From assembly GCA_965208575.1 (NCBI GenBank), contig CBDBOV010000003.1:576001-640000 (forward strand): DNA of 64,000 nucleotides. Direction: 5' to 3'. This DNA comes from Spirochaetia bacterium (GTDB lineage Bacteria > Spirochaetota > Spirochaetia > SZUA-6 > Bin103). Both the position numbers and the translations under genes were made by a program. Positions 1 to 64,000 of this stretch are shown piece by piece; the first letter of the stretch is position 1, and each line of letters opens with the position of its first letter. Under the pieces are notes generated by a model. It had not been told where the DNA came from, did not search any database, and saw only the letters and a list, made by a program, of their open reading frames with translations.

Positions 1-316
1 CCAGGTCGTTCTTGCCGCCCCACCACACGAAGTAGCCGTGCTCCTTGAGGGTGCGCAGCAGGTTGGGCTCGTTCCACTCCGGGTGCAGCATGTGGTGCAT
101 GGTGCGGTGCCCGCGCACGTGCGGGTACCAGCCGCTCATGAAGCTGCACCTGCTCGGTGTGCACACCGGGTTCTGGCAGAACGCCCGCGAGAACGACACC
201 CCATCCCCCGCCACCAGCCGGTCGATCGCCGGCGTCACCGCCGCTTCGTTGCCCACGTGCCCGAGCACGTCCCCCCGCCACTGATCCGGATTGAAGATGA
301 TGATGTCAGGTCGCAT
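1..316 (-). CDS. Sulfatase family protein, 5' part (runs off window edge)
   Basis: Hand translation of the minus strand: MRPDIIIFNPDQWRGDVLGHVG...AFCQNPVCTPSRCSFMSGWYPH, with the sulfatase CxPxR motif and a GGAGGG RBS upstream. Not in the ORF track. Confidence 0.9.
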   Translation of the reverse strand, partial: MRPDIIIFNPDQWRGDVLGHVGNEAAVTPAIDRLVAGDGVSFSRAFCQNPVCTPSRCSFMSGWYPHVRGHRTMHHMLHPEWNEPNLLRTLKEHGYFVWWGGKNDL

Positions 317-421
317 GTGCCCTCCAGGGTAGCAGAAAGCGGAGGTTGGGCCGATCACGGCACGAGGCGTGTAGTCGCGGTGGCGAGCGCAACAAACGCA
401 CACGGTGCAGCGGCGACGCTC
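315..421 (+). pseudogene. Possible decayed copy of the xdhC 5' end
   Basis: GGWADHGTRRVVAVASATNAHGAAATL is colinear with XdhC GGCLERGERVFVACVAESTRGSPGTAGAKL. atg--tgccctccagggtagcag resembles atgagtgcgttctgggagcag. By-eye alignment. Confidence 0.4.
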
Positions 422-457
422 GGTAGACCTTGCAGTTTAGGCGTAGTATGCTCTCCG

Positions 458-685
458 ATGATGGGTCGCAAGGCACAACACGTCGTTCCCAGAGATGGGA
501 AATGGGCCGTACGCAAAACCGGCGCCGATCGCGTAACGAAACATTTCGATACTCAGCGTGAAGCCATCGAGGCCGCCCGAGAACTCGCTCGAAAACAGAA
601 AACGGAGTTGTACATTCATGGGAAGGATGGACGAATTCGCGAACGAGACTCCTTCGGGGACGACCCATTTCCACCAAAGGGATAG
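458..685 (+). CDS. DUF2188 family small protein
   Basis: QHVVPRDGKWAVRKTG...TQREAIEAARELA...ELYIHGKDGRIRERDSFGDDPFPPKG is typical of DUF2188. Confidence 0.85.
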   Translation: MMGRKAQHVVPRDGKWAVRKTGADRVTKHFDTQREAIEAARELARKQKTELYIHGKDGRIRERDSFGDDPFPPKG

Positions 686-694
686 ACACAAAAC

Positions 695-1327
695 CTGGTT
701 GACGCAGACTTCCGTCGAAGCGTTTTCGTAAACTGTCCGTTTGATCAAGAGTACGAGCCGATTCTGCAGGCGGTCTTGTTCTGCTTGGTACGCTTGGGTC
801 TGAAACCGCGCATTGCGACCGAACGAAACGACGCCGGCGAACCAAGAGTAGAGAAGATCATTGAATTGATCAGGTCGTGTCGTTATTCGATTCACGACCT
901 CAGCAGATGTCAAGCCCGCGCCCCGGGGGAACACTATAGACTCAACATGCCCTTTGAGCTCGGAGTCGATTTCGGATGTCGACGCTATGGCGGCGAGCCG
1001 TTTTCGGAGAAGGCTATTCTTGTGCTTGAGGAGCAGCCTTATCGCTATCAGGCTGCACTTTCAGACTTGGCAGGAAGTGACATTGAAGTACATCACGGCG
1101 ACTACGAAATAGCCGTTAGGAAGGTGCGGAACTGGATTACCGGGTTCCTTGCTAGTGAGCTTGTCGGAGCTGCTCGCATCTTGGCAGAGTATGAAGACTT
1201 CCAGAAGTGGAACTACGAGCGTCAACTTGCCGCAGGCTTTTCCGAAGCCGACATTCGGGACTATTCCACCCCGGAGCTACTGCGAGCGATGCTTCGATGG
1301 ATTGAGCAGCGCCGGCCGCGGGTGTGA
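695..1327 (+). CDS. Conserved protein, TIR/nucleoside-deoxyribosyltransferase-like fold (start uncertain, possibly CTG at 695)
   Basis: VFVNCPFD...PRIA...IHDLSR...RLNMPFELG motifs. The conserved N-terminus lies upstream of the track's TTG start at 776. Confidence 0.6.
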   Translation: MVDADFRRSVFVNCPFDQEYEPILQAVLFCLVRLGLKPRIATERNDAGEPRVEKIIELIRSCRYSIHDLSRCQARAPGEHYRLNMPFELGVDFGCRRYGGEPFSEKAILVLEEQPYRYQAALSDLAGSDIEVHHGDYEIAVRKVRNWITGFLASELVGAARILAEYEDFQKWNYERQLAAGFSEADIRDYSTPELLRAMLRWIEQRRPRV

Positions 1328-1451
1328 CACCGGCGTTCCTGTGAAGTGACATCGTGCACCATCACGCCGAGTTGTCTACGAAGCTCTGCAGCAAGCGAGA
1401 GGGTGGGATGTGTTGCCGATGGCCGGATAGGCTATCATGGGATGACGAGAG

Positions 1452-2417
1452 ATGAGTGCGTTCTGGGAGCAGGTGGGTGGTTGTCTGGAGCGGGGCGAGC
1501 GGGTGTTCGTGGCTTGCGTGGCCGAGAGCACGCGCGGCTCGCCCGGCACGGCAGGGGCGAAGCTGCTGGTGGCAGAGGGCGGCGGCCCGTTCGGGACTAT
1601 CGGCGGCGGCACGATGGAACACCGGCTGGTGGAGCAGGCGCGGGAGTTGCTGCGCAGCGGCGGGGCGCAGCCGGAGAAGCGCACCCTGGTGCACAGCGAT
1701 ACCGCGGAAGGGGAACAGTCGGGCATGGTATGCGAGGGCAGCCAGACCAACGTGTTCTGCGTGTTGGCCGGCGACCGCGACTGCACCACCGCGGGCGCCA
1801 TCGCCGCCGCCGTACGGGAGGACCGGCCCGCATGGATGGCGATCGACGCGGGCGGCCTGCGGCTCATGGAGCGGGATGCGGACCTCTCACGGCCGCCGTT
1901 TGCGCTGACCGGGGAGGGGGAGCTCTGGCACTACGAGGAGGACCTGCTGAACCGGCGCCGGCTGGCGGTGATCGGCGGCGGCCACTGCGCGGTGGCGTTG
2001 GCCGAGGCGATGGCGCGCCTCGGTTACCGCACGCAGATCTTCGATACCCGCACCGAGGTGGTGACCCATTACCGCGCCGCGGCCGTGGGGACGGTGACCC
2101 ACGTCGCGGACTACGCCGCCGCGGGACCGCTCATTGCCTGGCCCGAGCTGACCGCCGTGGTGGTGATGACCGCGGACTACCTGACCGACGTGCGCGCGCT
2201 TCTGGGGACGGCGGAACTGCCGTTTCCCTTCGTCGGCCTGATGGGCGGCAGGCGCAAGATCGCCCGGATCTTCGCCAAGCTGCGGGAGGAGGGGACCGCG
2301 CAGGAGGCGCTTGACCGGGTCCACGCACCTGTTGGCCTGGACATCGGCAGCGACACCCCCGAAGAAATCGCTATCAGCGTCGCTGCCCAGATCCTGCGCG
2401 AGCGCAACCGGGCCTGA
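1452..2417 (+). CDS. xdhC: XdhC/CoxI-family molybdoenzyme maturation factor
   Basis: GSPGTAGAKL, GTIGGG, GGGH, VGLMG and APVGLDIGSDTPEEIAISVAAQIL motifs; lies upstream of xdhAB. Confidence 0.9.
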   Translation: MSAFWEQVGGCLERGERVFVACVAESTRGSPGTAGAKLLVAEGGGPFGTIGGGTMEHRLVEQARELLRSGGAQPEKRTLVHSDTAEGEQSGMVCEGSQTNVFCVLAGDRDCTTAGAIAAAVREDRPAWMAIDAGGLRLMERDADLSRPPFALTGEGELWHYEEDLLNRRRLAVIGGGHCAVALAEAMARLGYRTQIFDTRTEVVTHYRAAAVGTVTHVADYAAAGPLIAWPELTAVVVMTADYLTDVRALLGTAELPFPFVGLMGGRRKIARIFAKLREEGTAQEALDRVHAPVGLDIGSDTPEEIAISVAAQILRERNRA

Positions 2418-2421
2418 CGCG

Positions 2422-4350
2422 ATGCCGGCGAGCACGCGGTTCATCCTCAACGACCGCGAGGTGGAGACGAACGCCCCCGCCGGCCTGTTGGTGCTGGACT
2501 TTCTACGCGACTGCGAGCGGCTCACCGGCACCAAGGAAGGCTGCAAGGAGGGCGACTGCGGCGCCTGCGCGATCCTGATCGGTGAGTTGGACGGGGATTC
2601 GGTCCGCTACCAGCCGGTCACTTCCTGCCTGGTGCCGCTGGCCGAGGTGCATGGCAGGCACTTGGTGACCATTGAGGGCTGCAACCTTGCCGGGCTCAAC
2701 CCGGTGCAGGAGGCGATCGTCGAGTTCGGCGGCGCCCAGTGCGGGTTCTGCACGCCCGGCATCGTGGTGTCGCTGCACGGCCTGCTGCTCGACAACGGCA
2801 AGGGGCTTTCCCTCGACGACGTCAAGTACGCCCTGAGCGGCCACCTGTGCCGCTGCACCGGCTACCGCTCGCTCAAGGACTGCGCCGCCACGCTCGAGCG
2901 CGACCTCGGCAGCCGGCTGCAGGCCAACGGCAGCGCGAACCGCGTGGCTGCGCTGACCGCCGCCGGCGCTTTGCCGGAGTACTTCGCCGCCATCCCCGGG
3001 CGGTTGCGCGCCCTGTGTGCGCCGAGCCACGCCGCAGCCACGCTTGCCGGGGATGCGACGGCCCTCCTGGAGCCGGCGTCGATCGCGGCCAGCGTGCCTG
3101 CGGGGTTGGCTGCGTCCCCAAGTTCCGCTTCAGCGGCGCTGCCTGCGGATACGATGGCACGCCTCAAATCAGCGTCGGATGCGGGCAAGGGCAGCGCGCC
3201 GCCGGCAGCGTCCGCGAGGCGCACCGCTACGACCTTGAAGCTGCCACCGACGGGCACCGCCGCGGCACCGCGACCCGCACCCGTGGCGGAGCGACCGGAC
3301 GGGTCGCCGGCTACCGCTTCGCCGCCGGATTCGTCGCGCGCGCCCTCCGAACGCGGCCCACACGCCGAACCGGCCCGCACTGCGCCGGCGACTGCCGCCT
3401 CCGCGGCGTCCGAGCCTCCGCCGGAGGATCCTGCTGCTGCGTCGGCGCGCGCAACCCAAGTGGAGTCGCCGAGCACAACCGTCCCGTCCGGCCCGCCTGC
3501 CGTGGCGGAGACCGAGGGCTCCTACCCGCGTCCGTCCGATCTTCTTATCGCCGGCGGCACCGACCTGTACGTGCAGCAGGGTGAGACGATACCCGGACGG
3601 CCGGTCACCGTGCTGGGGCGGCGCCCCGATCTGAAGGGGATCCGCCGCCACGGCGGCGAGTTCCGAGTCGGCGGCCTGACCACGTTCGAGGAGTTCGGCA
3701 CCCATCCGGCGGTGATCGAAGCAATTCCGGCCATCGCGTCGTTCAATCACCTGATCGCCTCCTGGCAGATCCGCAACCGCGCCACCCTGGCCGGCAACAT
3801 CGTCAACGCCTCCCCGATCGGCGACTTCACGGCGCTGCTGCTGGCCCTGGACGCGCGTGTTGTGCTGGAAGACGGCGGTGCGCAGCGGTCCGTTCCCCTC
3901 AAGGAGTTCTATCGCGGTTACAAGCAGATCGACCTGCGCCCCGGCGAGCTGCTCACCGAGGTTGCGTTCGCAGACCCGGCCGGGGCGCGGGTCAACTTCG
4001 AGAAGGTGTCCAAGCGTACCTGCCTCGACATCGCCTCGGTGAACAGCGCCTGCTCGATCCGCTGCACGGACAGCACGATCGATGATGCTCACTTCAGCCT
4101 CGGCGGCGTGGCGCCGGTTCCGCTCTACCTGCACGAGACCTCGCGGGCCGTGCGCGGCCGCAGCCTCGCCCTGGAAACGGCATGGGAGGCGGTGCGCGTG
4201 TCACAACAGGAGATTGCGCCGATCTCGGACGTGCGCGGGTCGGCCGAGTACAAGCGCCTGCTGGCACGGCAGTTGCTCATTGCCCACTTCGTCTCCCTGT
4301 TTCCCGACCGCTTCGCCGCCGAAGCGTTCTACGCCGGGAAGAGCGCATGA
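2422..4350 (+). CDS. xdhA: Xanthine dehydrogenase small subunit (2x[2Fe-2S] + FAD) with long Pro/Ala linker
   Basis: GTKEGCKEGDCGAC, QCGFCTPG, LCRCTGY, IAGGTDL, QIRNRATLAGN, KVSKR and PISDVRGSAEYK motifs. Confidence 0.93.
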   Translation: MPASTRFILNDREVETNAPAGLLVLDFLRDCERLTGTKEGCKEGDCGACAILIGELDGDSVRYQPVTSCLVPLAEVHGRHLVTIEGCNLAGLNPVQEAIVEFGGAQCGFCTPGIVVSLHGLLLDNGKGLSLDDVKYALSGHLCRCTGYRSLKDCAATLERDLGSRLQANGSANRVAALTAAGALPEYFAAIPGRLRALCAPSHAAATLAGDATALLEPASIAASVPAGLAASPSSASAALPADTMARLKSASDAGKGSAPPAASARRTATTLKLPPTGTAAAPRPAPVAERPDGSPATASPPDSSRAPSERGPHAEPARTAPATAASAASEPPPEDPAAASARATQVESPSTTVPSGPPAVAETEGSYPRPSDLLIAGGTDLYVQQGETIPGRPVTVLGRRPDLKGIRRHGGEFRVGGLTTFEEFGTHPAVIEAIPAIASFNHLIASWQIRNRATLAGNIVNASPIGDFTALLLALDARVVLEDGGAQRSVPLKEFYRGYKQIDLRPGELLTEVAFADPAGARVNFEKVSKRTCLDIASVNSACSIRCTDSTIDDAHFSLGGVAPVPLYLHETSRAVRGRSLALETAWEAVRVSQQEIAPISDVRGSAEYKRLLARQLLIAHFVSLFPDRFAAEAFYAGKSA

Positions 4351-6707
4351 CCAGGATGGCCTCGGCCGACACGAAACACATCGACTCCCATCTGCACGTG
4401 CGCGGCGAGTCGCTGTACGTCGACGACGTGCCGCCGCCGCCCGGCATGCTGCACGCCGCGGTGTTCGGCTCGCCGGTGGCGCACGGCGTCGTCACTCGCC
4501 TGGCCACCGGCGCGGCGCTCGCCGCCCCCGGTGTCGTGGCCGTGCTCACCGCGGACGACATCCCGGGCGTCAACCGCTTCGGCCCGATCATCGAGGACGA
4601 GCAGTTGCTGGTGGAGCGCGAGGTGTGCTTCATCGGCCATCCGATCGCCCTGGTGGTGGCGCGTACCGCGCACCAGGCGCGGCAGGCGCGTGAGCTGATC
4701 GAAGTCGAGATCGACCCGCTGCCGGTGGTGGTCGACCCGCGCGAGGCGTTCGCAGCCGGCGACCTGATCCATCCGCAGCGTACCATGGCGGCCGGCGACG
4801 TCGCCGGGGCATGGGACGACTGCGACGTGGTGGTGGAGGGGCGCTGCGAGGTCGGCGGCCAGGAGCACCTCTACCTGGAGACGCAGCGCTCCCGCGCGGT
4901 GCCCGGCGAGGACGGTGCGATGCAGGTGTTCTCCTCCACGCAGGGGCCGGCCGCGGTGCAGCACGTGGTGGCGGCCGTGCTCGGCAGGCCGATGCACAAG
5001 GTGGAGGTCGACGTGAAGCGGCTCGGCGGCGGCTTCGGCGGCAAGGAGGACCAGGCCACCCACTGGGCGGCGCTGGCCGCGCTGGCCGCCGCCCGCCTGG
5101 AAGCGCCGGTGGAACTGGTGCTGAACCGGCTCGACGACATCCGGATGACCGGCAAGCGCCACCCCTACTCCGCGGACTTCAAGATCGGGCTCACCGCACG
5201 GCGCGAGATCCTGGCCTACGAGGCCACCTTCTACCAGAACTCCGGCGCCTTCGCCGACCTGTCGGCACCGGTGCTGGCGCGCACGCTGTTTCACGCCACG
5301 GGCGCCTACTTCATCCCCAACGTGCGGGTGACGGGCGCGGCGTGCCGCACCAACCTGCAGCCGCACACCGCGTTCCGCGGCTTCGGCGGTCCGCAGGGGA
5401 TGTATGTCATCGAGGCCGCCATCAACAAGGCCGCCGACGCCATGGGCATCGATGCGTCCGCCATCCAGCGCGCCAGCCTGCTGCGCGACGGCGACCGGTT
5501 CCACTACGGCCAGGTGGCCGGGCGCTGCCGCGCCGAGCGCACCTGGGACGAGCTGGAGTCGACGTTCGGGGTCGACGGCATCCGCCGGCGGGTCGCCGAA
5601 CACAACCGCCGCAACTTCGCCCTCAAGAAAGGCTGCGCGCTGATGCCGGTGTGCTTCGGCATCTCGTTTACCAAGAGCCACCTCAACCAGGGCCACGCCC
5701 TGGTGCACGTCTACACCGACGGCAGCGTGAGCGTGACCACCGGCGGCATCGAGATGGGGCAGGGCATCAGCAGCAACGTCGCCTCGGTGGTGGCGCGCAC
5801 CTTCGGCATTGCAAGGCACCGGGTACGCGTGGAGAGCACCAACACCACGCGCGTGGCCAACATGTCGCCGAGCGCGGCCAGCGCCACCACCGACCTGAAC
5901 GGCAACGCCGCCATCATCGCCGTCGAGACTATCCTGGGGGGCATGCGCGAAGCGGCCGCCGCGGAGCTTAGGGCGGTGGATCCCGCCACGGTGACCATCG
6001 CCGGCGAGCAGGTCCGTGTCGCCGGCAGGCCCGCCGGCATGAGTTGGACCGACGTGGTGGACCTCACCTACCACGCCCGCAGGCGGCTGTCCGCACACGG
6101 CTACTACGCCACGCCGGGCATCCACTACGACGAGCAGCGCGAGCACGGCCACCCGTTCGCCTACCACGTCTACGGCACCGCCGTGTTCGAGGTGACCGTC
6201 GACTGCCTGCGGGGCACCTACGCCGTCGACCAGGTGAAGATCGTCCACGACCTCGGCCGCACCATCAACCCTACCGTGGACCGCGGCCAGGTGGAGGGCG
6301 GCCTCGCGCAGGGCATGGGCTGGATGACCATGGAGGACCTGCAGTGCGACGCGGACGGCCGCTGCCTGTCGCACGCCCTGTCCACCTACAAGGCCCCGGA
6401 CGTCTACTTCATGCCCGACGACATGGCGGTGAAGTTCCTGCAGCCGGAGGACAACCCCTACGGCCCGCTCGGCGCCAAGGCGGTCGGCGAGCCGCCGCTG
6501 ATGTACGGCATCGGCGTCTTCTTCGCCCTGCGCAACGCCATGAAGGCGTTCCGCCCCGGCGCCGACCTGCCCCTCGACACCCCGATGACCCCGGAACGCC
6601 TCCTCCTCGCCCTGCACCGGGACATGAAGACCATTGGTGTGAGACAAGTGACGGGTCACCGTTCCCCAGAAATTCGACCCGTGCTCCCAACATTCCGCGA
6701 TGTGTAA
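4347..6707 (+). CDS. xdhB: Xanthine dehydrogenase molybdopterin-binding subunit
   Basis: GGQEHLYLE, RLGGGFGGKE, AFRGFGGPQG, EMGQG and KAVGEPPL motifs; ATGA overlap with xdhA. Confidence 0.95.
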   Translation: MTRMASADTKHIDSHLHVRGESLYVDDVPPPPGMLHAAVFGSPVAHGVVTRLATGAALAAPGVVAVLTADDIPGVNRFGPIIEDEQLLVEREVCFIGHPIALVVARTAHQARQARELIEVEIDPLPVVVDPREAFAAGDLIHPQRTMAAGDVAGAWDDCDVVVEGRCEVGGQEHLYLETQRSRAVPGEDGAMQVFSSTQGPAAVQHVVAAVLGRPMHKVEVDVKRLGGGFGGKEDQATHWAALAALAAARLEAPVELVLNRLDDIRMTGKRHPYSADFKIGLTARREILAYEATFYQNSGAFADLSAPVLARTLFHATGAYFIPNVRVTGAACRTNLQPHTAFRGFGGPQGMYVIEAAINKAADAMGIDASAIQRASLLRDGDRFHYGQVAGRCRAERTWDELESTFGVDGIRRRVAEHNRRNFALKKGCALMPVCFGISFTKSHLNQGHALVHVYTDGSVSVTTGGIEMGQGISSNVASVVARTFGIARHRVRVESTNTTRVANMSPSAASATTDLNGNAAIIAVETILGGMREAAAAELRAVDPATVTIAGEQVRVAGRPAGMSWTDVVDLTYHARRRLSAHGYYATPGIHYDEQREHGHPFAYHVYGTAVFEVTVDCLRGTYAVDQVKIVHDLGRTINPTVDRGQVEGGLAQGMGWMTMEDLQCDADGRCLSHALSTYKAPDVYFMPDDMAVKFLQPEDNPYGPLGAKAVGEPPLMYGIGVFFALRNAMKAFRPGADLPLDTPMTPERLLLALHRDMKTIGVRQVTGHRSPEIRPVLPTFRDV
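6232..6617 (+). repeat. Left copy of a 386-bp direct repeat (xdhB 3' end); partner at 16569-16954
   Basis: Codon-by-codon comparison gives 24 mismatches in 386 nt, no indels, most synonymous. Confidence 0.95.
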
Positions 6708-6814
6708 TCGTGGCCCGTTGGCAGGGTAGATTAGCCGTCCGCATCTCTTTTCCTCGGCGGATACGCACAAAATACCGCTGGTGAGTCTCTCGATGATGGC
6801 GCTACAATTCCGAA

Positions 6815-8773
6815 CTAATTTCTCAAGATCGGGAGGTCATCTCGAAGTTGCTGCGCTAGCTCGTGTTGCGGGAATCTTCGCATGGCTTCCGTCCATATTG
6901 AGATTGCCTCCGCTTTGCGTTGGGCGTTCCACGTTACTCCTCCTAGGTTGAACCAAGCCAGAGCATAGTTTTCATCCTGTTGCAACGCGTTCTTGTAAGC
7001 AGCTATGCATCCCTGAACGTCGCCGGTACCCTCCTTTGCGATTGCAACTTGAAACCAACTCAAAGCATCAGGTTGATGCTCCCGAGCCTGCTCCAAAAGC
7101 ACAGATAGAGCCTCCGGGTAACGCTTCAGGAAGTTCAGCGCCGTGCCCAGACAATACCCGTAGGCTGCCGGGGAAAGTTGATAGGCCTTGCGATAGCATT
7201 TCTCGGCTTCTTTCCAGTCGCCCTCTCTTTGAGCCCAGTGTCCAGCTCGGTCCCACAAAAGAGCTGGATTCTCCACGCCGTATTCTACCAGATCTGAAAC
7301 GGCTTGGCGTACCTCTTCATAAGCCAGCTTGGGGTCTCCGCCCATATCGTGGATACGGAAGTAGCAAAGCAGCTTCGCTCTGTGACCCCGAAGATCCTCC
7401 GAGAATTCTTTGGTATACCGTTCCCAAAAGGTAACTGATAACTCGGAGGACGCGAGCGTGTCCGTTCCGTATGATGCTACCAATTTTGTGCACCATGGCC
7501 ACGACCAATCCAAATCGTTACCAATGTTCAATAGGGTGTTGATATCTCGGAACGCCTCTACGGATCGTCCCAATCGAAACTGAGTCTCAGCGCGCCACCC
7601 GAGGATCGACGGCGACGCGCCAGAAGAGTCAGGAGACCAGACAATGGAATCGAGATGTTGGAGTGCACTTGCGAGGTCCGATCCGTCGCGGATGTACCAC
7701 AGCGCCAACGCAAGGTGTGCCTCGGGAAGATGAGGATCGAGATCCAGTGCCCGAGCATATAGTGTTTTGGCTCCGGATGTTCTGCCCGTCTTTTCCATGA
7801 CTGATCCGAGATTCTTGTAGCAGCGCGCGACAGCGGTGGGGGATTGCTTTGGATCGAGCGCTCGTAGGGCGGCGTTGTATGCATCGCTCGCTTTCTCGTA
7901 CTCCCGTAACGCAAACCAAGCATTTCCAAGGTTGTACCGCATGGTGCCCGGCGAGGGAACGTCACGACTAAGGGCACCGTTGATAGAGTCGATACCTTGG
8001 CGAATTCGCTCATCGTTATGTTTCTGACCAGTTAACGCAAGGTTAATCTCTGCAAAGTACGTTGGAAGAATGGAGTCACTTGAAGTGCCTATTATCGTCT
8101 GAAAAGTGTCGAAATTACAGCTGATAATAGCGTCGTTTCCGCGATTGTATAGATCGAGTAGGAGTCCGTGAGCTTTCCTCCGATCAGAGGGAACATACAA
8201 GTCGAGTGAAGTGGTTTCTACGTTGCGCACTATGTTCTCTGGAGGCGCTGCTTCGAAATTCAGCCGGCTATCCCTCGCGCTCTTGGCATGGATAGTGACA
8301 TAGCGGGACAATTCTTCCTGAAAGAACGGATCTAAAGCCGTGGCGAACCAGACTGTTATGGTGTGTTGGTTCACATCATTTGTCAGGGTGTGTTCATGTT
8401 CACGTAATACGTCATCGACCATGCGCACCAACAGACGCGCTGACGGTACATGGTAACACACAAGTATCGAGCCGGGCTGCATAGCGAGATAGTTCAAGGT
8501 GCGTCGCTTTATCGGTAGGCTTACGGCGCCATCATTATTCGGTGTCTTGTTCGTGGCCTTCAGTTGGACGTGTACACGAATATTAGTCATCGTGCCATCG
8601 TTGACGGCTTCGATCTGAACGTCTGTACCGTAATCAATCCTGTCCGGAGACTGCACTACGAACCTTCCGCATTGAGAGATTGCCTTGTGAAAGGCGCTCT
8701 CCGATTGATCTCTTATTTGGCTATTCTCGTCTCGTCTGGGAAGATCATTCAAACTGAACAACCGCTTTGGCAC
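6815..8773 (-). CDS. DUF4365 (restriction-endonuclease-like) N-terminal domain + TPR repeat protein
   Basis: DYGTDVQIE...VHVQLKAT nuclease-like motif; TPRs such as YNLGNAW, YKNLGSVM and AWFNLGGV. Confidence 0.75.
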   Translation of the reverse strand: MPKRLFSLNDLPRRDENSQIRDQSESAFHKAISQCGRFVVQSPDRIDYGTDVQIEAVNDGTMTNIRVHVQLKATNKTPNNDGAVSLPIKRRTLNYLAMQPGSILVCYHVPSARLLVRMVDDVLREHEHTLTNDVNQHTITVWFATALDPFFQEELSRYVTIHAKSARDSRLNFEAAPPENIVRNVETTSLDLYVPSDRRKAHGLLLDLYNRGNDAIISCNFDTFQTIIGTSSDSILPTYFAEINLALTGQKHNDERIRQGIDSINGALSRDVPSPGTMRYNLGNAWFALREYEKASDAYNAALRALDPKQSPTAVARCYKNLGSVMEKTGRTSGAKTLYARALDLDPHLPEAHLALALWYIRDGSDLASALQHLDSIVWSPDSSGASPSILGWRAETQFRLGRSVEAFRDINTLLNIGNDLDWSWPWCTKLVASYGTDTLASSELSVTFWERYTKEFSEDLRGHRAKLLCYFRIHDMGGDPKLAYEEVRQAVSDLVEYGVENPALLWDRAGHWAQREGDWKEAEKCYRKAYQLSPAAYGYCLGTALNFLKRYPEALSVLLEQAREHQPDALSWFQVAIAKEGTGDVQGCIAAYKNALQQDENYALAWFNLGGVTWNAQRKAEAISIWTEAMRRFPQHELAQQLRDDLPILRN

Positions 8774-8776
8774 GGT

Positions 8777-11620
8777 TTACGTGTTGAAACCTGTGTACGT
8801 GATCGATGAGACCATGCTTCGCTCAAGGATGTTGTGGATCTCCCCTGGGTGCGAACATACACCATGACACCAGCAGCCGAAACCGTTGTACGCGTTCACG
8901 GCTTTGATCCATTCGCCGAGGAAACGTCGTTTGGTTTGGTCTTGTTCGGTTTCCTGACCCTTGGTCTCGAGGATCAGCATGCCGCCAGATCGTAACCGGA
9001 TGAGGAAGTCGGGACGGTACTTGCGTACGACGCCCCGGTGGACGTAAACGATCTCGAAGCCAAGGTGATCGTTCTTGACCCAGGAGGCAACCTCGTGCGC
9101 GTGGTCGAGGACGAATGCATCGGATGCTTCCCAGGTGCTATCGTATACGCAGGAGTTGATGTGGCTGCGGATTGTGTATTCGCAGGGTTTGCCGGTGTAC
9201 CAGGTTCGCATGTCGCCTGTTGAGCGGATCGGGCGGTCGCGGTCGAAGACTGGCTCAAGCCGTTCGGAGTTGGTGTGGCGGATCGCCTCCCACAGATGCC
9301 TGACCAACGACGTCATGTTGAGCGTCACAACGAGGCGGCGTTTGAGGTCGTCCCGCTGGTACACCTTGGGAGTGATGACCATTCTGTCTGAGTGAAGGAA
9401 TTGCTCGATCAGGCGCACGAGTTGTGCGAGGAGCATCGCACGTCCGCCGCGCCACGTTGGTTGGATCTGATCGAATACCTCACCGGCAGTTTCGAAGATG
9501 ATGCGCTGCAACCGGAACTCGCGCGCCAGTTCCGTGAGTTTGATCGGTGCGATGTTGGTGACGTCCGGCTTGCCCTCGACGATCGGAGCGAGTTCGGCGA
9601 GCTGTGCGGTCTTGCTCGCGTCGATCTCCAGAGGCTCGACGGTATCCCAATCCAAAGTTAGGCGTGGCCGATACGTGTGATCGATGCGGACTACATTGGG
9701 CCACGAAATCTCGAACTCTTGCTTCTCCGATACTGGCTCGATTGCGGTTTTCGGCGTTGGCGGCGCTGGCGGACCGTCAGCTCCCCCCTCGTGAGGCAGA
9801 AACGTGAAAGGCACTCCGAAGATATTTACGTACTCCGGTTTGAGACAGCCGTCCGGTGTCATCTCGTCGTAGGACGTACGGCGCAAGCCGCGGCCGACGA
9901 CCTGCTCACAGAGAAGCTGGCTTGTGAACGCGCGCAGGCCCATAATGTGCGTCACAGTCTTGGCGTCCCAGCCTTCCGAGAGCATGCCGACAGAGATCAC
10001 GTTCTGAATGCTCTCGCCTTCAGTACCAACCTTCCCGACAGTATCCACCTGTCGGCGCAGCAATTCAGCTTGTTGTTTCTTCGTCGGCTTACGCCTTGAG
10101 CTGTCGCTTGGGGCTTGTTTCCCGTCACCGCCGTCGAGGTCAGCCACCGGTTCCTCGGCGGCCTCAGCGGCGGAGAGCACTTTCGAGTCAATGTGCAGGG
10201 TGCGCTCAGGATCACACAACTCATCGATACGGATCCGGTGGCGATCGAACGCGTACTTGATTCGCGCAGCGGTCTCGGTGCGGTTGGCCACGGTGATCAT
10301 CACCGGCGGAGTGGACGGCTTGTTTCCCTCTCTCTGCTGGGCCGCCCAACTCCTCGCGATTTCGCGCCAATCGTAGCCGAGCAGATAGTAACCGTTGATG
10401 ACCAGATCCGGCAGAGGTTCCTCGGACTTAGCGCGTCGGTTCAGGTCGTCCTTGACGGCTGCATCGTTGTAAATGTGGTACAGACGTGACTTGTAGCTCT
10501 TGGCGTCTGGTACGGCATCGTCGCGGATGACCACGCGTGGAGTCTTGACTAGTCCGGCTTCGATGGCGTCGTTCAACCCGAAATCGCTGACTATCCAGCC
10601 GAACAGGGCGTCATCGGAACTTCGTTTTCCGGATGGTGCGAATGGCGTGGCGGAGAAGTCATAACAGGTCAGAATGCCACGCGTCCGGTCGATCCGATCC
10701 AGACCGCCAATCCACTTGGTGGCGGCCTCGATTTCTTCCTTCGGAACTCCCTTGACCTTGGACTCGGCGGGAACACGCCAAGCATGGTGAGCCTCGTCGT
10801 TGATGACCAGGATGTTGTGCGCCTTCGCCATGTCTCCGAGTACGTCGCGTACGTAGGCTTCGTCACTCTTGACACCGCGTTTGTCAACGCTACGCCTTCG
10901 CGCAATCCGTTCAGGCGTCTCCCAATTGAGTGCGTGCCAGTTGCGGATCACGACCTTGCCCTGAAGCAGCCTGTCACGCAGCGACGTTGGTACGATGCGG
11001 AACGCGTCGTAGTAGTTCTCGGTATGAGACGGCTCCAACACGGCCAGACGGCTTCGGACCGTGAGGCCGGGAGCGATCACGAGGACGTGCTTGGAATACC
11101 GCGTGTCCTGCGGGTAGGCAACCTTATTCAGCACTTGCCACGCGATGACCATGGCCATGACGATGGTCTTGCCGGTGCCCGTCGCCATCTTCGCGCACAA
11201 CCGCGCGAACGCTCCTCCGTCGGATGGAACCTCCACCCCGACCCTGTCGGCCGGCGGTGCCTCGGCGAGCCAGATCAGTGTCTCCGCGGCCTCCAGTTGG
11301 CAGAAGAAGAACCGCCTCGCCCCGAACTCCTCAGGATCGTTCCAGTAGGTGAGTAGCCGGCGGGTGATCGCGGAGACACCCGGGTATCCGTTCAGTCGCC
11401 ACTGTCGTACGCGCGGGCGGATCCGATTGACCAGCGGGATCTCGATAAACACACCAGGATCATCGAACGCCTTTGAGTCAGCCGATGCGACGACGTAACC
11501 TGCCGGTCGACGCCCGTCGAGCTGATCGAACATCCGGGTCTCACGCTCGTATCGCCAGTAACTCGCCGGTTCCACGTAGGGCGAGTTCACAATCAGCCGA
11601 TCTATCCTCCTGCGAGGCAC
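8777..11620 (-). CDS. res: Type III restriction endonuclease Res subunit
   Basis: KMATGTGKT, INDEAHH, FSATP, MLSEGWD and EQVVGRGLRR motifs; C-terminal YRPDF...LETKG nuclease motif. Confidence 0.92.
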   Translation of the reverse strand: MPRRRIDRLIVNSPYVEPASYWRYERETRMFDQLDGRRPAGYVVASADSKAFDDPGVFIEIPLVNRIRPRVRQWRLNGYPGVSAITRRLLTYWNDPEEFGARRFFFCQLEAAETLIWLAEAPPADRVGVEVPSDGGAFARLCAKMATGTGKTIVMAMVIAWQVLNKVAYPQDTRYSKHVLVIAPGLTVRSRLAVLEPSHTENYYDAFRIVPTSLRDRLLQGKVVIRNWHALNWETPERIARRRSVDKRGVKSDEAYVRDVLGDMAKAHNILVINDEAHHAWRVPAESKVKGVPKEEIEAATKWIGGLDRIDRTRGILTCYDFSATPFAPSGKRSSDDALFGWIVSDFGLNDAIEAGLVKTPRVVIRDDAVPDAKSYKSRLYHIYNDAAVKDDLNRRAKSEEPLPDLVINGYYLLGYDWREIARSWAAQQREGNKPSTPPVMITVANRTETAARIKYAFDRHRIRIDELCDPERTLHIDSKVLSAAEAAEEPVADLDGGDGKQAPSDSSRRKPTKKQQAELLRRQVDTVGKVGTEGESIQNVISVGMLSEGWDAKTVTHIMGLRAFTSQLLCEQVVGRGLRRTSYDEMTPDGCLKPEYVNIFGVPFTFLPHEGGADGPPAPPTPKTAIEPVSEKQEFEISWPNVVRIDHTYRPRLTLDWDTVEPLEIDASKTAQLAELAPIVEGKPDVTNIAPIKLTELAREFRLQRIIFETAGEVFDQIQPTWRGGRAMLLAQLVRLIEQFLHSDRMVITPKVYQRDDLKRRLVVTLNMTSLVRHLWEAIRHTNSERLEPVFDRDRPIRSTGDMRTWYTGKPCEYTIRSHINSCVYDSTWEASDAFVLDHAHEVASWVKNDHLGFEIVYVHRGVVRKYRPDFLIRLRSGGMLILETKGQETEQDQTKRRFLGEWIKAVNAYNGFGCWCHGVCSHPGEIHNILERSMVSSITYTGFNT

Positions 11621-11961
11621 TACTGCGGTCCCGTAGATATCAGTGGTTCAATGAGCGTGAGGAGGTTCGGGACGCTCTGCTGCGAGGTGTTCCATACGAT
11701 GTCCATATCGATGTCGTCATACCCGTGGATCATCCGGTTGCGCATTCCGGTCATTGAGGTCCAGGGGACCTCGGGGTGACCTGCGCGGAACTCCGACGAC
11801 ACCCGACCGGCGGCCTCACCGACAATCTCAAGACGACGGATGACCGAGTCCTGAAGTGCCGTGTCCCGAAGGAATCGGTCACGTTCTACACCTCGCACGT
11901 AGTCAACTATGAGACGAGCTGACAAGACGATGTCGACGAGATAGTCTGAATCACGACTCAT
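11620..11961 (-). CDS. HEPN (DUF86/HepT-like) ribonuclease toxin
   Basis: RRLEIVGEA and GMRNRMIHGY (RxxxxH); overlaps the MNT gene. Confidence 0.9.
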   Translation of the reverse strand: MSRDSDYLVDIVLSARLIVDYVRGVERDRFLRDTALQDSVIRRLEIVGEAAGRVSSEFRAGHPEVPWTSMTGMRNRMIHGYDDIDMDIVWNTSQQSVPNLLTLIEPLISTGPQ

Positions 11962-12280
11962 AGATGACCCGCGCTGATTGCAGTATCGCTCTTCGGCGTC
12001 CTTGATTGTGGCTTCTCTCGATGCCACGTCGACTGACCAGATCCACGTCATGTCCGAATATCGATCGGAGATCTTCCTCCATCTGATGCAGATCGAACAG
12101 CGTATGTTCGGCTTTCTCTCCTAGCGTGACCAGAACATCAACATCGCTCTCGGGGCCAAAGTCATCGCGGAGTACCGAGCCGAACAGCGCGAGTTCGGAG
12201 ACGTCCCAGCGCCTGCAGAACCCGGCAACCTCTGCTTGGCGGGCCTTGATCTCCTCATTCAGGCGCAGGTTTCCCTCCAT
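11951..12280 (-). CDS. Minimal nucleotidyltransferase (MNT) antitoxin
   Basis: LFGSVLRDDFGPESDVDVLV (GS...DxD) and VDLVS motifs. Confidence 0.9.
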   Translation of the reverse strand: MEGNLRLNEEIKARQAEVAGFCRRWDVSELALFGSVLRDDFGPESDVDVLVTLGEKAEHTLFDLHQMEEDLRSIFGHDVDLVSRRGIERSHNQGRRRAILQSARVIYES

Positions 12281-14882
12281 CAGACCCTTGTTCGAGATCC
12301 TGCCACGTCGGCGAGCGGTATCACTTTCAAGCTTTCGATGCCCCGGTCGTCTACGATCTTGACGGCCGCTCGTTCGTGTTCACCGGGCTCGAACGGGAGG
12401 GACACGGTACCGCGGTAGGCTGCAATCCGGTTCTGGTCGATCTCCGCCCTGAGATTGCGTGCGAGCCGCGCCCATCCGTCAGCGTCGCCGGCCATGGGGA
12501 AGAACACCTGACGCGGAAACAGGCTGCGTCCATCGTAGTCGTGATCCAGCATCCACAGGGCGATTCTGCCGGCGCCGCCCGATTCCACGTTACCGCTCCT
12601 AGTGTTGTAGTAGTCGAAGCCGTGGACGGAAGCCCGTAGCTTGCCGGTATCTTCACCCGCTTCGATCCGCTCGATGCCAACATCGGGCTGGCCGATGAGC
12701 CAGAAGCTCTCATTGCTTGTCCGCTTCTTCTTGAGATCGTCGGTGAGCAGGTCGGCATTCATCTGCGCCTTTAGCAGTGTTACACCGGGCCAGTTTGTCT
12801 CGTCGATGTCCTTTGAGGCCTCGGGGTCGAACTGGAACGCGGCGAAGACGATGATCTTGGGCCTGGGAACGAGGCTCTGTGCTTCCTCAATGGCAAGCTC
12901 CACTTGGCCCTGCTCCAGCGGTGCGTGGTCGGGGCCGAACGACACTGCCAGCCGCTGCGGATCGTAGGCTGTGCCCGCATCGCGAATGTGGGCAGCGCCG
13001 GAGGCATCCGGACGTGTGTCACCTTCGGCGTGCAGCCACCGGGTTCCGGGCAGAGACTCAAGCCGCGCGAACGAGATCCGCTGACCTGCCTTGCCGCGGA
13101 TGCCGGTCCTTTGCAGTTCGTCACGCCAATCGCCCTGCCGTAGCGTCGCCCCGGATCGGGCGACCGACTCGTCGGCAGGCGGTGTGTTCTCCACAGTCTC
13201 GTCCAATGGCTTTACCGTTGGTGCGGGAACGGCCTCCACGGTGAACGGTCCAGTAACGCGCGCCTTCCGTCGGTCGACCTCTGGCTGATCGTATAGGGTG
13301 GTCTCCCTCAACGGCTCATCGTACCCCAAAGTGCGAGGTGATACAGCCGGCACTCCTCCGTAGCGAAATCCCGCGCCAACACCTTCGGCAGGATGGGCCA
13401 ACTTGAAATAGTCGAAGTTGGCAGTCATAAGACGTTGGCGCGCAATGGTGATTGCCACCCGCGAAGTGTCGCAGGTTATCCAGCGACGTCCCCACTGCTC
13501 GGCAACCCAGGCAGTCGTGCCCGAGCCGCAGGTCAGGTCAAGCACCAGATCGCCAGGGTCGGTGGTCATGAGGACACACCGTTGGATTGCTTTGGTGGCG
13601 GTCTGAACTACGTAACGCTTGTTCTTCTCAGACATGGGTGAGTGCCAAATGCTGTTGATTCGGCGTCCCGGTATTTCCGACTCATACCGCTTCCAACTCA
13701 GCCGAGCATCGTCTCCTGCAGCGTCGAGACGATTTAACTCTGAGAGCCGATCAATACCCTCGTGCGAGATCGCCCAGTGCCGATCATCGCCGCACGGGAA
13801 AAGTCGTCCCTTCCAATTGTAGGGTTCTGAGCGTCCGGTCTGTGACGCGCCCTGAGAATCAAGAGGCATGCGGCGGTATATTCGTGCATCTTCTGGTAGA
13901 TACTTGTCGGGATCAAATCGCTCTTGGGGTTGCAGTTGCGACACTCTCCGTCTGGCAATTCGACCATTGCATAACTACTGAAAAAGTCGACGATCTCTGC
14001 CCGGCTCAGCGATTCGTAGAGCTGTCGGTACTTTGATTGCTGTCGATCCTTCGCGTACCAAAGAAGATAGTCTGCGACTTGTGGCAGCGTACTGGCCGAA
14101 CTGTCGCCAGTAGTCGCGTAGGAGATAGTAGCCATGCGGTTCGCTGCGCCAAAGATCTCGTCGAGTACGACAGCCGCGCGATGAACATTCTCATCTCCGA
14201 TCTGCACGAAGCAGCTACCGCTCACGTGCAGCAGATCACGTGCTAGTAGCAACCGGTCGCGGAGATAGGCAAGATACGAGTGAATGCCGAGCTCCCAAGT
14301 GTCCCGGAATGCGCGTATCTGCTCCGGCTCGGCGGTAAGGTCGTCATCTCTTCCGTCCGTGACCTCGCGTCGATTCACGAATGGCTGGAAATTCGATCCG
14401 TAGCGGATGCCGTATGGAGGATCGACATACACCATCTGCACGTGCCCGGCGAGGCCTTCCTTCTCAAGCAGGCTATTCATCACCAGCATGCTGTCTCCGG
14501 CGATGAGACGGTTGGTCCAGTTGTGCCGGTGGCGGTAGAACTCGATCGCTTGACGGATTGGCGGATTCGCCGCGGGTTCTTCGAACAACGAGAGCTGTGG
14601 GTCCGCACCGTTCCGCTGGCGGACGGCCTCAACGACGGAGCGTGGGTCGATGCGTTCGTGCACATGCAGGGAGACCGTGGGCACCTCGAACGACGTGTGC
14701 TCCGCCTTACCGGCCCAGGACAGCTGCGGATCGAGGTATGCGTCATGGGCGTAGCTCACTCGCGCCGATTCGGGGTCGGTGGCCGGCGTGACCAAACCGA
14801 CAGGTGGATTGTTGGTGCGGTCCTTGCCGGCATGCGCGTAGTTCTCGATAGCGCGCTTGGTCTTCCTAGCTCGGTGCGCCAC
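12280..14882 (-). pseudogene. mod: Type III R-M DNA methyltransferase Mod, split by a frameshift near 13935
   Basis: N-half (GTG 14882) carries VYVDPPY; C-half (ORF 12280-13944) carries VLDLTCGSGTT. One added A in 'cgc aa ctg' rejoins the frames. Confidence 0.85.
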
Positions 14883-14990
14883 TAATCCCTCGTCTATCTC
14901 GTAACAGGGTGAACAAAACAACAGGTCGCCACCCATGTAGATGACAGAACCAGCTCGGACGTGAGAAGTCGAGGTCGTTCATGACCGATG

Positions 14991-15620
14991 TCAGAGATCT
15001 ACTTGACACGAAGTCCCTTCGTCCTTGGTCGGGAACGTGTACATATTGTAGAGTCCGTGGGTCCTCTTTCTTACAAAAAAATTAATCTTAACACTGTAAA
15101 GATTCGATAGCTTGTTGAGTACGTCTCTAACGTCTTTATTTTCCATTGATCCATCATCTTTTTTAAACATTAGATGGTAGAAAGATACCAGGGCCGCGGC
15201 ATCATCGACACGAATGGCCACGCTAGGACCGGCAAACGACAGAATCTTAGTTTCTCTGAATAGTCGCTCTGCGAGGAATTTATTCGCCATCTCACACGCC
15301 GCAACAAATAACCTCGTATTGTATAGGCAATCTCGAAGTATAGCACTCAGTGCCGGATTGGAGATCGTTTCGAATGTCGTGTCAATTCCACATTCATTTG
15401 CGTGGCAGGCAATGTGCAGGTATCGGTAACTAGATATGCGGAAGAGTTTGGCGATCTCTTGCAGCTCGCGGTGCGTACGGATATAGAAATATTTCGTATC
15501 TTTCTTTCCCGATAGAGTAAGCATCCGTGAGATTATGTCACCCTCTTGTATGTGCGCTTCTTCATCTTGGATTCGGAGAGACTCGATGATGAATAACTGT
15601 GGTAGCGACTTCTTCTTCAT
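14991..15620 (-). CDS. Hypothetical protein with caspase/CHAT-like His-Cys motifs
   Basis: YLHIACHA...RLFVAAC resembles CHAT LHxxxHG...LxxxAC; AT-rich. Confidence 0.5.
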   Translation of the reverse strand: MKKKSLPQLFIIESLRIQDEEAHIQEGDIISRMLTLSGKKDTKYFYIRTHRELQEIAKLFRISSYRYLHIACHANECGIDTTFETISNPALSAILRDCLYNTRLFVAACEMANKFLAERLFRETKILSFAGPSVAIRVDDAAALVSFYHLMFKKDDGSMENKDVRDVLNKLSNLYSVKINFFVRKRTHGLYNMYTFPTKDEGTSCQVDL

Positions 15621-15690
15621 TGGTAACGTACCCTTTCCTAAGCACGCGGCACTGCTTGTGGCGGTGCGTCTCGGCCATTGAATCGTTGAC

Positions 15691-16364
15691 TCAGCGACTA
15701 ATCAGATCCCAAAGGTTCACTTGAGCAGACGACACACCGCTCCGATTTCTTGGAGTCCACACCCTAGTCACTGCGTTTGGACTGATCGGCAGTCTGACGA
15801 CAAATGCATTCCTGAACATTGTTCGATAACGACCAAGAAGGATCAGATCGTTGGCATGATGTGCTCCGATTACATTCACATCGTGGACGGCCAAGTCGCA
15901 CATTGCGATGCGAAAGTCCTGACTCTCACTGGCCCAAGCTTTTTTCGCGTAGCGTAGGACCTTAGTGCCATAGACTCGTTCCAACACTGGCTGTGCTCGT
16001 ACGGGATCACCTAGTTGAAAGACCGAATACAGGAAATCTCGACCATCGATCGCGACTAGGCGCTCAGATGCTTCGAACTCAATCATCACCGGGGTATCGT
16101 TGGTTTCGTTGAGGTTGTGTTGCCAAGCATAGTAGGATGCCCCGTATGGTTCTCCACACGCACATATGGCAGGTGCGGAGTCTTGCCCTGTTCGCGTGTC
16201 GGACAAGCTCAAGTCATCATTCGCGTACAGCGCATCAAGGTCGCCGGGGCGGCTGTATTCCATCGGCCACGCCCCTTGTCCCGGTTGGAGCCCAGTTCGC
16301 CGTATTGTGTCGATCGTGCTCATCGCGCTTGCCGATGGAACAGCTATGCCTCGAAAAACCGCAC
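15691..16364 (-). CDS. Hypothetical protein, possibly ADP-ribosyltransferase-like; apparent frameshift just after the start
   Basis: ORF 15691-16323 extends upstream in frame as FRGIAVP. A GTG at 16364 with a GAGG RBS comes into frame if the T5 tract were T6 (MRFFRG). Confidence 0.45.
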
Positions 16365-16568
16365 TAGTTCAAACCTCTACCAAACGAACGGGTCGCCGGA
16401 GTCGCCGCCTGCGACTTCAACACACGTCCGGGGCGACCTCGGTCGCAATCTAATAGGAAATTGCCAACAGCGTCCACATACAGCACTAATGGTGCGACTC
16501 ACAAGGGCTGGCGAGTAAGCCAAGATGGGCGCGGGGAGTTGTTTGGTGATGGAGCCCGTGGACTAGCT

Positions 16569-16960
16569 AGGTGAAGATCGTCAAGGACCTCGGCCGTACC
16601 ATCAATCCCACCGTGGACCGCGGCCAGGTGGAGGGCGGCCTTGCGCAGGGCATGGGCTGGATGACCATGGAAGACCTGCAGTGGGACGCGCAGGGCCGCT
16701 GCCTGTCCCACGCCCTGTCCACCTACAAGGCCCCGGACGTCTACTTCATGCCCGACGACATGGCCGTGCAGTTCCTGGAACCGGAAGACAACCCCTACGG
16801 CCCGCTCGGCGCCAAGGCGGTCGGCGAACCGCCGCTGATGTACGGCATCGGCGTCTTCTTCGCCCTGCGCAACGCCATGAAGGCCTTCCGCCCCGGCGCC
16901 GACCTCACCCTCGACGCCCCCATGACTCCGGAACGCCTCCTTCTCGCCCTGCACGCTTGA
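16569..16960 (+). pseudogene. xdhB: Displaced xdhB 3' fragment (right repeat copy), ends LHA-stop
   Basis: 129-aa ORF differing from the XdhB C-terminus at 7 residues over the repeat; preceded by an in-frame TAG. Confidence 0.95.
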
Positions 16961-16995
16961 GAGGTGGGAGGCAAGTCCCGGAGCCAGGCGCAGTG

Positions 16996-18516
16996 CTACT
17001 CGACCGCCTGTAGGCGGCCCTCCACGACGGGGGCGACGGAGCCGCGGGCGGCGATGTAGTCGATGACCTGGCTGGCCATCAGGGTGCCGGCGTTGGCGTC
17101 CACGAGGCGCACCTGGTCTTCGAGCACGTCGTAGCCGTCGCCGCCGCCGGCCATGTAGTCGTTGGTGGCCAGGGTGTAGGTGGCGTCCAGGTCGAGCGCG
17201 GCGCCGTCGCGGGTCACCGCCAGCACGCGGTCGCCGGCCGCCCGCCCGGCGTCGAAGCGCACGGCCAGTCCGGCGACGTGCGGGAAGCGGCCGGCGCCGT
17301 CCTCGATCTTGCTGAAGCCGTTCTCCAGCGCCGCGACGATGTCGTGGCCGGTCATTTCCAGCACCACGGTCTTGTTGCCGAACGGCAGCTCGCTCAGGAT
17401 GTCGCGCCGGGTCAGCGTGGTACCGGGCTCGTAGATCCGGTTGGCGCGGATGCCGCCGCCGTTGGTCAGCGCGATGTCCGCGCCGGTTGCCGCCCGCATG
17501 GCGTCGGCGATCAGGTTGGCGATGGCCGCCTCCTTGCCGCGGATCGTCTCCCGGCGGCTGTCGAGCTCGGTTGCGGTGGTGCCGATCTCGACGTCGAGTT
17601 CCTCGGACAACTGGTCGAGGTAGACCTGGGCGGCCGCGGCCAACTCCGCGTCCGGCGCCACGCGCGCGGTGTTGATGATCCGGAACGCGGGGCTCCAGGT
17701 AAAGCGCATGCTGCCGCGCCGCTCCACTTCGTCCAGCGTAAGGTCGATCACCGTTACCCAGTCCGCCTGCTCGCCCGATTCGGCGAACAGCGTGTCGCCG
17801 TTGAAGTCGACGCGCAACTGGTGGTCGTCGCCGCTCAGCAGCAGGTCCACCGCGCCCTGCCGCAGCAGCGCGCGGTCCTCCGAGGTGTCGGTGTGCGCGA
17901 GCGCGATCACCAGCTCGGCGCCCGCCTCGCGCAGCGCCGCACTCTGCTCCGCGGCAACCTCCTCGACGTCCCGGAAGGTGACCGAGCCGGGGCTCGACTT
18001 GACCGCGGTGCCGAGCGTGGTGAGTCCGAATATGCCCACCTGGAACGGGCCGACGTCGACCAGGATCGACTCCTGCGCGCCGTCGATGATCTCGCCGTCG
18101 CTGTCGATGTTGTTGGCGCCGAGCATCGGGAAGTCGGCTTCCGCGATGCGTTCCATGGCGACCGCCGGGCCGAAATCGTACTCGTGGTTGCCGATCGCCA
18201 TGGCGGTGAGGTCGAGCTGGTTGAGCAGTTCGATCATGTGCGCGCCCTGGTCGAAGCCGGACATCAGCGACGGCGAGATGGCGTCGCCGGCAAAGGTGAC
18301 GATCACGTTGTCGTGCATGGCCCGTTCTGCCTTGATTACCGCCGCCAGCCGCGCCACGCCGCCCTGGCCGCCGCTCTCTTCCATGCGGTCCAGGTCGTTG
18401 AAGTGCACGATGGTCAGTTCGACCGGCGCGGCGAACAGGTGGCCGGCAGTCAAGAGCAGGGCGGCCAGTGCGGCAGCCGCTACCGCTCGCGGTCTCTTCG
18501 CTACAGTGGTGTTCAC
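16996..18516 (-). CDS. Secreted 5'-nucleotidase / bifunctional metallophosphatase (UshA-like)
   Basis: Signal peptide; IVHFND, AGD, IGNHEYD, NGGGIRA, LPFGN and GGGDGY motifs. Confidence 0.9.
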   Translation of the reverse strand: MNTTVAKRPRAVAAAALAALLLTAGHLFAAPVELTIVHFNDLDRMEESGGQGGVARLAAVIKAERAMHDNVIVTFAGDAISPSLMSGFDQGAHMIELLNQLDLTAMAIGNHEYDFGPAVAMERIAEADFPMLGANNIDSDGEIIDGAQESILVDVGPFQVGIFGLTTLGTAVKSSPGSVTFRDVEEVAAEQSAALREAGAELVIALAHTDTSEDRALLRQGAVDLLLSGDDHQLRVDFNGDTLFAESGEQADWVTVIDLTLDEVERRGSMRFTWSPAFRIINTARVAPDAELAAAAQVYLDQLSEELDVEIGTTATELDSRRETIRGKEAAIANLIADAMRAATGADIALTNGGGIRANRIYEPGTTLTRRDILSELPFGNKTVVLEMTGHDIVAALENGFSKIEDGAGRFPHVAGLAVRFDAGRAAGDRVLAVTRDGAALDLDATYTLATNDYMAGGGDGYDVLEDQVRLVDANAGTLMASQVIDYIAARGSVAPVVEGRLQAVE

Positions 18517-18663
18517 GTGGTGAGTCCTCCGTGTTGGTTGGTGGGTCGGGATGATTGGAATCTAATGATTTCCGAGGTCGATCCGCAACAACTTCGACCG
18601 AGCCCCTCCCCGCGTGAGCCGGCGATGACCGGCGGGTGAGTGTTGCGCCGGCGCGGCGGGTCG

Positions 18664-19470
18664 TCAGGAGCCTGAGCGGTTGGATTGCCGCGGGCGGCGC
18701 AAGCGGGTGACGGCGAACAGCAGCAGGGCGGCGACCACGATCGAGGGGCCGGAGGGCGTGTCGAGCCGCGCCGACGCGAACAGGCCGCCGGCGATGGCGA
18801 GGACGCCGGCCGCGGCGGCGAGCAGGGCCATCTGCTCCGGGTTGACGGCGAAGCGGCGCGCGGTCGCGGGCGGGATGACCAGCAGCGCCACGATCAGCAG
18901 GATGCCGACGATCTTGATCGCCACCGCGATCACGGTGGCCATCAGCAGGCCGAAGACGAGGCGCGTCCGCTCCGGCCGCAGCCCGGCCACGGTGGCCAGG
19001 TCGACGTTGACGGTGGCGGCCAGCAGCGGCCGCCAGATCCGCGCCAGCACCGCCAGCACCAGCATGCCGCCGCCCCAGATCAGGGCCAGGTCGGTGCGCG
19101 ATACGGCGAGGATGTCGCCGAACAGCAGCGCCTGCAGGTCAATGCGGATGTTGGGAAAGAACGCCATGATCACCAGCCCGGTGGCCAGGCCGCCGCGCGC
19201 GAGCAGGCCGAGCACGGTGTCCGCCGGCAGCGTGCCGCGTCCCTGCAGGTAGAACATCAGCAAGGTGACCAGGCACGCCGACGCGAAGATGCCCAGCACC
19301 AGGTCGATCTGCAGCACCAGGGCGAGCACCACGCCCAGCAGTGCCGAGTGGGCGATGGTCTCACCGAAGTAGGCCAGGTGGCGCCACACGACGAAGCAGC
19401 CGGCCGGCCCGGTGACCAGCGCGAGTCCGACGCCGGCGAGCAGCGCGCGCAGGAGGAAGTCGTCCAGCAC
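18664..19470 (-). CDS. znuB: Zinc ABC transporter permease
   Basis: LDDFLLRALLAG, GCFVVWR..AYFGETIAHSALLG, LLFGDILAV and DTPSGPSIV motifs. Confidence 0.9.
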   Translation of the reverse strand: MLDDFLLRALLAGVGLALVTGPAGCFVVWRHLAYFGETIAHSALLGVVLALVLQIDLVLGIFASACLVTLLMFYLQGRGTLPADTVLGLLARGGLATGLVIMAFFPNIRIDLQALLFGDILAVSRTDLALIWGGGMLVLAVLARIWRPLLAATVNVDLATVAGLRPERTRLVFGLLMATVIAVAIKIVGILLIVALLVIPPATARRFAVNPEQMALLAAAAGVLAIAGGLFASARLDTPSGPSIVVAALLLFAVTRLRRPRQSNRSGS

Positions 19471-19474
19471 CGCT

Positions 19475-20176
19475 TCAGTCCGCCCTCGGGCGCGCTTCAC
19501 CGACGCTCACCGGCTCAGCCGCGGCCTCGCCGGACGGCGGGTGGTCGTGTTCGTGCGGCAGCAGCACCACCACGTCGCAGTCGCTGTTCATGACCATCTG
19601 CAGGTCGTGCGAGATCAGCAGAATCCCGCAGCCCAGGTCGTTGCGGATGCCCTCGACCAACTCGTGGAGCACGCCGGCGCCGGCCAGGTCCACGCCTTGG
19701 GCGGGTTCGTCGAGCACCAGAAAGTCGGGCCGGTGGATCAGTGCGCGGGCCAGCAGCAGGCGCTGCAGCTCGCCGCCCGACAGGGAGGTGACCGGCGGGT
19801 CGCCGAGCCGCTCCAGGCCCACGGCGGCCAGCGCGGCGTCGATCTCCCGCGCCGCGAAGCGACCGGTCAGTTTCATCAGCCGGCGCAGGCTCAGCGGCAA
19901 GGTGTGGCTCACCGCCAGCCGCTGCGGAACGTAGCCCACCGCCAACCCGGGAGCCCGCTCGATTGTCCCCTCGTCGATGTCGATCAAGCCGAGGATCGCC
20001 TTCGCGCAGGTCGACTTGCCGGCTCCGTTGGCGCCGATCAGGTAGACCAGTTCGCCGCGCGGCACCTGCAGGTCGACGTGGCGGATCAGCCAGCGTTCGC
20101 CGCGCCGCACGCCGATGTCATGCGCCGCTACCAGTGCCACAGCACCGGAGGAACCGGTCTTGGTTGCGTTGATCAT
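19475..20176 (-). CDS. znuC: Zinc ABC transporter ATPase
   Basis: GANGAGKST, GYVPQRL, LSGGE, LDEPAQGVD and ISHDL motifs. Confidence 0.9.
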   Translation of the reverse strand: MINATKTGSSGAVALVAAHDIGVRRGERWLIRHVDLQVPRGELVYLIGANGAGKSTCAKAILGLIDIDEGTIERAPGLAVGYVPQRLAVSHTLPLSLRRLMKLTGRFAAREIDAALAAVGLERLGDPPVTSLSGGELQRLLLARALIHRPDFLVLDEPAQGVDLAGAGVLHELVEGIRNDLGCGILLISHDLQMVMNSDCDVVVLLPHEHDHPPSGEAAAEPVSVGEARPRAD

Positions 20177-20236
20177 TTGACGCCGTCGCTTCTTTTTCTT
20201 AATTGTTCCAGGGATCAAGGAACACGGATAGGAGCA

Positions 20237-21268
20237 ATGTATACAAGGTATAAACGATTCCTGGTATTGGCGCTCGGTTTCGCGGGATTCACGATAGCCG
20301 CGCCGGGGGCATTCGCCGCGGGAGATGGAGAAGCGGACGGCGACGGGTTTCCCGTGGTGGCCTCGATCAAGCCGGTGCACTCGCTGGTGAGTGCCGTCAT
20401 GGCGGGCGTGGCCGAGCCGCACCTGGTCATTCGCGGGGCGCAGTCGCCGCACACCTTCAGCATGCGTCCCTCCGACGCCGCGGCGTTGTCCAAGGCCCGG
20501 GTGATCTTCCTGATCGACGAACACAAGGAGGTCGCGTTGGCCGGTCCCATCGGCAACCTCGGGGACGATGCCCTGGTGGTGCGGTTGGCCGGCTCGCAGG
20601 GCCTGCACCTGTTGCCGTTGCGCGAGGGCGGGGCGTTCGAGGAGCACGATCATGAAGAGGCGGACCACGAGCACGACATGAACGGGGACGACCAGCATCA
20701 TGACGATGGCCACGGCCACAAGCATGGCCATCATCACGAGCACGGCGACGTCGACTTTCACGTCTGGCTGGATCCCGAGAACGCCGTGCTGATGACCTAC
20801 GAGATCATCGAGGCGCTGTCGCTGGCCGATCCCGACAACGCCGCAACCTACGAGAGCAACGGGTATGCGCTGATCGACCGCCTGGACGAGTTGATCGCCG
20901 AGCTCGACGCCGAGCTGGCCCCGATTCGCGACAAGCCGTTCATCGTCCTGCACGACGCCTATCGCTACTTCGAGCAACGCTTCGACCTGAACGCCGCCGG
21001 CTCCATTACCGTCAACCCGGAACGGGCGCCGGGCGCGCAACGGATCGCGGAGATTCGCGACAAGGTTCGCGAGCTCGGCGGCGTGTGCGTATTCTCCGAG
21101 CCGCAATTCGACTCGCGCGTCATCGACGTGGTCACCGAGGGCACGGCCGCGGACGCCGGTATCGTGGATCCGCTCGGCGCCGAGATCGAGGATGGACCGG
21201 AGCTCTACTTCACGCTGCTGCGCAACCTCGCGGCGTCGTTCAAGGCGTGCATGTCGGGCATCGGATAG
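20237..21268 (+). CDS. znuA: Zinc ABC transporter substrate-binding protein with His-rich loop
   Basis: VVASIKPVHSLV, SPH, His/Asp-rich loop, HVWLDP and HDAYRYF motifs; divergent from znuCB. Confidence 0.92.
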   Translation: MYTRYKRFLVLALGFAGFTIAAPGAFAAGDGEADGDGFPVVASIKPVHSLVSAVMAGVAEPHLVIRGAQSPHTFSMRPSDAAALSKARVIFLIDEHKEVALAGPIGNLGDDALVVRLAGSQGLHLLPLREGGAFEEHDHEEADHEHDMNGDDQHHDDGHGHKHGHHHEHGDVDFHVWLDPENAVLMTYEIIEALSLADPDNAATYESNGYALIDRLDELIAELDAELAPIRDKPFIVLHDAYRYFEQRFDLNAAGSITVNPERAPGAQRIAEIRDKVRELGGVCVFSEPQFDSRVIDVVTEGTAADAGIVDPLGAEIEDGPELYFTLLRNLAASFKACMSGIG

Positions 21269-21301
21269 CGCCGCCGCGCGGCCGGCCCGCGGCTTCGGCG
21301 G

Positions 21302-21649
21302 TCAACTGCCGCGGTAGGTGGTGTAACTCCACGGCGAAACGAGCAGAGGCACGTGATAGTGGGCGTCGGCGGCCATGCCGAACGCGACCGTGACCTGATC
21401 CAGGAACGGCGGCTCGGGCAGCGTCAGTCCCGCGCCCGCGAAGTATTCACCCACGTGGAACACCAGTTCCCACCGCCCGGTGCGGAACGCTGCGCCCTGC
21501 AGCAGCGGCGCGGCGCAGCGCCCGTCGTCGTTGGTGCGCGCGGTCGCGATCAGGCGGCGGTCGGCGCCGGCGGCATACAGCTCTACCCGGATGCCCGCCC
21601 CCGGCCTGCCCTGTGCGGTGTCCAGCACGTGGGTGGTGAGCATGCCCAT
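21302..21649 (-). CDS. uraH: 5-hydroxyisourate hydrolase (transthyretin-like)
   Basis: [13 protein letters not shown] and [19 protein letters not shown] motifs. Confidence 0.95.
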
Positions 21650-22500
21650 CACTGTCTCCTCATGGTGGCTTCGATCTGCCCGTTCGGCTCGTCGGTGGGC
21701 AGGAACAGGCACCCGGCCGCGTCGCGCCCGAACGCGGACAGGTCGATCGGCAGGTAGTGCACGTTGGGCATCGCCAGGGTGATCTCACAGATGCCGGGGG
21801 CGGCGGCCAGGGCCGCCTCTCCCATGCGGTACATGCTGTCCTGCACCGAGTAGCTGTAGCTGGAGGCGAACACCCCGAGCAGGGCGGCACGGATGGCGCC
21901 GGCGGCCGCCGCGTAGTCGGGCGGCTGGTCGGGACCGGCATTCGCGAAGCGCCAGGTCGCGCACATCCGGGTGGCCAGGATGCGGTCGGTAGTGGCCGGC
22001 AGCGTGGTGTACTCATCCTGCACGTAGTCGACGAAACCCGACCCGGTGGTCTTCATGATCGCCAGGTCGCGCACGCCGGCCACCACCTCGCGCGCCGATC
22101 GCGTCACCGTGGCGCGGGCGAACGGGGTGCCGCTCTCGGAGTGGACGAAGCCGTGGTCGTGCGGCTCGCCGGCGATCCGCATGCGGCTCCACACGGTCTC
22201 CTCGATCTCCACGCGCGCCTCCGCCACCTGCCGGTAGCGATCGAGCAGACACTCGGCAATGGCCAGCGCAAACGGTTCGTTGGCGGCATCCAGGTGCTCC
22301 AGGGCGAGCACGTTGACCAGGTTCTTCATCGTGTCGGTGGGCACCACCAGGCTGTTGTCGGCCGCCGTGTAGGCGCGCGCGAAGTCGCCGTCCACGGACA
22401 CCTCGACCCGCGCCTCGCGCACTTCGTGGCGGGCCGCCGCGCGCAGCACCCGCAGCACCCGCACGTTCGCCTTGCCATACCGCTGTCTTGCAAATGCCAT
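21649..22500 (-). CDS. pucL: Urate oxidase (uricase)
   Basis: [32 protein letters not shown] and MPNVHY motifs. Confidence 0.93.
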
Positions 22501-22521
22501 TCGAGATCCTTCCTTCGGAAC

Positions 22522-24315
22522 CTAATTGATTACCGGGATGTGGGCGAAGCGGGAGACGTCGACCAGGCCGAGATCGGAGATGCGCAGCTCCGGGATCACC
22601 ACCAGGGCGAGCAGGCTGAGCTGCATGTAGCCGTTGTTGAGGGTGCAGCCGCAGTCGCGCATCGCCCGCATTACCCGCGCCGACTTGTCGGCCACCACCT
22701 CCGCCCGCTCACCGGACATCAGGCCGCCGACCGGCAGCTCCACGAGGGCGGCCACCTCGCCGCCGCGCACCACCACCACCCCGCCGCCGGCGCCGGCGAG
22801 GGTGTTCGCCGCCCGTGCCATCGACTCGGCCTCCGTACCGACGACCAGCAGGTGGTGGCTGTCGTGGGCCACGGTCGAGGCCACCGCGCAATCGCTTTCG
22901 AACCCGAAGCCGTGCACGAAGCCGTTCACCACCGCGCCGCTGCCCCGGTGGCGTTCCACCAGGGCCAGCGGCAGCACGTCGTTGGCACGGTCCGGCTGAA
23001 CCGCGCCGCCGGCCACGGACAGTTCCGCGGTCAGGCGGCGGGTGGGCGCCTGGTTCTCCAGTACGCCGATCACGTTGGCGGTTACCGTCCCGTGCGCCCC
23101 GCCGGCCGGTACGGCGAAGTCGCCGGCCGTCAGCGGGCGAGGGATGTGCACCGATTGCCGGAAGCGTTCCTCGTGCGCCCACGAGGGCAGGTCCAGCAGC
23201 AGCCGGCCCGCCTCGGCCGCCACCTCGCCGCCGGTGATCACCATGCCGGCGGTGAACTCCTCCAGGCTGTCGGCGACCACGATGTCGGCGCAGCGTCCCG
23301 GCGCCAGGCAGCCGAGGTCGCGCTCCACGCCGAAGTGCTCGGCGGTGTTGATGGTCATCATCTGCAGCGCCACCAGCGGATCGCAGCCCAGTTCGACCGC
23401 GTGGCGCAGCACCCGGTCCATGTGCCCTTCCCGCACCAGGGTGGCGGCGTGCACGTCGTCCGTGCACAGGATGAACCGGCGCGGGTCCAGGCCGTGCTCG
23501 GTGACGGCGGTGATCTGCGCGGCCACGTCGTGCCAGGCTGAGCCGAACCGCAGCATCGGGCGCAGGCCGCGGCGGGCGCGCTCGACGGCGTCCACCTCGC
23601 GCGTGTTCTCGTGATCGTCGGCCGGGCCGCCGGCCAAGTAGGCGTGGAAGCCGCGGCCCAGGTCGGGGCTCGCGTAGTGGCCGCCCACCGTCTTGCCGGC
23701 GCGCATGGTGGCCGCCACCTCGGCGTGCATCTGCGGGTCGTTGCCGGCCAGGCCGGGGAAATTCATCATCTCGCCGAGGCCGATCACGCCGGGCCAGCTC
23801 ATCGCCTCCTGCACCTCGCGCGCCGTAATGCGCGCCCCGGGCGTCTCCAGGCCGGGCGCCGACGGCACGCAGGAGGGTATCTGCAGGAACACGTTGATCG
23901 GCATCGCGGCGGCCTCGGCGGCCATCATGCGCACGCCGTCGAGGCCGAACACGTTGGCGATTTCATGCGGGTCGGCGAAGATCGCCGTGGTGCCATGCGG
24001 CAGCACCGCGCGCACGTACTCGGTAATCGTGCACATGCTGCTTTCGACGTGCATGTGGGCGTCGGCCAGTCCGGGCACCAGGAAGCGTCCCTCCGCCTCG
24101 ATCACCCGCGTGCCGGCGCCGGTGCAGTACGACGCGTCCGCCACGATGCAGGCGATACGCCCGCTGCTGACGGCCATGTCGATGCCGGTCACCACCTCGC
24201 GGGTCAGCACGTTGACCCAGCGGCCGTTGCGAATCACCAGCTCGGCCGGCTCCCTCCCGGCGGCCACGTCCACCAGCCGGGTGGCTACCTCGTGCCACGG
24301 TCTGCGCTGCCGCAT
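22522..24315 (-). CDS. ade: Adenine deaminase (start could be 24354)
   Basis: DAHMHVESS, DPHEIANV, PSCVPS, GEMMNFPG, CTDD, STVAHDSH and ALVVIPELR motifs. Confidence 0.92.
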   Translation of the reverse strand: MRQRRPWHEVATRLVDVAAGREPAELVIRNGRWVNVLTREVVTGIDMAVSSGRIACIVADASYCTGAGTRVIEAEGRFLVPGLADAHMHVESSMCTITEYVRAVLPHGTTAIFADPHEIANVFGLDGVRMMAAEAAAMPINVFLQIPSCVPSAPGLETPGARITAREVQEAMSWPGVIGLGEMMNFPGLAGNDPQMHAEVAATMRAGKTVGGHYASPDLGRGFHAYLAGGPADDHENTREVDAVERARRGLRPMLRFGSAWHDVAAQITAVTEHGLDPRRFILCTDDVHAATLVREGHMDRVLRHAVELGCDPLVALQMMTINTAEHFGVERDLGCLAPGRCADIVVADSLEEFTAGMVITGGEVAAEAGRLLLDLPSWAHEERFRQSVHIPRPLTAGDFAVPAGGAHGTVTANVIGVLENQAPTRRLTAELSVAGGAVQPDRANDVLPLALVERHRGSGAVVNGFVHGFGFESDCAVASTVAHDSHHLLVVGTEAESMARAANTLAGAGGGVVVVRGGEVAALVELPVGGLMSGERAEVVADKSARVMRAMRDCGCTLNNGYMQLSLLALVVIPELRISDLGLVDVSRFAHIPVIN

Positions 24316-24388
24316 TGTTGGAACGATTGTACCCGGAACACGGTCGCGAGGCATGGCGCGGCGTACCTAGCGCCTCGAGGCTGCGAAG

Positions 24389-25777
24389 CTAAGCGTGCAC
24401 CGGGGCCATCAGCGACGGTTCCGCAGCCAGTACCGCCCGGTCGAACTTCCCGTTGGCGCCTGGCCTTGTCCACACCCGCCGGCCGGCGACGTAGGTGGCG
24501 CGTACCGCCCGGTCGTCGCCCAGGATGGCCAGCGCGAACAGGGTGTCTTCCAGTTGCCTCGACAACGGCTGGCGTTCCTGCAGCACCGGAGTCGCGGCCG
24601 GATCGAGCACCACCAGGTCGGCCCAGCGGCCCGGCTCGAGACAGCCTATTTCGTCTGCGAGCCCGAGTTGTACGGCGTTGCCGCGGGTGGCGAGGTGAAA
24701 CAGGTCGTGGGCTGCGAGCGTGTGGCCGTGCAGCATCGCCACCTTGTAGGCCTCGCCCATGGTGTGCAGCATCGAGTAGCTGGTGCCGCCGGCGATGTCG
24801 GTGGCGATGCCGATGCCCACCGGGCGCCCGGCGTCCCGGAGGCGGCCGATGTCGAACAGGCCGGAGCCGAGGAAGGTGTTGGAGGTGGGGCAGTGCACGA
24901 CGGTGGCGCCCGCCTGCGACAGCCGCGCGCACTCCCGCTCCGACAGGTGGATGCCGTGGGCGAGCAGGCTGTGCGGGCCGATCAGACCGCAGCGGTCGTA
25001 GACGTCGGTGTAGTCGCACGCCCACGGGAAGTCTTGCCGCACCGCGGCGATCTCGCGCTCGCTCTCCGCGAGGTGGGTGTGCACGTGGCAGTCCCGGTAG
25101 CGTGCGGCAAGCGCGCCGGCCGCACGAAGCTGCTCCTCGCTGGAGGTGACGGCGAAACGCACCGTGATGGCGTAGCGCAGGCGCCCGCGGCGGTGCCAGC
25201 GTTCGATCAGCTCCGCGCTGTCGCGCACACCGGTGGCGGGATCGTCGCGCAGGGCGTCCGGTGCGTTGCGGTCCATCATCGTCTTGCCGGTCACCAATGC
25301 CATGCCGCGCCGCTCCGCCGCCGCCAGCAGGATCTCGGTGGCCTGGCGGTGGACCGTGGAGAACACCACGGCCGCGGTGGTGCCGTGCCGGAGCAGGCGG
25401 TCCAGGAACACCTCGGCCGCGGCGCTCGCATACGCCGGCGCGGCGTAGCGGCTCTCCTCGGGGAAGGTGAACCGCCTCAGCCAGTCGAGCAGGTCGCGGC
25501 CCGGCGCGGCGAGCATGCGGTGCTGGGGATAGTGCGTGTGGGCATCGATGAATCCCGGCAGCAGCAGCGCCGTACCGTGGTCGTCCTTCGGCAGCGAGCG
25601 GAACCGGGCCGGCAACCGCGCGGCGGGGCCGCGCCACGCGATGCGGCCGTCGCCGTCGACGGCCACGGCGCCGCGCAGGTGGTGGAGCACGGCGCGCTCC
25701 GGTGCGACGCGCGCGGGGTCGTCGCGGTAGGTGAGCAGCGCGCCGCACACTACCCGCCCCCGGCACGGCACGCTCAC
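24389..25777 (-). CDS. guaD: Guanine deaminase
   Basis: PGFIDAHTHYPQ, LLDWL..FTFPEE, HTHLAES, HCPTSNTFLGSG and TDIAGGTS motifs; GTGA overlap with uraD. Confidence 0.93.
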   Translation of the reverse strand: MSVPCRGRVVCGALLTYRDDPARVAPERAVLHHLRGAVAVDGDGRIAWRGPAARLPARFRSLPKDDHGTALLLPGFIDAHTHYPQHRMLAAPGRDLLDWLRRFTFPEESRYAAPAYASAAAEVFLDRLLRHGTTAAVVFSTVHRQATEILLAAAERRGMALVTGKTMMDRNAPDALRDDPATGVRDSAELIERWHRRGRLRYAITVRFAVTSSEEQLRAAGALAARYRDCHVHTHLAESEREIAAVRQDFPWACDYTDVYDRCGLIGPHSLLAHGIHLSERECARLSQAGATVVHCPTSNTFLGSGLFDIGRLRDAGRPVGIGIATDIAGGTSYSMLHTMGEAYKVAMLHGHTLAAHDLFHLATRGNAVQLGLADEIGCLEPGRWADLVVLDPAATPVLQERQPLSRQLEDTLFALAILGDDRAVRATYVAGRRVWTRPGANGKFDRAVLAAEPSLMAPVHA

Positions 25778-26298
25778 GACGCCACCCGGTCTTCGAGCCG
25801 GAACCGCAGGATGCGTTCCACGTTGGCCAGCGCCAGGGCGCGCTCGGTCGCGGCCGGGTTGGCGATCCGTTCTGCGAATGCGTTCAAGATATTCTCCTTG
25901 GTCGCTCCCTTGACCGCGAAGATGAATGGAAACCCGAATCGTTCGCGGTAGCGGGTGTTGAGGCCGCCGAAGCGGGTGAACTCGGCGGGCGTGAGCCGGT
26001 CGAGGCCGGCGCCGGCCTGCTCGCGCCGCGACTCGGCGGCGAGGTCGTCGCCGGCAATCGCCGCCCGGTCCGCCAGGTCGGGATGAGCACGCAGCAGGGC
26101 GAGCTGGGCGTCCGGCGCCGCGCCGCGCACCGCTGCCGTGAACGCGGCGACCAGCGCCGTGCGGTCGGCGAAGGGGCGCGCGTGGAACGCGGCCTCCGCC
26201 ACCCACGGCGAGTGTTCCGCGACATCGCCGAAATGGGCGATGAACGCCGCCTCGCACAGAGCGTTGACGGCGTCGATCGACAAGGATGTGGCTTGCAT
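25774..26298 (-). CDS. uraD: OHCU decarboxylase
   Basis: EHSPWVA, LLRAHPDL, ESRREQAGAGL and YRERFGFPFIFAVKG motifs. Confidence 0.93.
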   Translation of the reverse strand: MQATSLSIDAVNALCEAAFIAHFGDVAEHSPWVAEAAFHARPFADRTALVAAFTAAVRGAAPDAQLALLRAHPDLADRAAIAGDDLAAESRREQAGAGLDRLTPAEFTRFGGLNTRYRERFGFPFIFAVKGATKENILNAFAERIANPAATERALALANVERILRFRLEDRVAS

Positions 26299-26320
26299 GC
26301 TTCCTGTTTGTTTATCGACA

Positions 26321-26406
26321 CGGCGCGCCCGCGAGCCGAGGCGGAGCCGCCGAGGGCTGTGCGCGAAGTGCGCGAAGTGCGCGACGAGCGTCGCTTGACG
26401 AGCGTT
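26321..26406 (-). pseudogene. Decayed copy of the uraD 5' end
   Basis: NARQATLVAHFAHFA-HSP(8 aa)AR versus UraD NALCEAAFIAHFGDVAEHSP(8 aa)AR. Confidence 0.7.
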
Positions 26407-26507
26407 CCCGCTGTGGCGCAACCTGACAGGGCGTCCGGCGACCCTCGGCGCATCCGGCAGCCGCATGCGGGCCGAAATGCGCCGATCGGCTGGGGCTGGC
26501 GCGTAGC

Positions 26508-28736
26508 ATGACCATCTTCCACCACGAGATCACGCGGCCACCTGTTCGCCGTTCTCCCGCCGCCGACGCGGCGTTGCGCCGCGCCACTCGCGGCCGCCTG
26601 CCGGTGCCGCTGCTGGCCGCCGCGCTGTGCCTGGTTGCGCAGGCCGGGTACGCGCGTGTCGACGGCGACACCATCGTGCTCGGTGCGGCGGTGTCGCTGA
26701 CCGGCAAGTACACCACCGCCGGCAACCACACCCGCAAGGGATACGACCTGGCGGTGAAGGTGATCAACGAACGCGGCGGAGTACGCGTCGGCGACCGCGG
26801 CTACCGGCTGGAGATCCTGTACTACGACGACGAGTCGACGCCGGCGCGCGGGGCGCAGCTCGCCGAGCGGCTGATTCGGCAGGACGGCGTGCAGTTCATG
26901 CTCGGCCCGTACAGCTCGGGCCTGACCAAGGCGATTGCGCCGGTGACCGAGCGCTACCGGGTGCCGATGGTGGAGGGCAACGGCGCCTCGCGGGAGCTGT
27001 TCAACAAGGGCTACCGTTACCTGTTCGCCGTCCTTTCCACCTCCGAGCAATACCTGCAGGAGGCGATCAACCTCGCCGCCGAGCGGGCGCGGGCGGCAGG
27101 GCGCGATCCCGCCTCGCTGACGATCGCGGTGGCCACCGAGAACGACCCGTTTTCCCAGGACATACGCGACGGCGTGATCGACGACGCCGCCCGCCACGGC
27201 ATGCAGGTGGTGATCGACGACAAGCTGCCGCGCGACCTGAACGACATGACCGCGACGCTGCTCAAGGTCAAGGCGCTGCGGCCCGACCTGCTGCTGGTGT
27301 CCGGCCACACCAAGGGCGCCGCGCTGCTGGTGCGCCAGGCCGCCGAGTTGAAGGCGTCCGCTCCGATGGTCGCCATTTCGCACTGCGAGTCCGCCGAGGT
27401 AACCGACGCGGCGCGCTTCGGGGACGCCGCCGAGGGCATTCTGTGCACCGGGCAGTGGGCGCCCACCCTGACCTACCGCGACGACCTGTTCGGCAGCGCC
27501 GCCGAGTACGCCGCGCTGTTCGAGCAGGAGTACGGCTACGTGCCGCCCTACCAGGCGGCGGAGTCCACGGCGGCGGTGATGGTGTGGGCGGACGCGCTGC
27601 AGCGTGCCGGATCGTTCGACACCGAGGCGGTTCGCGAGGCGCTCGCGGCGACCGACCTGCGCACCTTCTACGGCAACATCCGGTTCGACGTCACCGGCAA
27701 GAACATCGCCAAGCCGATGGTGCTGAGCCAGATACAGGACGGTGAGTACCGGGTGGTGGCGCCGACCGCGTGGGCGTCGCACGAGTTGCGCTTTCCCCGC
27801 CCCTGGCCGGCCGGCAGCGCCGCCGCGGCCGCCTCCGGCCGGTCCGGCTCCCGCCTGCCGCGCTTCGGTCCGTTGACGGTGCAGCTTCTCCTGGACGGGC
27901 TGCTGGTCGGCGCCATCTTCGCACTCGCCGCCTACGGGATGGCGCTGGTGTGGGGAGTGATGAATATCATCAACGTTGCGCAGGGGGAGCTGGTGATTCT
28001 GGGCGGATTCCTGACCTGGTGGATGACCACGCTCGGCATCCATCCGCTGTTCGGGATTCCGGTCGCCGGCGCCGTGCTGTTCGCGTTCGGCTGGCTGCTC
28101 TACCGGACCGTCGTGCACCGCCTGGTCGACCGCGACCTGTTCGTATCGCTGCTGGCCACCTTCGGCCTGTCGATCCTGCTGCAGCAGTTGATGAACCAGG
28201 TGTTCGGCGCCGACATACGCAACGCCAACGCCGGGCTCGGCTCCACCTACCTGCTCGGCGACGGCGTGGTGCTGGCCAACATCAAGCTGGTGGCGTTCGC
28301 GGTGGCGCTGGCGGCGGCCGCCGGGCTGCTCGTGGTCCTGCGCCGCAGCCGCGCCGGACGCGCCATCCGGGCGACCGCGCAGAACGCGCGCGCGGCGCGC
28401 CTGATGGGCGTGCGCACCGACCGCGTCTACGCGCTCGCCTTCGCCCTCAACGCCGCGGTGTGCGGCATCGCCGGCGCGCTGGTGGCGATGGTGTGGGTGG
28501 TGCACCCGTTCATCGGCATCACCTACACGGTGCGTTCGTTCGTGATCGTGGTGGTGGCGGGGCTCGGCAACATCGCGCCGGTGCTCATATCCGGCGCCGC
28601 CCTCGGTGACGCCGAGAACGTCACCGGGTTCCTGCTCGGCGCCGAATTCCAGACCGCCTTCGTGTTCCTGGTGCTGGTGGCGATCCTGTTGCTGCGCAGC
28701 TACCTGCTGGCCAGGCGCCGCCAGGTGCTGAAGTGA
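26508..28736 (+). CDS. Fused LivK-type substrate-binding protein + LivH-type permease (HAAT ABC importer)
   Basis: N-part LGAAVSLTG...YYDDES...LGPYSS; C-part GMALVWGVMNIINVAQGE...GRAIRATAQN; one continuous 742-aa frame. Confidence 0.85.
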   Translation: MTIFHHEITRPPVRRSPAADAALRRATRGRLPVPLLAAALCLVAQAGYARVDGDTIVLGAAVSLTGKYTTAGNHTRKGYDLAVKVINERGGVRVGDRGYRLEILYYDDESTPARGAQLAERLIRQDGVQFMLGPYSSGLTKAIAPVTERYRVPMVEGNGASRELFNKGYRYLFAVLSTSEQYLQEAINLAAERARAAGRDPASLTIAVATENDPFSQDIRDGVIDDAARHGMQVVIDDKLPRDLNDMTATLLKVKALRPDLLLVSGHTKGAALLVRQAAELKASAPMVAISHCESAEVTDAARFGDAAEGILCTGQWAPTLTYRDDLFGSAAEYAALFEQEYGYVPPYQAAESTAAVMVWADALQRAGSFDTEAVREALAATDLRTFYGNIRFDVTGKNIAKPMVLSQIQDGEYRVVAPTAWASHELRFPRPWPAGSAAAAASGRSGSRLPRFGPLTVQLLLDGLLVGAIFALAAYGMALVWGVMNIINVAQGELVILGGFLTWWMTTLGIHPLFGIPVAGAVLFAFGWLLYRTVVHRLVDRDLFVSLLATFGLSILLQQLMNQVFGADIRNANAGLGSTYLLGDGVVLANIKLVAFAVALAAAAGLLVVLRRSRAGRAIRATAQNARAARLMGVRTDRVYALAFALNAAVCGIAGALVAMVWVVHPFIGITYTVRSFVIVVVAGLGNIAPVLISGAALGDAENVTGFLLGAEFQTAFVFLVLVAILLLRSYLLARRRQVLK

Positions 28737-28762
28737 AACCGAGACTGCCGGACGTGCCCCCG

Positions 28763-28822
28763 GTGGCAATCTTGCTGCTGCGCGGTTATATCCGGGGCCG
28801 GCGCCGGCACGTGCTGCGATGA
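28763..28822 (+). pseudogene. Diverged copy of the last 20 codons of the livK-livH gene
   Basis: VAILLLRGYIRGRRRHVLR* versus VAILLLRSYLLARRRQVLK*; 44/60 nt identical; its TGA overlaps the ATG of the next gene. Confidence 0.85.
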
Positions 28823-29895
28823 GTGCCGCCGCCAACGCCCGCCGGGGGGAGAGCGTGCGCGGCGGCCCGCTGTCGGGAGCCGGGCCGCGGCGGCTGGGCC
28901 TGGTGGTGCTGGCCGCCGCGGCGGTCGCCGCACCGTTCGCCGCGCCGGGGTTGCAGTCGCAGATGGCGGTGCTGTGGGTGATGGTGGTGCTGGCGCTGAC
29001 CTGGGACGTGGTGGGCGGCCAGATGGGCTATAACTCGTTCGGCAACATCGTGTTCTTCGGCGCCGGCATGTACGCGAGCGCGGTGGTGCAGCGCGCCCTG
29101 TGGTTCAGCGCACAGGACTACGCCGCCATCGCCGGCGGCGCGGCGGCGCACCTGGCGCCGGCGCAGTACCTCGGCGGGCTGGGCCTGGGGCTGGCCTGCG
29201 CGGCGCTGGTGGCGGTACTGATCGCGCTGCCGCTCGGCGCCAGCATTCTGCGCCTGCGCGGCCACTACTTCGCCATCTGCACCCTTGGTCTGGGCGTGGC
29301 GGCGGGCGAGATAGCCAGCGCCTGGGACTGGCTCGGCGCCGGGGCCGGGCTGGTCACGCCGTTGTTCCCGGAGCAACTGGGAGGCCGCAACCGCTTCTTC
29401 TGCTTCTACTTCCTGGCGCTGGCCGGCGCCTGCTTCACGGTGCTGAAACTGCTGTACCGGTGCCGCTTCGGACTGCTGATCAACGCCATCCGCGACGACG
29501 AGGACAAGGCGGAGGCGATGGGCCTGCCGACCATCCGCGCCAAGGTGGCGGCCTGGTCGGTGGCGGCGTTCTTCCTGGCGCTGGCCGGCGGCGCCTACGG
29601 CAACTTCATCGGCTTCATCGATCCGCTCGACATCGCGTTCTCCGGGGCCACCTTCGGCGTGTGGATGATCCTGATGGCAATCATGGGCGGCCGCGGCACG
29701 CTGTGGGGGCCGATCCTGGGCGCTATGGTGTTTCACGTCACCCAGGAGCTGTTCTGGACCTTCCTGCTCGGCTGGCACCGGGTTGCCATGGGGCTGCTGA
29801 TCGTCGTGATCGTGACCTTCCTGCCGGATGGCATTCTGGGCTGGTTCCGGGAGCGGCGCGGCGGCACGGCGCTGGCCGAGGGGCGCGGCGCATGA
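28819..29895 (+). CDS. HAAT ABC permease (LivM-like)
   Basis: GQMGYNSFG, LRLRGHYFAICTL, AIRDDEDKAEAMG and GGRGTLWGPILGA motifs. Confidence 0.9.
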   Translation: MSAAANARRGESVRGGPLSGAGPRRLGLVVLAAAAVAAPFAAPGLQSQMAVLWVMVVLALTWDVVGGQMGYNSFGNIVFFGAGMYASAVVQRALWFSAQDYAAIAGGAAAHLAPAQYLGGLGLGLACAALVAVLIALPLGASILRLRGHYFAICTLGLGVAAGEIASAWDWLGAGAGLVTPLFPEQLGGRNRFFCFYFLALAGACFTVLKLLYRCRFGLLINAIRDDEDKAEAMGLPTIRAKVAAWSVAAFFLALAGGAYGNFIGFIDPLDIAFSGATFGVWMILMAIMGGRGTLWGPILGAMVFHVTQELFWTFLLGWHRVAMGLLIVVIVTFLPDGILGWFRERRGGTALAEGRGA

Positions 29896-30635
29896 ACGCC
29901 CTGCTCCGGGTCGACCGGGTGAGCAAGTCGTTCGGCGGGGTAACGGCCAACCGGGAGATCAGTCTGAGCGTCCCGCCCGGCGCCGTGCACGGCCTGATCG
30001 GCCCCAACGGCTCCGGCAAGACCACCCTGTTCAACAGCATCGTCGGCCACCACCCGGTGGACGCCGGTTCGGTGGCGTTCGACGGCACCCGCATCGAGCG
30101 CATGACGGTGCCGCGCATCGCCCGCCTCGGCCTGCTGCGCACCTTCCAGCAGACCCGCGTGTACGGCGCCATGAGTTGCGTCGAGAACATGCAGGTCAGC
30201 GCGCCGCACCGCACCGCGCACGGCGGCCTGCTGCTGCGCCGGGTACCGGCGGCGGTCACCGAGCGGGCGGAAGAGCTACTGGAATTCGTCGGCCTCGATG
30301 CCCTGCGTCACCATCGCGCCGGCAGCCTGTCGTTCGGGCAGCAGAAGCTGCTGGAGTTCGCCATGGCGCTGATGTTCCGGCCCAAGATGCTGCTGCTGGA
30401 CGAACCCACGGCGGGCATCAACCCCACCCTGATCAACGGCATGATCGACCGCCTGGTGCGCGCCAACGCCGAGCTGGGGGTGACCCTGCTGGTGATCGAG
30501 CACAACATGCGGGTGGTGATGAGCCTGGCCACCCACATCTACTGCCTGGCGCACGGCCGCCTGCTGGCCGCGGGGGCGCCCGACGAGGTGCGCAGCGACC
30601 CGCGCGTGGTCGAGGCGTACCTGGGAGGCGGGTGA
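29892..30635 (+). CDS. HAAT ABC ATPase (LivG-like)
   Basis: GPNGSGKTT, RTFQ, LSFGQQK, LDEPTAG, IEHNM and VVEAYLG motifs. Confidence 0.92.
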   Translation: MNALLRVDRVSKSFGGVTANREISLSVPPGAVHGLIGPNGSGKTTLFNSIVGHHPVDAGSVAFDGTRIERMTVPRIARLGLLRTFQQTRVYGAMSCVENMQVSAPHRTAHGGLLLRRVPAAVTERAEELLEFVGLDALRHHRAGSLSFGQQKLLEFAMALMFRPKMLLLDEPTAGINPTLINGMIDRLVRANAELGVTLLVIEHNMRVVMSLATHIYCLAHGRLLAAGAPDEVRSDPRVVEAYLGGG

Positions 30636-31501
30636 TGGCCGGCGGGGAGCCGGGCGGCGCGATTTCCGGCTACGGCGGCGGCGAGCTGGGCGCGGCCATC
30701 TCGGTGGAGCAGGTGGCGCGCGAGAGTGCGTCGCTGCTGGAAGGAGGCGTGCCGCACGAGCGGCTGGCGGAGCTGGCCGGCGGCGACGACTACCTGCGCA
30801 TCGACGGCCTGGTGGCCGGCTACGGGCGCATGCAGATCCTGCACGGCCTGAACCTGCAGGTAGGGCGCGGCCAGTCGCTGTGCCTGATCGGCCCCAACGG
30901 CGCCGGCAAGTCCACCGTGCTGCACGCCATCTACGGCCTCAACACGATCACCGGCGGCACCATCCGCAAGGAGGGCCGCGACATCACCCGCATGCACTCC
31001 GCCGACAAGCTCAGGCAGGCGGGCATCGCCTACATTCTGCAGGACAACTCGGTGTTCCCGGACATGACGGTGGAAGAGAACCTGCAGATGGGAGCGTTCC
31101 TGATGCGCGACAAGGCCGCGGTGCGGGACGCCGTTGCCGGGGTGCTGGACCGCTACCCGCGCCTGGCCGAGCGCCGCGCGCAGCCGGCGCGGGTGCTGTC
31201 GGGCGGCGAGCGCCGCCTGCTGGAGATCTCCCGCGCCCTGGTGATGGATCCCGACGTGCTGCTGGTGGACGAGCCGTCGATCGGCCTGGAGCCGCGCTTC
31301 ATCGACATGGTGTTCGAGATCCTGGTCGACCTGCGCGACCGCGAACGCAAGACCATCGTGATGGTGGAGCAGAACGCGCGCAAGGGCCTGCAGTTCGCCG
31401 ACCTCGGCTACGTGCTGGTGGCCGGCAGCCTGGCCCTGGCCGGCAGCGGCGCGGAACTGCTCGAAGACCCGCGCGTCGGCCGCCTGTTCCTCGGCGGCTG
31501 A
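30635..31501 (+). CDS. HAAT ABC ATPase (LivF-like)
   Basis: GPNGAGKST, LSGGE, DEPSIGL and VEQNA motifs. Confidence 0.92.
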   Translation: MAGGEPGGAISGYGGGELGAAISVEQVARESASLLEGGVPHERLAELAGGDDYLRIDGLVAGYGRMQILHGLNLQVGRGQSLCLIGPNGAGKSTVLHAIYGLNTITGGTIRKEGRDITRMHSADKLRQAGIAYILQDNSVFPDMTVEENLQMGAFLMRDKAAVRDAVAGVLDRYPRLAERRAQPARVLSGGERRLLEISRALVMDPDVLLVDEPSIGLEPRFIDMVFEILVDLRDRERKTIVMVEQNARKGLQFADLGYVLVAGSLALAGSGAELLEDPRVGRLFLGG

Positions 31502-31514
31502 ACGACCGGGCAAG

Positions 31515-31559
31515 AAAAAGACCCGCCACGGCCACCTTGGAAGGGGCCGCAGCGGGTCT
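31515..31559 (-). terminator. Rho-independent terminator after the BMP gene
   Basis: Minus-strand stem agacccgc...gcgggtct running into a T tract, between convergent genes. Confidence 0.7.
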
Positions 31560-31585
31560 GCCTGCGCCTGCGGAGGCCGGGCGCG

Positions 31586-32653
31586 TTATTCGGGCAGCTT
31601 GTCGTCGACGCCCTGCACGTACCAGTTCATGCCGAGCAGCGTGCCGTCGTCGAGCACCTCGCCCGCGCCGATCACCATGTCGCCGTCCTGGTTGTAGATC
31701 GGGCCCTTGAACGGGTGCAGCTCGCCGGAGGCGATCGCCGCTTCCGTCTCGCGCGCCAGCGCGGCCACTTCCTCGGGCATGTTCAGGTACTCGGACATGC
31801 GCACCATGCCCGGCGCGATGCCGTCCCAGGTGTCGGTGGACTCCCAGGTGCCGTCCAGCACCGCGCGGGTGCGTTCAACGTAGTAGGGCGCCCACTCGTC
31901 GATAATCGACGTGAGTTGCGCATTGGGAGCGAAGTGGTGCATGTCGGAGGCCTGGCCGAAGCCGACCACGCCCTGCTCCTCGGCGATCTGCAGCGGCGCC
32001 GTGGAGTCGGTGTGCTGCGTGATGATGTCGGCGCCCTGGCCGATCAGCACCTTGGCGGCGTCCGCCTCCTTGCCGGGATCGAACCAGGTGTTGACCCAGA
32101 TCACCTTGAGCTTGAAGTCGGGGTTGATGGTCTGCGCACCGAGCAGGAACGAGTTGATGCCGCGCACCACCTCGGGAATCGGGAACGACGCGATGTAGCC
32201 GGCCACGCCGGCCTCCGACATCTGCGCGGCGATCTGGCCGATGATGTAGCGGCCCTCGTAGAAGCGGGCCGAGTAGATCGACACGTTGTCGGCGCGCTTG
32301 TAGCCGGTGGCGTGCTCGAACTTCACGTCCGGGAAGCGCTCGGCCACCTTGACGGTCGGGTCCATGAAGCCGAACGAAGTGGTGAAGATCAGGCCGGCGC
32401 CCTGGCGCGCGAGGCGGGTGATGGCGCGTTCGGCGTCGGGTCCCTCGGCGACGTTCTCGACGTACACCGTCTCCACGTGGTCGCCGAATTCCTCCTCCAC
32501 GGCCAGCAGGCCCTGGTGGTGCTGGTAGGTCCAGCCGTGGTCGCCGATCGGGCCGACGTAGACGAAGCCCACCTTCAGCTTGTCGCCGAAGGCGAAGGTC
32601 GAGATCGACAGCAGCAGCGCAAGGCTGACGATCAGCGCGAATGCCTTTCTCAT
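31586..32653 (-). CDS. BMP-family purine/nucleoside ABC substrate-binding protein
   Basis: KVGFVYVGPIGDHGW, FTTSFGF, FEHATG, PIPEVVRGIN, WFDPGKE and QHTDS motifs. Confidence 0.92.
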   Translation of the reverse strand: MRKAFALIVSLALLLSISTFAFGDKLKVGFVYVGPIGDHGWTYQHHQGLLAVEEEFGDHVETVYVENVAEGPDAERAITRLARQGAGLIFTTSFGFMDPTVKVAERFPDVKFEHATGYKRADNVSIYSARFYEGRYIIGQIAAQMSEAGVAGYIASFPIPEVVRGINSFLLGAQTINPDFKLKVIWVNTWFDPGKEADAAKVLIGQGADIITQHTDSTAPLQIAEEQGVVGFGQASDMHHFAPNAQLTSIIDEWAPYYVERTRAVLDGTWESTDTWDGIAPGMVRMSEYLNMPEEVAALARETEAAIASGELHPFKGPIYNQDGDMVIGAGEVLDDGTLLGMNWYVQGVDDKLPE

Positions 32654-32715
32654 GAGGTCACTCCTTGGTGTGATGAAAGATGGATGTGGCCGAACTCTCA
32701 GCGCCTGCGGGCCGG

Positions 32716-32809
32716 CGAGCGGACCAGAACGAATGACACCACGAGTGTCCCGCTTGGTCAAGCCGCGCCGCAAGGGCGACGCTGTTGGCGACGGAGTGTC
32801 CAGATACGA
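32716..32809 (-). pseudogene. Decayed copy of the 3' end of the adjacent permease gene
   Basis: SYLDT...RGLTKRDT..LVVSFVLVR versus PYLAT...RLLTRKNT..LGLPFVPDR*; the last 30 nt are 22/30 identical. Confidence 0.6.
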
Positions 32810-32842
32810 ACCGGCGGGCGGCAGCGGCACGTGCCGCCAACG

Positions 32843-33772
32843 CTAACGGTCCGGCACGAATGGCAGCCCGAGGCAGGCCGGGGTGTTCTTCCTGGTGAGC
32901 AGGCGGTTGCCGGAGATCAGCACCAGCGCGGCGATGGTGGCCAGGTAGGGCAGCGAGGAGAGCAGTTGCGGCGGAATGCCGATGCCCACCCCCTGCGCGT
33001 ACAGGCCCATGATCCACACGGTGCCGAACAGGTAGGCGCCGATCGCGACCCGGCGCGGCGCCCAGGTGGAGAACACCACCAGTGCCAGGGCGATCCAGCC
33101 GCGTCCCGCGGTCATGTTTTCGATCCACTGCGGCGTGTACACCAGGGACAGGTAGCCGCCGGCCAGCCCGGCGCAGGCGCCGCCGAACGCGATGCAGGCG
33201 TAGCGTACCGCGATCACGCGGTAGCCGAGCGCGTGCGCGGAGTGGTGGTTGCCGCCGGTGGCGCGGATCACCAGCCCGACCCGGGTGCGCGCCAGGGTCC
33301 AGGCCACCAGCACCGTGATCGCCACCGAGGCGTACACCAGCGGATCCTGGCCGAACACCACCGGCCCGATGAGCGGGATGTCGGACAGTACCGGAACGTG
33401 CAGGCGTTGCATTTTGGCAGCGTCCGGCAACGGCAGACCGGTGAAGTTTTCGCCGATCAGGCCGGACAGGCCCAGCCCGAACAGCGTCAGCGCCAACCCG
33501 GTAGCGACCTGATTGGTCACCAGCGTCTGGGTGAGATACGCGAACAGCAGCGCGACCGCCACCCCCATGACGATCGCCGCCGCTACCCCGGCCACGGCGG
33601 ATCCGAGCGTGTGGGCGGCGGCGAATCCGCTCACCGCGCCGATGATCATCATCCCCTCGACTCCGAGATTCAGCACCCCCGAACGCTCCGTCACCAGCTC
33701 GCCAACGGCGGCCAGCAGCAACGGCGTCGCGGCCGTGATGATGGTCAGCAGCACCGCCTCCAGTCCGGTCAT
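32843..33772 (-). CDS. Nucleoside ABC permease II
   Basis: ERSGVLNLGVEG, NQVATG, GRGWIALA and LPYLAT motifs. Confidence 0.9.
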   Translation of the reverse strand: MTGLEAVLLTIITAATPLLLAAVGELVTERSGVLNLGVEGMMIIGAVSGFAAAHTLGSAVAGVAAAIVMGVAVALLFAYLTQTLVTNQVATGLALTLFGLGLSGLIGENFTGLPLPDAAKMQRLHVPVLSDIPLIGPVVFGQDPLVYASVAITVLVAWTLARTRVGLVIRATGGNHHSAHALGYRVIAVRYACIAFGGACAGLAGGYLSLVYTPQWIENMTAGRGWIALALVVFSTWAPRRVAIGAYLFGTVWIMGLYAQGVGIGIPPQLLSSLPYLATIAALVLISGNRLLTRKNTPACLGLPFVPDR

Positions 33773-34854
33773 CGGGCAACCCCCGCGGCCGCCCGCGTGC
33801 CGCGCTGTACCCGGATGCGGTAGCGGATCAGGGTGTCGCTGGCCAGGATGAAGAACAGCAGGGTGCCCTGGAACACTTGCGCGGTCTTGTCGGACAGGCC
33901 GAGTTCGATCTGCGCTCCCTCGCCGCCCAGGTAGCTGATCGCCAGGATGATGCCGGCGAACAGGACGCCGAGCGGGTTGAGCCGGCCGAGGAACGCCACG
34001 ATGATGGCGGTGAAGCCGTAGCCGGGCGAGATGACCGGCTGCAACTGCCCGACCGGGCCGGCGATCTCGCCGATGCCGGCCAGTCCGGCCAGCCCGCCGG
34101 AAAGGGCCAGGCAGAACCAGACGGTGCGCCGGCGCGAGAACCCGCCGAAGCCGCTGGCGCGCGGGGCGGCGCCGCTCACCACTACCTCGAACCCCTTGAG
34201 GGTGCGCGCCATGAACAGGAACAGCACTCCCACCGCCAGCACCGCGAACGCGCCGCCCAGGTGCACCCGGCTGTAGCCGAGCGTCGGCAGCAGTTGAAAC
34301 CCCTCCAGCGCGACCGACTCCGGGAAGTTGTAGCCTTCCGGGTCGCGCCACGGCCCGCGCACCAGCCAGTCGAGCAGCAGTTGCGCCACGTACACGAGCA
34401 TCAGGCTGGTCAGAATCTCGTTGGCGCCGAAGCGGTTGCGCAAGAACGCCGGAATCGCTGCCCAAGCGATGCCGCCGGCGATGCCGAGCAGCATCATCAG
34501 CGGCAGCGCCAGCGGCGACTGCCACTGGCTGGCCAGGATCGGGATGGCGGCGCCGGCGATGGCGCCGAGCGTGAGCTGGCCCTCGGCGCCGATGTTCCAG
34601 ACGTTGGCCCGGAAGCACACCGCCAGCCCGGCGCCGATCAGCACCAGCGGCGTGGCCTTCACCACCAGCTCCTCAATCGACCACAGGGAAGCCACCGGCT
34701 CGATGAAGTAGACGTACAGCCCGCGCCAGGGGTCGACGCCGCGCGCCGCGAACAGGATGGCGCCGACGATCACCATGAGCAGGATCGCCAGCAGGGGCGA
34801 AACCACCGTCATCACCCGGCTCGGCTGCGGGCGCTGCTCGAACAGCAGTTTCAC
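33769..34854 (-). CDS. Nucleoside ABC permease I
   Basis: NIGAEGQ, NEILTSLML and GYGFTAIIVAFLGRLNP motifs. Confidence 0.9.
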   Translation of the reverse strand: MKLLFEQRPQPSRVMTVVSPLLAILLMVIVGAILFAARGVDPWRGLYVYFIEPVASLWSIEELVVKATPLVLIGAGLAVCFRANVWNIGAEGQLTLGAIAGAAIPILASQWQSPLALPLMMLLGIAGGIAWAAIPAFLRNRFGANEILTSLMLVYVAQLLLDWLVRGPWRDPEGYNFPESVALEGFQLLPTLGYSRVHLGGAFAVLAVGVLFLFMARTLKGFEVVVSGAAPRASGFGGFSRRRTVWFCLALSGGLAGLAGIGEIAGPVGQLQPVISPGYGFTAIIVAFLGRLNPLGVLFAGIILAISYLGGEGAQIELGLSDKTAQVFQGTLLFFILASDTLIRYRIRVQRGTRAAAGVAR

Positions 34855-34968
34855 GCCGGGACCTCCCGGTCCGCCGGGACCTCCGGGTCCGCCGGGACCT
34901 CCGGGTCCGCCGGCACCACCCGGTTGCCCGCGCTCTCATGGGCACCTGCCATCAGGAGGCCGATCCGG
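34851..34968 (-). pseudogene. Diverged copy of the ATPase 3' end carrying an 18-bp tandem repeat
   Basis: 34908-34968 versus 35006-35066: 7 mismatches in 61 nt, 5 synonymous. Reads RIGLLMAGAHESAGNRVVPA-DPEVPA-DPEVPA-DREVPA*, with its stop overlapping the permease GTG. Confidence 0.9.
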
Positions 34969-35002
34969 CGGCTCGGCCGCGGGCGTTGCGTGAACGGAAG
35001 CG

Positions 35003-36559
<1,557 letters not shown>

Positions 36560-36624
36560 CGTTCCTCCTCCGCTGAGCCGGTGTACCGGTGTGCCGGTCG
36601 GGAACCGCGCCCTCTGTTGCCGGA

Positions 36625-37449
36625 TCAGGCGCCCGCGGCGTCGCGGCGAAATGCCCAGCCGGTGAGGCGCCGCTCAAGCCAGGCGAAGGCAGCATACATG
36701 CCGATTCCCTCCGCCGCCAGCGCAAACAACCCGGCGAACACCAGCGGCACCTCGAAGTTGGCCTGCGCGATCAGCATCATGTGGCCGATGCCGACGTTGG
36801 CGGCAACCGTTTCGGCCACCACCGAGCCCACGAACGCCAGCGTTATCGCGATCTTGAGCGAACCGAAGAAGTAGGGCAGGGCGCGCGGGATGCCCACCTT
36901 GAGCATGATGTCGCGCTTCCTGGCTCCCAGCGCGCGCAGCACGTCCTCCAGTTCCGGCTCCAGTGTCGCCAGGCCGGTGGCGACGTTCACGACGATCGGG
37001 AAGAACGAGATCAGGAACGCGGTCAGGATGGCCGGCGGCGAGCCGATGCCGAACCACAACACCAGGATCGGCACCACCGCCACCTTGGGTACGCAGTTGA
37101 AGCCGATCATCATCGGGTAGAGGCCGTTGTAGATGGTCTTCGACCAGCCGATGATCAGCCCCAGCAACAGCCCGAACCCCACGGCGATGCCGAACCCGGC
37201 CAGCGTCGTCCACAGGGTCTGAATGGAGTTCACCACCAGTGCGCGGCGGAATTCGGCGAAGGTGGCCAGGATCACGGTGGGCGTGGGCAGCACGTAGGCG
37301 GGGATCCGGAACACCCGGCACACCGCTTCCCAGAGCAGGAAACCGCCCAGCGTCATCAGCCAGGGTGAAAGTTTCTCCCGCCAGCGGGCCTGGCCCGCCT
37401 GCGGCGGCGCAACCGCCGCGCCGGTCTGTGCCTCCACGGAGTCGGTCAT
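36625..37449 (-). CDS. NitT/TauT-family ABC permease
   Basis: LPTP, PKVAVVPILVLWFG, FFPIVVN and ALPYFFGSLK motifs. Confidence 0.88.
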   Translation of the reverse strand: MTDSVEAQTGAAVAPPQAGQARWREKLSPWLMTLGGFLLWEAVCRVFRIPAYVLPTPTVILATFAEFRRALVVNSIQTLWTTLAGFGIAVGFGLLLGLIIGWSKTIYNGLYPMMIGFNCVPKVAVVPILVLWFGIGSPPAILTAFLISFFPIVVNVATGLATLEPELEDVLRALGARKRDIMLKVGIPRALPYFFGSLKIAITLAFVGSVVAETVAANVGIGHMMLIAQANFEVPLVFAGLFALAAEGIGMYAAFAWLERRLTGWAFRRDAAGA

Positions 37450-38264
37450 ATCACCCGAAAGCGCGCGATGTGGTCGCGCAGTTCCTGCACGATGGCGACG
37501 AACTCGGGCGAGTAGCAGTCGTCCGGCTCGCGCGGGCGCGGCAGGTCGATCTCGCGGGTCACCTCGATCCGTCCCGGCCGGGCGCTCATCACGTGCACGG
37601 TGTCGGCCAGGAACACCGCCTCGCGCAGGTCGTGGGTGACCAGGATCACGGTGAATCCCTTACGCTGCCACAAGTCGCGCAGCACGCACCACAACTCCTC
37701 GCGCGTGAACGCGTCCAGCGCCGCGAACGGCTCGTCGAGCATCAGCAGGGCGGGCTCGTGAATCAGCGCCCGGCACAGCGACGCGCGCTGCTGCATGCCG
37801 CCGGAGAGCTGCCACGGGTAATGGGCGCCGTAGCCGGACAGGCCCACCAGCGCCAGCAACTCCTCGGCGGCCGCTTCGTACTCCGCGCGCCGCGCGCGCA
37901 GCCGGCGCCGGTGCGGCTGCACGATTTCCAGCGGCAGCAGGACGTTGTCCAGGGTCGACCGCCACAGCAGCAGGGTCGGGTTCTGGAACGCCATGCCGAC
38001 GATTTTCAGCGGGCCGGTCACCGGCTCGCCGGCCACGTACGTATTTCCGGTGCGGGCCGGGAGCAGGCCGGAGGTCAGCTTCATCAGCGTCGACTTGCCG
38101 CACCCGCTCGGCCCGACCACGGCGGCGAACTCGCCGCGCCGCACCTGCAGGTCCAGGCCCTGCAGAACCAGCTCGGCGGAGGCGTCGCCGCCATAGGTCA
38201 GGCTGACATCGCGCAACTCGACGAATGCCTCCGCCTGCGCGTTTGCCGTATCGCCCGCACTCAC
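37446..38264 (-). CDS. NitT/TauT-family ABC ATPase
   Basis: GPSGCGKST, YPWQLSGGMQQR, DEPFAALD and VTHDLREA motifs. Confidence 0.9.
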   Translation of the reverse strand: MSAGDTANAQAEAFVELRDVSLTYGGDASAELVLQGLDLQVRRGEFAAVVGPSGCGKSTLMKLTSGLLPARTGNTYVAGEPVTGPLKIVGMAFQNPTLLLWRSTLDNVLLPLEIVQPHRRRLRARRAEYEAAAEELLALVGLSGYGAHYPWQLSGGMQQRASLCRALIHEPALLMLDEPFAALDAFTREELWCVLRDLWQRKGFTVILVTHDLREAVFLADTVHVMSARPGRIEVTREIDLPRPREPDDCYSPEFVAIVQELRDHIARFRVI

Positions 38265-38271
38265 CGCGGCG

Positions 38272-39303
38272 CTACTGTAGCATACGCTCCGCGGCAGCCG
38301 GCAGATACTCGTTGGTGAACACCTCCTCGGGCGCCGGCGGCGTCCCACTGAACTCGTAGGTCACGCCGATCTGCTCGATCGACGAGGCCAGCCGCGCCAG
38401 GTCGACGCTGCCGAAGCCGTGCTCCTGCACGTACGCCGTGTTCACGTTGTCGGCGATGCTCATCTCCAGGCGCTCCAGCTCCACCGGCTCGCGCGCCACC
38501 AGGTTGCGCTCCAGCACGTGCTTCACGGCAGCGGCGGGATCCGCGACCACATCCTGCCAACCTCTGATGATGGCGCGCACGAAGCCGGACACCGCGTCCG
38601 GGTTGGCGGCGGCGAACTCGGGGTTGACGATCACCGTGTTGCCGTACAATTCGAGCCCGTAGTCGGACATCAGGAACACGCGAATGTCCTCTGCAGCGAC
38701 ACCCTTGGACTTGAGGTTCAGGAACGAGGAGAACGAGTAGCCGGTGATCGCGTCCACCTGGCCCGCCACCAGCATCGGCTCACGCACCGGGAATCCGACG
38801 TTCTCGATGGTCACCTTGCTCGCGTCGATGCCGTTCTCCTTGACGAACGCCTTCCACTGCGCGTAGGCGCCGTCGGGAGCGGGCGCGCCGAGAATGCGTC
38901 CCTCCAGGTCCTTCGGCGTCTCGATACCGGTCTTGGCGAGCGTGACGATGGCGAACGGCGGCGCGTCGTACACCATGAGAATGCCCTTGATGCCGACGTC
39001 CGGATTCTTGTCGTGGAACTTGATCAGCGAGTTGATGTCGGCGAAGCCGAACTGATAGACGCCGCTGGCCACGCGCGGGATCGCCTCCAGCGAGCCCTGG
39101 CCGGTGTCGATGGTGACGTCCAGCCCCTCGTCGGCGAAGTAGCCCTTGTCGAGGGCCAGCAGGTAGGCCGCCGCCGGACCTTCGAACTTCCAGTCGAGCG
39201 AGAACTTGACGTCGAGCCCGTCCGCGCTCACCGCGGCCGCGCCGAGCAACGATGCGCAGGCGACGGCCAGAAAGCCGAGCACCGCGCGCTGAAATGTGTG
39301 CAT
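38272..39303 (-). CDS. NMT1/THI5-like ABC substrate-binding protein
   Basis: FSLDWKFEG, KGYFADEGLDV and YGLELYGN motifs; signal peptide. Confidence 0.88.
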   Translation of the reverse strand: MHTFQRAVLGFLAVACASLLGAAAVSADGLDVKFSLDWKFEGPAAAYLLALDKGYFADEGLDVTIDTGQGSLEAIPRVASGVYQFGFADINSLIKFHDKNPDVGIKGILMVYDAPPFAIVTLAKTGIETPKDLEGRILGAPAPDGAYAQWKAFVKENGIDASKVTIENVGFPVREPMLVAGQVDAITGYSFSSFLNLKSKGVAAEDIRVFLMSDYGLELYGNTVIVNPEFAAANPDAVSGFVRAIIRGWQDVVADPAAAVKHVLERNLVAREPVELERLEMSIADNVNTAYVQEHGFGSVDLARLASSIEQIGVTYEFSGTPPAPEEVFTNEYLPAAAERMLQ

Positions 39304-39419
39304 GAGAATCCTCCTGTGCAGCATTATGCAAGATGCGCGCCAAAAGGAAAGCTCGCGGCTTGGATTCGACAACCGCGTGGCGGTGTGCCAGAATGCCGCC
39401 GCACTGGGGAGGGCCACAC

Positions 39420-40328
39420 ATGGCACAGGTTTCGATAACGATGCTCAACTCGATGGCGGACCGCGACTTCGAGACCGCCCTGGACCGCCACGTGGCGTGG
39501 GAGCTGCGCTACCTGGACGTGAAGGACTCCGTGTTCGGCAAGGGTGTGGCCGACCTCAGCGACGCCGAGGCCCACCGCGCCGCGGAGTTGATCGATGCCC
39601 GCGAGCTTTCGGTGTACTGCATGTCCACGCAACTCTTTCACGGCGACGTGGAGGTGGGCGAGGCGGCGTTCCGTGAGGCGCACCTGGAGCCGCTGGAGCG
39701 CGCCATCGCGGTCGCCCGGATCCTGCGCCCGAACCTGTTCCGGCTGCTGTCGGCGCGCACCACCCTGCGCGGGCAGGTCGCCGACAGCATCGCCTGGCTG
39801 CGCGACCGCCATCCCTGGGTGATGTCCTGCTACCGCGAGGCGGTCGAGCGGCTGGCGGCGGCCGGGCTGCGCGTGACCATCGAGAACGAGTGCCACGCCA
39901 ACATCCTCGCGACCCCGGACGAGGTGGCCGGCTTCTTCGCCGAGCTGGACTGCGGCGACGCGGTCAACCTGACCTGGGACGTGCAGAACATGTGGCAGAT
40001 GGGCACGGTGCCGACCATGGAGGCGTACCGCCGGTTGCGCCCGCTGCTCGCCTACTACCACCTGAAGGGCGGCCAGGCGGCGGCGGGCGGCGACGCCCTG
40101 CACTGGAAGTCGAGCCTCGAGGACGCATCCTGGCCGGTGCGGGAGATAACACGCCAGGTGGTGGCGGACGGCGTCAGCCCGGTGATCTGCCTGAATGGCT
40201 CGCACGGACAGCGCAAACCGGGTTACCCGTACGACGACGTGCTCGCGCGCGACCTTGCGTTCGCAAGGGAAATCGCCGCCGGCGTCGAGACGGCCGGCGG
40301 CGTCGGGACAGCCGGAGGCGCGCGGTGA
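39420..40328 (+). CDS. Sugar phosphate isomerase/epimerase (xylose-isomerase-like TIM barrel)
   Basis: IENE, WDVQN and YYHLKG metal-ligand pattern. Confidence 0.75.
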
Positions 40329-41362
40329 GCTATCAACGCGAATTCGAGCGCCGCCTCAACGTCGGCGTGGTGGGCGTGGGTTCCCACTCCTACCGCAACC
40401 TGCTGCCTGCCATGCACTTCCTGCCGGTCCGGCTGGCCGCGTTCTGCGACCGCAACCTGGAGCTGGCAGAGCGCACCGCGGCCGAGTACGGCGTGGCGTC
40501 CTGCTACGCCGATGCCGCCGAGATGTACCGCAACGAGGATCTGGACGCCGTGTTCATCTGCGTCTCGCCGCGCCTCCACTCGGAGCTCGCCTGCGAGGCA
40601 CTCGATGCCGGCCTGCACGTGTGGATGGAGAAACCGCCGTCAATCAATCCGGCACAGGTGGAGACGATGATCGAGCACCGCGGCGACCGCGTCGCAGTGG
40701 TGGGGTTCAAGAAAGCGTTCCTGCCTGCCACCCGCAAGGTGATCGAGATCATGGCGCGCGACGATGCCGGACCCCTGCAGGGGATGACCGCCGAATACCG
40801 GCTGCAGTTTCCCGAACGCGGTGCGGAGGTACTCACCGATCCGGGGCAGCGCAATTCCTTCGGCGACGCGGTCCACCCGATGGCGATGATGCTTGCGGTA
40901 GGCGGGAAAGTCGCGGCGGTGACGGCGCACCCCACCCCGGCCCGGGTGGGCGTCTGCGTGCTGGAGTTCGCCAGCGGGGCGGTGGGCACCTTCAGCCTGG
41001 TGTCGGCGCGCACCATGCCGCTGGAGCGCTACGCGTTCTGGGGCAACTGGCACGTCAGCGTCGACAACGGCAGCCGCATCACGGTGCGGCGCGGCATTCC
41101 GTTCGCCTACGGGCGCACCACCAGCTTCGTCCCCGAGGGCATCGATTCCGGCGCGGTGGTGTGGGAGCCGCAGAACACCCTGGCCACGCTGGAGAACAAG
41201 TCGCTGTTCATCCAGGGCTTCTACAACGAGATGCGCTACTTCTGCGACTGCGTGCTGGAAGGCCGCCCGGCGCAGCAGGGTTCGCTCGAGTTCGCGCTCT
41301 CCCTGATGCGCACCTACGAGGCAGCGCTGCACTCCGAGGGCCGCCGCATCGAACTCGCCTGA
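40325..41362 (+). CDS. Gfo/Idh/MocA oxidoreductase
   Basis: VGVVGVG, LDAVFIC..P..H and HVWMEKP motifs. Confidence 0.88.
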
Positions 41363-41415
41363 CCGAGCCCGTGCACTCCCCGCCGGGACGGATCGTCTTG
41401 TACCGGATCGGGTAG

Positions 41416-41835
41416 TCAGTTTTCGAGCAGTTGCTTGAGGGCGGCGAGCTGGCCGCTGTCGGCCTTGCGGATCGCCATCCGGATCAGGGGCGCCAGGAAC
41501 CGCCACGGCCCCTGCATCCGGCACTCGGCGGTCAGGGTGACCCGCGTGCTGTCGGCGCCGGATGCTTCGACGGCATACTCGTAGTCGGCGGTCACGCCAG
41601 CGTGCTCGGAGCGCAGCACGAACGACCGGCCCGGCTGCCACGAGGCGATCGTGGAGGTGCGGTCCTGGCCGCGGGCGCGGAAGGTGATGCGCGTCCCCAC
41701 GGCGGCCGCTCCCTCCGCCTGCAGCGAGTCGACGCCGGCCATCCAGCGGTGGGCGTTGCCCCAGTCGGTCAGGGCCTGCCACACCTCGCCCGCGGGTCTG
41801 GTTATGGTCGCCTCCACGGCGAACACTCTCGGCAT
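41416..41835 (-). CDS. SRPBCC (polyketide cyclase-like) family protein
   Basis: I.RP..EVW..LTD....RW pattern; C-terminal helix LAALKQLLE. Confidence 0.8.
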   Translation of the reverse strand: MPRVFAVEATITRPAGEVWQALTDWGNAHRWMAGVDSLQAEGAAAVGTRITFRARGQDRTSTIASWQPGRSFVLRSEHAGVTADYEYAVEASGADSTRVTLTAECRMQGPWRFLAPLIRMAIRKADSGQLAALKQLLEN

Positions 41836-41867
41836 CGCAATTCCCCCTGAATCGTCGTTGCGGCGGA

Positions 41868-41917
41868 AACCGCGCCCGCCGGTGGTCGGCGACCGTGGCG
41901 TGCGCGGCGCACAGCAT
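41868..41917 (-). pseudogene. Possible decayed copy of the SRPBCC 5' end
   Basis: LCAAHATVA..PAGAV versus VFAVEATITRPAGEV; ccggcgggcgcggtt versus cccgcgggcgaggtg. Confidence 0.5.
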
Positions 41918-41964
41918 ACACCACTTGGTCCCGGTCGCGGCCGAGTACAAGCGGATCTTCCCGC

Positions 41965-42019
41965 TTGACCCGAACTGTTGACGTGATTACCCTAAGTTTG
42001 GATTTTGAGTAATCAAAAT
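41965..42019 (+). promoter_or_regulatory. Sigma70-like promoter with palindromic DtxR/TroR-type operator
   Basis: TTGACC (41965), 17-nt spacer, TACCCT (41988). Dyad ATTTTGA-gtaa-TCAAAAT at 42002-42019, just upstream of troA. Confidence 0.65.
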
Positions 42020-42032
42020 TGGGATTTGTTGA

Positions 42033-43094
42033 ATGCAAAGAACGAACTGTGGTCGGTCCGGGATGCGCGCACTGGCGTTGCTGGGGTATGCCCTCGCGGC
42101 GGCGATGCTGGTTGCCTGTGACGCCGCCGAAGGCGGCAGCCGGACCGGAAAAGGAGGGCAGGCCGCCGGCGGCGTGGGCGGCGCGAGCGCGCGCGACCAT
42201 CCGTACCGGATCACCGCCACCATCGGCATGGTGGCAGACATCGTGCGGCAGGTAGCCGGTGACCGTGGCGAGGTGACCGCGATCATCGGGGAGGGGGTCG
42301 ACCCGCACCTGTACGTGCCCACGCGCAGCGACGTGGCGGCCTTGATGGAGTCGGACATCGTGTTCTACTCGGGGCTGCTGCTGGAAGGGAAGATGACCGA
42401 CACGCTGATCAAGGTGGCGCGCGGCGGGCGCCCGGTGCACGCGGTCACCGAGCTGGTGGACGAGTCGCTGCTGCTGGCCCCGGAGGAGTTCGCCGGGCAC
42501 TTCGATCCGCACCTGTGGATGGACGTGTCCGGCTGGATGCAGGCGGTGGACGCCGTGACCGGTGCGCTGGCCGAGTTCGATCCCGCCGGGCAGGAGGGCT
42601 ACCGGCAGCGCGCAGCCGACTACCGCGCCACGCTGTCCGATCTGCACGACTACGCACTGCGCGCCGTCGGCACGGTTCCCGAGCGCCAACGCATTCTGGT
42701 CACCGCCCACGATGCGTTCAACTACTTCGGGCGCGCCTACGGCCTGGACGTGGAGGGCATCCAGGGCATGTCCACCGAGTCGGAGGCGGGCCTGGACCGC
42801 ATCAACCGGCTGGTCGACCTGCTGGTGACGCGGCAGGTCGGGGCGGTGTTCGTGGAAACCACCATCGCCGACCGCAACGTGCGCGCCCTGATCGAAGGCG
42901 CCGCGGCGCGCGGTCACGAGGTGCAGGTGGGCGGCGAGCTGTTCTCCGATGCCATGGGTCAGCCGGGCACCTACGAGGGCACCTACGTGGGCATGCTGGA
43001 CCACAACATCACCACCGTGGCGCGCGCCCTCGGCGGCGACGCCCCGGAGCGCGGCTTCCAGGGCAAGCTGTCGCACGCGGCGGCGGCGCCGTGA
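42033..43094 (+). CDS. troA: Mn/Zn/Fe ABC substrate-binding lipoprotein (TroA-like)
   Basis: LVAC lipobox; GVDPHLY, DPHLWMD, TAHDAFNYFG and LFSDAMG motifs. Confidence 0.9.
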   Translation: MQRTNCGRSGMRALALLGYALAAAMLVACDAAEGGSRTGKGGQAAGGVGGASARDHPYRITATIGMVADIVRQVAGDRGEVTAIIGEGVDPHLYVPTRSDVAALMESDIVFYSGLLLEGKMTDTLIKVARGGRPVHAVTELVDESLLLAPEEFAGHFDPHLWMDVSGWMQAVDAVTGALAEFDPAGQEGYRQRAADYRATLSDLHDYALRAVGTVPERQRILVTAHDAFNYFGRAYGLDVEGIQGMSTESEAGLDRINRLVDLLVTRQVGAVFVETTIADRNVRALIEGAAARGHEVQVGGELFSDAMGQPGTYEGTYVGMLDHNITTVARALGGDAPERGFQGKLSHAAAAP

Positions 43095-44251
43095 GCGGGC
43101 CGGAGAGACAGGCCCGTCCACCACGTGCGGCGGGCGATGAGCGGCTACGGCGGGTACGCGCTCACGGTTCGCTGTTGGTTGCGTCGCGGGCGCGGTCGCT
43201 TCGCTGCGCCAAGGGCGATGCAGTCGCAGGCACGGGCACCGCAACCGGGTCGCGACTCACGGACCAGGCTCCGGCAGCACCGCCGGCACGAGACCGCGGC
43301 GGTGTGCCGGCTGCCGGATCGCTTGCGGTGCGCGGCGATCCGGGCCGGCCCGCCGCCAAGCCGGCACGACGTGGCGATGGCAGACCACGGCGCGGCGGCC
43401 CCGGCGCGCAGCGTGGCGGCGACCACCCGAAGGCGGCGACCGCTTCCCATCCGGTCGCGGCGCCGTCCGAGGCGGCGCGCAGCCCGCTGGTGGTGCGCGA
43501 CCTGACCATCGCCTACCGGCGCCGGCCGGTGTTGTGGGACGTGGACCTGGCCGCCACCGACGGGGTGATTACCGGCATCGTCGGGCCCAACGGCGCCGGC
43601 AAGAGCACGCTGCTCAAGGGCGTGCTCGACCTGGTACCGCACGTGTCCGGCTCGGTGAGCATCTACGGCAAGCCCTACCGGCAGCAGCGGCGGCTGGTGG
43701 CCTACGTCCCGCAGCGTGAGAGCGTGGACTGGGACTACCCGGTCAGCGCGCTCGACCTGGTGGCGATGGGGCTGTACCGGTCGCTCGGCTGGCTGCGCCC
43801 GGTGCGCCGCGCCACCCGCGAGGCGGCGCGCGCCGCCATGGACCTGGTCGGCATGGCCGACTATGCCGGGCGGCAAATCTCGGAGCTTTCCGGTGGCCAG
43901 CAGCAACGCCTTTTCCTGGCGCGGGCGCTTGCTCAGGATGCGCGGATCTACTTCATGGACGAGCCGTTTGCCGGCGTGGACGCCGCTACCGAGCGCGCCA
44001 TCGTGGAATTGCTGCAGCGGCTGCGCCGCGAGGGCAAGAGCGTGTTCGTGGTGCACCACGACCTGCAGACCGTGAGCAGCTACTTCGACGACCTGCTGAT
44101 GCTCAACCTGCGCGTGGTGGCGCACGGACCGGTGGCGGCGGTGTTCACCAACGACAACCTGCACAAGACCTACGGCGGCCGGCTGACGCTGCTCGATCGG
44201 GCGGTGGACGCGCTCGGGCGCGGTCCGGCCGGGCGCGGGCACGGCGGATGA
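43091..44251 (+). CDS. troB: Metal ABC ATPase (TroB-like) with ~130-aa low-complexity N-terminal extension
   Basis: GPNGAGKST, YVPQRESVDW, LSGGQQQR and VHHDL motifs; GTGA overlap with troA. Confidence 0.85.
   Translation: MSGPERQARPPRAAGDERLRRVRAHGSLLVASRARSLRCAKGDAVAGTGTATGSRLTDQAPAAPPARDRGGVPAAGSLAVRGDPGRPAAKPARRGDGRPRRGGPGAQRGGDHPKAATASHPVAAPSEAARSPLVVRDLTIAYRRRPVLWDVDLAATDGVITGIVGPNGAGKSTLLKGVLDLVPHVSGSVSIYGKPYRQQRRLVAYVPQRESVDWDYPVSALDLVAMGLYRSLGWLRPVRRATREAARAAMDLVGMADYAGRQISELSGGQQQRLFLARALAQDARIYFMDEPFAGVDAATERAIVELLQRLRREGKSVFVVHHDLQTVSSYFDDLLMLNLRVVAHGPVAAVFTNDNLHKTYGGRLTLLDRAVDALGRGPAGRGHGG
43334..43466 (+). pseudogene. Decayed copy of the troA 3' end embedded in the troB extension
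   Basis: MADHGAAAPARS-GGDHPK versus TroA MLDHNITTVARALGGDAPE; both end gcggcgccgt. Confidence 0.65.
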
Positions 44252-45672
44252 CCTACCTGCCCTCTTGGGAGCAGGTGCTGCGCGTGCTGCTCCTGAGCGA
44301 CTTCAACACCCGCGTGGTGGTGGTCGGCGTCGCCCTCCTGGGGATGGCGGCCGGCATCGTCGGCACCTTCACGCTGCTGCGCAAGCGCGCCCTGGTGTCG
44401 GACGCGGTCAGCCACGCCACGCTGCCGGGCGTCGCCGCGGCGTGGCTGGTGATGGTCGCGCTCGGCGGCACCGGCAAGTGGTTTCCCGGCCTGCTGCTCG
44501 GCGCGGCGGCCGGCGGCCTGATAGCCGTCGGCGCGGTGCTGACCCTGCGCGGCGTGCTGCGCCTGCACGAGGACGCGGCCCTGGGAGTGGTGCTGTCGGT
44601 TTCGTTCGGCATCGGCATTGCGCTGCTCGGGCTGATCCAGCAGATCCGCCGCGGTTCCGCTGCCGGCCTGGACTCCTTCATCTACGGCAAGACCGCCTCG
44701 ATGCTGTCCGCCGACGCACTGCTGATCGCCGTCACCTCGCTGATCCTGGTGGCCGTCGCGGTGCTGCTGTTCAAGGAGTTGAACCTGCTCTGCTTCGATG
44801 CGCCGTATGCCGCGACGCAGGGCTTTCCGGTGGCGCTCCTGGACGCACTGATGCTCACCCTGGTGGTCGCGGTTACGGTGATCGGACTGCAGGCCGTGGG
44901 GCTGATCCTGATCGTGGCACTGCTGATCACCCCGGCCGCCGCGGCCCGTTTCTGGACCCACGACCTGCGCGCGATGACGGTGCTGGCCGCGCTGTTCGGC
45001 GCCGCGGGCGGGTTCATCGGCGCCGGACTGTCGGCCCTGGTGCCGCGCCTGCCGGCGGGGGCGGTGATCGTGGTGACCATCGCGGCCGGGTTCGTGATCA
45101 GCGTGCTGTTCGGAACCCGCCGCGGCCTGCTGCGCATGCTCGTCGAGCGGCATCGCGGCGACCGCCGCATCCGGAGCGAGCACCTGCTGCGCGCACTGTT
45201 CGAGCAGTTGGAGGCTCAGTTGGGGGCCATGCCGGGAGTGCGCGAGCTGGCCGCGACGCCGGTGCGCCGCGAGCGGCTTGCCCGCCGGCGCGGCTGGAGC
45301 CGGGCCGAGCTCGTGTCTGCGCTGCGCGGCGCCCGCCGCCAAGGCTGGCTGCGCCCGGAGAGCGCCGGGCGGCAGGACATGCGGCTGACCGCGGCCGGTG
45401 CGGAGCAGGCGTTGCAGGTGGTGCGCAACCACCGGCTTTGGGAGCTCTACCTGATCAGGTATGCCGACGTGGCCACCAGCCGCGTGGACCGCGGCGCCGA
45501 CCGCATCGAGCACGTGCTCGGTCCGGAACTGGTCGCGGAACTGGAGGAACAGCTCGACCGGCAGCGCGACCGCGCCGCCGTGGCCGCCAGCCCGCACGAG
45601 TTGCCCGGCACTGCGCTGCCGCATCCCGGGCTTTCTGCCGGCGCGCCGTTGCGGCTCACGGGCTCGCAATGA
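44248..45672 (+). CDS. troC: Metal ABC permease fused to DtxR-like domain (TroC-R)
   Basis: DAVSHATLPG permease motif; C-terminal LTAAG...VRNHRLWELYL...ADRIEH...SPH. Confidence 0.87.
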   Translation: MTYLPSWEQVLRVLLLSDFNTRVVVVGVALLGMAAGIVGTFTLLRKRALVSDAVSHATLPGVAAAWLVMVALGGTGKWFPGLLLGAAAGGLIAVGAVLTLRGVLRLHEDAALGVVLSVSFGIGIALLGLIQQIRRGSAAGLDSFIYGKTASMLSADALLIAVTSLILVAVAVLLFKELNLLCFDAPYAATQGFPVALLDALMLTLVVAVTVIGLQAVGLILIVALLITPAAAARFWTHDLRAMTVLAALFGAAGGFIGAGLSALVPRLPAGAVIVVTIAAGFVISVLFGTRRGLLRMLVERHRGDRRIRSEHLLRALFEQLEAQLGAMPGVRELAATPVRRERLARRRGWSRAELVSALRGARRQGWLRPESAGRQDMRLTAAGAEQALQVVRNHRLWELYLIRYADVATSRVDRGADRIEHVLGPELVAELEEQLDRQRDRAAVAASPHELPGTALPHPGLSAGAPLRLTGSQ

Positions 45673-47018
45673 CCTGGACCTCGCTCGACGCCGGCATCGT
45701 GGTGGTGGCGGCAGTCAGCGCCATGGCGTGCGCGCTGATCGGCAGCTTCCTGGTGCTGCGCCGCATGAGCATGATGGGCGATGCCATCAGCCACGCCGTG
45801 CTGCCGGGCATCGCCGCCGCCTTCCTGGTCACGTTGAGCCGCGACACCGCGGTCATCCTGGTGGGGGCGGCGCTCGCCGGCGTGCTCACCGCGGCGTTCA
45901 CGCAGCTTATCCACCAGGCCGGCAACGTCGACCGCGGCGCCGCGATGGGCGTGGTGTTCACCACCATGTTCGCGGTCGGCCTCATCCTGATCGTGCGCAG
46001 CGCCGACGCGGTGCACATCGACGTGCACACCGTGTTTTATGGCGCCGTGGAGCTGGCGCCGCTCAACGACGTGGCGGTCGCCGGCGTCCGCATTCCGCGC
46101 GCGCTGCTGATCCTCGGCCCGGTGTTCGCGGCGGACCTTGCGTTCGTGCTGTTGCTGTACAAGGAGCTCAACCTCACCTCGTTCGACGGCGAGTTCGCAC
46201 GCACCATCGGCTTCAACGCGCGGCTCGTTCACTACGCGTTGATGGTGATGGTGGCCGTGACCATCGTGGCCGCGTTCGAGAGCGTCGGCAGCATCCTGGT
46301 GATCGCCATGCTGATCGTGCCGGGCGTAGTCGCCGGGCTGTTCACCAGGCGCTTGTGGTCGCTGTTGCTGTTTGGCCAGGCGGTGGCGCTGGTGTGCGCC
46401 GTGGGCGGGCACCTGGGCGCCATTACCGTGCCGCGCTGGTTCGGGCTGTCCGACACCAGCACGGCCGGGATGATGACCGTGGTCGCCGGCATGGTGGTGG
46501 GGGTTGCACTGGTGGCTGCCCCGCAACGCGGACTGGCCGCGCGCGCGCTGCACCGCGTTCGGGTTGCTGTCGGGGTGGGCCGCGAGGACCTGCTGGTGGA
46601 ACTGTTGCGTGGCGAAGAGCGCGGCAGTCCCGGCGTCCGTGGTCGTGACCTGGTGCGCGAGGAGCCCTCGCGCATCGCCGGCCGCTCCACGCGCTTCGAC
46701 CGTACCGTGGCGTTGCTGGCCGAGCGCGTGGGCGGCCGGGTGCGGCGCAGCGGCGACGGCTACCGGCTCACCGCCGCCGGGCGCAAGCTGGCGACCGGAC
46801 TGCTGCGCAGCCACCGGCTGTGGGAGAGCTACCTGTTCGCCGAGGGCGCCACCGCGGTTGGCGAGGTGCACTTCGCCGCCCACCAGTTGGAGCACGTGAC
46901 CTCGGCCGGCATGCGCGCAGACCTGGCCCGCGGTGCCGGCGCCACCGATCCCCACGGGCGTCCGATTCCGGAGGCGCCGCCCGCCGACCCGGGCGACGGC
47001 CGACCGGCGGACCGCTGA
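45669..47018 (+). CDS. troD: Metal ABC permease fused to DtxR-like domain (TroD-R)
   Basis: DAISHAVLPG permease motif; C-terminal LTAAG...RSHRLWESYL...AHQLEH...DPHGRPIP. Confidence 0.87.
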   Translation: MTWTSLDAGIVVVAAVSAMACALIGSFLVLRRMSMMGDAISHAVLPGIAAAFLVTLSRDTAVILVGAALAGVLTAAFTQLIHQAGNVDRGAAMGVVFTTMFAVGLILIVRSADAVHIDVHTVFYGAVELAPLNDVAVAGVRIPRALLILGPVFAADLAFVLLLYKELNLTSFDGEFARTIGFNARLVHYALMVMVAVTIVAAFESVGSILVIAMLIVPGVVAGLFTRRLWSLLLFGQAVALVCAVGGHLGAITVPRWFGLSDTSTAGMMTVVAGMVVGVALVAAPQRGLAARALHRVRVAVGVGREDLLVELLRGEERGSPGVRGRDLVREEPSRIAGRSTRFDRTVALLAERVGGRVRRSGDGYRLTAAGRKLATGLLRSHRLWESYLFAEGATAVGEVHFAAHQLEHVTSAGMRADLARGAGATDPHGRPIPEAPPADPGDGRPADR

Positions 47019-47019
47019 C

Positions 47020-48294
47020 GTGACCACCGCCCCGGCGGCGGATTCCCGGAGTCCGCGGGACGCCGTGCGGGACGCGCAGGCCAGGTACCACGGGCTGGAC
47101 GGGTTGCGCGCCCTCGCCATGCTGCTCGGCATCGTGCTGCACGCCACCCTGCCATACTTCGCGCGGATCGCCGGCATCGAGTCGATGTGGCCGGCCGACG
47201 ACGACCAGTCGCTGGCGCTGCTGGTGCTGTTCGACTTCATCCACCTGTGGCGCATGCCGGTGTTCTTCCTGCTGGCCGGCTTCTTCGCGCACCGGGTGCT
47301 GGAGCGCCGCTCCACCGGGGCATTCATACGCGACCGGTTGCGGCGCATCGCCGTGCCGCTGGTCTTGTTCACGGGCGTGATGGCGCTGATCCTGCCGGTG
47401 TTGTGGAACTACGGCTGGAAGGGAGCGTTCGCGGTCGACCCAGGCGTGCTCGATCCGCGCAAGTGGCCGCACTATGCCGCCGAGGGCATGCCGTTGGCGC
47501 ACCTCTGGTTTCTGTGGCACCTGCTGCTCATGTATGCCGTGCTGCTCGTGCTGCGCCGTGTCGGTGCGACGCGGCTTGGTCTGGCTGTCCGTAACGTGCC
47601 ATCGGTTGCGTCTTTGCGGCGGCGCTCGGTTGCCGCCCTGTACGCGCGAGCGCCGTTGCTGCTGATGGCGGCGGCGGCGCTGCTGCTTGCCTGGCGCGGC
47701 GGCGACGAGTCGAAACCGATCTTTCCTCCCAATGTCCCCGACCTGCTGTACGGAGCGTTATTCTTCGTCTACGGCTACGGGCTGTGGGCCCGCCGCGCGC
47801 TGATCGATTATCTGCAGCACCCCGGGACCGTGGCCGTCCTGTGGGCGGCGGCCTGCTCGGTGTACGCCCTGCACCTGGTCCTGCTCGGTGTCCTGGAGGC
47901 GGCGGATGGCGCCGGTTCGAGCGGCGTGGCGGCGCGGCTGGCGCTGGTGGAGGTGCTGGCGCACGGGTCCGCGGTTGCGCTGCTGGCACTGGCGCTGATG
48001 GGCAGTTGCGAGGCACTGTTGAGCGTGCCGCGGGCGTGGGTGCGGTGGACGGCAGACGCGTCCTACTGGATCTACCTGATGCACCTGCCGGTGGTGGCAT
48101 GGCTCACCTTCTGGCTCGCCCACCTCGACCGGTCCGGACGCCTCACCGCGCTGACCGGGTTCGCCTGGGGCGCCGGACTGAAGTTCCTGGCCGCCAGCCT
48201 CGTCACCACAGCCGTAGGTCTGGCGACCTACCGCTACCTCGTCCGCTACACCCCGCTCGGCACGCTCCTCAACGGCCGGCGGATCCGAGGCTGA
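47020..48294 (+). CDS. Acyltransferase_3 family membrane protein (OpgC/MdoC-like)
   Basis: RYHGLDGLRA, H.WRMPVFFLLAGFF, HLWFLW and ASYWIYLMH motifs. Confidence 0.88.
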   Translation: MTTAPAADSRSPRDAVRDAQARYHGLDGLRALAMLLGIVLHATLPYFARIAGIESMWPADDDQSLALLVLFDFIHLWRMPVFFLLAGFFAHRVLERRSTGAFIRDRLRRIAVPLVLFTGVMALILPVLWNYGWKGAFAVDPGVLDPRKWPHYAAEGMPLAHLWFLWHLLLMYAVLLVLRRVGATRLGLAVRNVPSVASLRRRSVAALYARAPLLLMAAAALLLAWRGGDESKPIFPPNVPDLLYGALFFVYGYGLWARRALIDYLQHPGTVAVLWAAACSVYALHLVLLGVLEAADGAGSSGVAARLALVEVLAHGSAVALLALALMGSCEALLSVPRAWVRWTADASYWIYLMHLPVVAWLTFWLAHLDRSGRLTALTGFAWGAGLKFLAASLVTTAVGLATYRYLVRYTPLGTLLNGRRIRG

Positions 48295-48454
48295 AACGGC
48301 TTGACACCTTCTGCCGGTACCTGGGACTCGCTACCATCCCGCGCTCGACGCGCCGTCGTTTGCCGGACCGCACCCGCCATTACTTCCGGTTGCCCGCGGC
48401 ATGCCCGGTTGGTAAGGTCACTGCATGCCGGATCGGATCGACTATCGCCGCTGG

Positions 48455-49081
48455 AATGTCACCCGACTGGAGATGGAGGCGTGGCGTAACTTCAGTCGGC
48501 AGACGGAGATCAGGCTGCGCGGTCGCACCTTCTTCGTCGGTCCGAACGCCTCCGGCAAGTCCAATATCCTGGATGCGTTCCGTTTCTTGCGCGACGTTGC
48601 CGGGTCGGGACGACGAAGCGGTTTCGTCGCGTGGCGGTATGCGCGAGGTGCGGTCGCTGCATGCCAGGCAGTTTCCGGGCGTCCGAATCGCGGTCGACGT
48701 GGGACCTCGCGACGGCAGCGCCCGGTGGTCTTACGAGTTGCACTTCCGCAATCATCCGAATCGGCACCGTCCCGCACCACCTGCGGCACGAGGTGCAGAT
48801 GGTGCGATCTCGACCACGATGAGTGTGCTCCGGCTCGCGCACGGGACTTTCTCGCCGCCCCGGCGTCCGGCATGTGCTTTCGCATCGCGGAGCGGGCCGT
48901 GGAAGCTTGGTTGCTCGCAGATCGCGCAAGCATTGCGCGCTTCCTGTCGGTATCCGGCGATCTGGTCAGTCCCGCTCCCGAGCGGTTGCCGGCGCCGAAG
49001 TCCCACCTCGTTTCGCTCGCGAGCGGCCGAGAGGGCGCCGAGCCTGCAACGGGCAATGACGCACGTTCGGAACTTGTCTGA
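48455..49081 (+). pseudogene. Condensed remnant of an SMC/AAA_21-type ATPase and a DUF4276-like (TOPRIM-type) partner
   Basis: TRLEMEAWRNF...VGPNASGKSNILDAFRFLRD joined to DLDHDECAP...FRIAERAVEAWLLADR; the middle of both genes is missing. Confidence 0.65.
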
Positions 49082-49221
49082 TTGTGGTCGCTGGTAGCAG
49101 GAAACCAGACCCTTAGAAAATTCAAGGCGGATGTTGATTTTATTGAGGGGAGGGCTGACACTTCGGCTGTGGGTTTGATGCGGGAGGCGTCGAAGGGCCA
49201 AGTGCAATCAACGGTGGGCAT

Positions 49222-50022
49222 ATGCGGGTTCTGAGCGGTGTAGCCCATGGCCTGGTTGCTCCGGACCGGGCGTTTGCATTTCGGGTGGCTTCCGGGGTCT
49301 CGCTGTTGGCATTGCTGGCCCTGGAGCTGGCTTCCGTGGTCGCCGGTGAAACGATGATCCTGTGGCGGACGAGCGGACCTGAGTTGCGGCGGATTGCCCT
49401 GGTGGAGTCGCTCCACGTTGCCGAGCAGCGCAGCACCTCGTTCGCCGAGCCTGAGGAGGTCGACCGGCGGCGGGCGGCGGCCTACCGCCGGCTCACCGCA
49501 CCCACCGGCGCCGTTGCCAAGACCGTTGCCGTCCTGCTCTCCGGCCTCGTGCTGCCGGCCGCTGTTGTCCTCACCTGGTTGGCGCTGCTCGTGCTGGCGC
49601 AATTCCTTGGCGGCGAGGAGCCACGCAGCCCGGGCCGCCCGCGTGCCTCGATCCGACTGGTCGCGGTGGCGTTCGCCCCGCTGGCGCTGCGCCGCCTGCT
49701 GTCCGGTGCCGTAACCCTGGCGGCGGTCGATCCGACCCGGGCCGCCGCCGGCGCCACCACCGTCGCCGCCTACCGCGAGCGCGCAACGGTGCGCTTCGAC
49801 CTGGCGGCGCTGGCCGACGCGGCTCCCGCCGGCGTCGTCGAGCGCGCCGCCGTGTTGCTCACCGACCCGTTCGGCCTGTGGGCGCTGGCCGTGCTCGCCT
49901 CCGGCGCCGCGGCACTGCTGCGCCTGCCGACTCTGCGCGCCCTGGTGCTGACCGCGGTAATCGCCGCGCTGTGGACGCTGTTCGACACCGTGGCGGGCGG
50001 CCGCTGGGCGCTGCTGGCATGA
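49222..50022 (+). CDS. Yip1/YknW-like membrane protein
   Basis: Multi-TM protein with DPFGLW motif; first gene of the exporter operon. Confidence 0.6.
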   Translation: MRVLSGVAHGLVAPDRAFAFRVASGVSLLALLALELASVVAGETMILWRTSGPELRRIALVESLHVAEQRSTSFAEPEEVDRRRAAAYRRLTAPTGAVAKTVAVLLSGLVLPAAVVLTWLALLVLAQFLGGEEPRSPGRPRASIRLVAVAFAPLALRRLLSGAVTLAAVDPTRAAAGATTVAAYRERATVRFDLAALADAAPAGVVERAAVLLTDPFGLWALAVLASGAAALLRLPTLRALVLTAVIAALWTLFDTVAGGRWALLA

Positions 50023-51518
50023 AGCGCCGCACCAGCCGCCTGCTGCGGGCGGGCATCGTCGTGGTGGTGCTGCTCGGCGCCGGTGCCGCACTGTGGCGGT
50101 TGTTCGCCAGCGACCCGGCGGCGGACGCCGTCCCGGTGACGGTGGAGGCGGCGCGCACCGCCACCCTGCGGGCGCGCGTGGTAGGGAGCTGCACGTTCCG
50201 GCCGCGGCGCAGCGTCACGGTGCTCAGCGAGACGGGCGGCCGCGCTGTTGCGATTCACGCCGCGGTAGGTGACGCGGTCAGCGCCGGTCAGGAGCTGGTG
50301 GTGCTCGACGACCGTGAGCTGCGGCTTGCATTGCGGCGCGCCGAGGCGGCGCGGCAGGACGCCGAGGACGGCGTGCGCGGCAACCTGCTTACGCTGCGCT
50401 CCAACCTGCGCGGCGCAGAGGCGGGCTGGCGGCGGGCGCACGATGCCCTGGAGCGCGACCGGAAGCTGCATGCCGCCGGCGGCGCGACGCGGGCCCAGGT
50501 GGATGCGGCGCTGCATGCCGAGCGCGATGCCTCCGAAGCGCTCCGCGGTGCGCGTGAGCAGCTCAACCTCGCGGCCGGCCGCGCGCCCGGCGCGGAGCCG
50601 GCGCTCGACCCGGCGGCGGACGCCGCCATCGTCGCGGCGGACGCCGGCGTGCTGCAGGCGCGGCTGGCGGCTCAGCAGGCGGCGCACGACCTGGAGCAGG
50701 CGATCCTGGCCGCCCCGCTGGCCGGAACCCTGACCGCGCTGGAGGCGACGCTCGGCAATCACCTGGCTCCCGGAGCGGCGGTAGCAACCGTCGCCACCCT
50801 GGACGACATCCTGGCCGAGGTGCAGATCGACGAGGTGGATATCGGCAAGCTGCAGGTGGGCCAGGAAGTGGTGCTGACCACCGACAGCGTGCGCGACGTC
50901 GAGCTGGCCGGCCGCATCGCGCTCATCCCGCCGGCGATGACCGACCACCGGGTGGCGGTGGAGGTGGCGGTGGACCAGCGCGGCCTGCCCGCGGGCGCCG
51001 TGTTGCGCGCCGGCGCCTCCTGCCGGGCGCGCATCGAGGCGGAGTTGAAGCGCGACGTGACGGTGGTGCCGTTTGCCGCGCTCCTGGAGCGTCCGGGCGG
51101 CAGCGTGGCGTTCGTGGCGGTTCTCGACGGCTCGGATGCCGCGGGCGCGACCGGTGCGGACGGCGGCGTTGCGGCCGAGACCGGCCCCGCCGCCGACCCG
51201 CCGGAGAGCGCCGACCGCGCCGCTGACGACGGCCCCGGCAACGCCACCGGCGATGGCGATGGCGACGAAACCGGCGAATTCGCGGATCCGGCACCGCGCT
51301 TGTACCGGTTGGAGCGGCGTGAAGTGGAGTTGGGCTCCTCCAGCGTCAGCGACGTGGAGGTGACCGCGGGAGTGGAGGAGGGTGAGCTGGTGGTGGTGGG
51401 CAACCTGTCACTGCTGCGCGACGGGCTGCTCGTCACCCTGGAGAGCGGCGACCTTGACGGCAACGAGGACGAGGAGAGTGGCGGGCCGTTCGGCCGGCGG
51501 CAGGACGACGAGCAGTGA
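50019..51518 (+). CDS. Efflux membrane fusion protein (MacA/YknX-like)
   Basis: [33 protein letters not shown] and [13 protein letters not shown] motifs. Confidence 0.87.
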
Positions 51519-52210
51519 TTCGGCTCGCCGGGATCACCAAGGTATACCACATGGGCGAAGACGTGACGGTGAACGCGCTCGCGGGAATCGACCTGAAGAT
51601 CGGTGCGCGCGAGTTCGTCGCGGTGATGGGGCCGTCCGGCTCCGGCAAGTCGACGCTGATGAACATCATCGGCTGCCTGGACCGGCCCAGCGGGGGCCGC
51701 TACACCCTGGATGGCATCGACGTGGCGCGCATGAGCGACCGGGAATTGGCACAGGTGCGCAATGCGCGCGTCGGCTTCGTGTTCCAGACCTTCAACCTGC
51801 TGCCGCGCATGACCGCCCTGCGCAACGTCGAGCTGCCGCTGGTGTATGCCGGCGTGGCGCGCGGCGCACGCCAACGCCGAGCCACCGCGGCCCTGGTCCG
51901 CGTCGGCCTGGCCGACCGCACGCGGCATCGCCCCAACCAGCTCTCCGGAGGCCAGCGGCAACGCGTCGCCATCGCCCGCGCCCTGGTCAACAATCCCTCC
52001 ATCGTGTTCGCCGACGAGCCCACCGGCAACCTGGACACCGCCACCGGTAGCGAGATCATGGACCTGCTGGCCGACCTGCACGACGCCGGCGCCACCATCA
52101 TCCTGGTCACCCACGAGGCCGACGTCGCCGCCTACGCCGGCCGCGTCATCCACCTGCGCGACGGACGCATCACCGGCGACGAAGCGCGCACGGCGGCGCC
52201 GGCCGAGTAG
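51515..52210 (+). CDS. MacB/LolD-type ABC ATPase
   Basis: [28 protein letters not shown] and ADEPTGNLD motifs. Confidence 0.93.
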
Positions 52211-52231
52211 CGGGAGGCGGCAGGAAGCAGC

Positions 52232-53446
52232 ATGCGCGTCACCGAGGGACTGCGCGAGGCGTTGGACACCGTGCGCCACAACAAGCTGCGCACCGCGCTG
52301 ACCATCCTCAGCATCGTGATCGGCGTCGCCTCGGTAATCGCGGTGATGGCGATCGGGATCATGGGCCGGCGCGCGATCATGGGCGACCTGGCAGCGCTCG
52401 GCGGCGCGCTGTACTGGATCGAAGCGGAGAATGGCGGATCGGAAGACGGGCGCCGCGACCAGCACCTGCGTATCGAGCACCTGGAGGCGATATCCGCGCT
52501 GGTCGCCGACACCAGCTCGGTGAGTCCGATCCTGCGCGGCGGCGCCGAGTTGCGCTTCCGCGACCGGCAGGCGCAGGCGTCGCTGTTCGGCGTCGGTGCG
52601 CAGTACTCGGAACTGTGGCCGCTGCCGGTACAGGCGGGGCGCTTTCTTGAACCGGACGAGGTTGCACAACGGCGCAAGGTGATCGTGCTCGGCGACCGCG
52701 TCGCGCACGCGCTGTTCGACGATGCCGAACGCGCCCTCGGCAGCATGGTGAGCGCGGGCGGGCTGCAGCTCCAGGTGGTCGGCGTGATGGCGGCGGACTT
52801 CCGCGCCGCCGGCGACGGCTCCGACGACCGCACCTGCTACCTGCCGCATGAACTGTATCGCAGTATCTACCCGTGGGATCCGGGTATCGGCCCGCACGTG
52901 CCCGAGGTGACCCTGCGCGCCCGCGACGCCGCGCGGCTCGGCGAATCGATGACGCTCGTGCAGCGCTTCCTCGACCGCGTGCTGCCCGGCTCGCCGTCGG
53001 TGCGGCCGTTCGTGGTGCAGACCGACCAGGCGCGGCTCGAAACCGAGGCCGAGGTGCTGCGCGTGATCAGCATGGTGGTGACCCTCGTGGCAGGCATTTC
53101 GCTGCTGGTCGGCGGCCTCGGGATCATGAACATCATGCTGGTGAGCGTCAGCGAACGCACCGTCGAGATCGGCCTGCGCAAGGCGGTAGGCGCCCGCGAC
53201 GGCGACATCCTCGGCCAGTTCCTGATCGAGTCGATGGTGATCTGCCTGCTGGGCGGGGTATGCGGCGTGGTGCTGGGATTCGGCGGTACGCTGGCGGTGG
53301 CGCTGGCCCTGGGCTGGAACCTGATCCTGCCGGAGGTTGCCGCCGTCGGCCTGGGGGTGGCGGTGGCGACCGGCCTGTTCTTCGGCGTCTACCCGGCAAC
53401 CAAGGCGGCGCGGCTGCCGCCGGTGGTCGCCCTGAGCCGGAATTAG
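52232..53446 (+). CDS. MacB/FtsX-type ABC permease
   Basis: KLRTALT..IGVASV and GIMNIMLVSVSERTVEIGLRKAVGA motifs. Confidence 0.9.
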   Translation: MRVTEGLREALDTVRHNKLRTALTILSIVIGVASVIAVMAIGIMGRRAIMGDLAALGGALYWIEAENGGSEDGRRDQHLRIEHLEAISALVADTSSVSPILRGGAELRFRDRQAQASLFGVGAQYSELWPLPVQAGRFLEPDEVAQRRKVIVLGDRVAHALFDDAERALGSMVSAGGLQLQVVGVMAADFRAAGDGSDDRTCYLPHELYRSIYPWDPGIGPHVPEVTLRARDAARLGESMTLVQRFLDRVLPGSPSVRPFVVQTDQARLETEAEVLRVISMVVTLVAGISLLVGGLGIMNIMLVSVSERTVEIGLRKAVGARDGDILGQFLIESMVICLLGGVCGVVLGFGGTLAVALALGWNLILPEVAAVGLGVAVATGLFFGVYPATKAARLPPVVALSRN

Positions 53447-53460
53447 CAAGAGGCCCACGC

Positions 53461-54696
53461 GTGGGTATCGGCGCCCTGATCATGGCCGCGCTGGCGGCGG
53501 TCGCGGACAATCGATTTCGCGCTACCCTGGCGCTGCTCGGCATCACCATCGGCGTCGGCTCGGTGATCGCGATCGTGGGCCTCGGCGACGGCGCCAAGCT
53601 GGTGATACGCGACGCGATTTCGCGCTTCGGCGCCGGCTCGCTGATGGTGCTGCCCAACTACCAGGTGATCGAGGCCAGCGACGGCCGCTACGAGTGGCCG
53701 TCGATCACGCGCGAGGACATCGCGCAGATCAACGCCGGGGCGGACGCGGTTCGGGCGGTGACCCCGCAGGCCAACTGGAGCGGTTTCTCCGCGCGCCGCG
53801 CCGGCCGCGCCCGCGAGGTGGAGATCTTCGGCACGCTGCATCACTTCCTGGCGGTAAACTCATCCACGCGCCTGGCGCGCGGACGTTTCCTGCACCCGGA
53901 GGACGACCGCCTGCAGCGCAAGGTGGCGGTGCTCGGGGCGGGCGTCGCCGCCGACCTGTTCCCGGACCAGGCGGCCCTGGGCGAGTTGATTTCGATCGAA
54001 AACTGGTTCGAGCTGGAGGTGATCGGCATCCTCGCTCCCGAGGCGGACTCGTTGCTCGAGGTGGGGGAGGAGTTCACGGTCGATGACCGCGTGTTCGTGC
54101 CAATCTCGACCCTGGAGCGCGTCACCCGATTCGACGACGTGGTGTCGATTCTGTGGGGTGAAGCGGTCAGCCTGCGCGCGATCGAGGCCGCCAAGCAGCA
54201 GATTGTGGCGATTCTGGACGCCAACCACGGCCGCTTCGACGGCGTCCATCACAAGTTCGTGGTGCACGACTGGGCGCAGCTCCTGTCCACCATCGAGTCC
54301 ACCACCGGCACGATTACCGCGCTGGTTTCGATCCTGGGCGTCATCTCGCTGGTGGTGGCCGGCATCGGGGTGATGAACATCATGCTGGTGTCGGTGCGCG
54401 AGCGCACGCGCGAGATCGGCACCCGCAAGGCGCTCGGCGCGCAGCCGGCCGCGATCCTCAACCAGTTCATGGTGGAAGCGGTGCTGGTGTGCGGCGGAGG
54501 CGGCCTGGCCGGCGTCGGCCTGGCGGCCGCCGTGATCTCCGGCATCGCCGAGGCGACCGACTGGCCCGGCCTGATCACGTGGCCGACCGTCCGGCTGGCG
54601 TTCCTGATGTCGTTCGGCACCGGCCTGGTATTCGGCCTCTACCCTGCCAGCCGCGCCGCCCGCCTGCCCCCGGTCGAAGCCCTGCGCCACGACTGA
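53461..54696 (+). CDS. MacB/FtsX-type ABC permease (second paralogue)
   Basis: GVMNIMLVSVRERTREIGTRKALGA and YPASRAARLPPVEALR motifs. Confidence 0.9.
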   Translation: MGIGALIMAALAAVADNRFRATLALLGITIGVGSVIAIVGLGDGAKLVIRDAISRFGAGSLMVLPNYQVIEASDGRYEWPSITREDIAQINAGADAVRAVTPQANWSGFSARRAGRAREVEIFGTLHHFLAVNSSTRLARGRFLHPEDDRLQRKVAVLGAGVAADLFPDQAALGELISIENWFELEVIGILAPEADSLLEVGEEFTVDDRVFVPISTLERVTRFDDVVSILWGEAVSLRAIEAAKQQIVAILDANHGRFDGVHHKFVVHDWAQLLSTIESTTGTITALVSILGVISLVVAGIGVMNIMLVSVRERTREIGTRKALGAQPAAILNQFMVEAVLVCGGGGLAGVGLAAAVISGIAEATDWPGLITWPTVRLAFLMSFGTGLVFGLYPASRAARLPPVEALRHD

Positions 54697-54799
54697 CCGC
54701 GAGCGAATAAAACATGCTACGGTAGGCAGGTAACACCCGCGGCCAAGCGGGCGTGCAACAAGATTCGCGCTATGTTTTTCGTGACGACCCTCGACGACG

Positions 54800-55314
54800 A
54801 TGCCAACATACTCCGACGCTGAGCTGGAGTTGCTGATGGCGGACCTGGAGTCCGACCTGGTGGAGCGGAAGGAGTCGGCCGCCGACGGCCGGAAGATCCG
54901 CCGCAACATCTGCGCTTTCGCCAACGACCTGCCCGGGAGCGGCCGCGCCGGGGTCGTGCTGGTAGGCGTTCGCGACGATGGTTCCTGCGCGTCCCTGACG
55001 ATCAACGACGAGTTGTTGACCCGGCTAGCGAACATTCATGGAGAGGGCGACATTCTGCCGCTACCGTCAATGACCGTCCAGAAGCGGGTACTCGATGGCT
55101 GCCCGGTGGCGGTCATAACCGTCGAGCCGTCGCTTGATCCGCCGGTGCGATACCGCGGCCGAGTCTGGGTCCGCGTCGGTCCGTCGGTGCGCGAGGCGGC
55201 GGTCTCCGATGAGCGCATGCTGCTCGCCGGACACTCGCCGAGAATGGCAACCCTCCTCCGGAATTCAACTTCCAACCGACGCTGGTGGTAGCCACCGTCC
55301 GGATTGCAGCGTGA
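54800..55314 (+). pseudogene. AlbA_2 (Schlafen-like) domain gene, internally deleted
   Basis: ESDLVERKES...ICAFANDLP...VGVRDDG N-terminus. An out-of-frame tail LAENGNPPPEF...VRIAA* ends in a GTGA overlap with parA. Confidence 0.7.
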
Positions 55315-56300
55315 CGAGCATCGCGGTATTCAACAACAGGGGCGGCGCCGGGAAGACCTCGCTCGTCTATCATCTCGCGTGGATGTATGCCGAACTGGAC
55401 TTCGACGTTGTGGTGGCCGATCTGGATCCGCAAGCCAACCTGACCAGCATGTTTCTGGACGACGACGAGATCGAGGATCTGTGGGCAGGCGACAGCCGTA
55501 GCCGAACGATCCATGCATCTTTGCGCCCGCTCCTGGACGGAACGGGGGATGTCGCGGAACCGCACGTGATCGAGCCGACGACGGGTATAGGGCTGGTTGC
55601 CGGGGACATGCTGCTGTCGGGCGCGGAAGATGAACTGGCAAGCAATTGGCCCGACTGTCTCGATCGCAAGCCGCGAGCATTCCGCGTGCTGTCTGCTTTT
55701 TGGCGAACACTGCACATGGCGGCGGAGGCGAAAGGAGCAGACCTGATTCTGGTTGACGTCGGCCCCAATCTCGGCGCGCTGAATCGGGCAGCTCTCGTTA
55801 CGGCCGATTACGTCGTGGTGCCCCTGGCGCCGGACCTCTACTCCGTACAGGGTCTGCGCAACCTTGGCCCGACCCTGCGGCAGTGGCGGCGGGAGTGGTC
55901 GGAGCGCCGCGATCGCAACCCGGTAACCGATCTCGACATGCCTCGGGGGAAGATGCACCCCGTCGGATACGTGGTGCTGCAACATGCCGCGCGGCTCAAC
56001 CGTCCGGTGAAGGCCTATGAACGTTGGATGGAACGCATTCCGGGCGCGTACCGCGAGTTCGTGATCGACAAGTCAACGACGCGTACGCCATCGACCTACA
56101 CCGATCCGCACTGCCTTGCGACGTTGAAGCACTTCCGGAGCCTGATGCCGCTGGCGCAGGAGGCGCGCAAGCCGATGTTCGCTCTGAAGCCGGCGGACGG
56201 CGCCCTCGGCGGCCACGCCAACGCCGTGCGGGGCTGCTACCGCGACTTTCGTGCGCTCGCGCGCGAAGTGGCGACCCGTTGCGGCGTGACTCCCGAGTGA
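55311..56300 (+). CDS. ParA/Soj-family ATPase
   Basis: FNNRGGAGKT, DLDPQANLT and VDVGPNLGALNR motifs. Confidence 0.88.
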   Translation: MTSIAVFNNRGGAGKTSLVYHLAWMYAELDFDVVVADLDPQANLTSMFLDDDEIEDLWAGDSRSRTIHASLRPLLDGTGDVAEPHVIEPTTGIGLVAGDMLLSGAEDELASNWPDCLDRKPRAFRVLSAFWRTLHMAAEAKGADLILVDVGPNLGALNRAALVTADYVVVPLAPDLYSVQGLRNLGPTLRQWRREWSERRDRNPVTDLDMPRGKMHPVGYVVLQHAARLNRPVKAYERWMERIPGAYREFVIDKSTTRTPSTYTDPHCLATLKHFRSLMPLAQEARKPMFALKPADGALGGHANAVRGCYRDFRALAREVATRCGVTPE

Positions 56301-56319
56301 ACGGCGTGCCGTATCAGTC

Positions 56320-57558
56320 TCAGCGGGGTGCGGCGGAGGGGGCCACCGTGGCGAGGGGGTCGCCGGCGGAGTCGAGCGCGGCGGCGCGGGCGCGCGCGGC
56401 GGCGGAGCGTTGCGGGAGGTCGGCTTGCGACAGCACGGGCGGGTGCGCGGTGGGCGGCAGGGGCGTGTCGTACTGGTATCCGGGCTCCTCCTGCTGGCGC
56501 TTCCAGATGGCCAGGATCTCGCGCCACGAGCCGAGCAGCGTGCGCGGCGCCGGCACGTCGTCCCGGATCACCCGATACAGGCGGGCGAGGTTGTAGCACG
56601 GCACGCCGGCGTACATGTGGTGCTCGGTGTGCCAGTTCATGCCCCAGTACAGGAACTCCGAGATCGGGTCGAGGGTGTTGCTGCGCACGCACAGGCGGAA
56701 GTCGGGCACGTTGTCGCGCAGGCCGGCGTGCATCGGCCCCCCAACCAGCCAGCGCAGCCAGTGGCCGATCGCCAGGTGCGCGGTGAGCAGCAGGGCCAGG
56801 ATCGGCACGCCCAGGGCGACCGGCACCGCGACCGCGGCGCCCAGGGAAAGCAGGATGAAGCGCGCCGCCCACACCGCCCTGCGGCGCATGGCCGGCGCGT
56901 CGCGGTAGATCGCTCGCATCCACTCGCCGTCCCAGTCGCCGCCGGCGCCGGTGGCGGACGGGTAGCGGTCAAGCGCGGTGATCACGTGCAGGCTCAGCAC
57001 CGGCCACAGCCCGGCGGACTGGTAGCCGCCGGTGATGTTGACCGTGAACAACTGCAGCAGGTAGAGGAACCGATACGTGGGGTTCTGCGGCAGCACCACC
57101 TCGCGGTCGCCCTGCGGGTGCAGCGTGTAGCGGTGGTGGTAGCTGTGGCTCACCTTGAAGTCGTAGATGTTGACGAACCCGAACAGGCAGAACACGCGCG
57201 TGAACAGCCCGTTCAGCCACTTGGTCCGGAACACCGTGCCGTGCCCGAGTTCGTGGATCGCCGCGCCCTTGAAGAACGAGCCCACCACGCCGTGCGCCAT
57301 CAGCGCGACCGCGAACAGCGGCCACAGCTCCGCCGCGAACAGCAGCCAGGTCAGCGCGCCGGTCGCCGCCCACAGCAGCAGGTGGCCGACGCTGTGCAGG
57401 CCGCCGCGCCAGTCGCTGCGCCGCATCAGTTCGCGCAGCAGCGCCGGCTCCACCGGCGAACGGTACCACTTGACCCGGAAGTCGCGCCGCACCTCCGCCA
57501 GCGGCTGGAATTCGCCGGCCATGGGTTCCACCGTCCCGTTGCTCGTCGTCGAAGCCAT
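56320..57558 (-). CDS. Membrane fatty-acid desaturase family protein
   Basis: Three His boxes HELGH, HSYHH and HTEHH; VPCYNL. Confidence 0.88.
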   Translation of the reverse strand: MASTTSNGTVEPMAGEFQPLAEVRRDFRVKWYRSPVEPALLRELMRRSDWRGGLHSVGHLLLWAATGALTWLLFAAELWPLFAVALMAHGVVGSFFKGAAIHELGHGTVFRTKWLNGLFTRVFCLFGFVNIYDFKVSHSYHHRYTLHPQGDREVVLPQNPTYRFLYLLQLFTVNITGGYQSAGLWPVLSLHVITALDRYPSATGAGGDWDGEWMRAIYRDAPAMRRRAVWAARFILLSLGAAVAVPVALGVPILALLLTAHLAIGHWLRWLVGGPMHAGLRDNVPDFRLCVRSNTLDPISEFLYWGMNWHTEHHMYAGVPCYNLARLYRVIRDDVPAPRTLLGSWREILAIWKRQQEEPGYQYDTPLPPTAHPPVLSQADLPQRSAAARARAAALDSAGDPLATVAPSAAPR

Positions 57559-57694
57559 CGTGATTGCTTTACAGATACACCGCCCGGAACGTGTTGGCTA
57601 CCCCGCGTCCGCAATACTCTGCCGCGACTGCTCCGCGACCGGGGCAATCTGCTCAGGCGGCAACCGTATTCGGCTGCGATCCGAATCGCCCCGA

Positions 57695-57805
57695 CTACTC
57701 CGACCCCGGCAACGGAACCGGGGCGCCGGTGTCCAGGCTGCGGTAAATGGCCGCGACCAGATCCACCGCCTTCTTCGACTCCGGGCCGTTGCTCAGCGGG
57801 GTTTC
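57695..57805 (-). pseudogene. Orphan C-terminal fragment of a Gfo/Idh/MocA oxidoreductase
   Basis: Hand translation ETPLSNGPESKKAVDLVAAIYRSLDTGAPVPLPGSE* matches the family's C-terminal AIYxS..TG..V.LP pattern. Confidence 0.65.
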
Positions 57806-57849
57806 GCCGAACTGCCGGCGTGTTTCGTCCGTGCTATTATGCCGCTGTG

Positions 57850-60669
57850 ATGCAGACTGCGGCGGTCAGGTCTCGTCCGTTGCTCGCCGGCGCCGCCGCC
57901 AAGCGCCGCGTCGCCGGCGTCGCGCTGCTGCTCGTCATCCTGGTGCCGTTCGCGGCGTTGAACCGGCTCCCCAAGCTGGATACGGTGCGCGAGGATCTGC
58001 GCGCTGCGCTTGCCCCCACCGCGCAGTGTTTTCAGGGGTTCTGCATCGAGGACCCCGACCGGGCGGGCGAACGGAGTGGGTTCTTCGAACGTTGGTGGCG
58101 ATTCTCCGTGACCTACCTGCAGCTCGTTGCCGTCGGGATGTTGTTCGCGTTCGCGGCCGCCGCCATTGCCGAGGCTTTCCTGGTCGCCGAGGTGTCGGTG
58201 AGTGCAGGCGCCACTACCGCGCCCGCTGGACCCGGGCGTTGGCGACGCATCCTGAAGGGCATCGGTCTCGGCCCCGTGCTCAACCTCTGTTCGGCCTGCA
58301 TCGCTCCGGTGTCCAGCACGCTGCGGCGCGGCGGCATGGGAGTGGAGGGCGCGCTCGCGCTGGTGCACGGATCGGCCACGCTGAACGTGCCGTCGCTGCT
58401 GATGATCGCCGTGGTGTTCACGCCCCTGCTCGGTGCGAGCCGGCTCGTTCTCGGGCTGGTCGCCGCGCTGTCGCTGGGGCCCCTGGTCGCGTGGGCGGTG
58501 CGCCGGCGCGGCGCGCGCCTGGACGACCGCGCGGGCGCCGAGGTCGCGTGCGAGCTGCCGGCGATGGCAGCGGAAACGGCGACCTGGTCGGAGGTGCTGC
58601 GCACCGGCGGCGCGGCGTGGCTGCGCTCGTTCGTCCGCCTGGTGCGGCGCATGTTGCCGCTCATGATCGTGGCCGGCTTCGCCAGCGGCGCGGCCATCCA
58701 GGCGTTGCAACCGGAGACCGTTACCGCCTACCTCGGCGACAGCCTGCTGGGGGTGGTAATCGCGGCGACGCTCGGGGTGCTTATCAACGTGCCGCTGCTG
58801 TTCGAGATCCCGCTGGTCGCGCTACTGCTGATCCTCGGCGCCGGCACCGCGCCGGCCGCGGCGCTGCTGTTCGCCGCCGCCGCCGCGGGGCCGGTCACTT
58901 TCCTCGCGCTTGCCAAGGCCCTCGGTCGCCGCGGCGTCGCCGTCTACGCGGGCGGCACCTGGGCCATCGCCGTCCTTGGGGGATGCGCGGTGCTGCTGGT
59001 GGGGGCGCTGCTGGGGCCGGAGCGGGCGGCGCTGCGACTCGACGGCGGTGCAGCTACCGAGCGCACCGGCCACGTGGGCGCCGTGCCCAACGCCATCGTG
59101 CTGGCCACCTGCGCCGGTGAGCCGGCGCTGTGCCCGGAGCAGAGCGGACTCCGTTGGCCGCACACGCCCACCATCCATGGGCACTCGGTGACCAGTGCCG
59201 GGGGCGCCGTCGGCGACTTCGACCGGGACGGTTGGCAGGACCTGTTCGTGCCGTCGGGCGGCACCTCGCCCGACCGGCTGTACATGAACAACGGCGACGG
59301 CACGTTCACGGACCGCGCCGCCGAGGCCGGAATCGCGGCCCGCCATCACGGCTACGGCGCGGCCGTCGGCGACGTGGACGGCGATGGCTGGCTCGACATC
59401 TTCGTCATCAGCTACGGCAGCGTGGACCAGCGCTTCACCATGCCCGGCAACCACCGCCTGTACCGCAACAACGGCGACGGCACGTTCACCGACATCGCCG
59501 CCCGCGCGGGGGTGGCGACCACCAGCCTCAAGCAGCCGACCGGCACCGGGGCCAGCTTCGGCGACTACGACCTCGACGGCGACCTGGACCTGGCCGTGGC
59601 CTCGTGGTTCTACGGCGAGGGGGGCAACGCGCTGTTCCGGAACAACGGCGACGGGACGTTCGAGAACGTGACCTCACTGCTGCCATTCGGTGGCAAGCGT
59701 GCCCCGATGGGGTATACGCCGCTGTTCGCCGACATGGACGGCGACCGCTATCCCGAGTTGCTGTGGGCCGCCGACTACTTCACCAGCAGCTACCTGCGCA
59801 ACGACGGCGGTGGCGGCTTCACCGACATCACCGCGCAATCCGGGACCGGGCTGGACGCCAACGGCATGGGCGCAGCGGCAGCCGATCTCGACAACGACGG
59901 CAGGCTCGACTGGTTCGTCACCTCAATCAGCACACGGTATGCGGTCGACAAGGCGCCGGGTACCGGGAACTTCCTGTACCGCAACCAGGGCGGCCATCGC
60001 TACGAGTCGGTCGGCGACCGCGCGGGGGTCGAGGAGGGCGGCTGGGGATGGGGTGCCGCGGCGGTGGATCTGGACCACGACGGCTGGCTCGACCTCGTGC
60101 AGACCAACGGCTGGGAGGGCCACAACGGCCGCGACGATCCCGAGTGGGCGTCCGAGACGACCAGGGTGTTCCGCAACCTCACCGCCGTCTCGTCCGAGCT
60201 GACCTTCGCCGACGTCGCCGAACAAGCGGGCCTCGTGCACCGCGGGCAGGGCCGCGGAGTGGTTCACCTCGACTATGACAATGACGGCGACCAGGACCTG
60301 GTGATCTTCAACAACGGCGGGCTACCCACGTTGGTGCGCAACGAGATCGACACGGGTACGGACGGTAGCGGGCACTGGCTGCGCGTGTTTCTGGACACCG
60401 CAGCGCGTGCAGACTTGGCGCCCGACGGTTTCGGCAGCCTGGTCGCGGTGCGCTCCGGCGATCTTCGCCAGGTGCGCTACGTCGGCGCTGCGGCCGGCTA
60501 CCTCGGCCCGTCCGAGCTGTCGGCCCACTTCGGTCTCGGCGCCGCGCCGGTGGTGGACGAGCTGCAGGTGCACTGGGCCGACGGCAGCACCTCCACCTAC
60601 CACCAGGTGCCCACCAACCGCACCCTCACCATCACGGCGCGTCAGGAGTCTGTCGGATTGGCGCGTTAG
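57850..60669 (+). CDS. Fusion: ArsP/DUF318-like permease + FG-GAP repeats + ASPIC/UnbV C-terminal domain
   Basis: TM region with LNLCSACIAP; repeated DxDxDGxxD and LYRNNGDGTFTD; C-terminal GYLG....AHFGLG...VHWADG. Confidence 0.8.
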   Translation: MQTAAVRSRPLLAGAAAKRRVAGVALLLVILVPFAALNRLPKLDTVREDLRAALAPTAQCFQGFCIEDPDRAGERSGFFERWWRFSVTYLQLVAVGMLFAFAAAAIAEAFLVAEVSVSAGATTAPAGPGRWRRILKGIGLGPVLNLCSACIAPVSSTLRRGGMGVEGALALVHGSATLNVPSLLMIAVVFTPLLGASRLVLGLVAALSLGPLVAWAVRRRGARLDDRAGAEVACELPAMAAETATWSEVLRTGGAAWLRSFVRLVRRMLPLMIVAGFASGAAIQALQPETVTAYLGDSLLGVVIAATLGVLINVPLLFEIPLVALLLILGAGTAPAAALLFAAAAAGPVTFLALAKALGRRGVAVYAGGTWAIAVLGGCAVLLVGALLGPERAALRLDGGAATERTGHVGAVPNAIVLATCAGEPALCPEQSGLRWPHTPTIHGHSVTSAGGAVGDFDRDGWQDLFVPSGGTSPDRLYMNNGDGTFTDRAAEAGIAARHHGYGAAVGDVDGDGWLDIFVISYGSVDQRFTMPGNHRLYRNNGDGTFTDIAARAGVATTSLKQPTGTGASFGDYDLDGDLDLAVASWFYGEGGNALFRNNGDGTFENVTSLLPFGGKRAPMGYTPLFADMDGDRYPELLWAADYFTSSYLRNDGGGGFTDITAQSGTGLDANGMGAAAADLDNDGRLDWFVTSISTRYAVDKAPGTGNFLYRNQGGHRYESVGDRAGVEEGGWGWGAAAVDLDHDGWLDLVQTNGWEGHNGRDDPEWASETTRVFRNLTAVSSELTFADVAEQAGLVHRGQGRGVVHLDYDNDGDQDLVIFNNGGLPTLVRNEIDTGTDGSGHWLRVFLDTAARADLAPDGFGSLVAVRSGDLRQVRYVGAAAGYLGPSELSAHFGLGAAPVVDELQVHWADGSTSTYHQVPTNRTLTITARQESVGLAR

Positions 60670-61067
60670 CGGCTCGTCTTCAAACCGGATGGCGCGGGTC
60701 ACCGCCGACGCAACTCGTCTTCGGCTCGCCGTCTCACCCAGGCGCCATGCTGGAGAGCCGCTCCGCCTCATCCCGCACAACGCGCCAGTCGAACGCGCTC
60801 CGGATCAGCCGGCTGCGCGCAATGGCGCCGGCAAGCATGGCCCTCGACCGACTTGCCGCGTTGGGTGCCGCTGGGAACTTCGGCGGAGAGTTTGGTACTG
60901 GCGGGGTTGGATACGGTGGAACAACCGTAACTCAGCCGCGGCGGCCGCTACTCCGCTTCCGGTACTCTCAGCGCCCGCAACGCAGGCGTTCGAACAGAGT
61001 CAACTCCGCAGGCGCGCGGCGCCTGACTCACGGGGCTTACGCCGCGCGCGCGTGCGGTTCCTTGCGT

Positions 61068-61266
61068 ACCACTTTGCACCTCCTGTACGCCAGGAATACC
61101 GGGTTGTTGTGGATATGATGACGTGATTGACCAGTGGAAGGGGGATCCAGGACCGTGGCGGGCGGGGCGGTGACCAGTGGCTGCGCGGATACGGGTCGTC
61201 ATGCATCATGCGCATCGGTCGCGATCCCAAGGGGTTCACCGTAGCCGACTCTGCAACGGCCGTCAA
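61068..61266 (-). pseudogene. Possible decayed copy of the dehydrogenase 3' end
   Basis: With frameshifts reads LTAV..VGY...WDR..MRMM...AQPLV/PLVNH...VFLA.QE versus LRVVGSFGY....WERSLQLM...ARPLVSH...AFDALQD. Confidence 0.5.
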
Positions 61267-61300
61267 GCGCGTGTCGTCAGTCCCGTCAGTCCCGTCGCGA

Positions 61301-62341
61301 TCACCGGTCCGGATAGAGGAGTATCTTTATGCCCTGCCGATCCTGCAACGCGTCGAATGCCTGCTGCCACTGGGACATCGGCATGGTGTGGGATACCAGC
61401 GGGCGCGCATCGACCTTGCCGGTGCTCATCAACTGCAGGCTCCGTTCCCAGTCGCGATGGCGGTAGCCGAAACTCCCCACCACCCTCAGTTCCTTGTAGG
61501 CAATCTGCATGAAGTCGATCTCGTAGCGGTGCATGGAGGTGCCGAGCTGGATGAACTGCGCCCCGCGGCGTCCGTAGTCGAACAGCCGATTGACCGATGA
61601 CCCGTGGCCCGAGCACTCGATCAGCACGTCCGCACCACCACCGGCGGTAAGGTCCAGGAGGTGGGGGAGGGGATCCTCCCGCTCCACGTTGTACACCTCG
61701 TCGACGCCAAGCTGCCGCGCAACCTCGAGTTTGGCCTCGTCGCCGTCGACGCCGCAAACCACCACGTAGCCACCTTCGGCTTTGGCGATCTGCGCGGCCA
61801 GCAGGCCGATCGGCCCCGGGCCGGAAACGACCACCAGGTCGGTGGTGTGAATCTCGCCATGCGAGAGGATGCCCCTGGTGCACACGGCGAGCGGCTCGGT
61901 CATGGCAGCCGATTGCAGGTCGACTCCGGGCGGCAGCCGAAGTACCGCGTCCTCCTCGTATACCCCAAAGCGCGTCATGCCGCCATAGGTGGCGATGCCC
62001 CAGGGCGTCTCGAACCCACGACGTTTGCCTTGCGGCCAGTCCCAGCCATGCCGCTGATGGAGGGTGACACGCGCGTCCAGGGGTGCCACCACGATCTCGT
62101 CGCCGGGCTGCACGCGCGTGACCTGTTCGCCCACTTCGGCCGCGACTGCGCTGAACTCGTGGCCGAGTACCATGGGAGGACGGTAATATGCGTGATCGTC
62201 GCTGACGATCTTCCGGTCGGTGGCGCAGATACCGCAGAACTTGATCTCTGCCTTGATCTGTCTCGGCCCGGGTTCCGGTACCGGAATCTCGACCAGCTCG
62301 GTGTTGCCGCGTCCTCGACGGGTCTTGACCACCGCCTGCAT
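61301..62341 (-). CDS. Zn-dependent (MDR) alcohol/polyol dehydrogenase
   Basis: CGICATD, LGHEF, TEPLA and GPGPIG motifs; lacks the 4-Cys structural-Zn loop. Confidence 0.88.
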   Translation of the reverse strand: MQAVVKTRRGRGNTELVEIPVPEPGPRQIKAEIKFCGICATDRKIVSDDHAYYRPPMVLGHEFSAVAAEVGEQVTRVQPGDEIVVAPLDARVTLHQRHGWDWPQGKRRGFETPWGIATYGGMTRFGVYEEDAVLRLPPGVDLQSAAMTEPLAVCTRGILSHGEIHTTDLVVVSGPGPIGLLAAQIAKAEGGYVVVCGVDGDEAKLEVARQLGVDEVYNVEREDPLPHLLDLTAGGGADVLIECSGHGSSVNRLFDYGRRGAQFIQLGTSMHRYEIDFMQIAYKELRVVGSFGYRHRDWERSLQLMSTGKVDARPLVSHTMPMSQWQQAFDALQDRQGIKILLYPDR

Positions 62342-62402
62342 GGAACTCTCAGTGCTTGCCACAGGTTCGACTATATCATGACCACCGGCATGAGCGACCA
62401 CG

Positions 62403-62597
62403 TCACCGGCCCAGCAACGCGGGACCGCCGCCCACCAGGATCGGCAATTGCAGGTCCACCAGGGTAACCACCGGGATGATGGCGTTCTTGACCGCGTGGC
62501 GCAGCACGACCGCCTTCTCCTTCAGGCCCTTGGACCAGGCGGTGCGGACATAGTCCTGCCGCAGCACCTCCAGCATCATGGTGCGCGTCATGCGCAT
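62403..62597 (-). pseudogene. Internal fragment of a DppB/OppB peptide ABC permease
   Basis: MRMTRTMMLEVLRQDYVRTAWSKGL...RHAVKNAIIPVVT covers the EAA loop only. Confidence 0.85.
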
Positions 62598-62680
62598 GGT
62601 GTCGCTCTTGCTGCGCGCCCGGTGACTGTATACGGTTGGCTGTTCTTGGCTAGTCAACGAACTAAGTCTATTCTGCCCTG

Positions 62681-62880
62681 GTGACTACGGTGAACATACA
62701 CGAGGCAAAGACGCATCTCTCCCGGCTGCTGAAGCGGGTAGCCGTTGGCGAGCAGATCGTCATCGCCAGGGCCGGCACGCCGATTGCCCGGCTCACTCCG
62801 TACAAGGAACAGGGCCGGCAACGTGTCGCCGGACGAGAATCGTGGAGTGAATGTCACGTCATCGTACATCGACATCCAAG
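62681..62880 (+). pseudogene. Phd/YefM antitoxin with decayed tail; cognate toxin lost
   Basis: VNIHEAKTHLSRLL..V..GEQIVIARAGTPIARL, after which the ORF runs on into non-homologous sequence to 63013. Confidence 0.75.
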
Positions 62881-63043
62881 CTCGGTTTCGAGGGACCTCC
62901 GCGGGTTGACGGTTCGACTCCCGGTCCACCTGCGCGCCTCGGCCGCCTCCGCGGCTTGGAATTGCTGGTACCCGGGAAGGCTGCCGGCGGCGGGTGGCCG
63001 GCACTGGTCATAATTTCCGCCTGGTCGTATTATATGACTACTT

Positions 63044-63274
63044 ATGAACACGCGGACGATCGGCGCAGCGAAATTCAAGGAGCAGTGTCTGGCGCTTCTC
63101 GACGACCTCCCCAGTGACGGCCTGATCGTTACCAAACACGGCAAGCCGGTGGCCCGGGTTGTGCGCTATCCAGTGCAACCGCGCCAGCTGATCGGCGCGT
63201 TACGAGGGAAGCTAGCCGTACGCGGTGACATCCTCACCACGGGAGTGACGTGGGATGCCGCTGCTGAATCTTGA
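63044..63274 (+). CDS. Phd/YefM-family antitoxin
   Basis: IGAAKFKEQCLALLD...IVTKHGKPVARV. Confidence 0.88.
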   Translation: MNTRTIGAAKFKEQCLALLDDLPSDGLIVTKHGKPVARVVRYPVQPRQLIGALRGKLAVRGDILTTGVTWDAAAES

Positions 63275-63629
63275 TACGCACATTCTCGTGCACGCCCTCA
63301 CCGGCGACCTGAGACCTACGGAGGAGTCGATGCTGATCAAGCACGGCTGGGGAGTGGCGGCTATCGTCTTCTGGGAGCTGGCGAAGTTGTCGCAGCTTGG
63401 CCGGATCGACGTCGATCTCGGCGACGCCGAGGTCCAGAGTGTGCTGGCCAGCCTGCACATTTGGCCGCTCGACCTCGCCGTAGCCCGGGCCTCGATCGAC
63501 CTGGACTTTCGCGGCGACCCGGCGGACGAACTGATCGCGGCGACCAGCGTGGTGCACAACATCCCCCTGCTGACTCGAGACCGGCAGATGCTGAAGTCGA
63601 CGCGGGTACCGCTGGCGCGCGTGACCTGA
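63255..63629 (+). CDS. PIN-domain (VapC-like) toxin
   Basis: LDTH, WE, DPADELIAAT and LLTRD motifs; overlaps the antitoxin. Confidence 0.9.
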   Translation: MPLLNLDTHILVHALTGDLRPTEESMLIKHGWGVAAIVFWELAKLSQLGRIDVDLGDAEVQSVLASLHIWPLDLAVARASIDLDFRGDPADELIAATSVVHNIPLLTRDRQMLKSTRVPLARVT

Positions 63630-63685
63630 TCTTATATGATGTGACCCCCCGCGCCCTGCTCTACCTGATCACGCCCCGGCGTGCT

Positions 63686-64000
63686 CTACTTCGTCATTTC
63701 CAGGTCTCGACCGCCAGGCCCGGGGTCACGATCCCCCCGTCGGGAGACTCCTGAGCAAACACGGCGCTCGCCATCACGAACGCCACGAGGAACCGGGCTG
63801 CCCCGAAGATGCCAAGGCTTAGCCGGCGAGATTGGCGCGGGTTCATATTCACGAGCGCGGAAGGTAGATGGCAGCGGGAGGTTAGTCAATTCGTGCTCGG
63901 GCTTGATAGCCGTCCCTGCCGTTAGTATTTTGTACGTATGAAGCGCAAGCTTGTACGCGTCGGAAACAGCCTTGCCGTCACCCTGCCGCACGATCTGGTC
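63686..64000 (-). CDS. 3' part of an unidentified gene entering from beyond the window
   Basis: Open frame to the window edge, lower GC, no recognisable motif. Confidence 0.35.
   Translation of the reverse strand, partial: DQIVRQGDGKAVSDAYKLALHTYKILTAGTAIKPEHELTNLPLPSTFRAREYEPAPISPAKPWHLRGSPVPRGVRDGERRVCSGVSRRGDRDPGPGGRDLEMTK

Follow-up and report, generated by a model that had tools for sequence, protein, structure and literature searches.

A displaced xdhB gene end behind a candidate defence island, and a probable one-sided homologous entry, in a Spirochaetia genome

Results

The xdhB locus and its cargo island

We analyzed a window of 64,000 nt (the whole stretch of DNA studied here) from a Spirochaetia genome, G000, which is a metagenome bin with 5.75% contamination. 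The earlier note on this DNA had proposed that core genes are pervasively shadowed by diverged copies of their own ends ("echoes"), read as native ends displaced by incoming cargo. For xdhB, the echo was reported as 386 nt at ~94%, and this was borne out: 6232-6617 recurs in direct orientation at 16569-16954, over 386 nt at 93.8% identity (E 1e-151), above all controls described below. At the protein level, the gene end and its echo are 94.5% identical over 128 aa, and the echo frame is open for 129 codons and matches Pfam MoCoBD_2 positions 224-280. Identity of the left copy to G006, the closest relative, is 95.3%, similar to the rest of xdhB, and 14 identical bases lie at the left edge of the repeat. 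Homology of xdhB to its relatives ends at 6616-6621 in 11 of 11, and the last 30 codons of the gene (6618-6707) are island DNA.

Table 1. Features of the window (positions in nt)
Feature	Position	Strand	Remarks
DUF2188 protein and unknown ORFs, echo-less cargo	311-1409		site empty in G007
xdhB, xanthine dehydrogenase molybdopterin subunit	4356-6707	+	Pfam Ald_Xan_dh_C, MoCoBD_1, MoCoBD_2; gene intact
Left (in-gene) copy of the 386-nt direct repeat	6232-6617	+	nucleotide alignment
Cargo island, 9,951 nt	6618-16568		GC 0.47-0.61 versus about 0.70 in flanks
DUF4365 (nuclease-like) and TPR protein, candidate defence gene	6815-8773	-	Pfam DUF4365 1.2e-14, TPR families; PADLOC PDC-M02A 4e-10
ResIII helicase, weak type III restriction subunit match	8777-11620	-	Pfam ResIII 1.6e-8; PADLOC REase_III 2e-10
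HepT toxin; MNT antitoxin	11620-12051; 11951-12280	-	Pfam HepT-like 4e-25; NTP_transf_2 2e-16
Type III methyltransferase, two overlapping ORFs	12280-14936	-	N part 13734-14936, C part 12280-13944
Two ORFs without assigned function (209, 210 aa), right island end	14991-16323	-	no Pfam or PADLOC match
Right copy (echo), orphan xdhB 3' end	16569-16960	+	short native tail and own stop; adjoins native flank
5'-nucleotidase, native neighbour of xdhB	16996-18453	-	Pfam; beside xdhB in four syntenic genomes
livK-livH 3' end tandem duplication	28676-28816	+	echo 28762-28816 keeps ATGA overlap with livM
nupA-end/nupB-start junction tandem duplication	34817-35066	-	single copy in G007, G001, G005, G003; duplicated in G006
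Fused remnant, HEC-01A/HEC-01B candidate defence pair, echo-less	48277-49121		site empty in G007
Schlafen/AlbA_2 protein and ParA-like AAA_31 ATPase, echo-less cargo	54700-56319	+	site empty in G006, G007
Fourth echo-less cargo segment	60670-64000		

The island holds a type III R-M system, HepT/MNT and a DUF4365-TPR protein. Its two methyltransferase ORFs cover PADLOC MTase_III model positions 77-354 and 363-545 and the two halves of Pfam N6_N4_Mtase, and this split gene is probably frameshifted. Atlas look-alikes of the 209- and 210-aa ORFs are hypothetical proteins, with DUF6642 in 11% of one cluster, and no further copies of either ORF were found in the genome. We also noted a weak DarT/PARP lead for these two ORFs. 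No integrase or transposase domain was present among the 58 window ORFs scanned with Pfam, as had been claimed, and none of the eight island ORFs carried a recombinase domain (Pfam, PADLOC). Genome-wide, PF00589 has 17 matches, the nearest of them 47 kb before the window, and PF00239 has none.

Origin of the two xdhB copies

An empty-site allele was found in a relative, whose locus L004 joins xdhB directly to the 5'-nucleotidase gene. L004 is colinear with 16569-18432 of the window at 91%, and its xdhB aligns to 5601-6619. By this colinearity it is the echo, rather than the in-gene copy, that is contiguous with the native flank.

The left and right copies show 24 differences, which are mostly synonymous (15 versus 9 non-synonymous), as originally described. 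With dS at 0.183 and dN at 0.032, omega (dN/dS) is 0.17 rather than near 1, and there are no stops or indels in 128 codons. The left-right distance falls in the range of distances to other species (18-28 differences). In a tree with the relatives, which was a star, the copies were not sisters; no shared derived states were found between them, and a rare state common to both occurred at one weak site only. The two copies differ as orthologues from different species would. At three sites where at least 10 of the 11 relatives agree, the orphan copy has a different amino acid.

Sites that distinguish the copies and at which just one of them agrees with G006 were counted by hand. Over repeat positions 1-260 the left copy matches at 14 sites and the right at 3; over positions 261-386 the numbers are 3 and 4. 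This contrast (Fisher p estimated at roughly 0.1) does not fix the crossover point statistically, and the mosaic would suit a single crossover close to the repeat's right end. In the first 300 nt of the right copy, identity to L074 (94.3%) exceeds that to G006 (92.6%), which is not the case in the adjacent flank windows. Because G000 and G006 are themselves ~93% identical and both copies lie within the native range, either copy may be the foreign one.

Logan contigs, from four runs of a single sample that may be the source of the assembly, bridge the echo into the native flank. The island-to-echo junction (16568|16569) was absent among the Logan contigs listed, and those at the left junction include just 26-28 nt from xdhB, short of the 31 nt that the tool requires. 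Other alleles coexist in this sample, as some of its contigs part from the window sequence beyond 6619/6623 and beyond 16486. Read depth in run X1 is alike in island and flank (27 and 29-34).

Two related species also have related cargo and echoes at this hotspot. G006 has a 1.05-kb insert at the xdhB end with an 84% nucleotide match to the HepT/MNT cassette, and a 75-nt xdhB echo with a 1-nt deletion; the island ends adjoining the repeat differ between G000 and G006. G005 matches the cassette including MNT, and has a 315-nt echo of the znuB 3' end (96-98%). Its xdhB fragment is 94% identical to the gene of G000 versus 89% to its own.

Two short tandem duplications

The echoes reported for the nucleoside ATPase (61 nt, ~89%) and livK-livH (60 nt, 73%) were also recovered above controls. 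The last 61 nt (35006-35066) of the nucleoside ABC ATPase gene nupA (35003-36559, minus strand) recur at 34908-34968 with 88.5% identity, and the start of the next gene, the permease nupB (34817-34870), recurs at 34969-35022 (83%). This duplication includes a 9-nt microsatellite at 34854-34925, which together with the nupB-start and nupA-end echoes forms a 51-codon chimeric ORF. In livK-livH (26574-28736, plus strand), 28676-28730 recurs downstream over 55 nt at 76%, and the extra segment of ~82 nt is present in G006 and absent in G007, G001, G003 and G005. The start/stop overlaps said to be kept at two echoes are there: GTGA at both nup junctions, and that with livM at the liv echo.

Both duplications have no DNA between their copies and are about 86-150 nt long. 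Slippage or unequal exchange is a simpler explanation for them than an insertion whose cargo was later lost exactly. They span overlapping stop/start junctions, and would be tolerated since each gene retains one intact end.

Control tests for the remaining gene ends

Gene ends (78, from 39 genes) were compared by blastn with 30 unlinked regions, each 40 kb long, elsewhere in this genome, and Smith-Waterman scores were set against 8 codon shuffles, with inverted orientation as a further control. The only non-paralogue ends in the window above every control were those of xdhB (184 vs 19 in shuffles), the nucleoside ATPase (48 vs 22) and livK-livH (29 vs 17). Thus, 3 of the 14 genes named as having echoes stood, while the others did not exceed controls, with troA borderline (scores of 24-25, null maximum 19-25; gapped, about 60-66% identity). 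The uraD 5' echo scored 23 against a null maximum of 24-25, and those of xdhC, SRPBCC, yip1, adh (both ends), uraH, gfo and the desaturase all lay within the null. For guaD, the best 3' match (72 nt, 69%) sits inside a paralogous amidohydrolase gene (23276-23347). The permease 3' echo could not be located; what lies at 62403-62657 is a fragment from a permease family of high copy number, with 18 tblastn matches in the genome and dozens in relatives.

Without the three strong cases, direct matches to non-genic segments were no commoner than inverted ones, as judged by eye. In a 3-kb adjacency test, p<=0.05 was reached by 18 of 78 ends in direct orientation versus 3 of 78 inverted (3.9 expected), and neighbouring paralogues account for at least 8 of those 18 (livG/livF, troC/troD, macB1/macB2, nupA/ssuB, guaD/ade). 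We read the other named echoes as background similarity within a genome of strong codon bias and 67-70% GC.

Most defence and toxin-antitoxin cassettes were said to sit between gene end and echo, but this did not hold: of five cargo segments, the xdhB island alone does so. The four echo-less segments, three of which have empty sites in relatives (Table 1), represent common variable cassettes located between conserved genes; ordinary homologous recombination on both sides is the probable route of their exchange.

Frequency across the genome

Partial-gene echoes, counted with a crude gene caller of our own that overlooks genes of low GC, numbered 29 in the predicted geometry (3' echoes downstream, 5' echoes upstream) and 17 in the opposite one; for 3' echoes, 23 were downstream and 9 upstream. 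The proposed geometry is favoured only modestly. Its density is about one per 220-280 kb, not one per few kb, and pervasiveness is not supported. No PF00589 match lies between the copies in any of these 29 pairs. Omega at the other loci is mostly 0.1-0.5, the site of a sulfatase-locus echo is empty in G003, and 4 of 7 further annotated loci have cargo of conflict type or of a PD-(D/E)XK family. Repeats at other loci and in other genomes are 57 to 1468 nt long, have no common core and lie at many unrelated genes. Low-copy local repeats are 185 direct versus 7 inverted; in 400 kb of a single-contig relative, they are 14 versus 0.

Discussion

The displaced-native-end reading is upheld for xdhB by the L004 empty site, the contiguity of echo and flank, the low dN/dS and the lack of a recombinase. 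Its principle had been thought undescribed at such density, but the parts of PMC5361080 on C-terminal displacement and homology-facilitated illegitimate recombination (HFIR) share the same idea. In rhs/CDI/T6SS effector-immunity loci, as covered there, incoming DNA pairs with the conserved part of a gene and brings downstream cargo, and the old end or immunity gene is displaced downstream, giving strings of orphaned 3' regions. No integrase is involved and HFIR is the mechanism proposed; for displacement these parts cite Jackson 2009, Poole 2011 and Koskiniemi 2014, and for HFIR the reference list gives de Vries & Wackernagel 2002 and Prudhomme 2002. The xdhB locus resembles these loci in homology-paired entry, downstream cargo and an old end pushed on. 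However, those are polymorphic toxin genes whose new end is itself the selected cargo, whereas xdhB encodes a housekeeping enzyme of purine catabolism with functionally equivalent ends and unrelated defence cargo.

In HFIR, according to the portions of PMC3240628 and PMC5361080 that deal with it, one homologous anchor suffices to trap foreign DNA, and in Campbell-type insertion-duplication a circle with one homologous segment leaves direct repeats around the insert. A single anchor and flanking direct repeats are likewise seen at xdhB. Those are laboratory events with near-identical anchors, whereas the xdhB case is natural, with a 6% diverged anchor, and is repeated at a single hotspot across three species. 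The site pattern at xdhB also does not favour the wholly native echo expected under classic HFIR. Minimal mobile elements, as the relevant part of PMC3787668 describes them, are cassettes that vary among close relatives between conserved genes, lack mobility genes and move by flanking homologous exchange; core defence hotspots (PMC10250203, PMC10121019) are a related case. Such elements fit the four echo-less segments and the nupB|nupC cassette of relatives. They do not explain the xdhB echo, because two-sided exchange leaves no duplicated gene end.

Elements such as e14 and phage 21 at icd, or ICESt1/3 and the integrase-less CIMEs at fda, are inserted at the 3' end of a protein gene and bring a substitute for that end; they use a recombinase and a short core, and decayed ones can be without integrase. 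At xdhB, too, a gene-end duplication flanks the insert and the gene is intact, but neither a recombinase nor a common core was found. A site-specific island, with a tyrosine or other recombinase lost or acting in trans and an attachment site bearing a replacement xdhB 3' end, would give the same geometry of direct repeats, kept gene and displaced native end. The 14 identical bases would suit a core, insertions occur at the xdhB end in three species, and two ORFs without assigned function adjoin the echo. We nevertheless consider this origin unlikely, given the absence of recombinase domains from the island, the few and distant PF00589 matches, the coreless repeats of varied length elsewhere and the differing island ends of G000 and G006. 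Nor does the island supply a native-like stop to xdhB.

Less probable again is an assembly chimera, in which sequences of two strains or species in the sample, one having the island and the other lacking it, were joined in a way that put a second xdhB end behind the island. Contamination of the bin, the variant alleles at both junctions, and the excess of direct repeats together with orthologue-like copies, which resemble strain overlaps, would suit such an artefact. Against it, the separately assembled G006 has the xdhB echo and both tandem duplications, G005 has echoes at the same hotspot, the single-contig relative shows the same direct excess, and island and flank depths agree; strain overlaps should also abut, not sit 10 kb apart behind unique DNA. 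Duplication of the 386 nt in situ on insertion, by long target duplication or unequal exchange, followed by drift of the orphan, is already disfavoured and ranks marginally lowest. It would most simply account for the two short cargo-free echoes, and the orphan's changes at conserved sites are a sign of relaxed constraint. Yet at dS 0.18 a neutral orphan is estimated to gain about 26 non-synonymous changes, versus 9 seen over both copies; the reading frame is undamaged, and the copies are not sisters.

The repeat, cargo, empty site, orthologue-like divergence and lack of a recombinase at xdhB fit one-ended homologous recombination, either Campbell-type or HFIR. We infer that homology on one side only brought a defence island of some 10 kb, devoid of integrase, into the boundary between xdhB and the 5'-nucleotidase gene. 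On this account, 386 nt from the 3' region of an orthologous xdhB would have lain beside the cargo in the incoming DNA. The cargo would come to lie behind xdhB, and the other gene-end copy be orphaned before the native flank, if a circle recombined by one crossover, or if a linear end-cargo-end molecule did so by two, both within these 386 nt. The insertion would have survived because xdhB, which now reads into the island, stayed usable.

Overall, we give a probability of roughly 0.6 to an account in which xdhB has one end displaced through one-sided homology, the nup and liv echoes are tandem duplications, and the rest is background similarity or ordinary cassettes. The genome-wide excess of the predicted geometry over the opposite one indicates that the mechanism is real but occasional.

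Gene-end repeats in the window

The window lies in a 6.5-Mb, 6-contig, 67% GC metagenome-assembled genome (G000), in which genes were called using a codon-usage model trained on that genome, and 58 window ORFs were scanned against Pfam. The native genes encode xdhC-xdhA-xdhB; a 5'-nucleotidase; a znu/tro-type metal ABC system; uraH-uricase-adenine deaminase-guanine-deaminase-like amidohydrolase-uraD; a livKH-M-G-F system; a Bmp/nucleoside ABC system (nup); a NitT/TauT-type ABC system; sugar-type oxidoreductases; troABCD; an acyltransferase; Yip1-HlyD-MacB; a desaturase; an ArsP-FG-GAP protein; and an alcohol dehydrogenase. Lower-GC stretches with defence or toxin-antitoxin genes are interspersed among them. 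As the earlier note had observed, none of the 58 ORFs has an integrase or transposase Pfam domain.

That note also proposed that 14 named genes are accompanied by diverged copies of their own ends (echoes), with cargo in between. A word-7 self-comparison of the window revealed one outstanding local direct repeat, at the 3' end of xdhB (386 nt, 93.8%), and short ones at the 3' ends of the nucleoside ABC ATPase gene nupA (61 nt, 88.5%) and of livKH (55 nt, 76%); the remaining strong pairs were paralogous ABC or FG-GAP domains. Four controls were applied. For each of 39 genes, the terminal 150 nt at either end were compared by blastn with ±20 kb and with 30 random unlinked 40-kb G000 regions, and the 39 entire proteins by tblastn with the same targets. 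Two tests used Smith-Waterman alignment: one of 300-nt ends to every non-genic segment, its null drawn from 8 codon shuffles and from inverted orientation, and one of ends to the predicted side over 3 kb, its null drawn from 40 codon shuffles.

Three gene ends in the window, and no others, exceeded every control: xdhB 3' (score 184 against a null maximum of 19), nupA 3' (48 against 22) and livKH 3' (29 against 17). The tblastn comparison against flanks and null regions returned only xdhB, nupA and an out-of-window arsP-FG-GAP copy. The troA 3' end was borderline (24-25 against 19-25), its gapped alignments of ~60-66% identity falling in a GC-rich spacer that also yields the best inverted matches for many unrelated queries. 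The uraD 5' end scored 23 against a null of 24-25, the guaD 3' match falls inside the paralogous adenine deaminase gene, and the xdhC, SRPBCC, yip1, adh, uraH, gfo and desaturase matches all lie inside the null range. In the 3-kb test, 18 of 78 ends reached p<=0.05 in direct orientation vs 3 of 78 inverted (3.9 expected), and at least 8 of these 18 are same-strand paralogous neighbours. Real echoes are confined to three of the 14 genes, which confirms the note's observation in part, and the window does not support gene ends as landing sites at the density claimed. Weak nucleotide echoes in GC-rich genomes call for controls that preserve codon usage.

Coordinates of features (window positions unless a contig or extracted locus is named; G000:C3 is the contig that holds the window)
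Feature	Coordinates	Strand	Description
xdhB repeat	6232-6617; 16569-16954		In-gene copy; echo
Type III methyltransferase	12280-14936		Two overlapping ORFs matching consecutive parts of one PADLOC model
livKH	26574-28736	+	Periplasmic binding protein fused to LivH-type permease (unusual fusion)
livKH repeat	28676-28730; 28762-28816		In-gene copy; echo
nupB-nupC overlap	33772-33818		Cassette site in relatives
Chimeric ORF	34851-35006	-	51 codons: two junction echoes and 9-nt microsatellite (DPEVPA repeats)
nupA repeat	35006-35066; 34908-34968		In-gene copy; echo
tro permeases	44248-47018		Both carry a fused iron-dependent repressor C-terminal domain (unusual)
Echo-less segments	311-1409; 48277-49121; 54700-56319		Second: fused HEC-01A/B remnant; third: Schlafen/AlbA_2 and ParA-like ATPase
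HEC-01-like ORF	48425-49081		218 aa; first ~74 residues of HEC-01A-like ATPase joined to HEC-01B-like middle
ArsP-permease/FG-GAP/ASPIC gene	57880-60669; G000:C3:649938-652762; G000:C3:662562-665371		Three direct copies, last two outside the window
Orphan BPD_transp_1 fragment	62403-62657		
ABC permease stretch	62426-62604		~175 nt, within the orphan fragment
G005 hotspot echoes	L154 (G005:C4:845000-856500) 4466-4889	reverse	znuB 3' echo, with an xdhB fragment next to it
AAA-ATPase_like + PDDEXK_9 examples	L069:1234-3039; L065:2471-4264		
1,389-nt sequence	L156:5612-7001 (G000:C6:1374611-1376000)		Candidate insertion sequence
Small dispersed repeat	L063:2711-2793 (G000:C5:64710-64792)		~83 nt
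PF00589-rich array	G000:C1:143000-206000		60-kb stretch

Two further repeat types were observed at the right of the window. The three ArsP-permease/FG-GAP/ASPIC copies (~95.5% nucleotide identity, spaced 16 and 12.6 kb) are part of a more extensive group of direct segmental repeats (1-5 kb, 94-99%) beginning at the window's right end. The ABC permease stretch has dozens of matching loci per genome in the related genomes G001, G006 and G007 (77-93% nucleotide identity), a level unusually high for paralogues.

Short echoes at nup and liv

Read along the coding strand, the nup junction begins with the nupA end and a GTGA overlap. Next come 14 codons that echo the start of the permease gene nupB and 20 that echo the nupA end, and then a 9-nt microsatellite coding for DPEVPA and another GTGA overlap, which precede the real nupB. 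The arrangement is a ~100-nt tandem duplication across the overlapping stop and start, later expanded by the microsatellite. The chimeric ORF is predicted to be translationally coupled to both neighbours through the GTGA overlaps. The liv echo retains an ATGA overlap with livM, which suggests that the echo is the ancestral end and the present livKH end the duplicate. Both duplications occur in G006, the closest relative, and both regions are single-copy in G007, G001, G005 and G003; no DNA lies between the copies in either G000 or G006. Adjacent copies, no foreign DNA and single copies in outgroups are the marks of tandem duplication by slippage or unequal exchange. Such duplications are seen at gene boundaries because elsewhere a gene would be broken, and the same survivorship would give echoes of any origin their arrangement of 3' echoes downstream and 5' echoes upstream.

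A defence island between xdhB and its echo

The two xdhB copies enclose an island of 9,951 nt with a GC content of 0.47-0.61, vs ~0.70 in the flanks. Pfam and PADLOC assign its products to a DUF4365-TPR protein (PADLOC candidate PDC-M02A), a ResIII helicase, HepT/MNT, a type III methyltransferase in two ORFs, and two proteins of no assigned function, whose Atlas look-alikes are hypothetical proteins and not recombinases. The R-M system is probably broken, judging from its split methyltransferase. The island ORFs are single-copy in G000, and no signature gene common to the cargo segments was found.

Homology of xdhB to all 11 aligned relatives ends at window 6616-6621, exactly at the repeat end; thus, the last 30 codons of xdhB are island DNA. 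The echo bears its own two-codon tail and stop. An empty-site allele is present in a relative: in the extracted locus L004, xdhB directly adjoins the 5'-nucleotidase gene and ends where the repeat ends. Because L004 is colinear with the echo and its flank (window 16569-18432, 91%), it is the echo, and not the in-gene copy, that sits on the native flank.

The adjacency of xdhB and the 5'-nucleotidase gene is found in four genomes, G000, G006, G007 and G001. The site is empty in G007 and holds an unrelated 1.17-kb insert without an echo in G001. In G006, a 1.05-kb insert, 84% identical over 748 nt to the island's HepT/MNT cassette, is followed by a 75-nt xdhB echo that lacks 1 nt through deletion. 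Synteny differs in G005, yet an MNT gene again lies in the space after xdhB, together with a 315-nt echo of the convergent znuB 3' end (96-98%) and a 111-nt xdhB fragment nearer to G000 xdhB (94%) than to G005's own (89%). At the xdhB loci of 11 further relatives (10-kb flanks), no echo was seen except one weak 67-nt match.

Four runs of one sample, which may be the source of the bin, contain 92-96% of sampled words. Logan contigs extend into the island from 6590/6592, and past the echo end into the flank from 16855/16866, and island and flank have similar depth in run X1. Further contigs part from the reference beyond 6619/6623 and beyond 16486, which shows that the sample contains additional alleles. 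Among the Logan contigs listed, none crosses 16568|16569, and those at the left junction are 3-5 nt short of the bridging rule; these contigs neither prove nor refute the assembly at the xdhB locus.

Origin of the xdhB repeat

The 128 codons of the repeat contain no stops or indels. The copies differ at 24 sites, 15 synonymous and 9 non-synonymous (dS 0.183, dN 0.032, omega 0.17), a distance equal to those separating either from other species of the genus (18-28). They have one derived site in common, and a weak one, and the maximum-likelihood tree of the 386 nt is unresolved and star-shaped. Duplication in situ followed by drift of the orphan would predict, by our estimate, ~26 non-synonymous changes and copies that are sisters. 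Neither was seen, and therefore most of the divergence arose in working genes, in different lineages. The displaced-end proposal is supported here by an omega far from 1 and by copies that are not sisters. Three amino-acid changes in the orphan, at sites conserved in all or 10 of 11 relatives, would fit a shorter period of relaxed constraint.

By hand count, positions 1-260 of the repeat agree with G006 at 14 informative sites in the in-gene copy vs 3 in the echo, and positions 261-386, with few sites, at 3 vs 4. In sliding comparisons, the first 300 nt of the echo are less similar to G006 than to a different relative, which is not so for the flank beyond. Sliding identity also gives no clear recombination breakpoint upstream of the repeat along the xdh operon. 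This mosaic, although site numbers are small, resembles the outcome expected if one reciprocal crossover had occurred close to the right-hand limit of the homology: a gene with a native left and a foreign right part, and an echo with a foreign left and a native right part.

A site-specific integrative island at the 3' end would likewise be bounded by direct repeats (attL/attR), and the 386-nt repeat does lie at both island ends. Such an island encodes a tyrosine or serine recombinase, and none of the 8 island ORFs has a recombinase domain in Pfam. PF00589 is absent from the window; G000 has 17 matches, the nearest 47 kb before the window, and 0 matches to PF00239. A candidate crossover core of 14 identical bases lies at the left edge of the repeat, the G006 echo begins 311 nt further in, and the other echo loci have no common core. 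A diversity-generating retroelement, a phase-variation cassette and gene conversion from a silent copy were dropped: the 58 window ORFs include no reverse transcriptase domain, the copies are direct and not inverted, and the host is a housekeeping gene; among the 24 differing sites, A is found in the echo at 6 and in the gene copy at 2. One-ended homologous insertion, by comparison, leaves a displaced end on the native flank, an empty site in relatives and copies that are xenologues diverged under purifying selection, and all of these are found at xdhB (omega 0.17, star-shaped tree). From sequence comparison, we therefore read the xdhB mechanism as a probable variant of known one-ended homologous insertion and C-terminal displacement. 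Here the host is a housekeeping gene, the cargo is a defence island, and one hotspot is used in three species.

Most PF00589 matches in G000 form one array on contig 1, 9 of the 17 lying in a stretch full of 85-95% direct repeats, interpretable either as arrayed recombinase paralogues or as nested, decayed elements.

Repeats across the genome

A chunked self-comparison of all six contigs (low-copy, 2-3 copies; >=80 nt; >=80% identity; local; merged) identified 192 low-copy local repeats, 185 direct and 7 inverted. By our gene calls, the 185 direct pairs include 24 whole-gene duplications, 27 in which neither copy has a called gene and 88 unclassified. The geometry predicted for displaced ends (intact gene outside the pair, fragment across the gap) is seen in 29 pairs vs 17 with the opposite geometry; the excess is at 3' ends (23 vs 9), whereas 5' ends show 6 vs 8. 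Most omega values between copies fall at 0.1-0.5 and stops are nearly absent; none of the 29 predicted-geometry pairs has a PF00589 match between its copies. The displaced-end explanation holds at one locus and, at low frequency, genome-wide; it fails for the window as a whole.

Cargo was annotated at seven further loci: an AAA-ATPase_like/PDDEXK_9 gene beside an amidase; a member of the same family beside a sulfatase; RlaP with an AEP-TOTE primase beside an NHL-repeat gene; a subtilase with an AAA ATPase; small ORFs of no assigned function beside ppk1, which has two nested echoes; a 383-aa ORF, likewise unassigned, beside a methyltransferase gene; and metabolic genes beside an M28 peptidase. 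At the sulfatase locus, the site is empty in G003, where the 88-nt repeat occurs once. In two 400-kb samples taken from relatives with single-contig assemblies, direct and inverted low-copy repeats numbered 14 vs 0 and 3 vs 1, and the syntenic 400 kb of G000 had 13 vs 0. Therefore, direct-repeat abundance is a trait of the group and not of this assembly.

The AAA-ATPase_like + PDDEXK_9 family is the most interesting loose end of the analysis. It has 17 near-full-length genes in G000 (74-81% amino-acid identity) and dozens of copies in relatives. Direct repeats of adjoining sequence (57-1468 nt, >=85% identity, within 7 kb) bracket 7 of the 17, against a background of 142 of 2733 genes of >=300 aa (5.2%; binomial p 1e-5, ignoring non-independence). 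No transposon-like common termini were found in these units, whose homology is restricted to the coding region, and among 12 relatives no clean empty site was recovered for two of the loci, multicopy families having swamped the searches. Separately, the 1,389-nt sequence on contig 6 is 100% identical at 22 or more other places in G000, none in the window, and is presumably an active insertion sequence; the small dispersed repeat on contig 5 matches dozens of G006 loci at 83-90% identity.

Cargo without echoes

The three cargo segments tabulated above have no echoes. The first two are missing from G007 and the third from both G006 and G007, where the sites are empty. The 218-aa ORF in the second appears to be a deletion remnant of a two-gene candidate defence system. 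Between the overlapping nupB and nupC genes, relatives carry a cassette of an AAA ATPase (~379 aa) and a 239-aa partner, which is intact in G006, truncated in G001, a remnant in G003 and absent from G000, G007 and G005; no repeats were found around it. Variable content between conserved genes, with no mobility genes, characterizes minimal mobile elements and defence hotspots; the three segments show this pattern and, like the nupB-nupC cassette, behave as such elements do.

Implications for defence-island entry

One broader reading, which we consider unlikely, at roughly one chance in five, is that in this high-GC Spirochaetia lineage cargo lacking an integrase routinely spreads with part of a host gene end serving as its portable homology arm. 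An island between two gene-end copies would then be a self-propagating unit with a putative dependence on RecA, which would loop out and invade an empty orthologous site, 60-400 nt of homology being sufficient. The spread may be driven by cargo whose nucleases cut empty sites, the candidates being the island DUF4365 protein and the 17-copy AAA-ATPase/PD-(D/E)XK family.

To our knowledge, defence islands are usually placed in hotspots between core genes, and the entry route of integrase-free ones has rarely been shown. The xdhB locus appears to preserve the scar of such an entry: the island is flanked by a xenologous gene end and by the displaced end, and sister species provide an empty site along with two related sites that are occupied. 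It would carry the principle of C-terminal displacement beyond toxin loci, to a metabolic gene of the ordinary kind, and it provides a signature that can be screened for in closed genomes: low-GC cargo flanked by partial gene copies that are directly oriented and diverged like orthologues.
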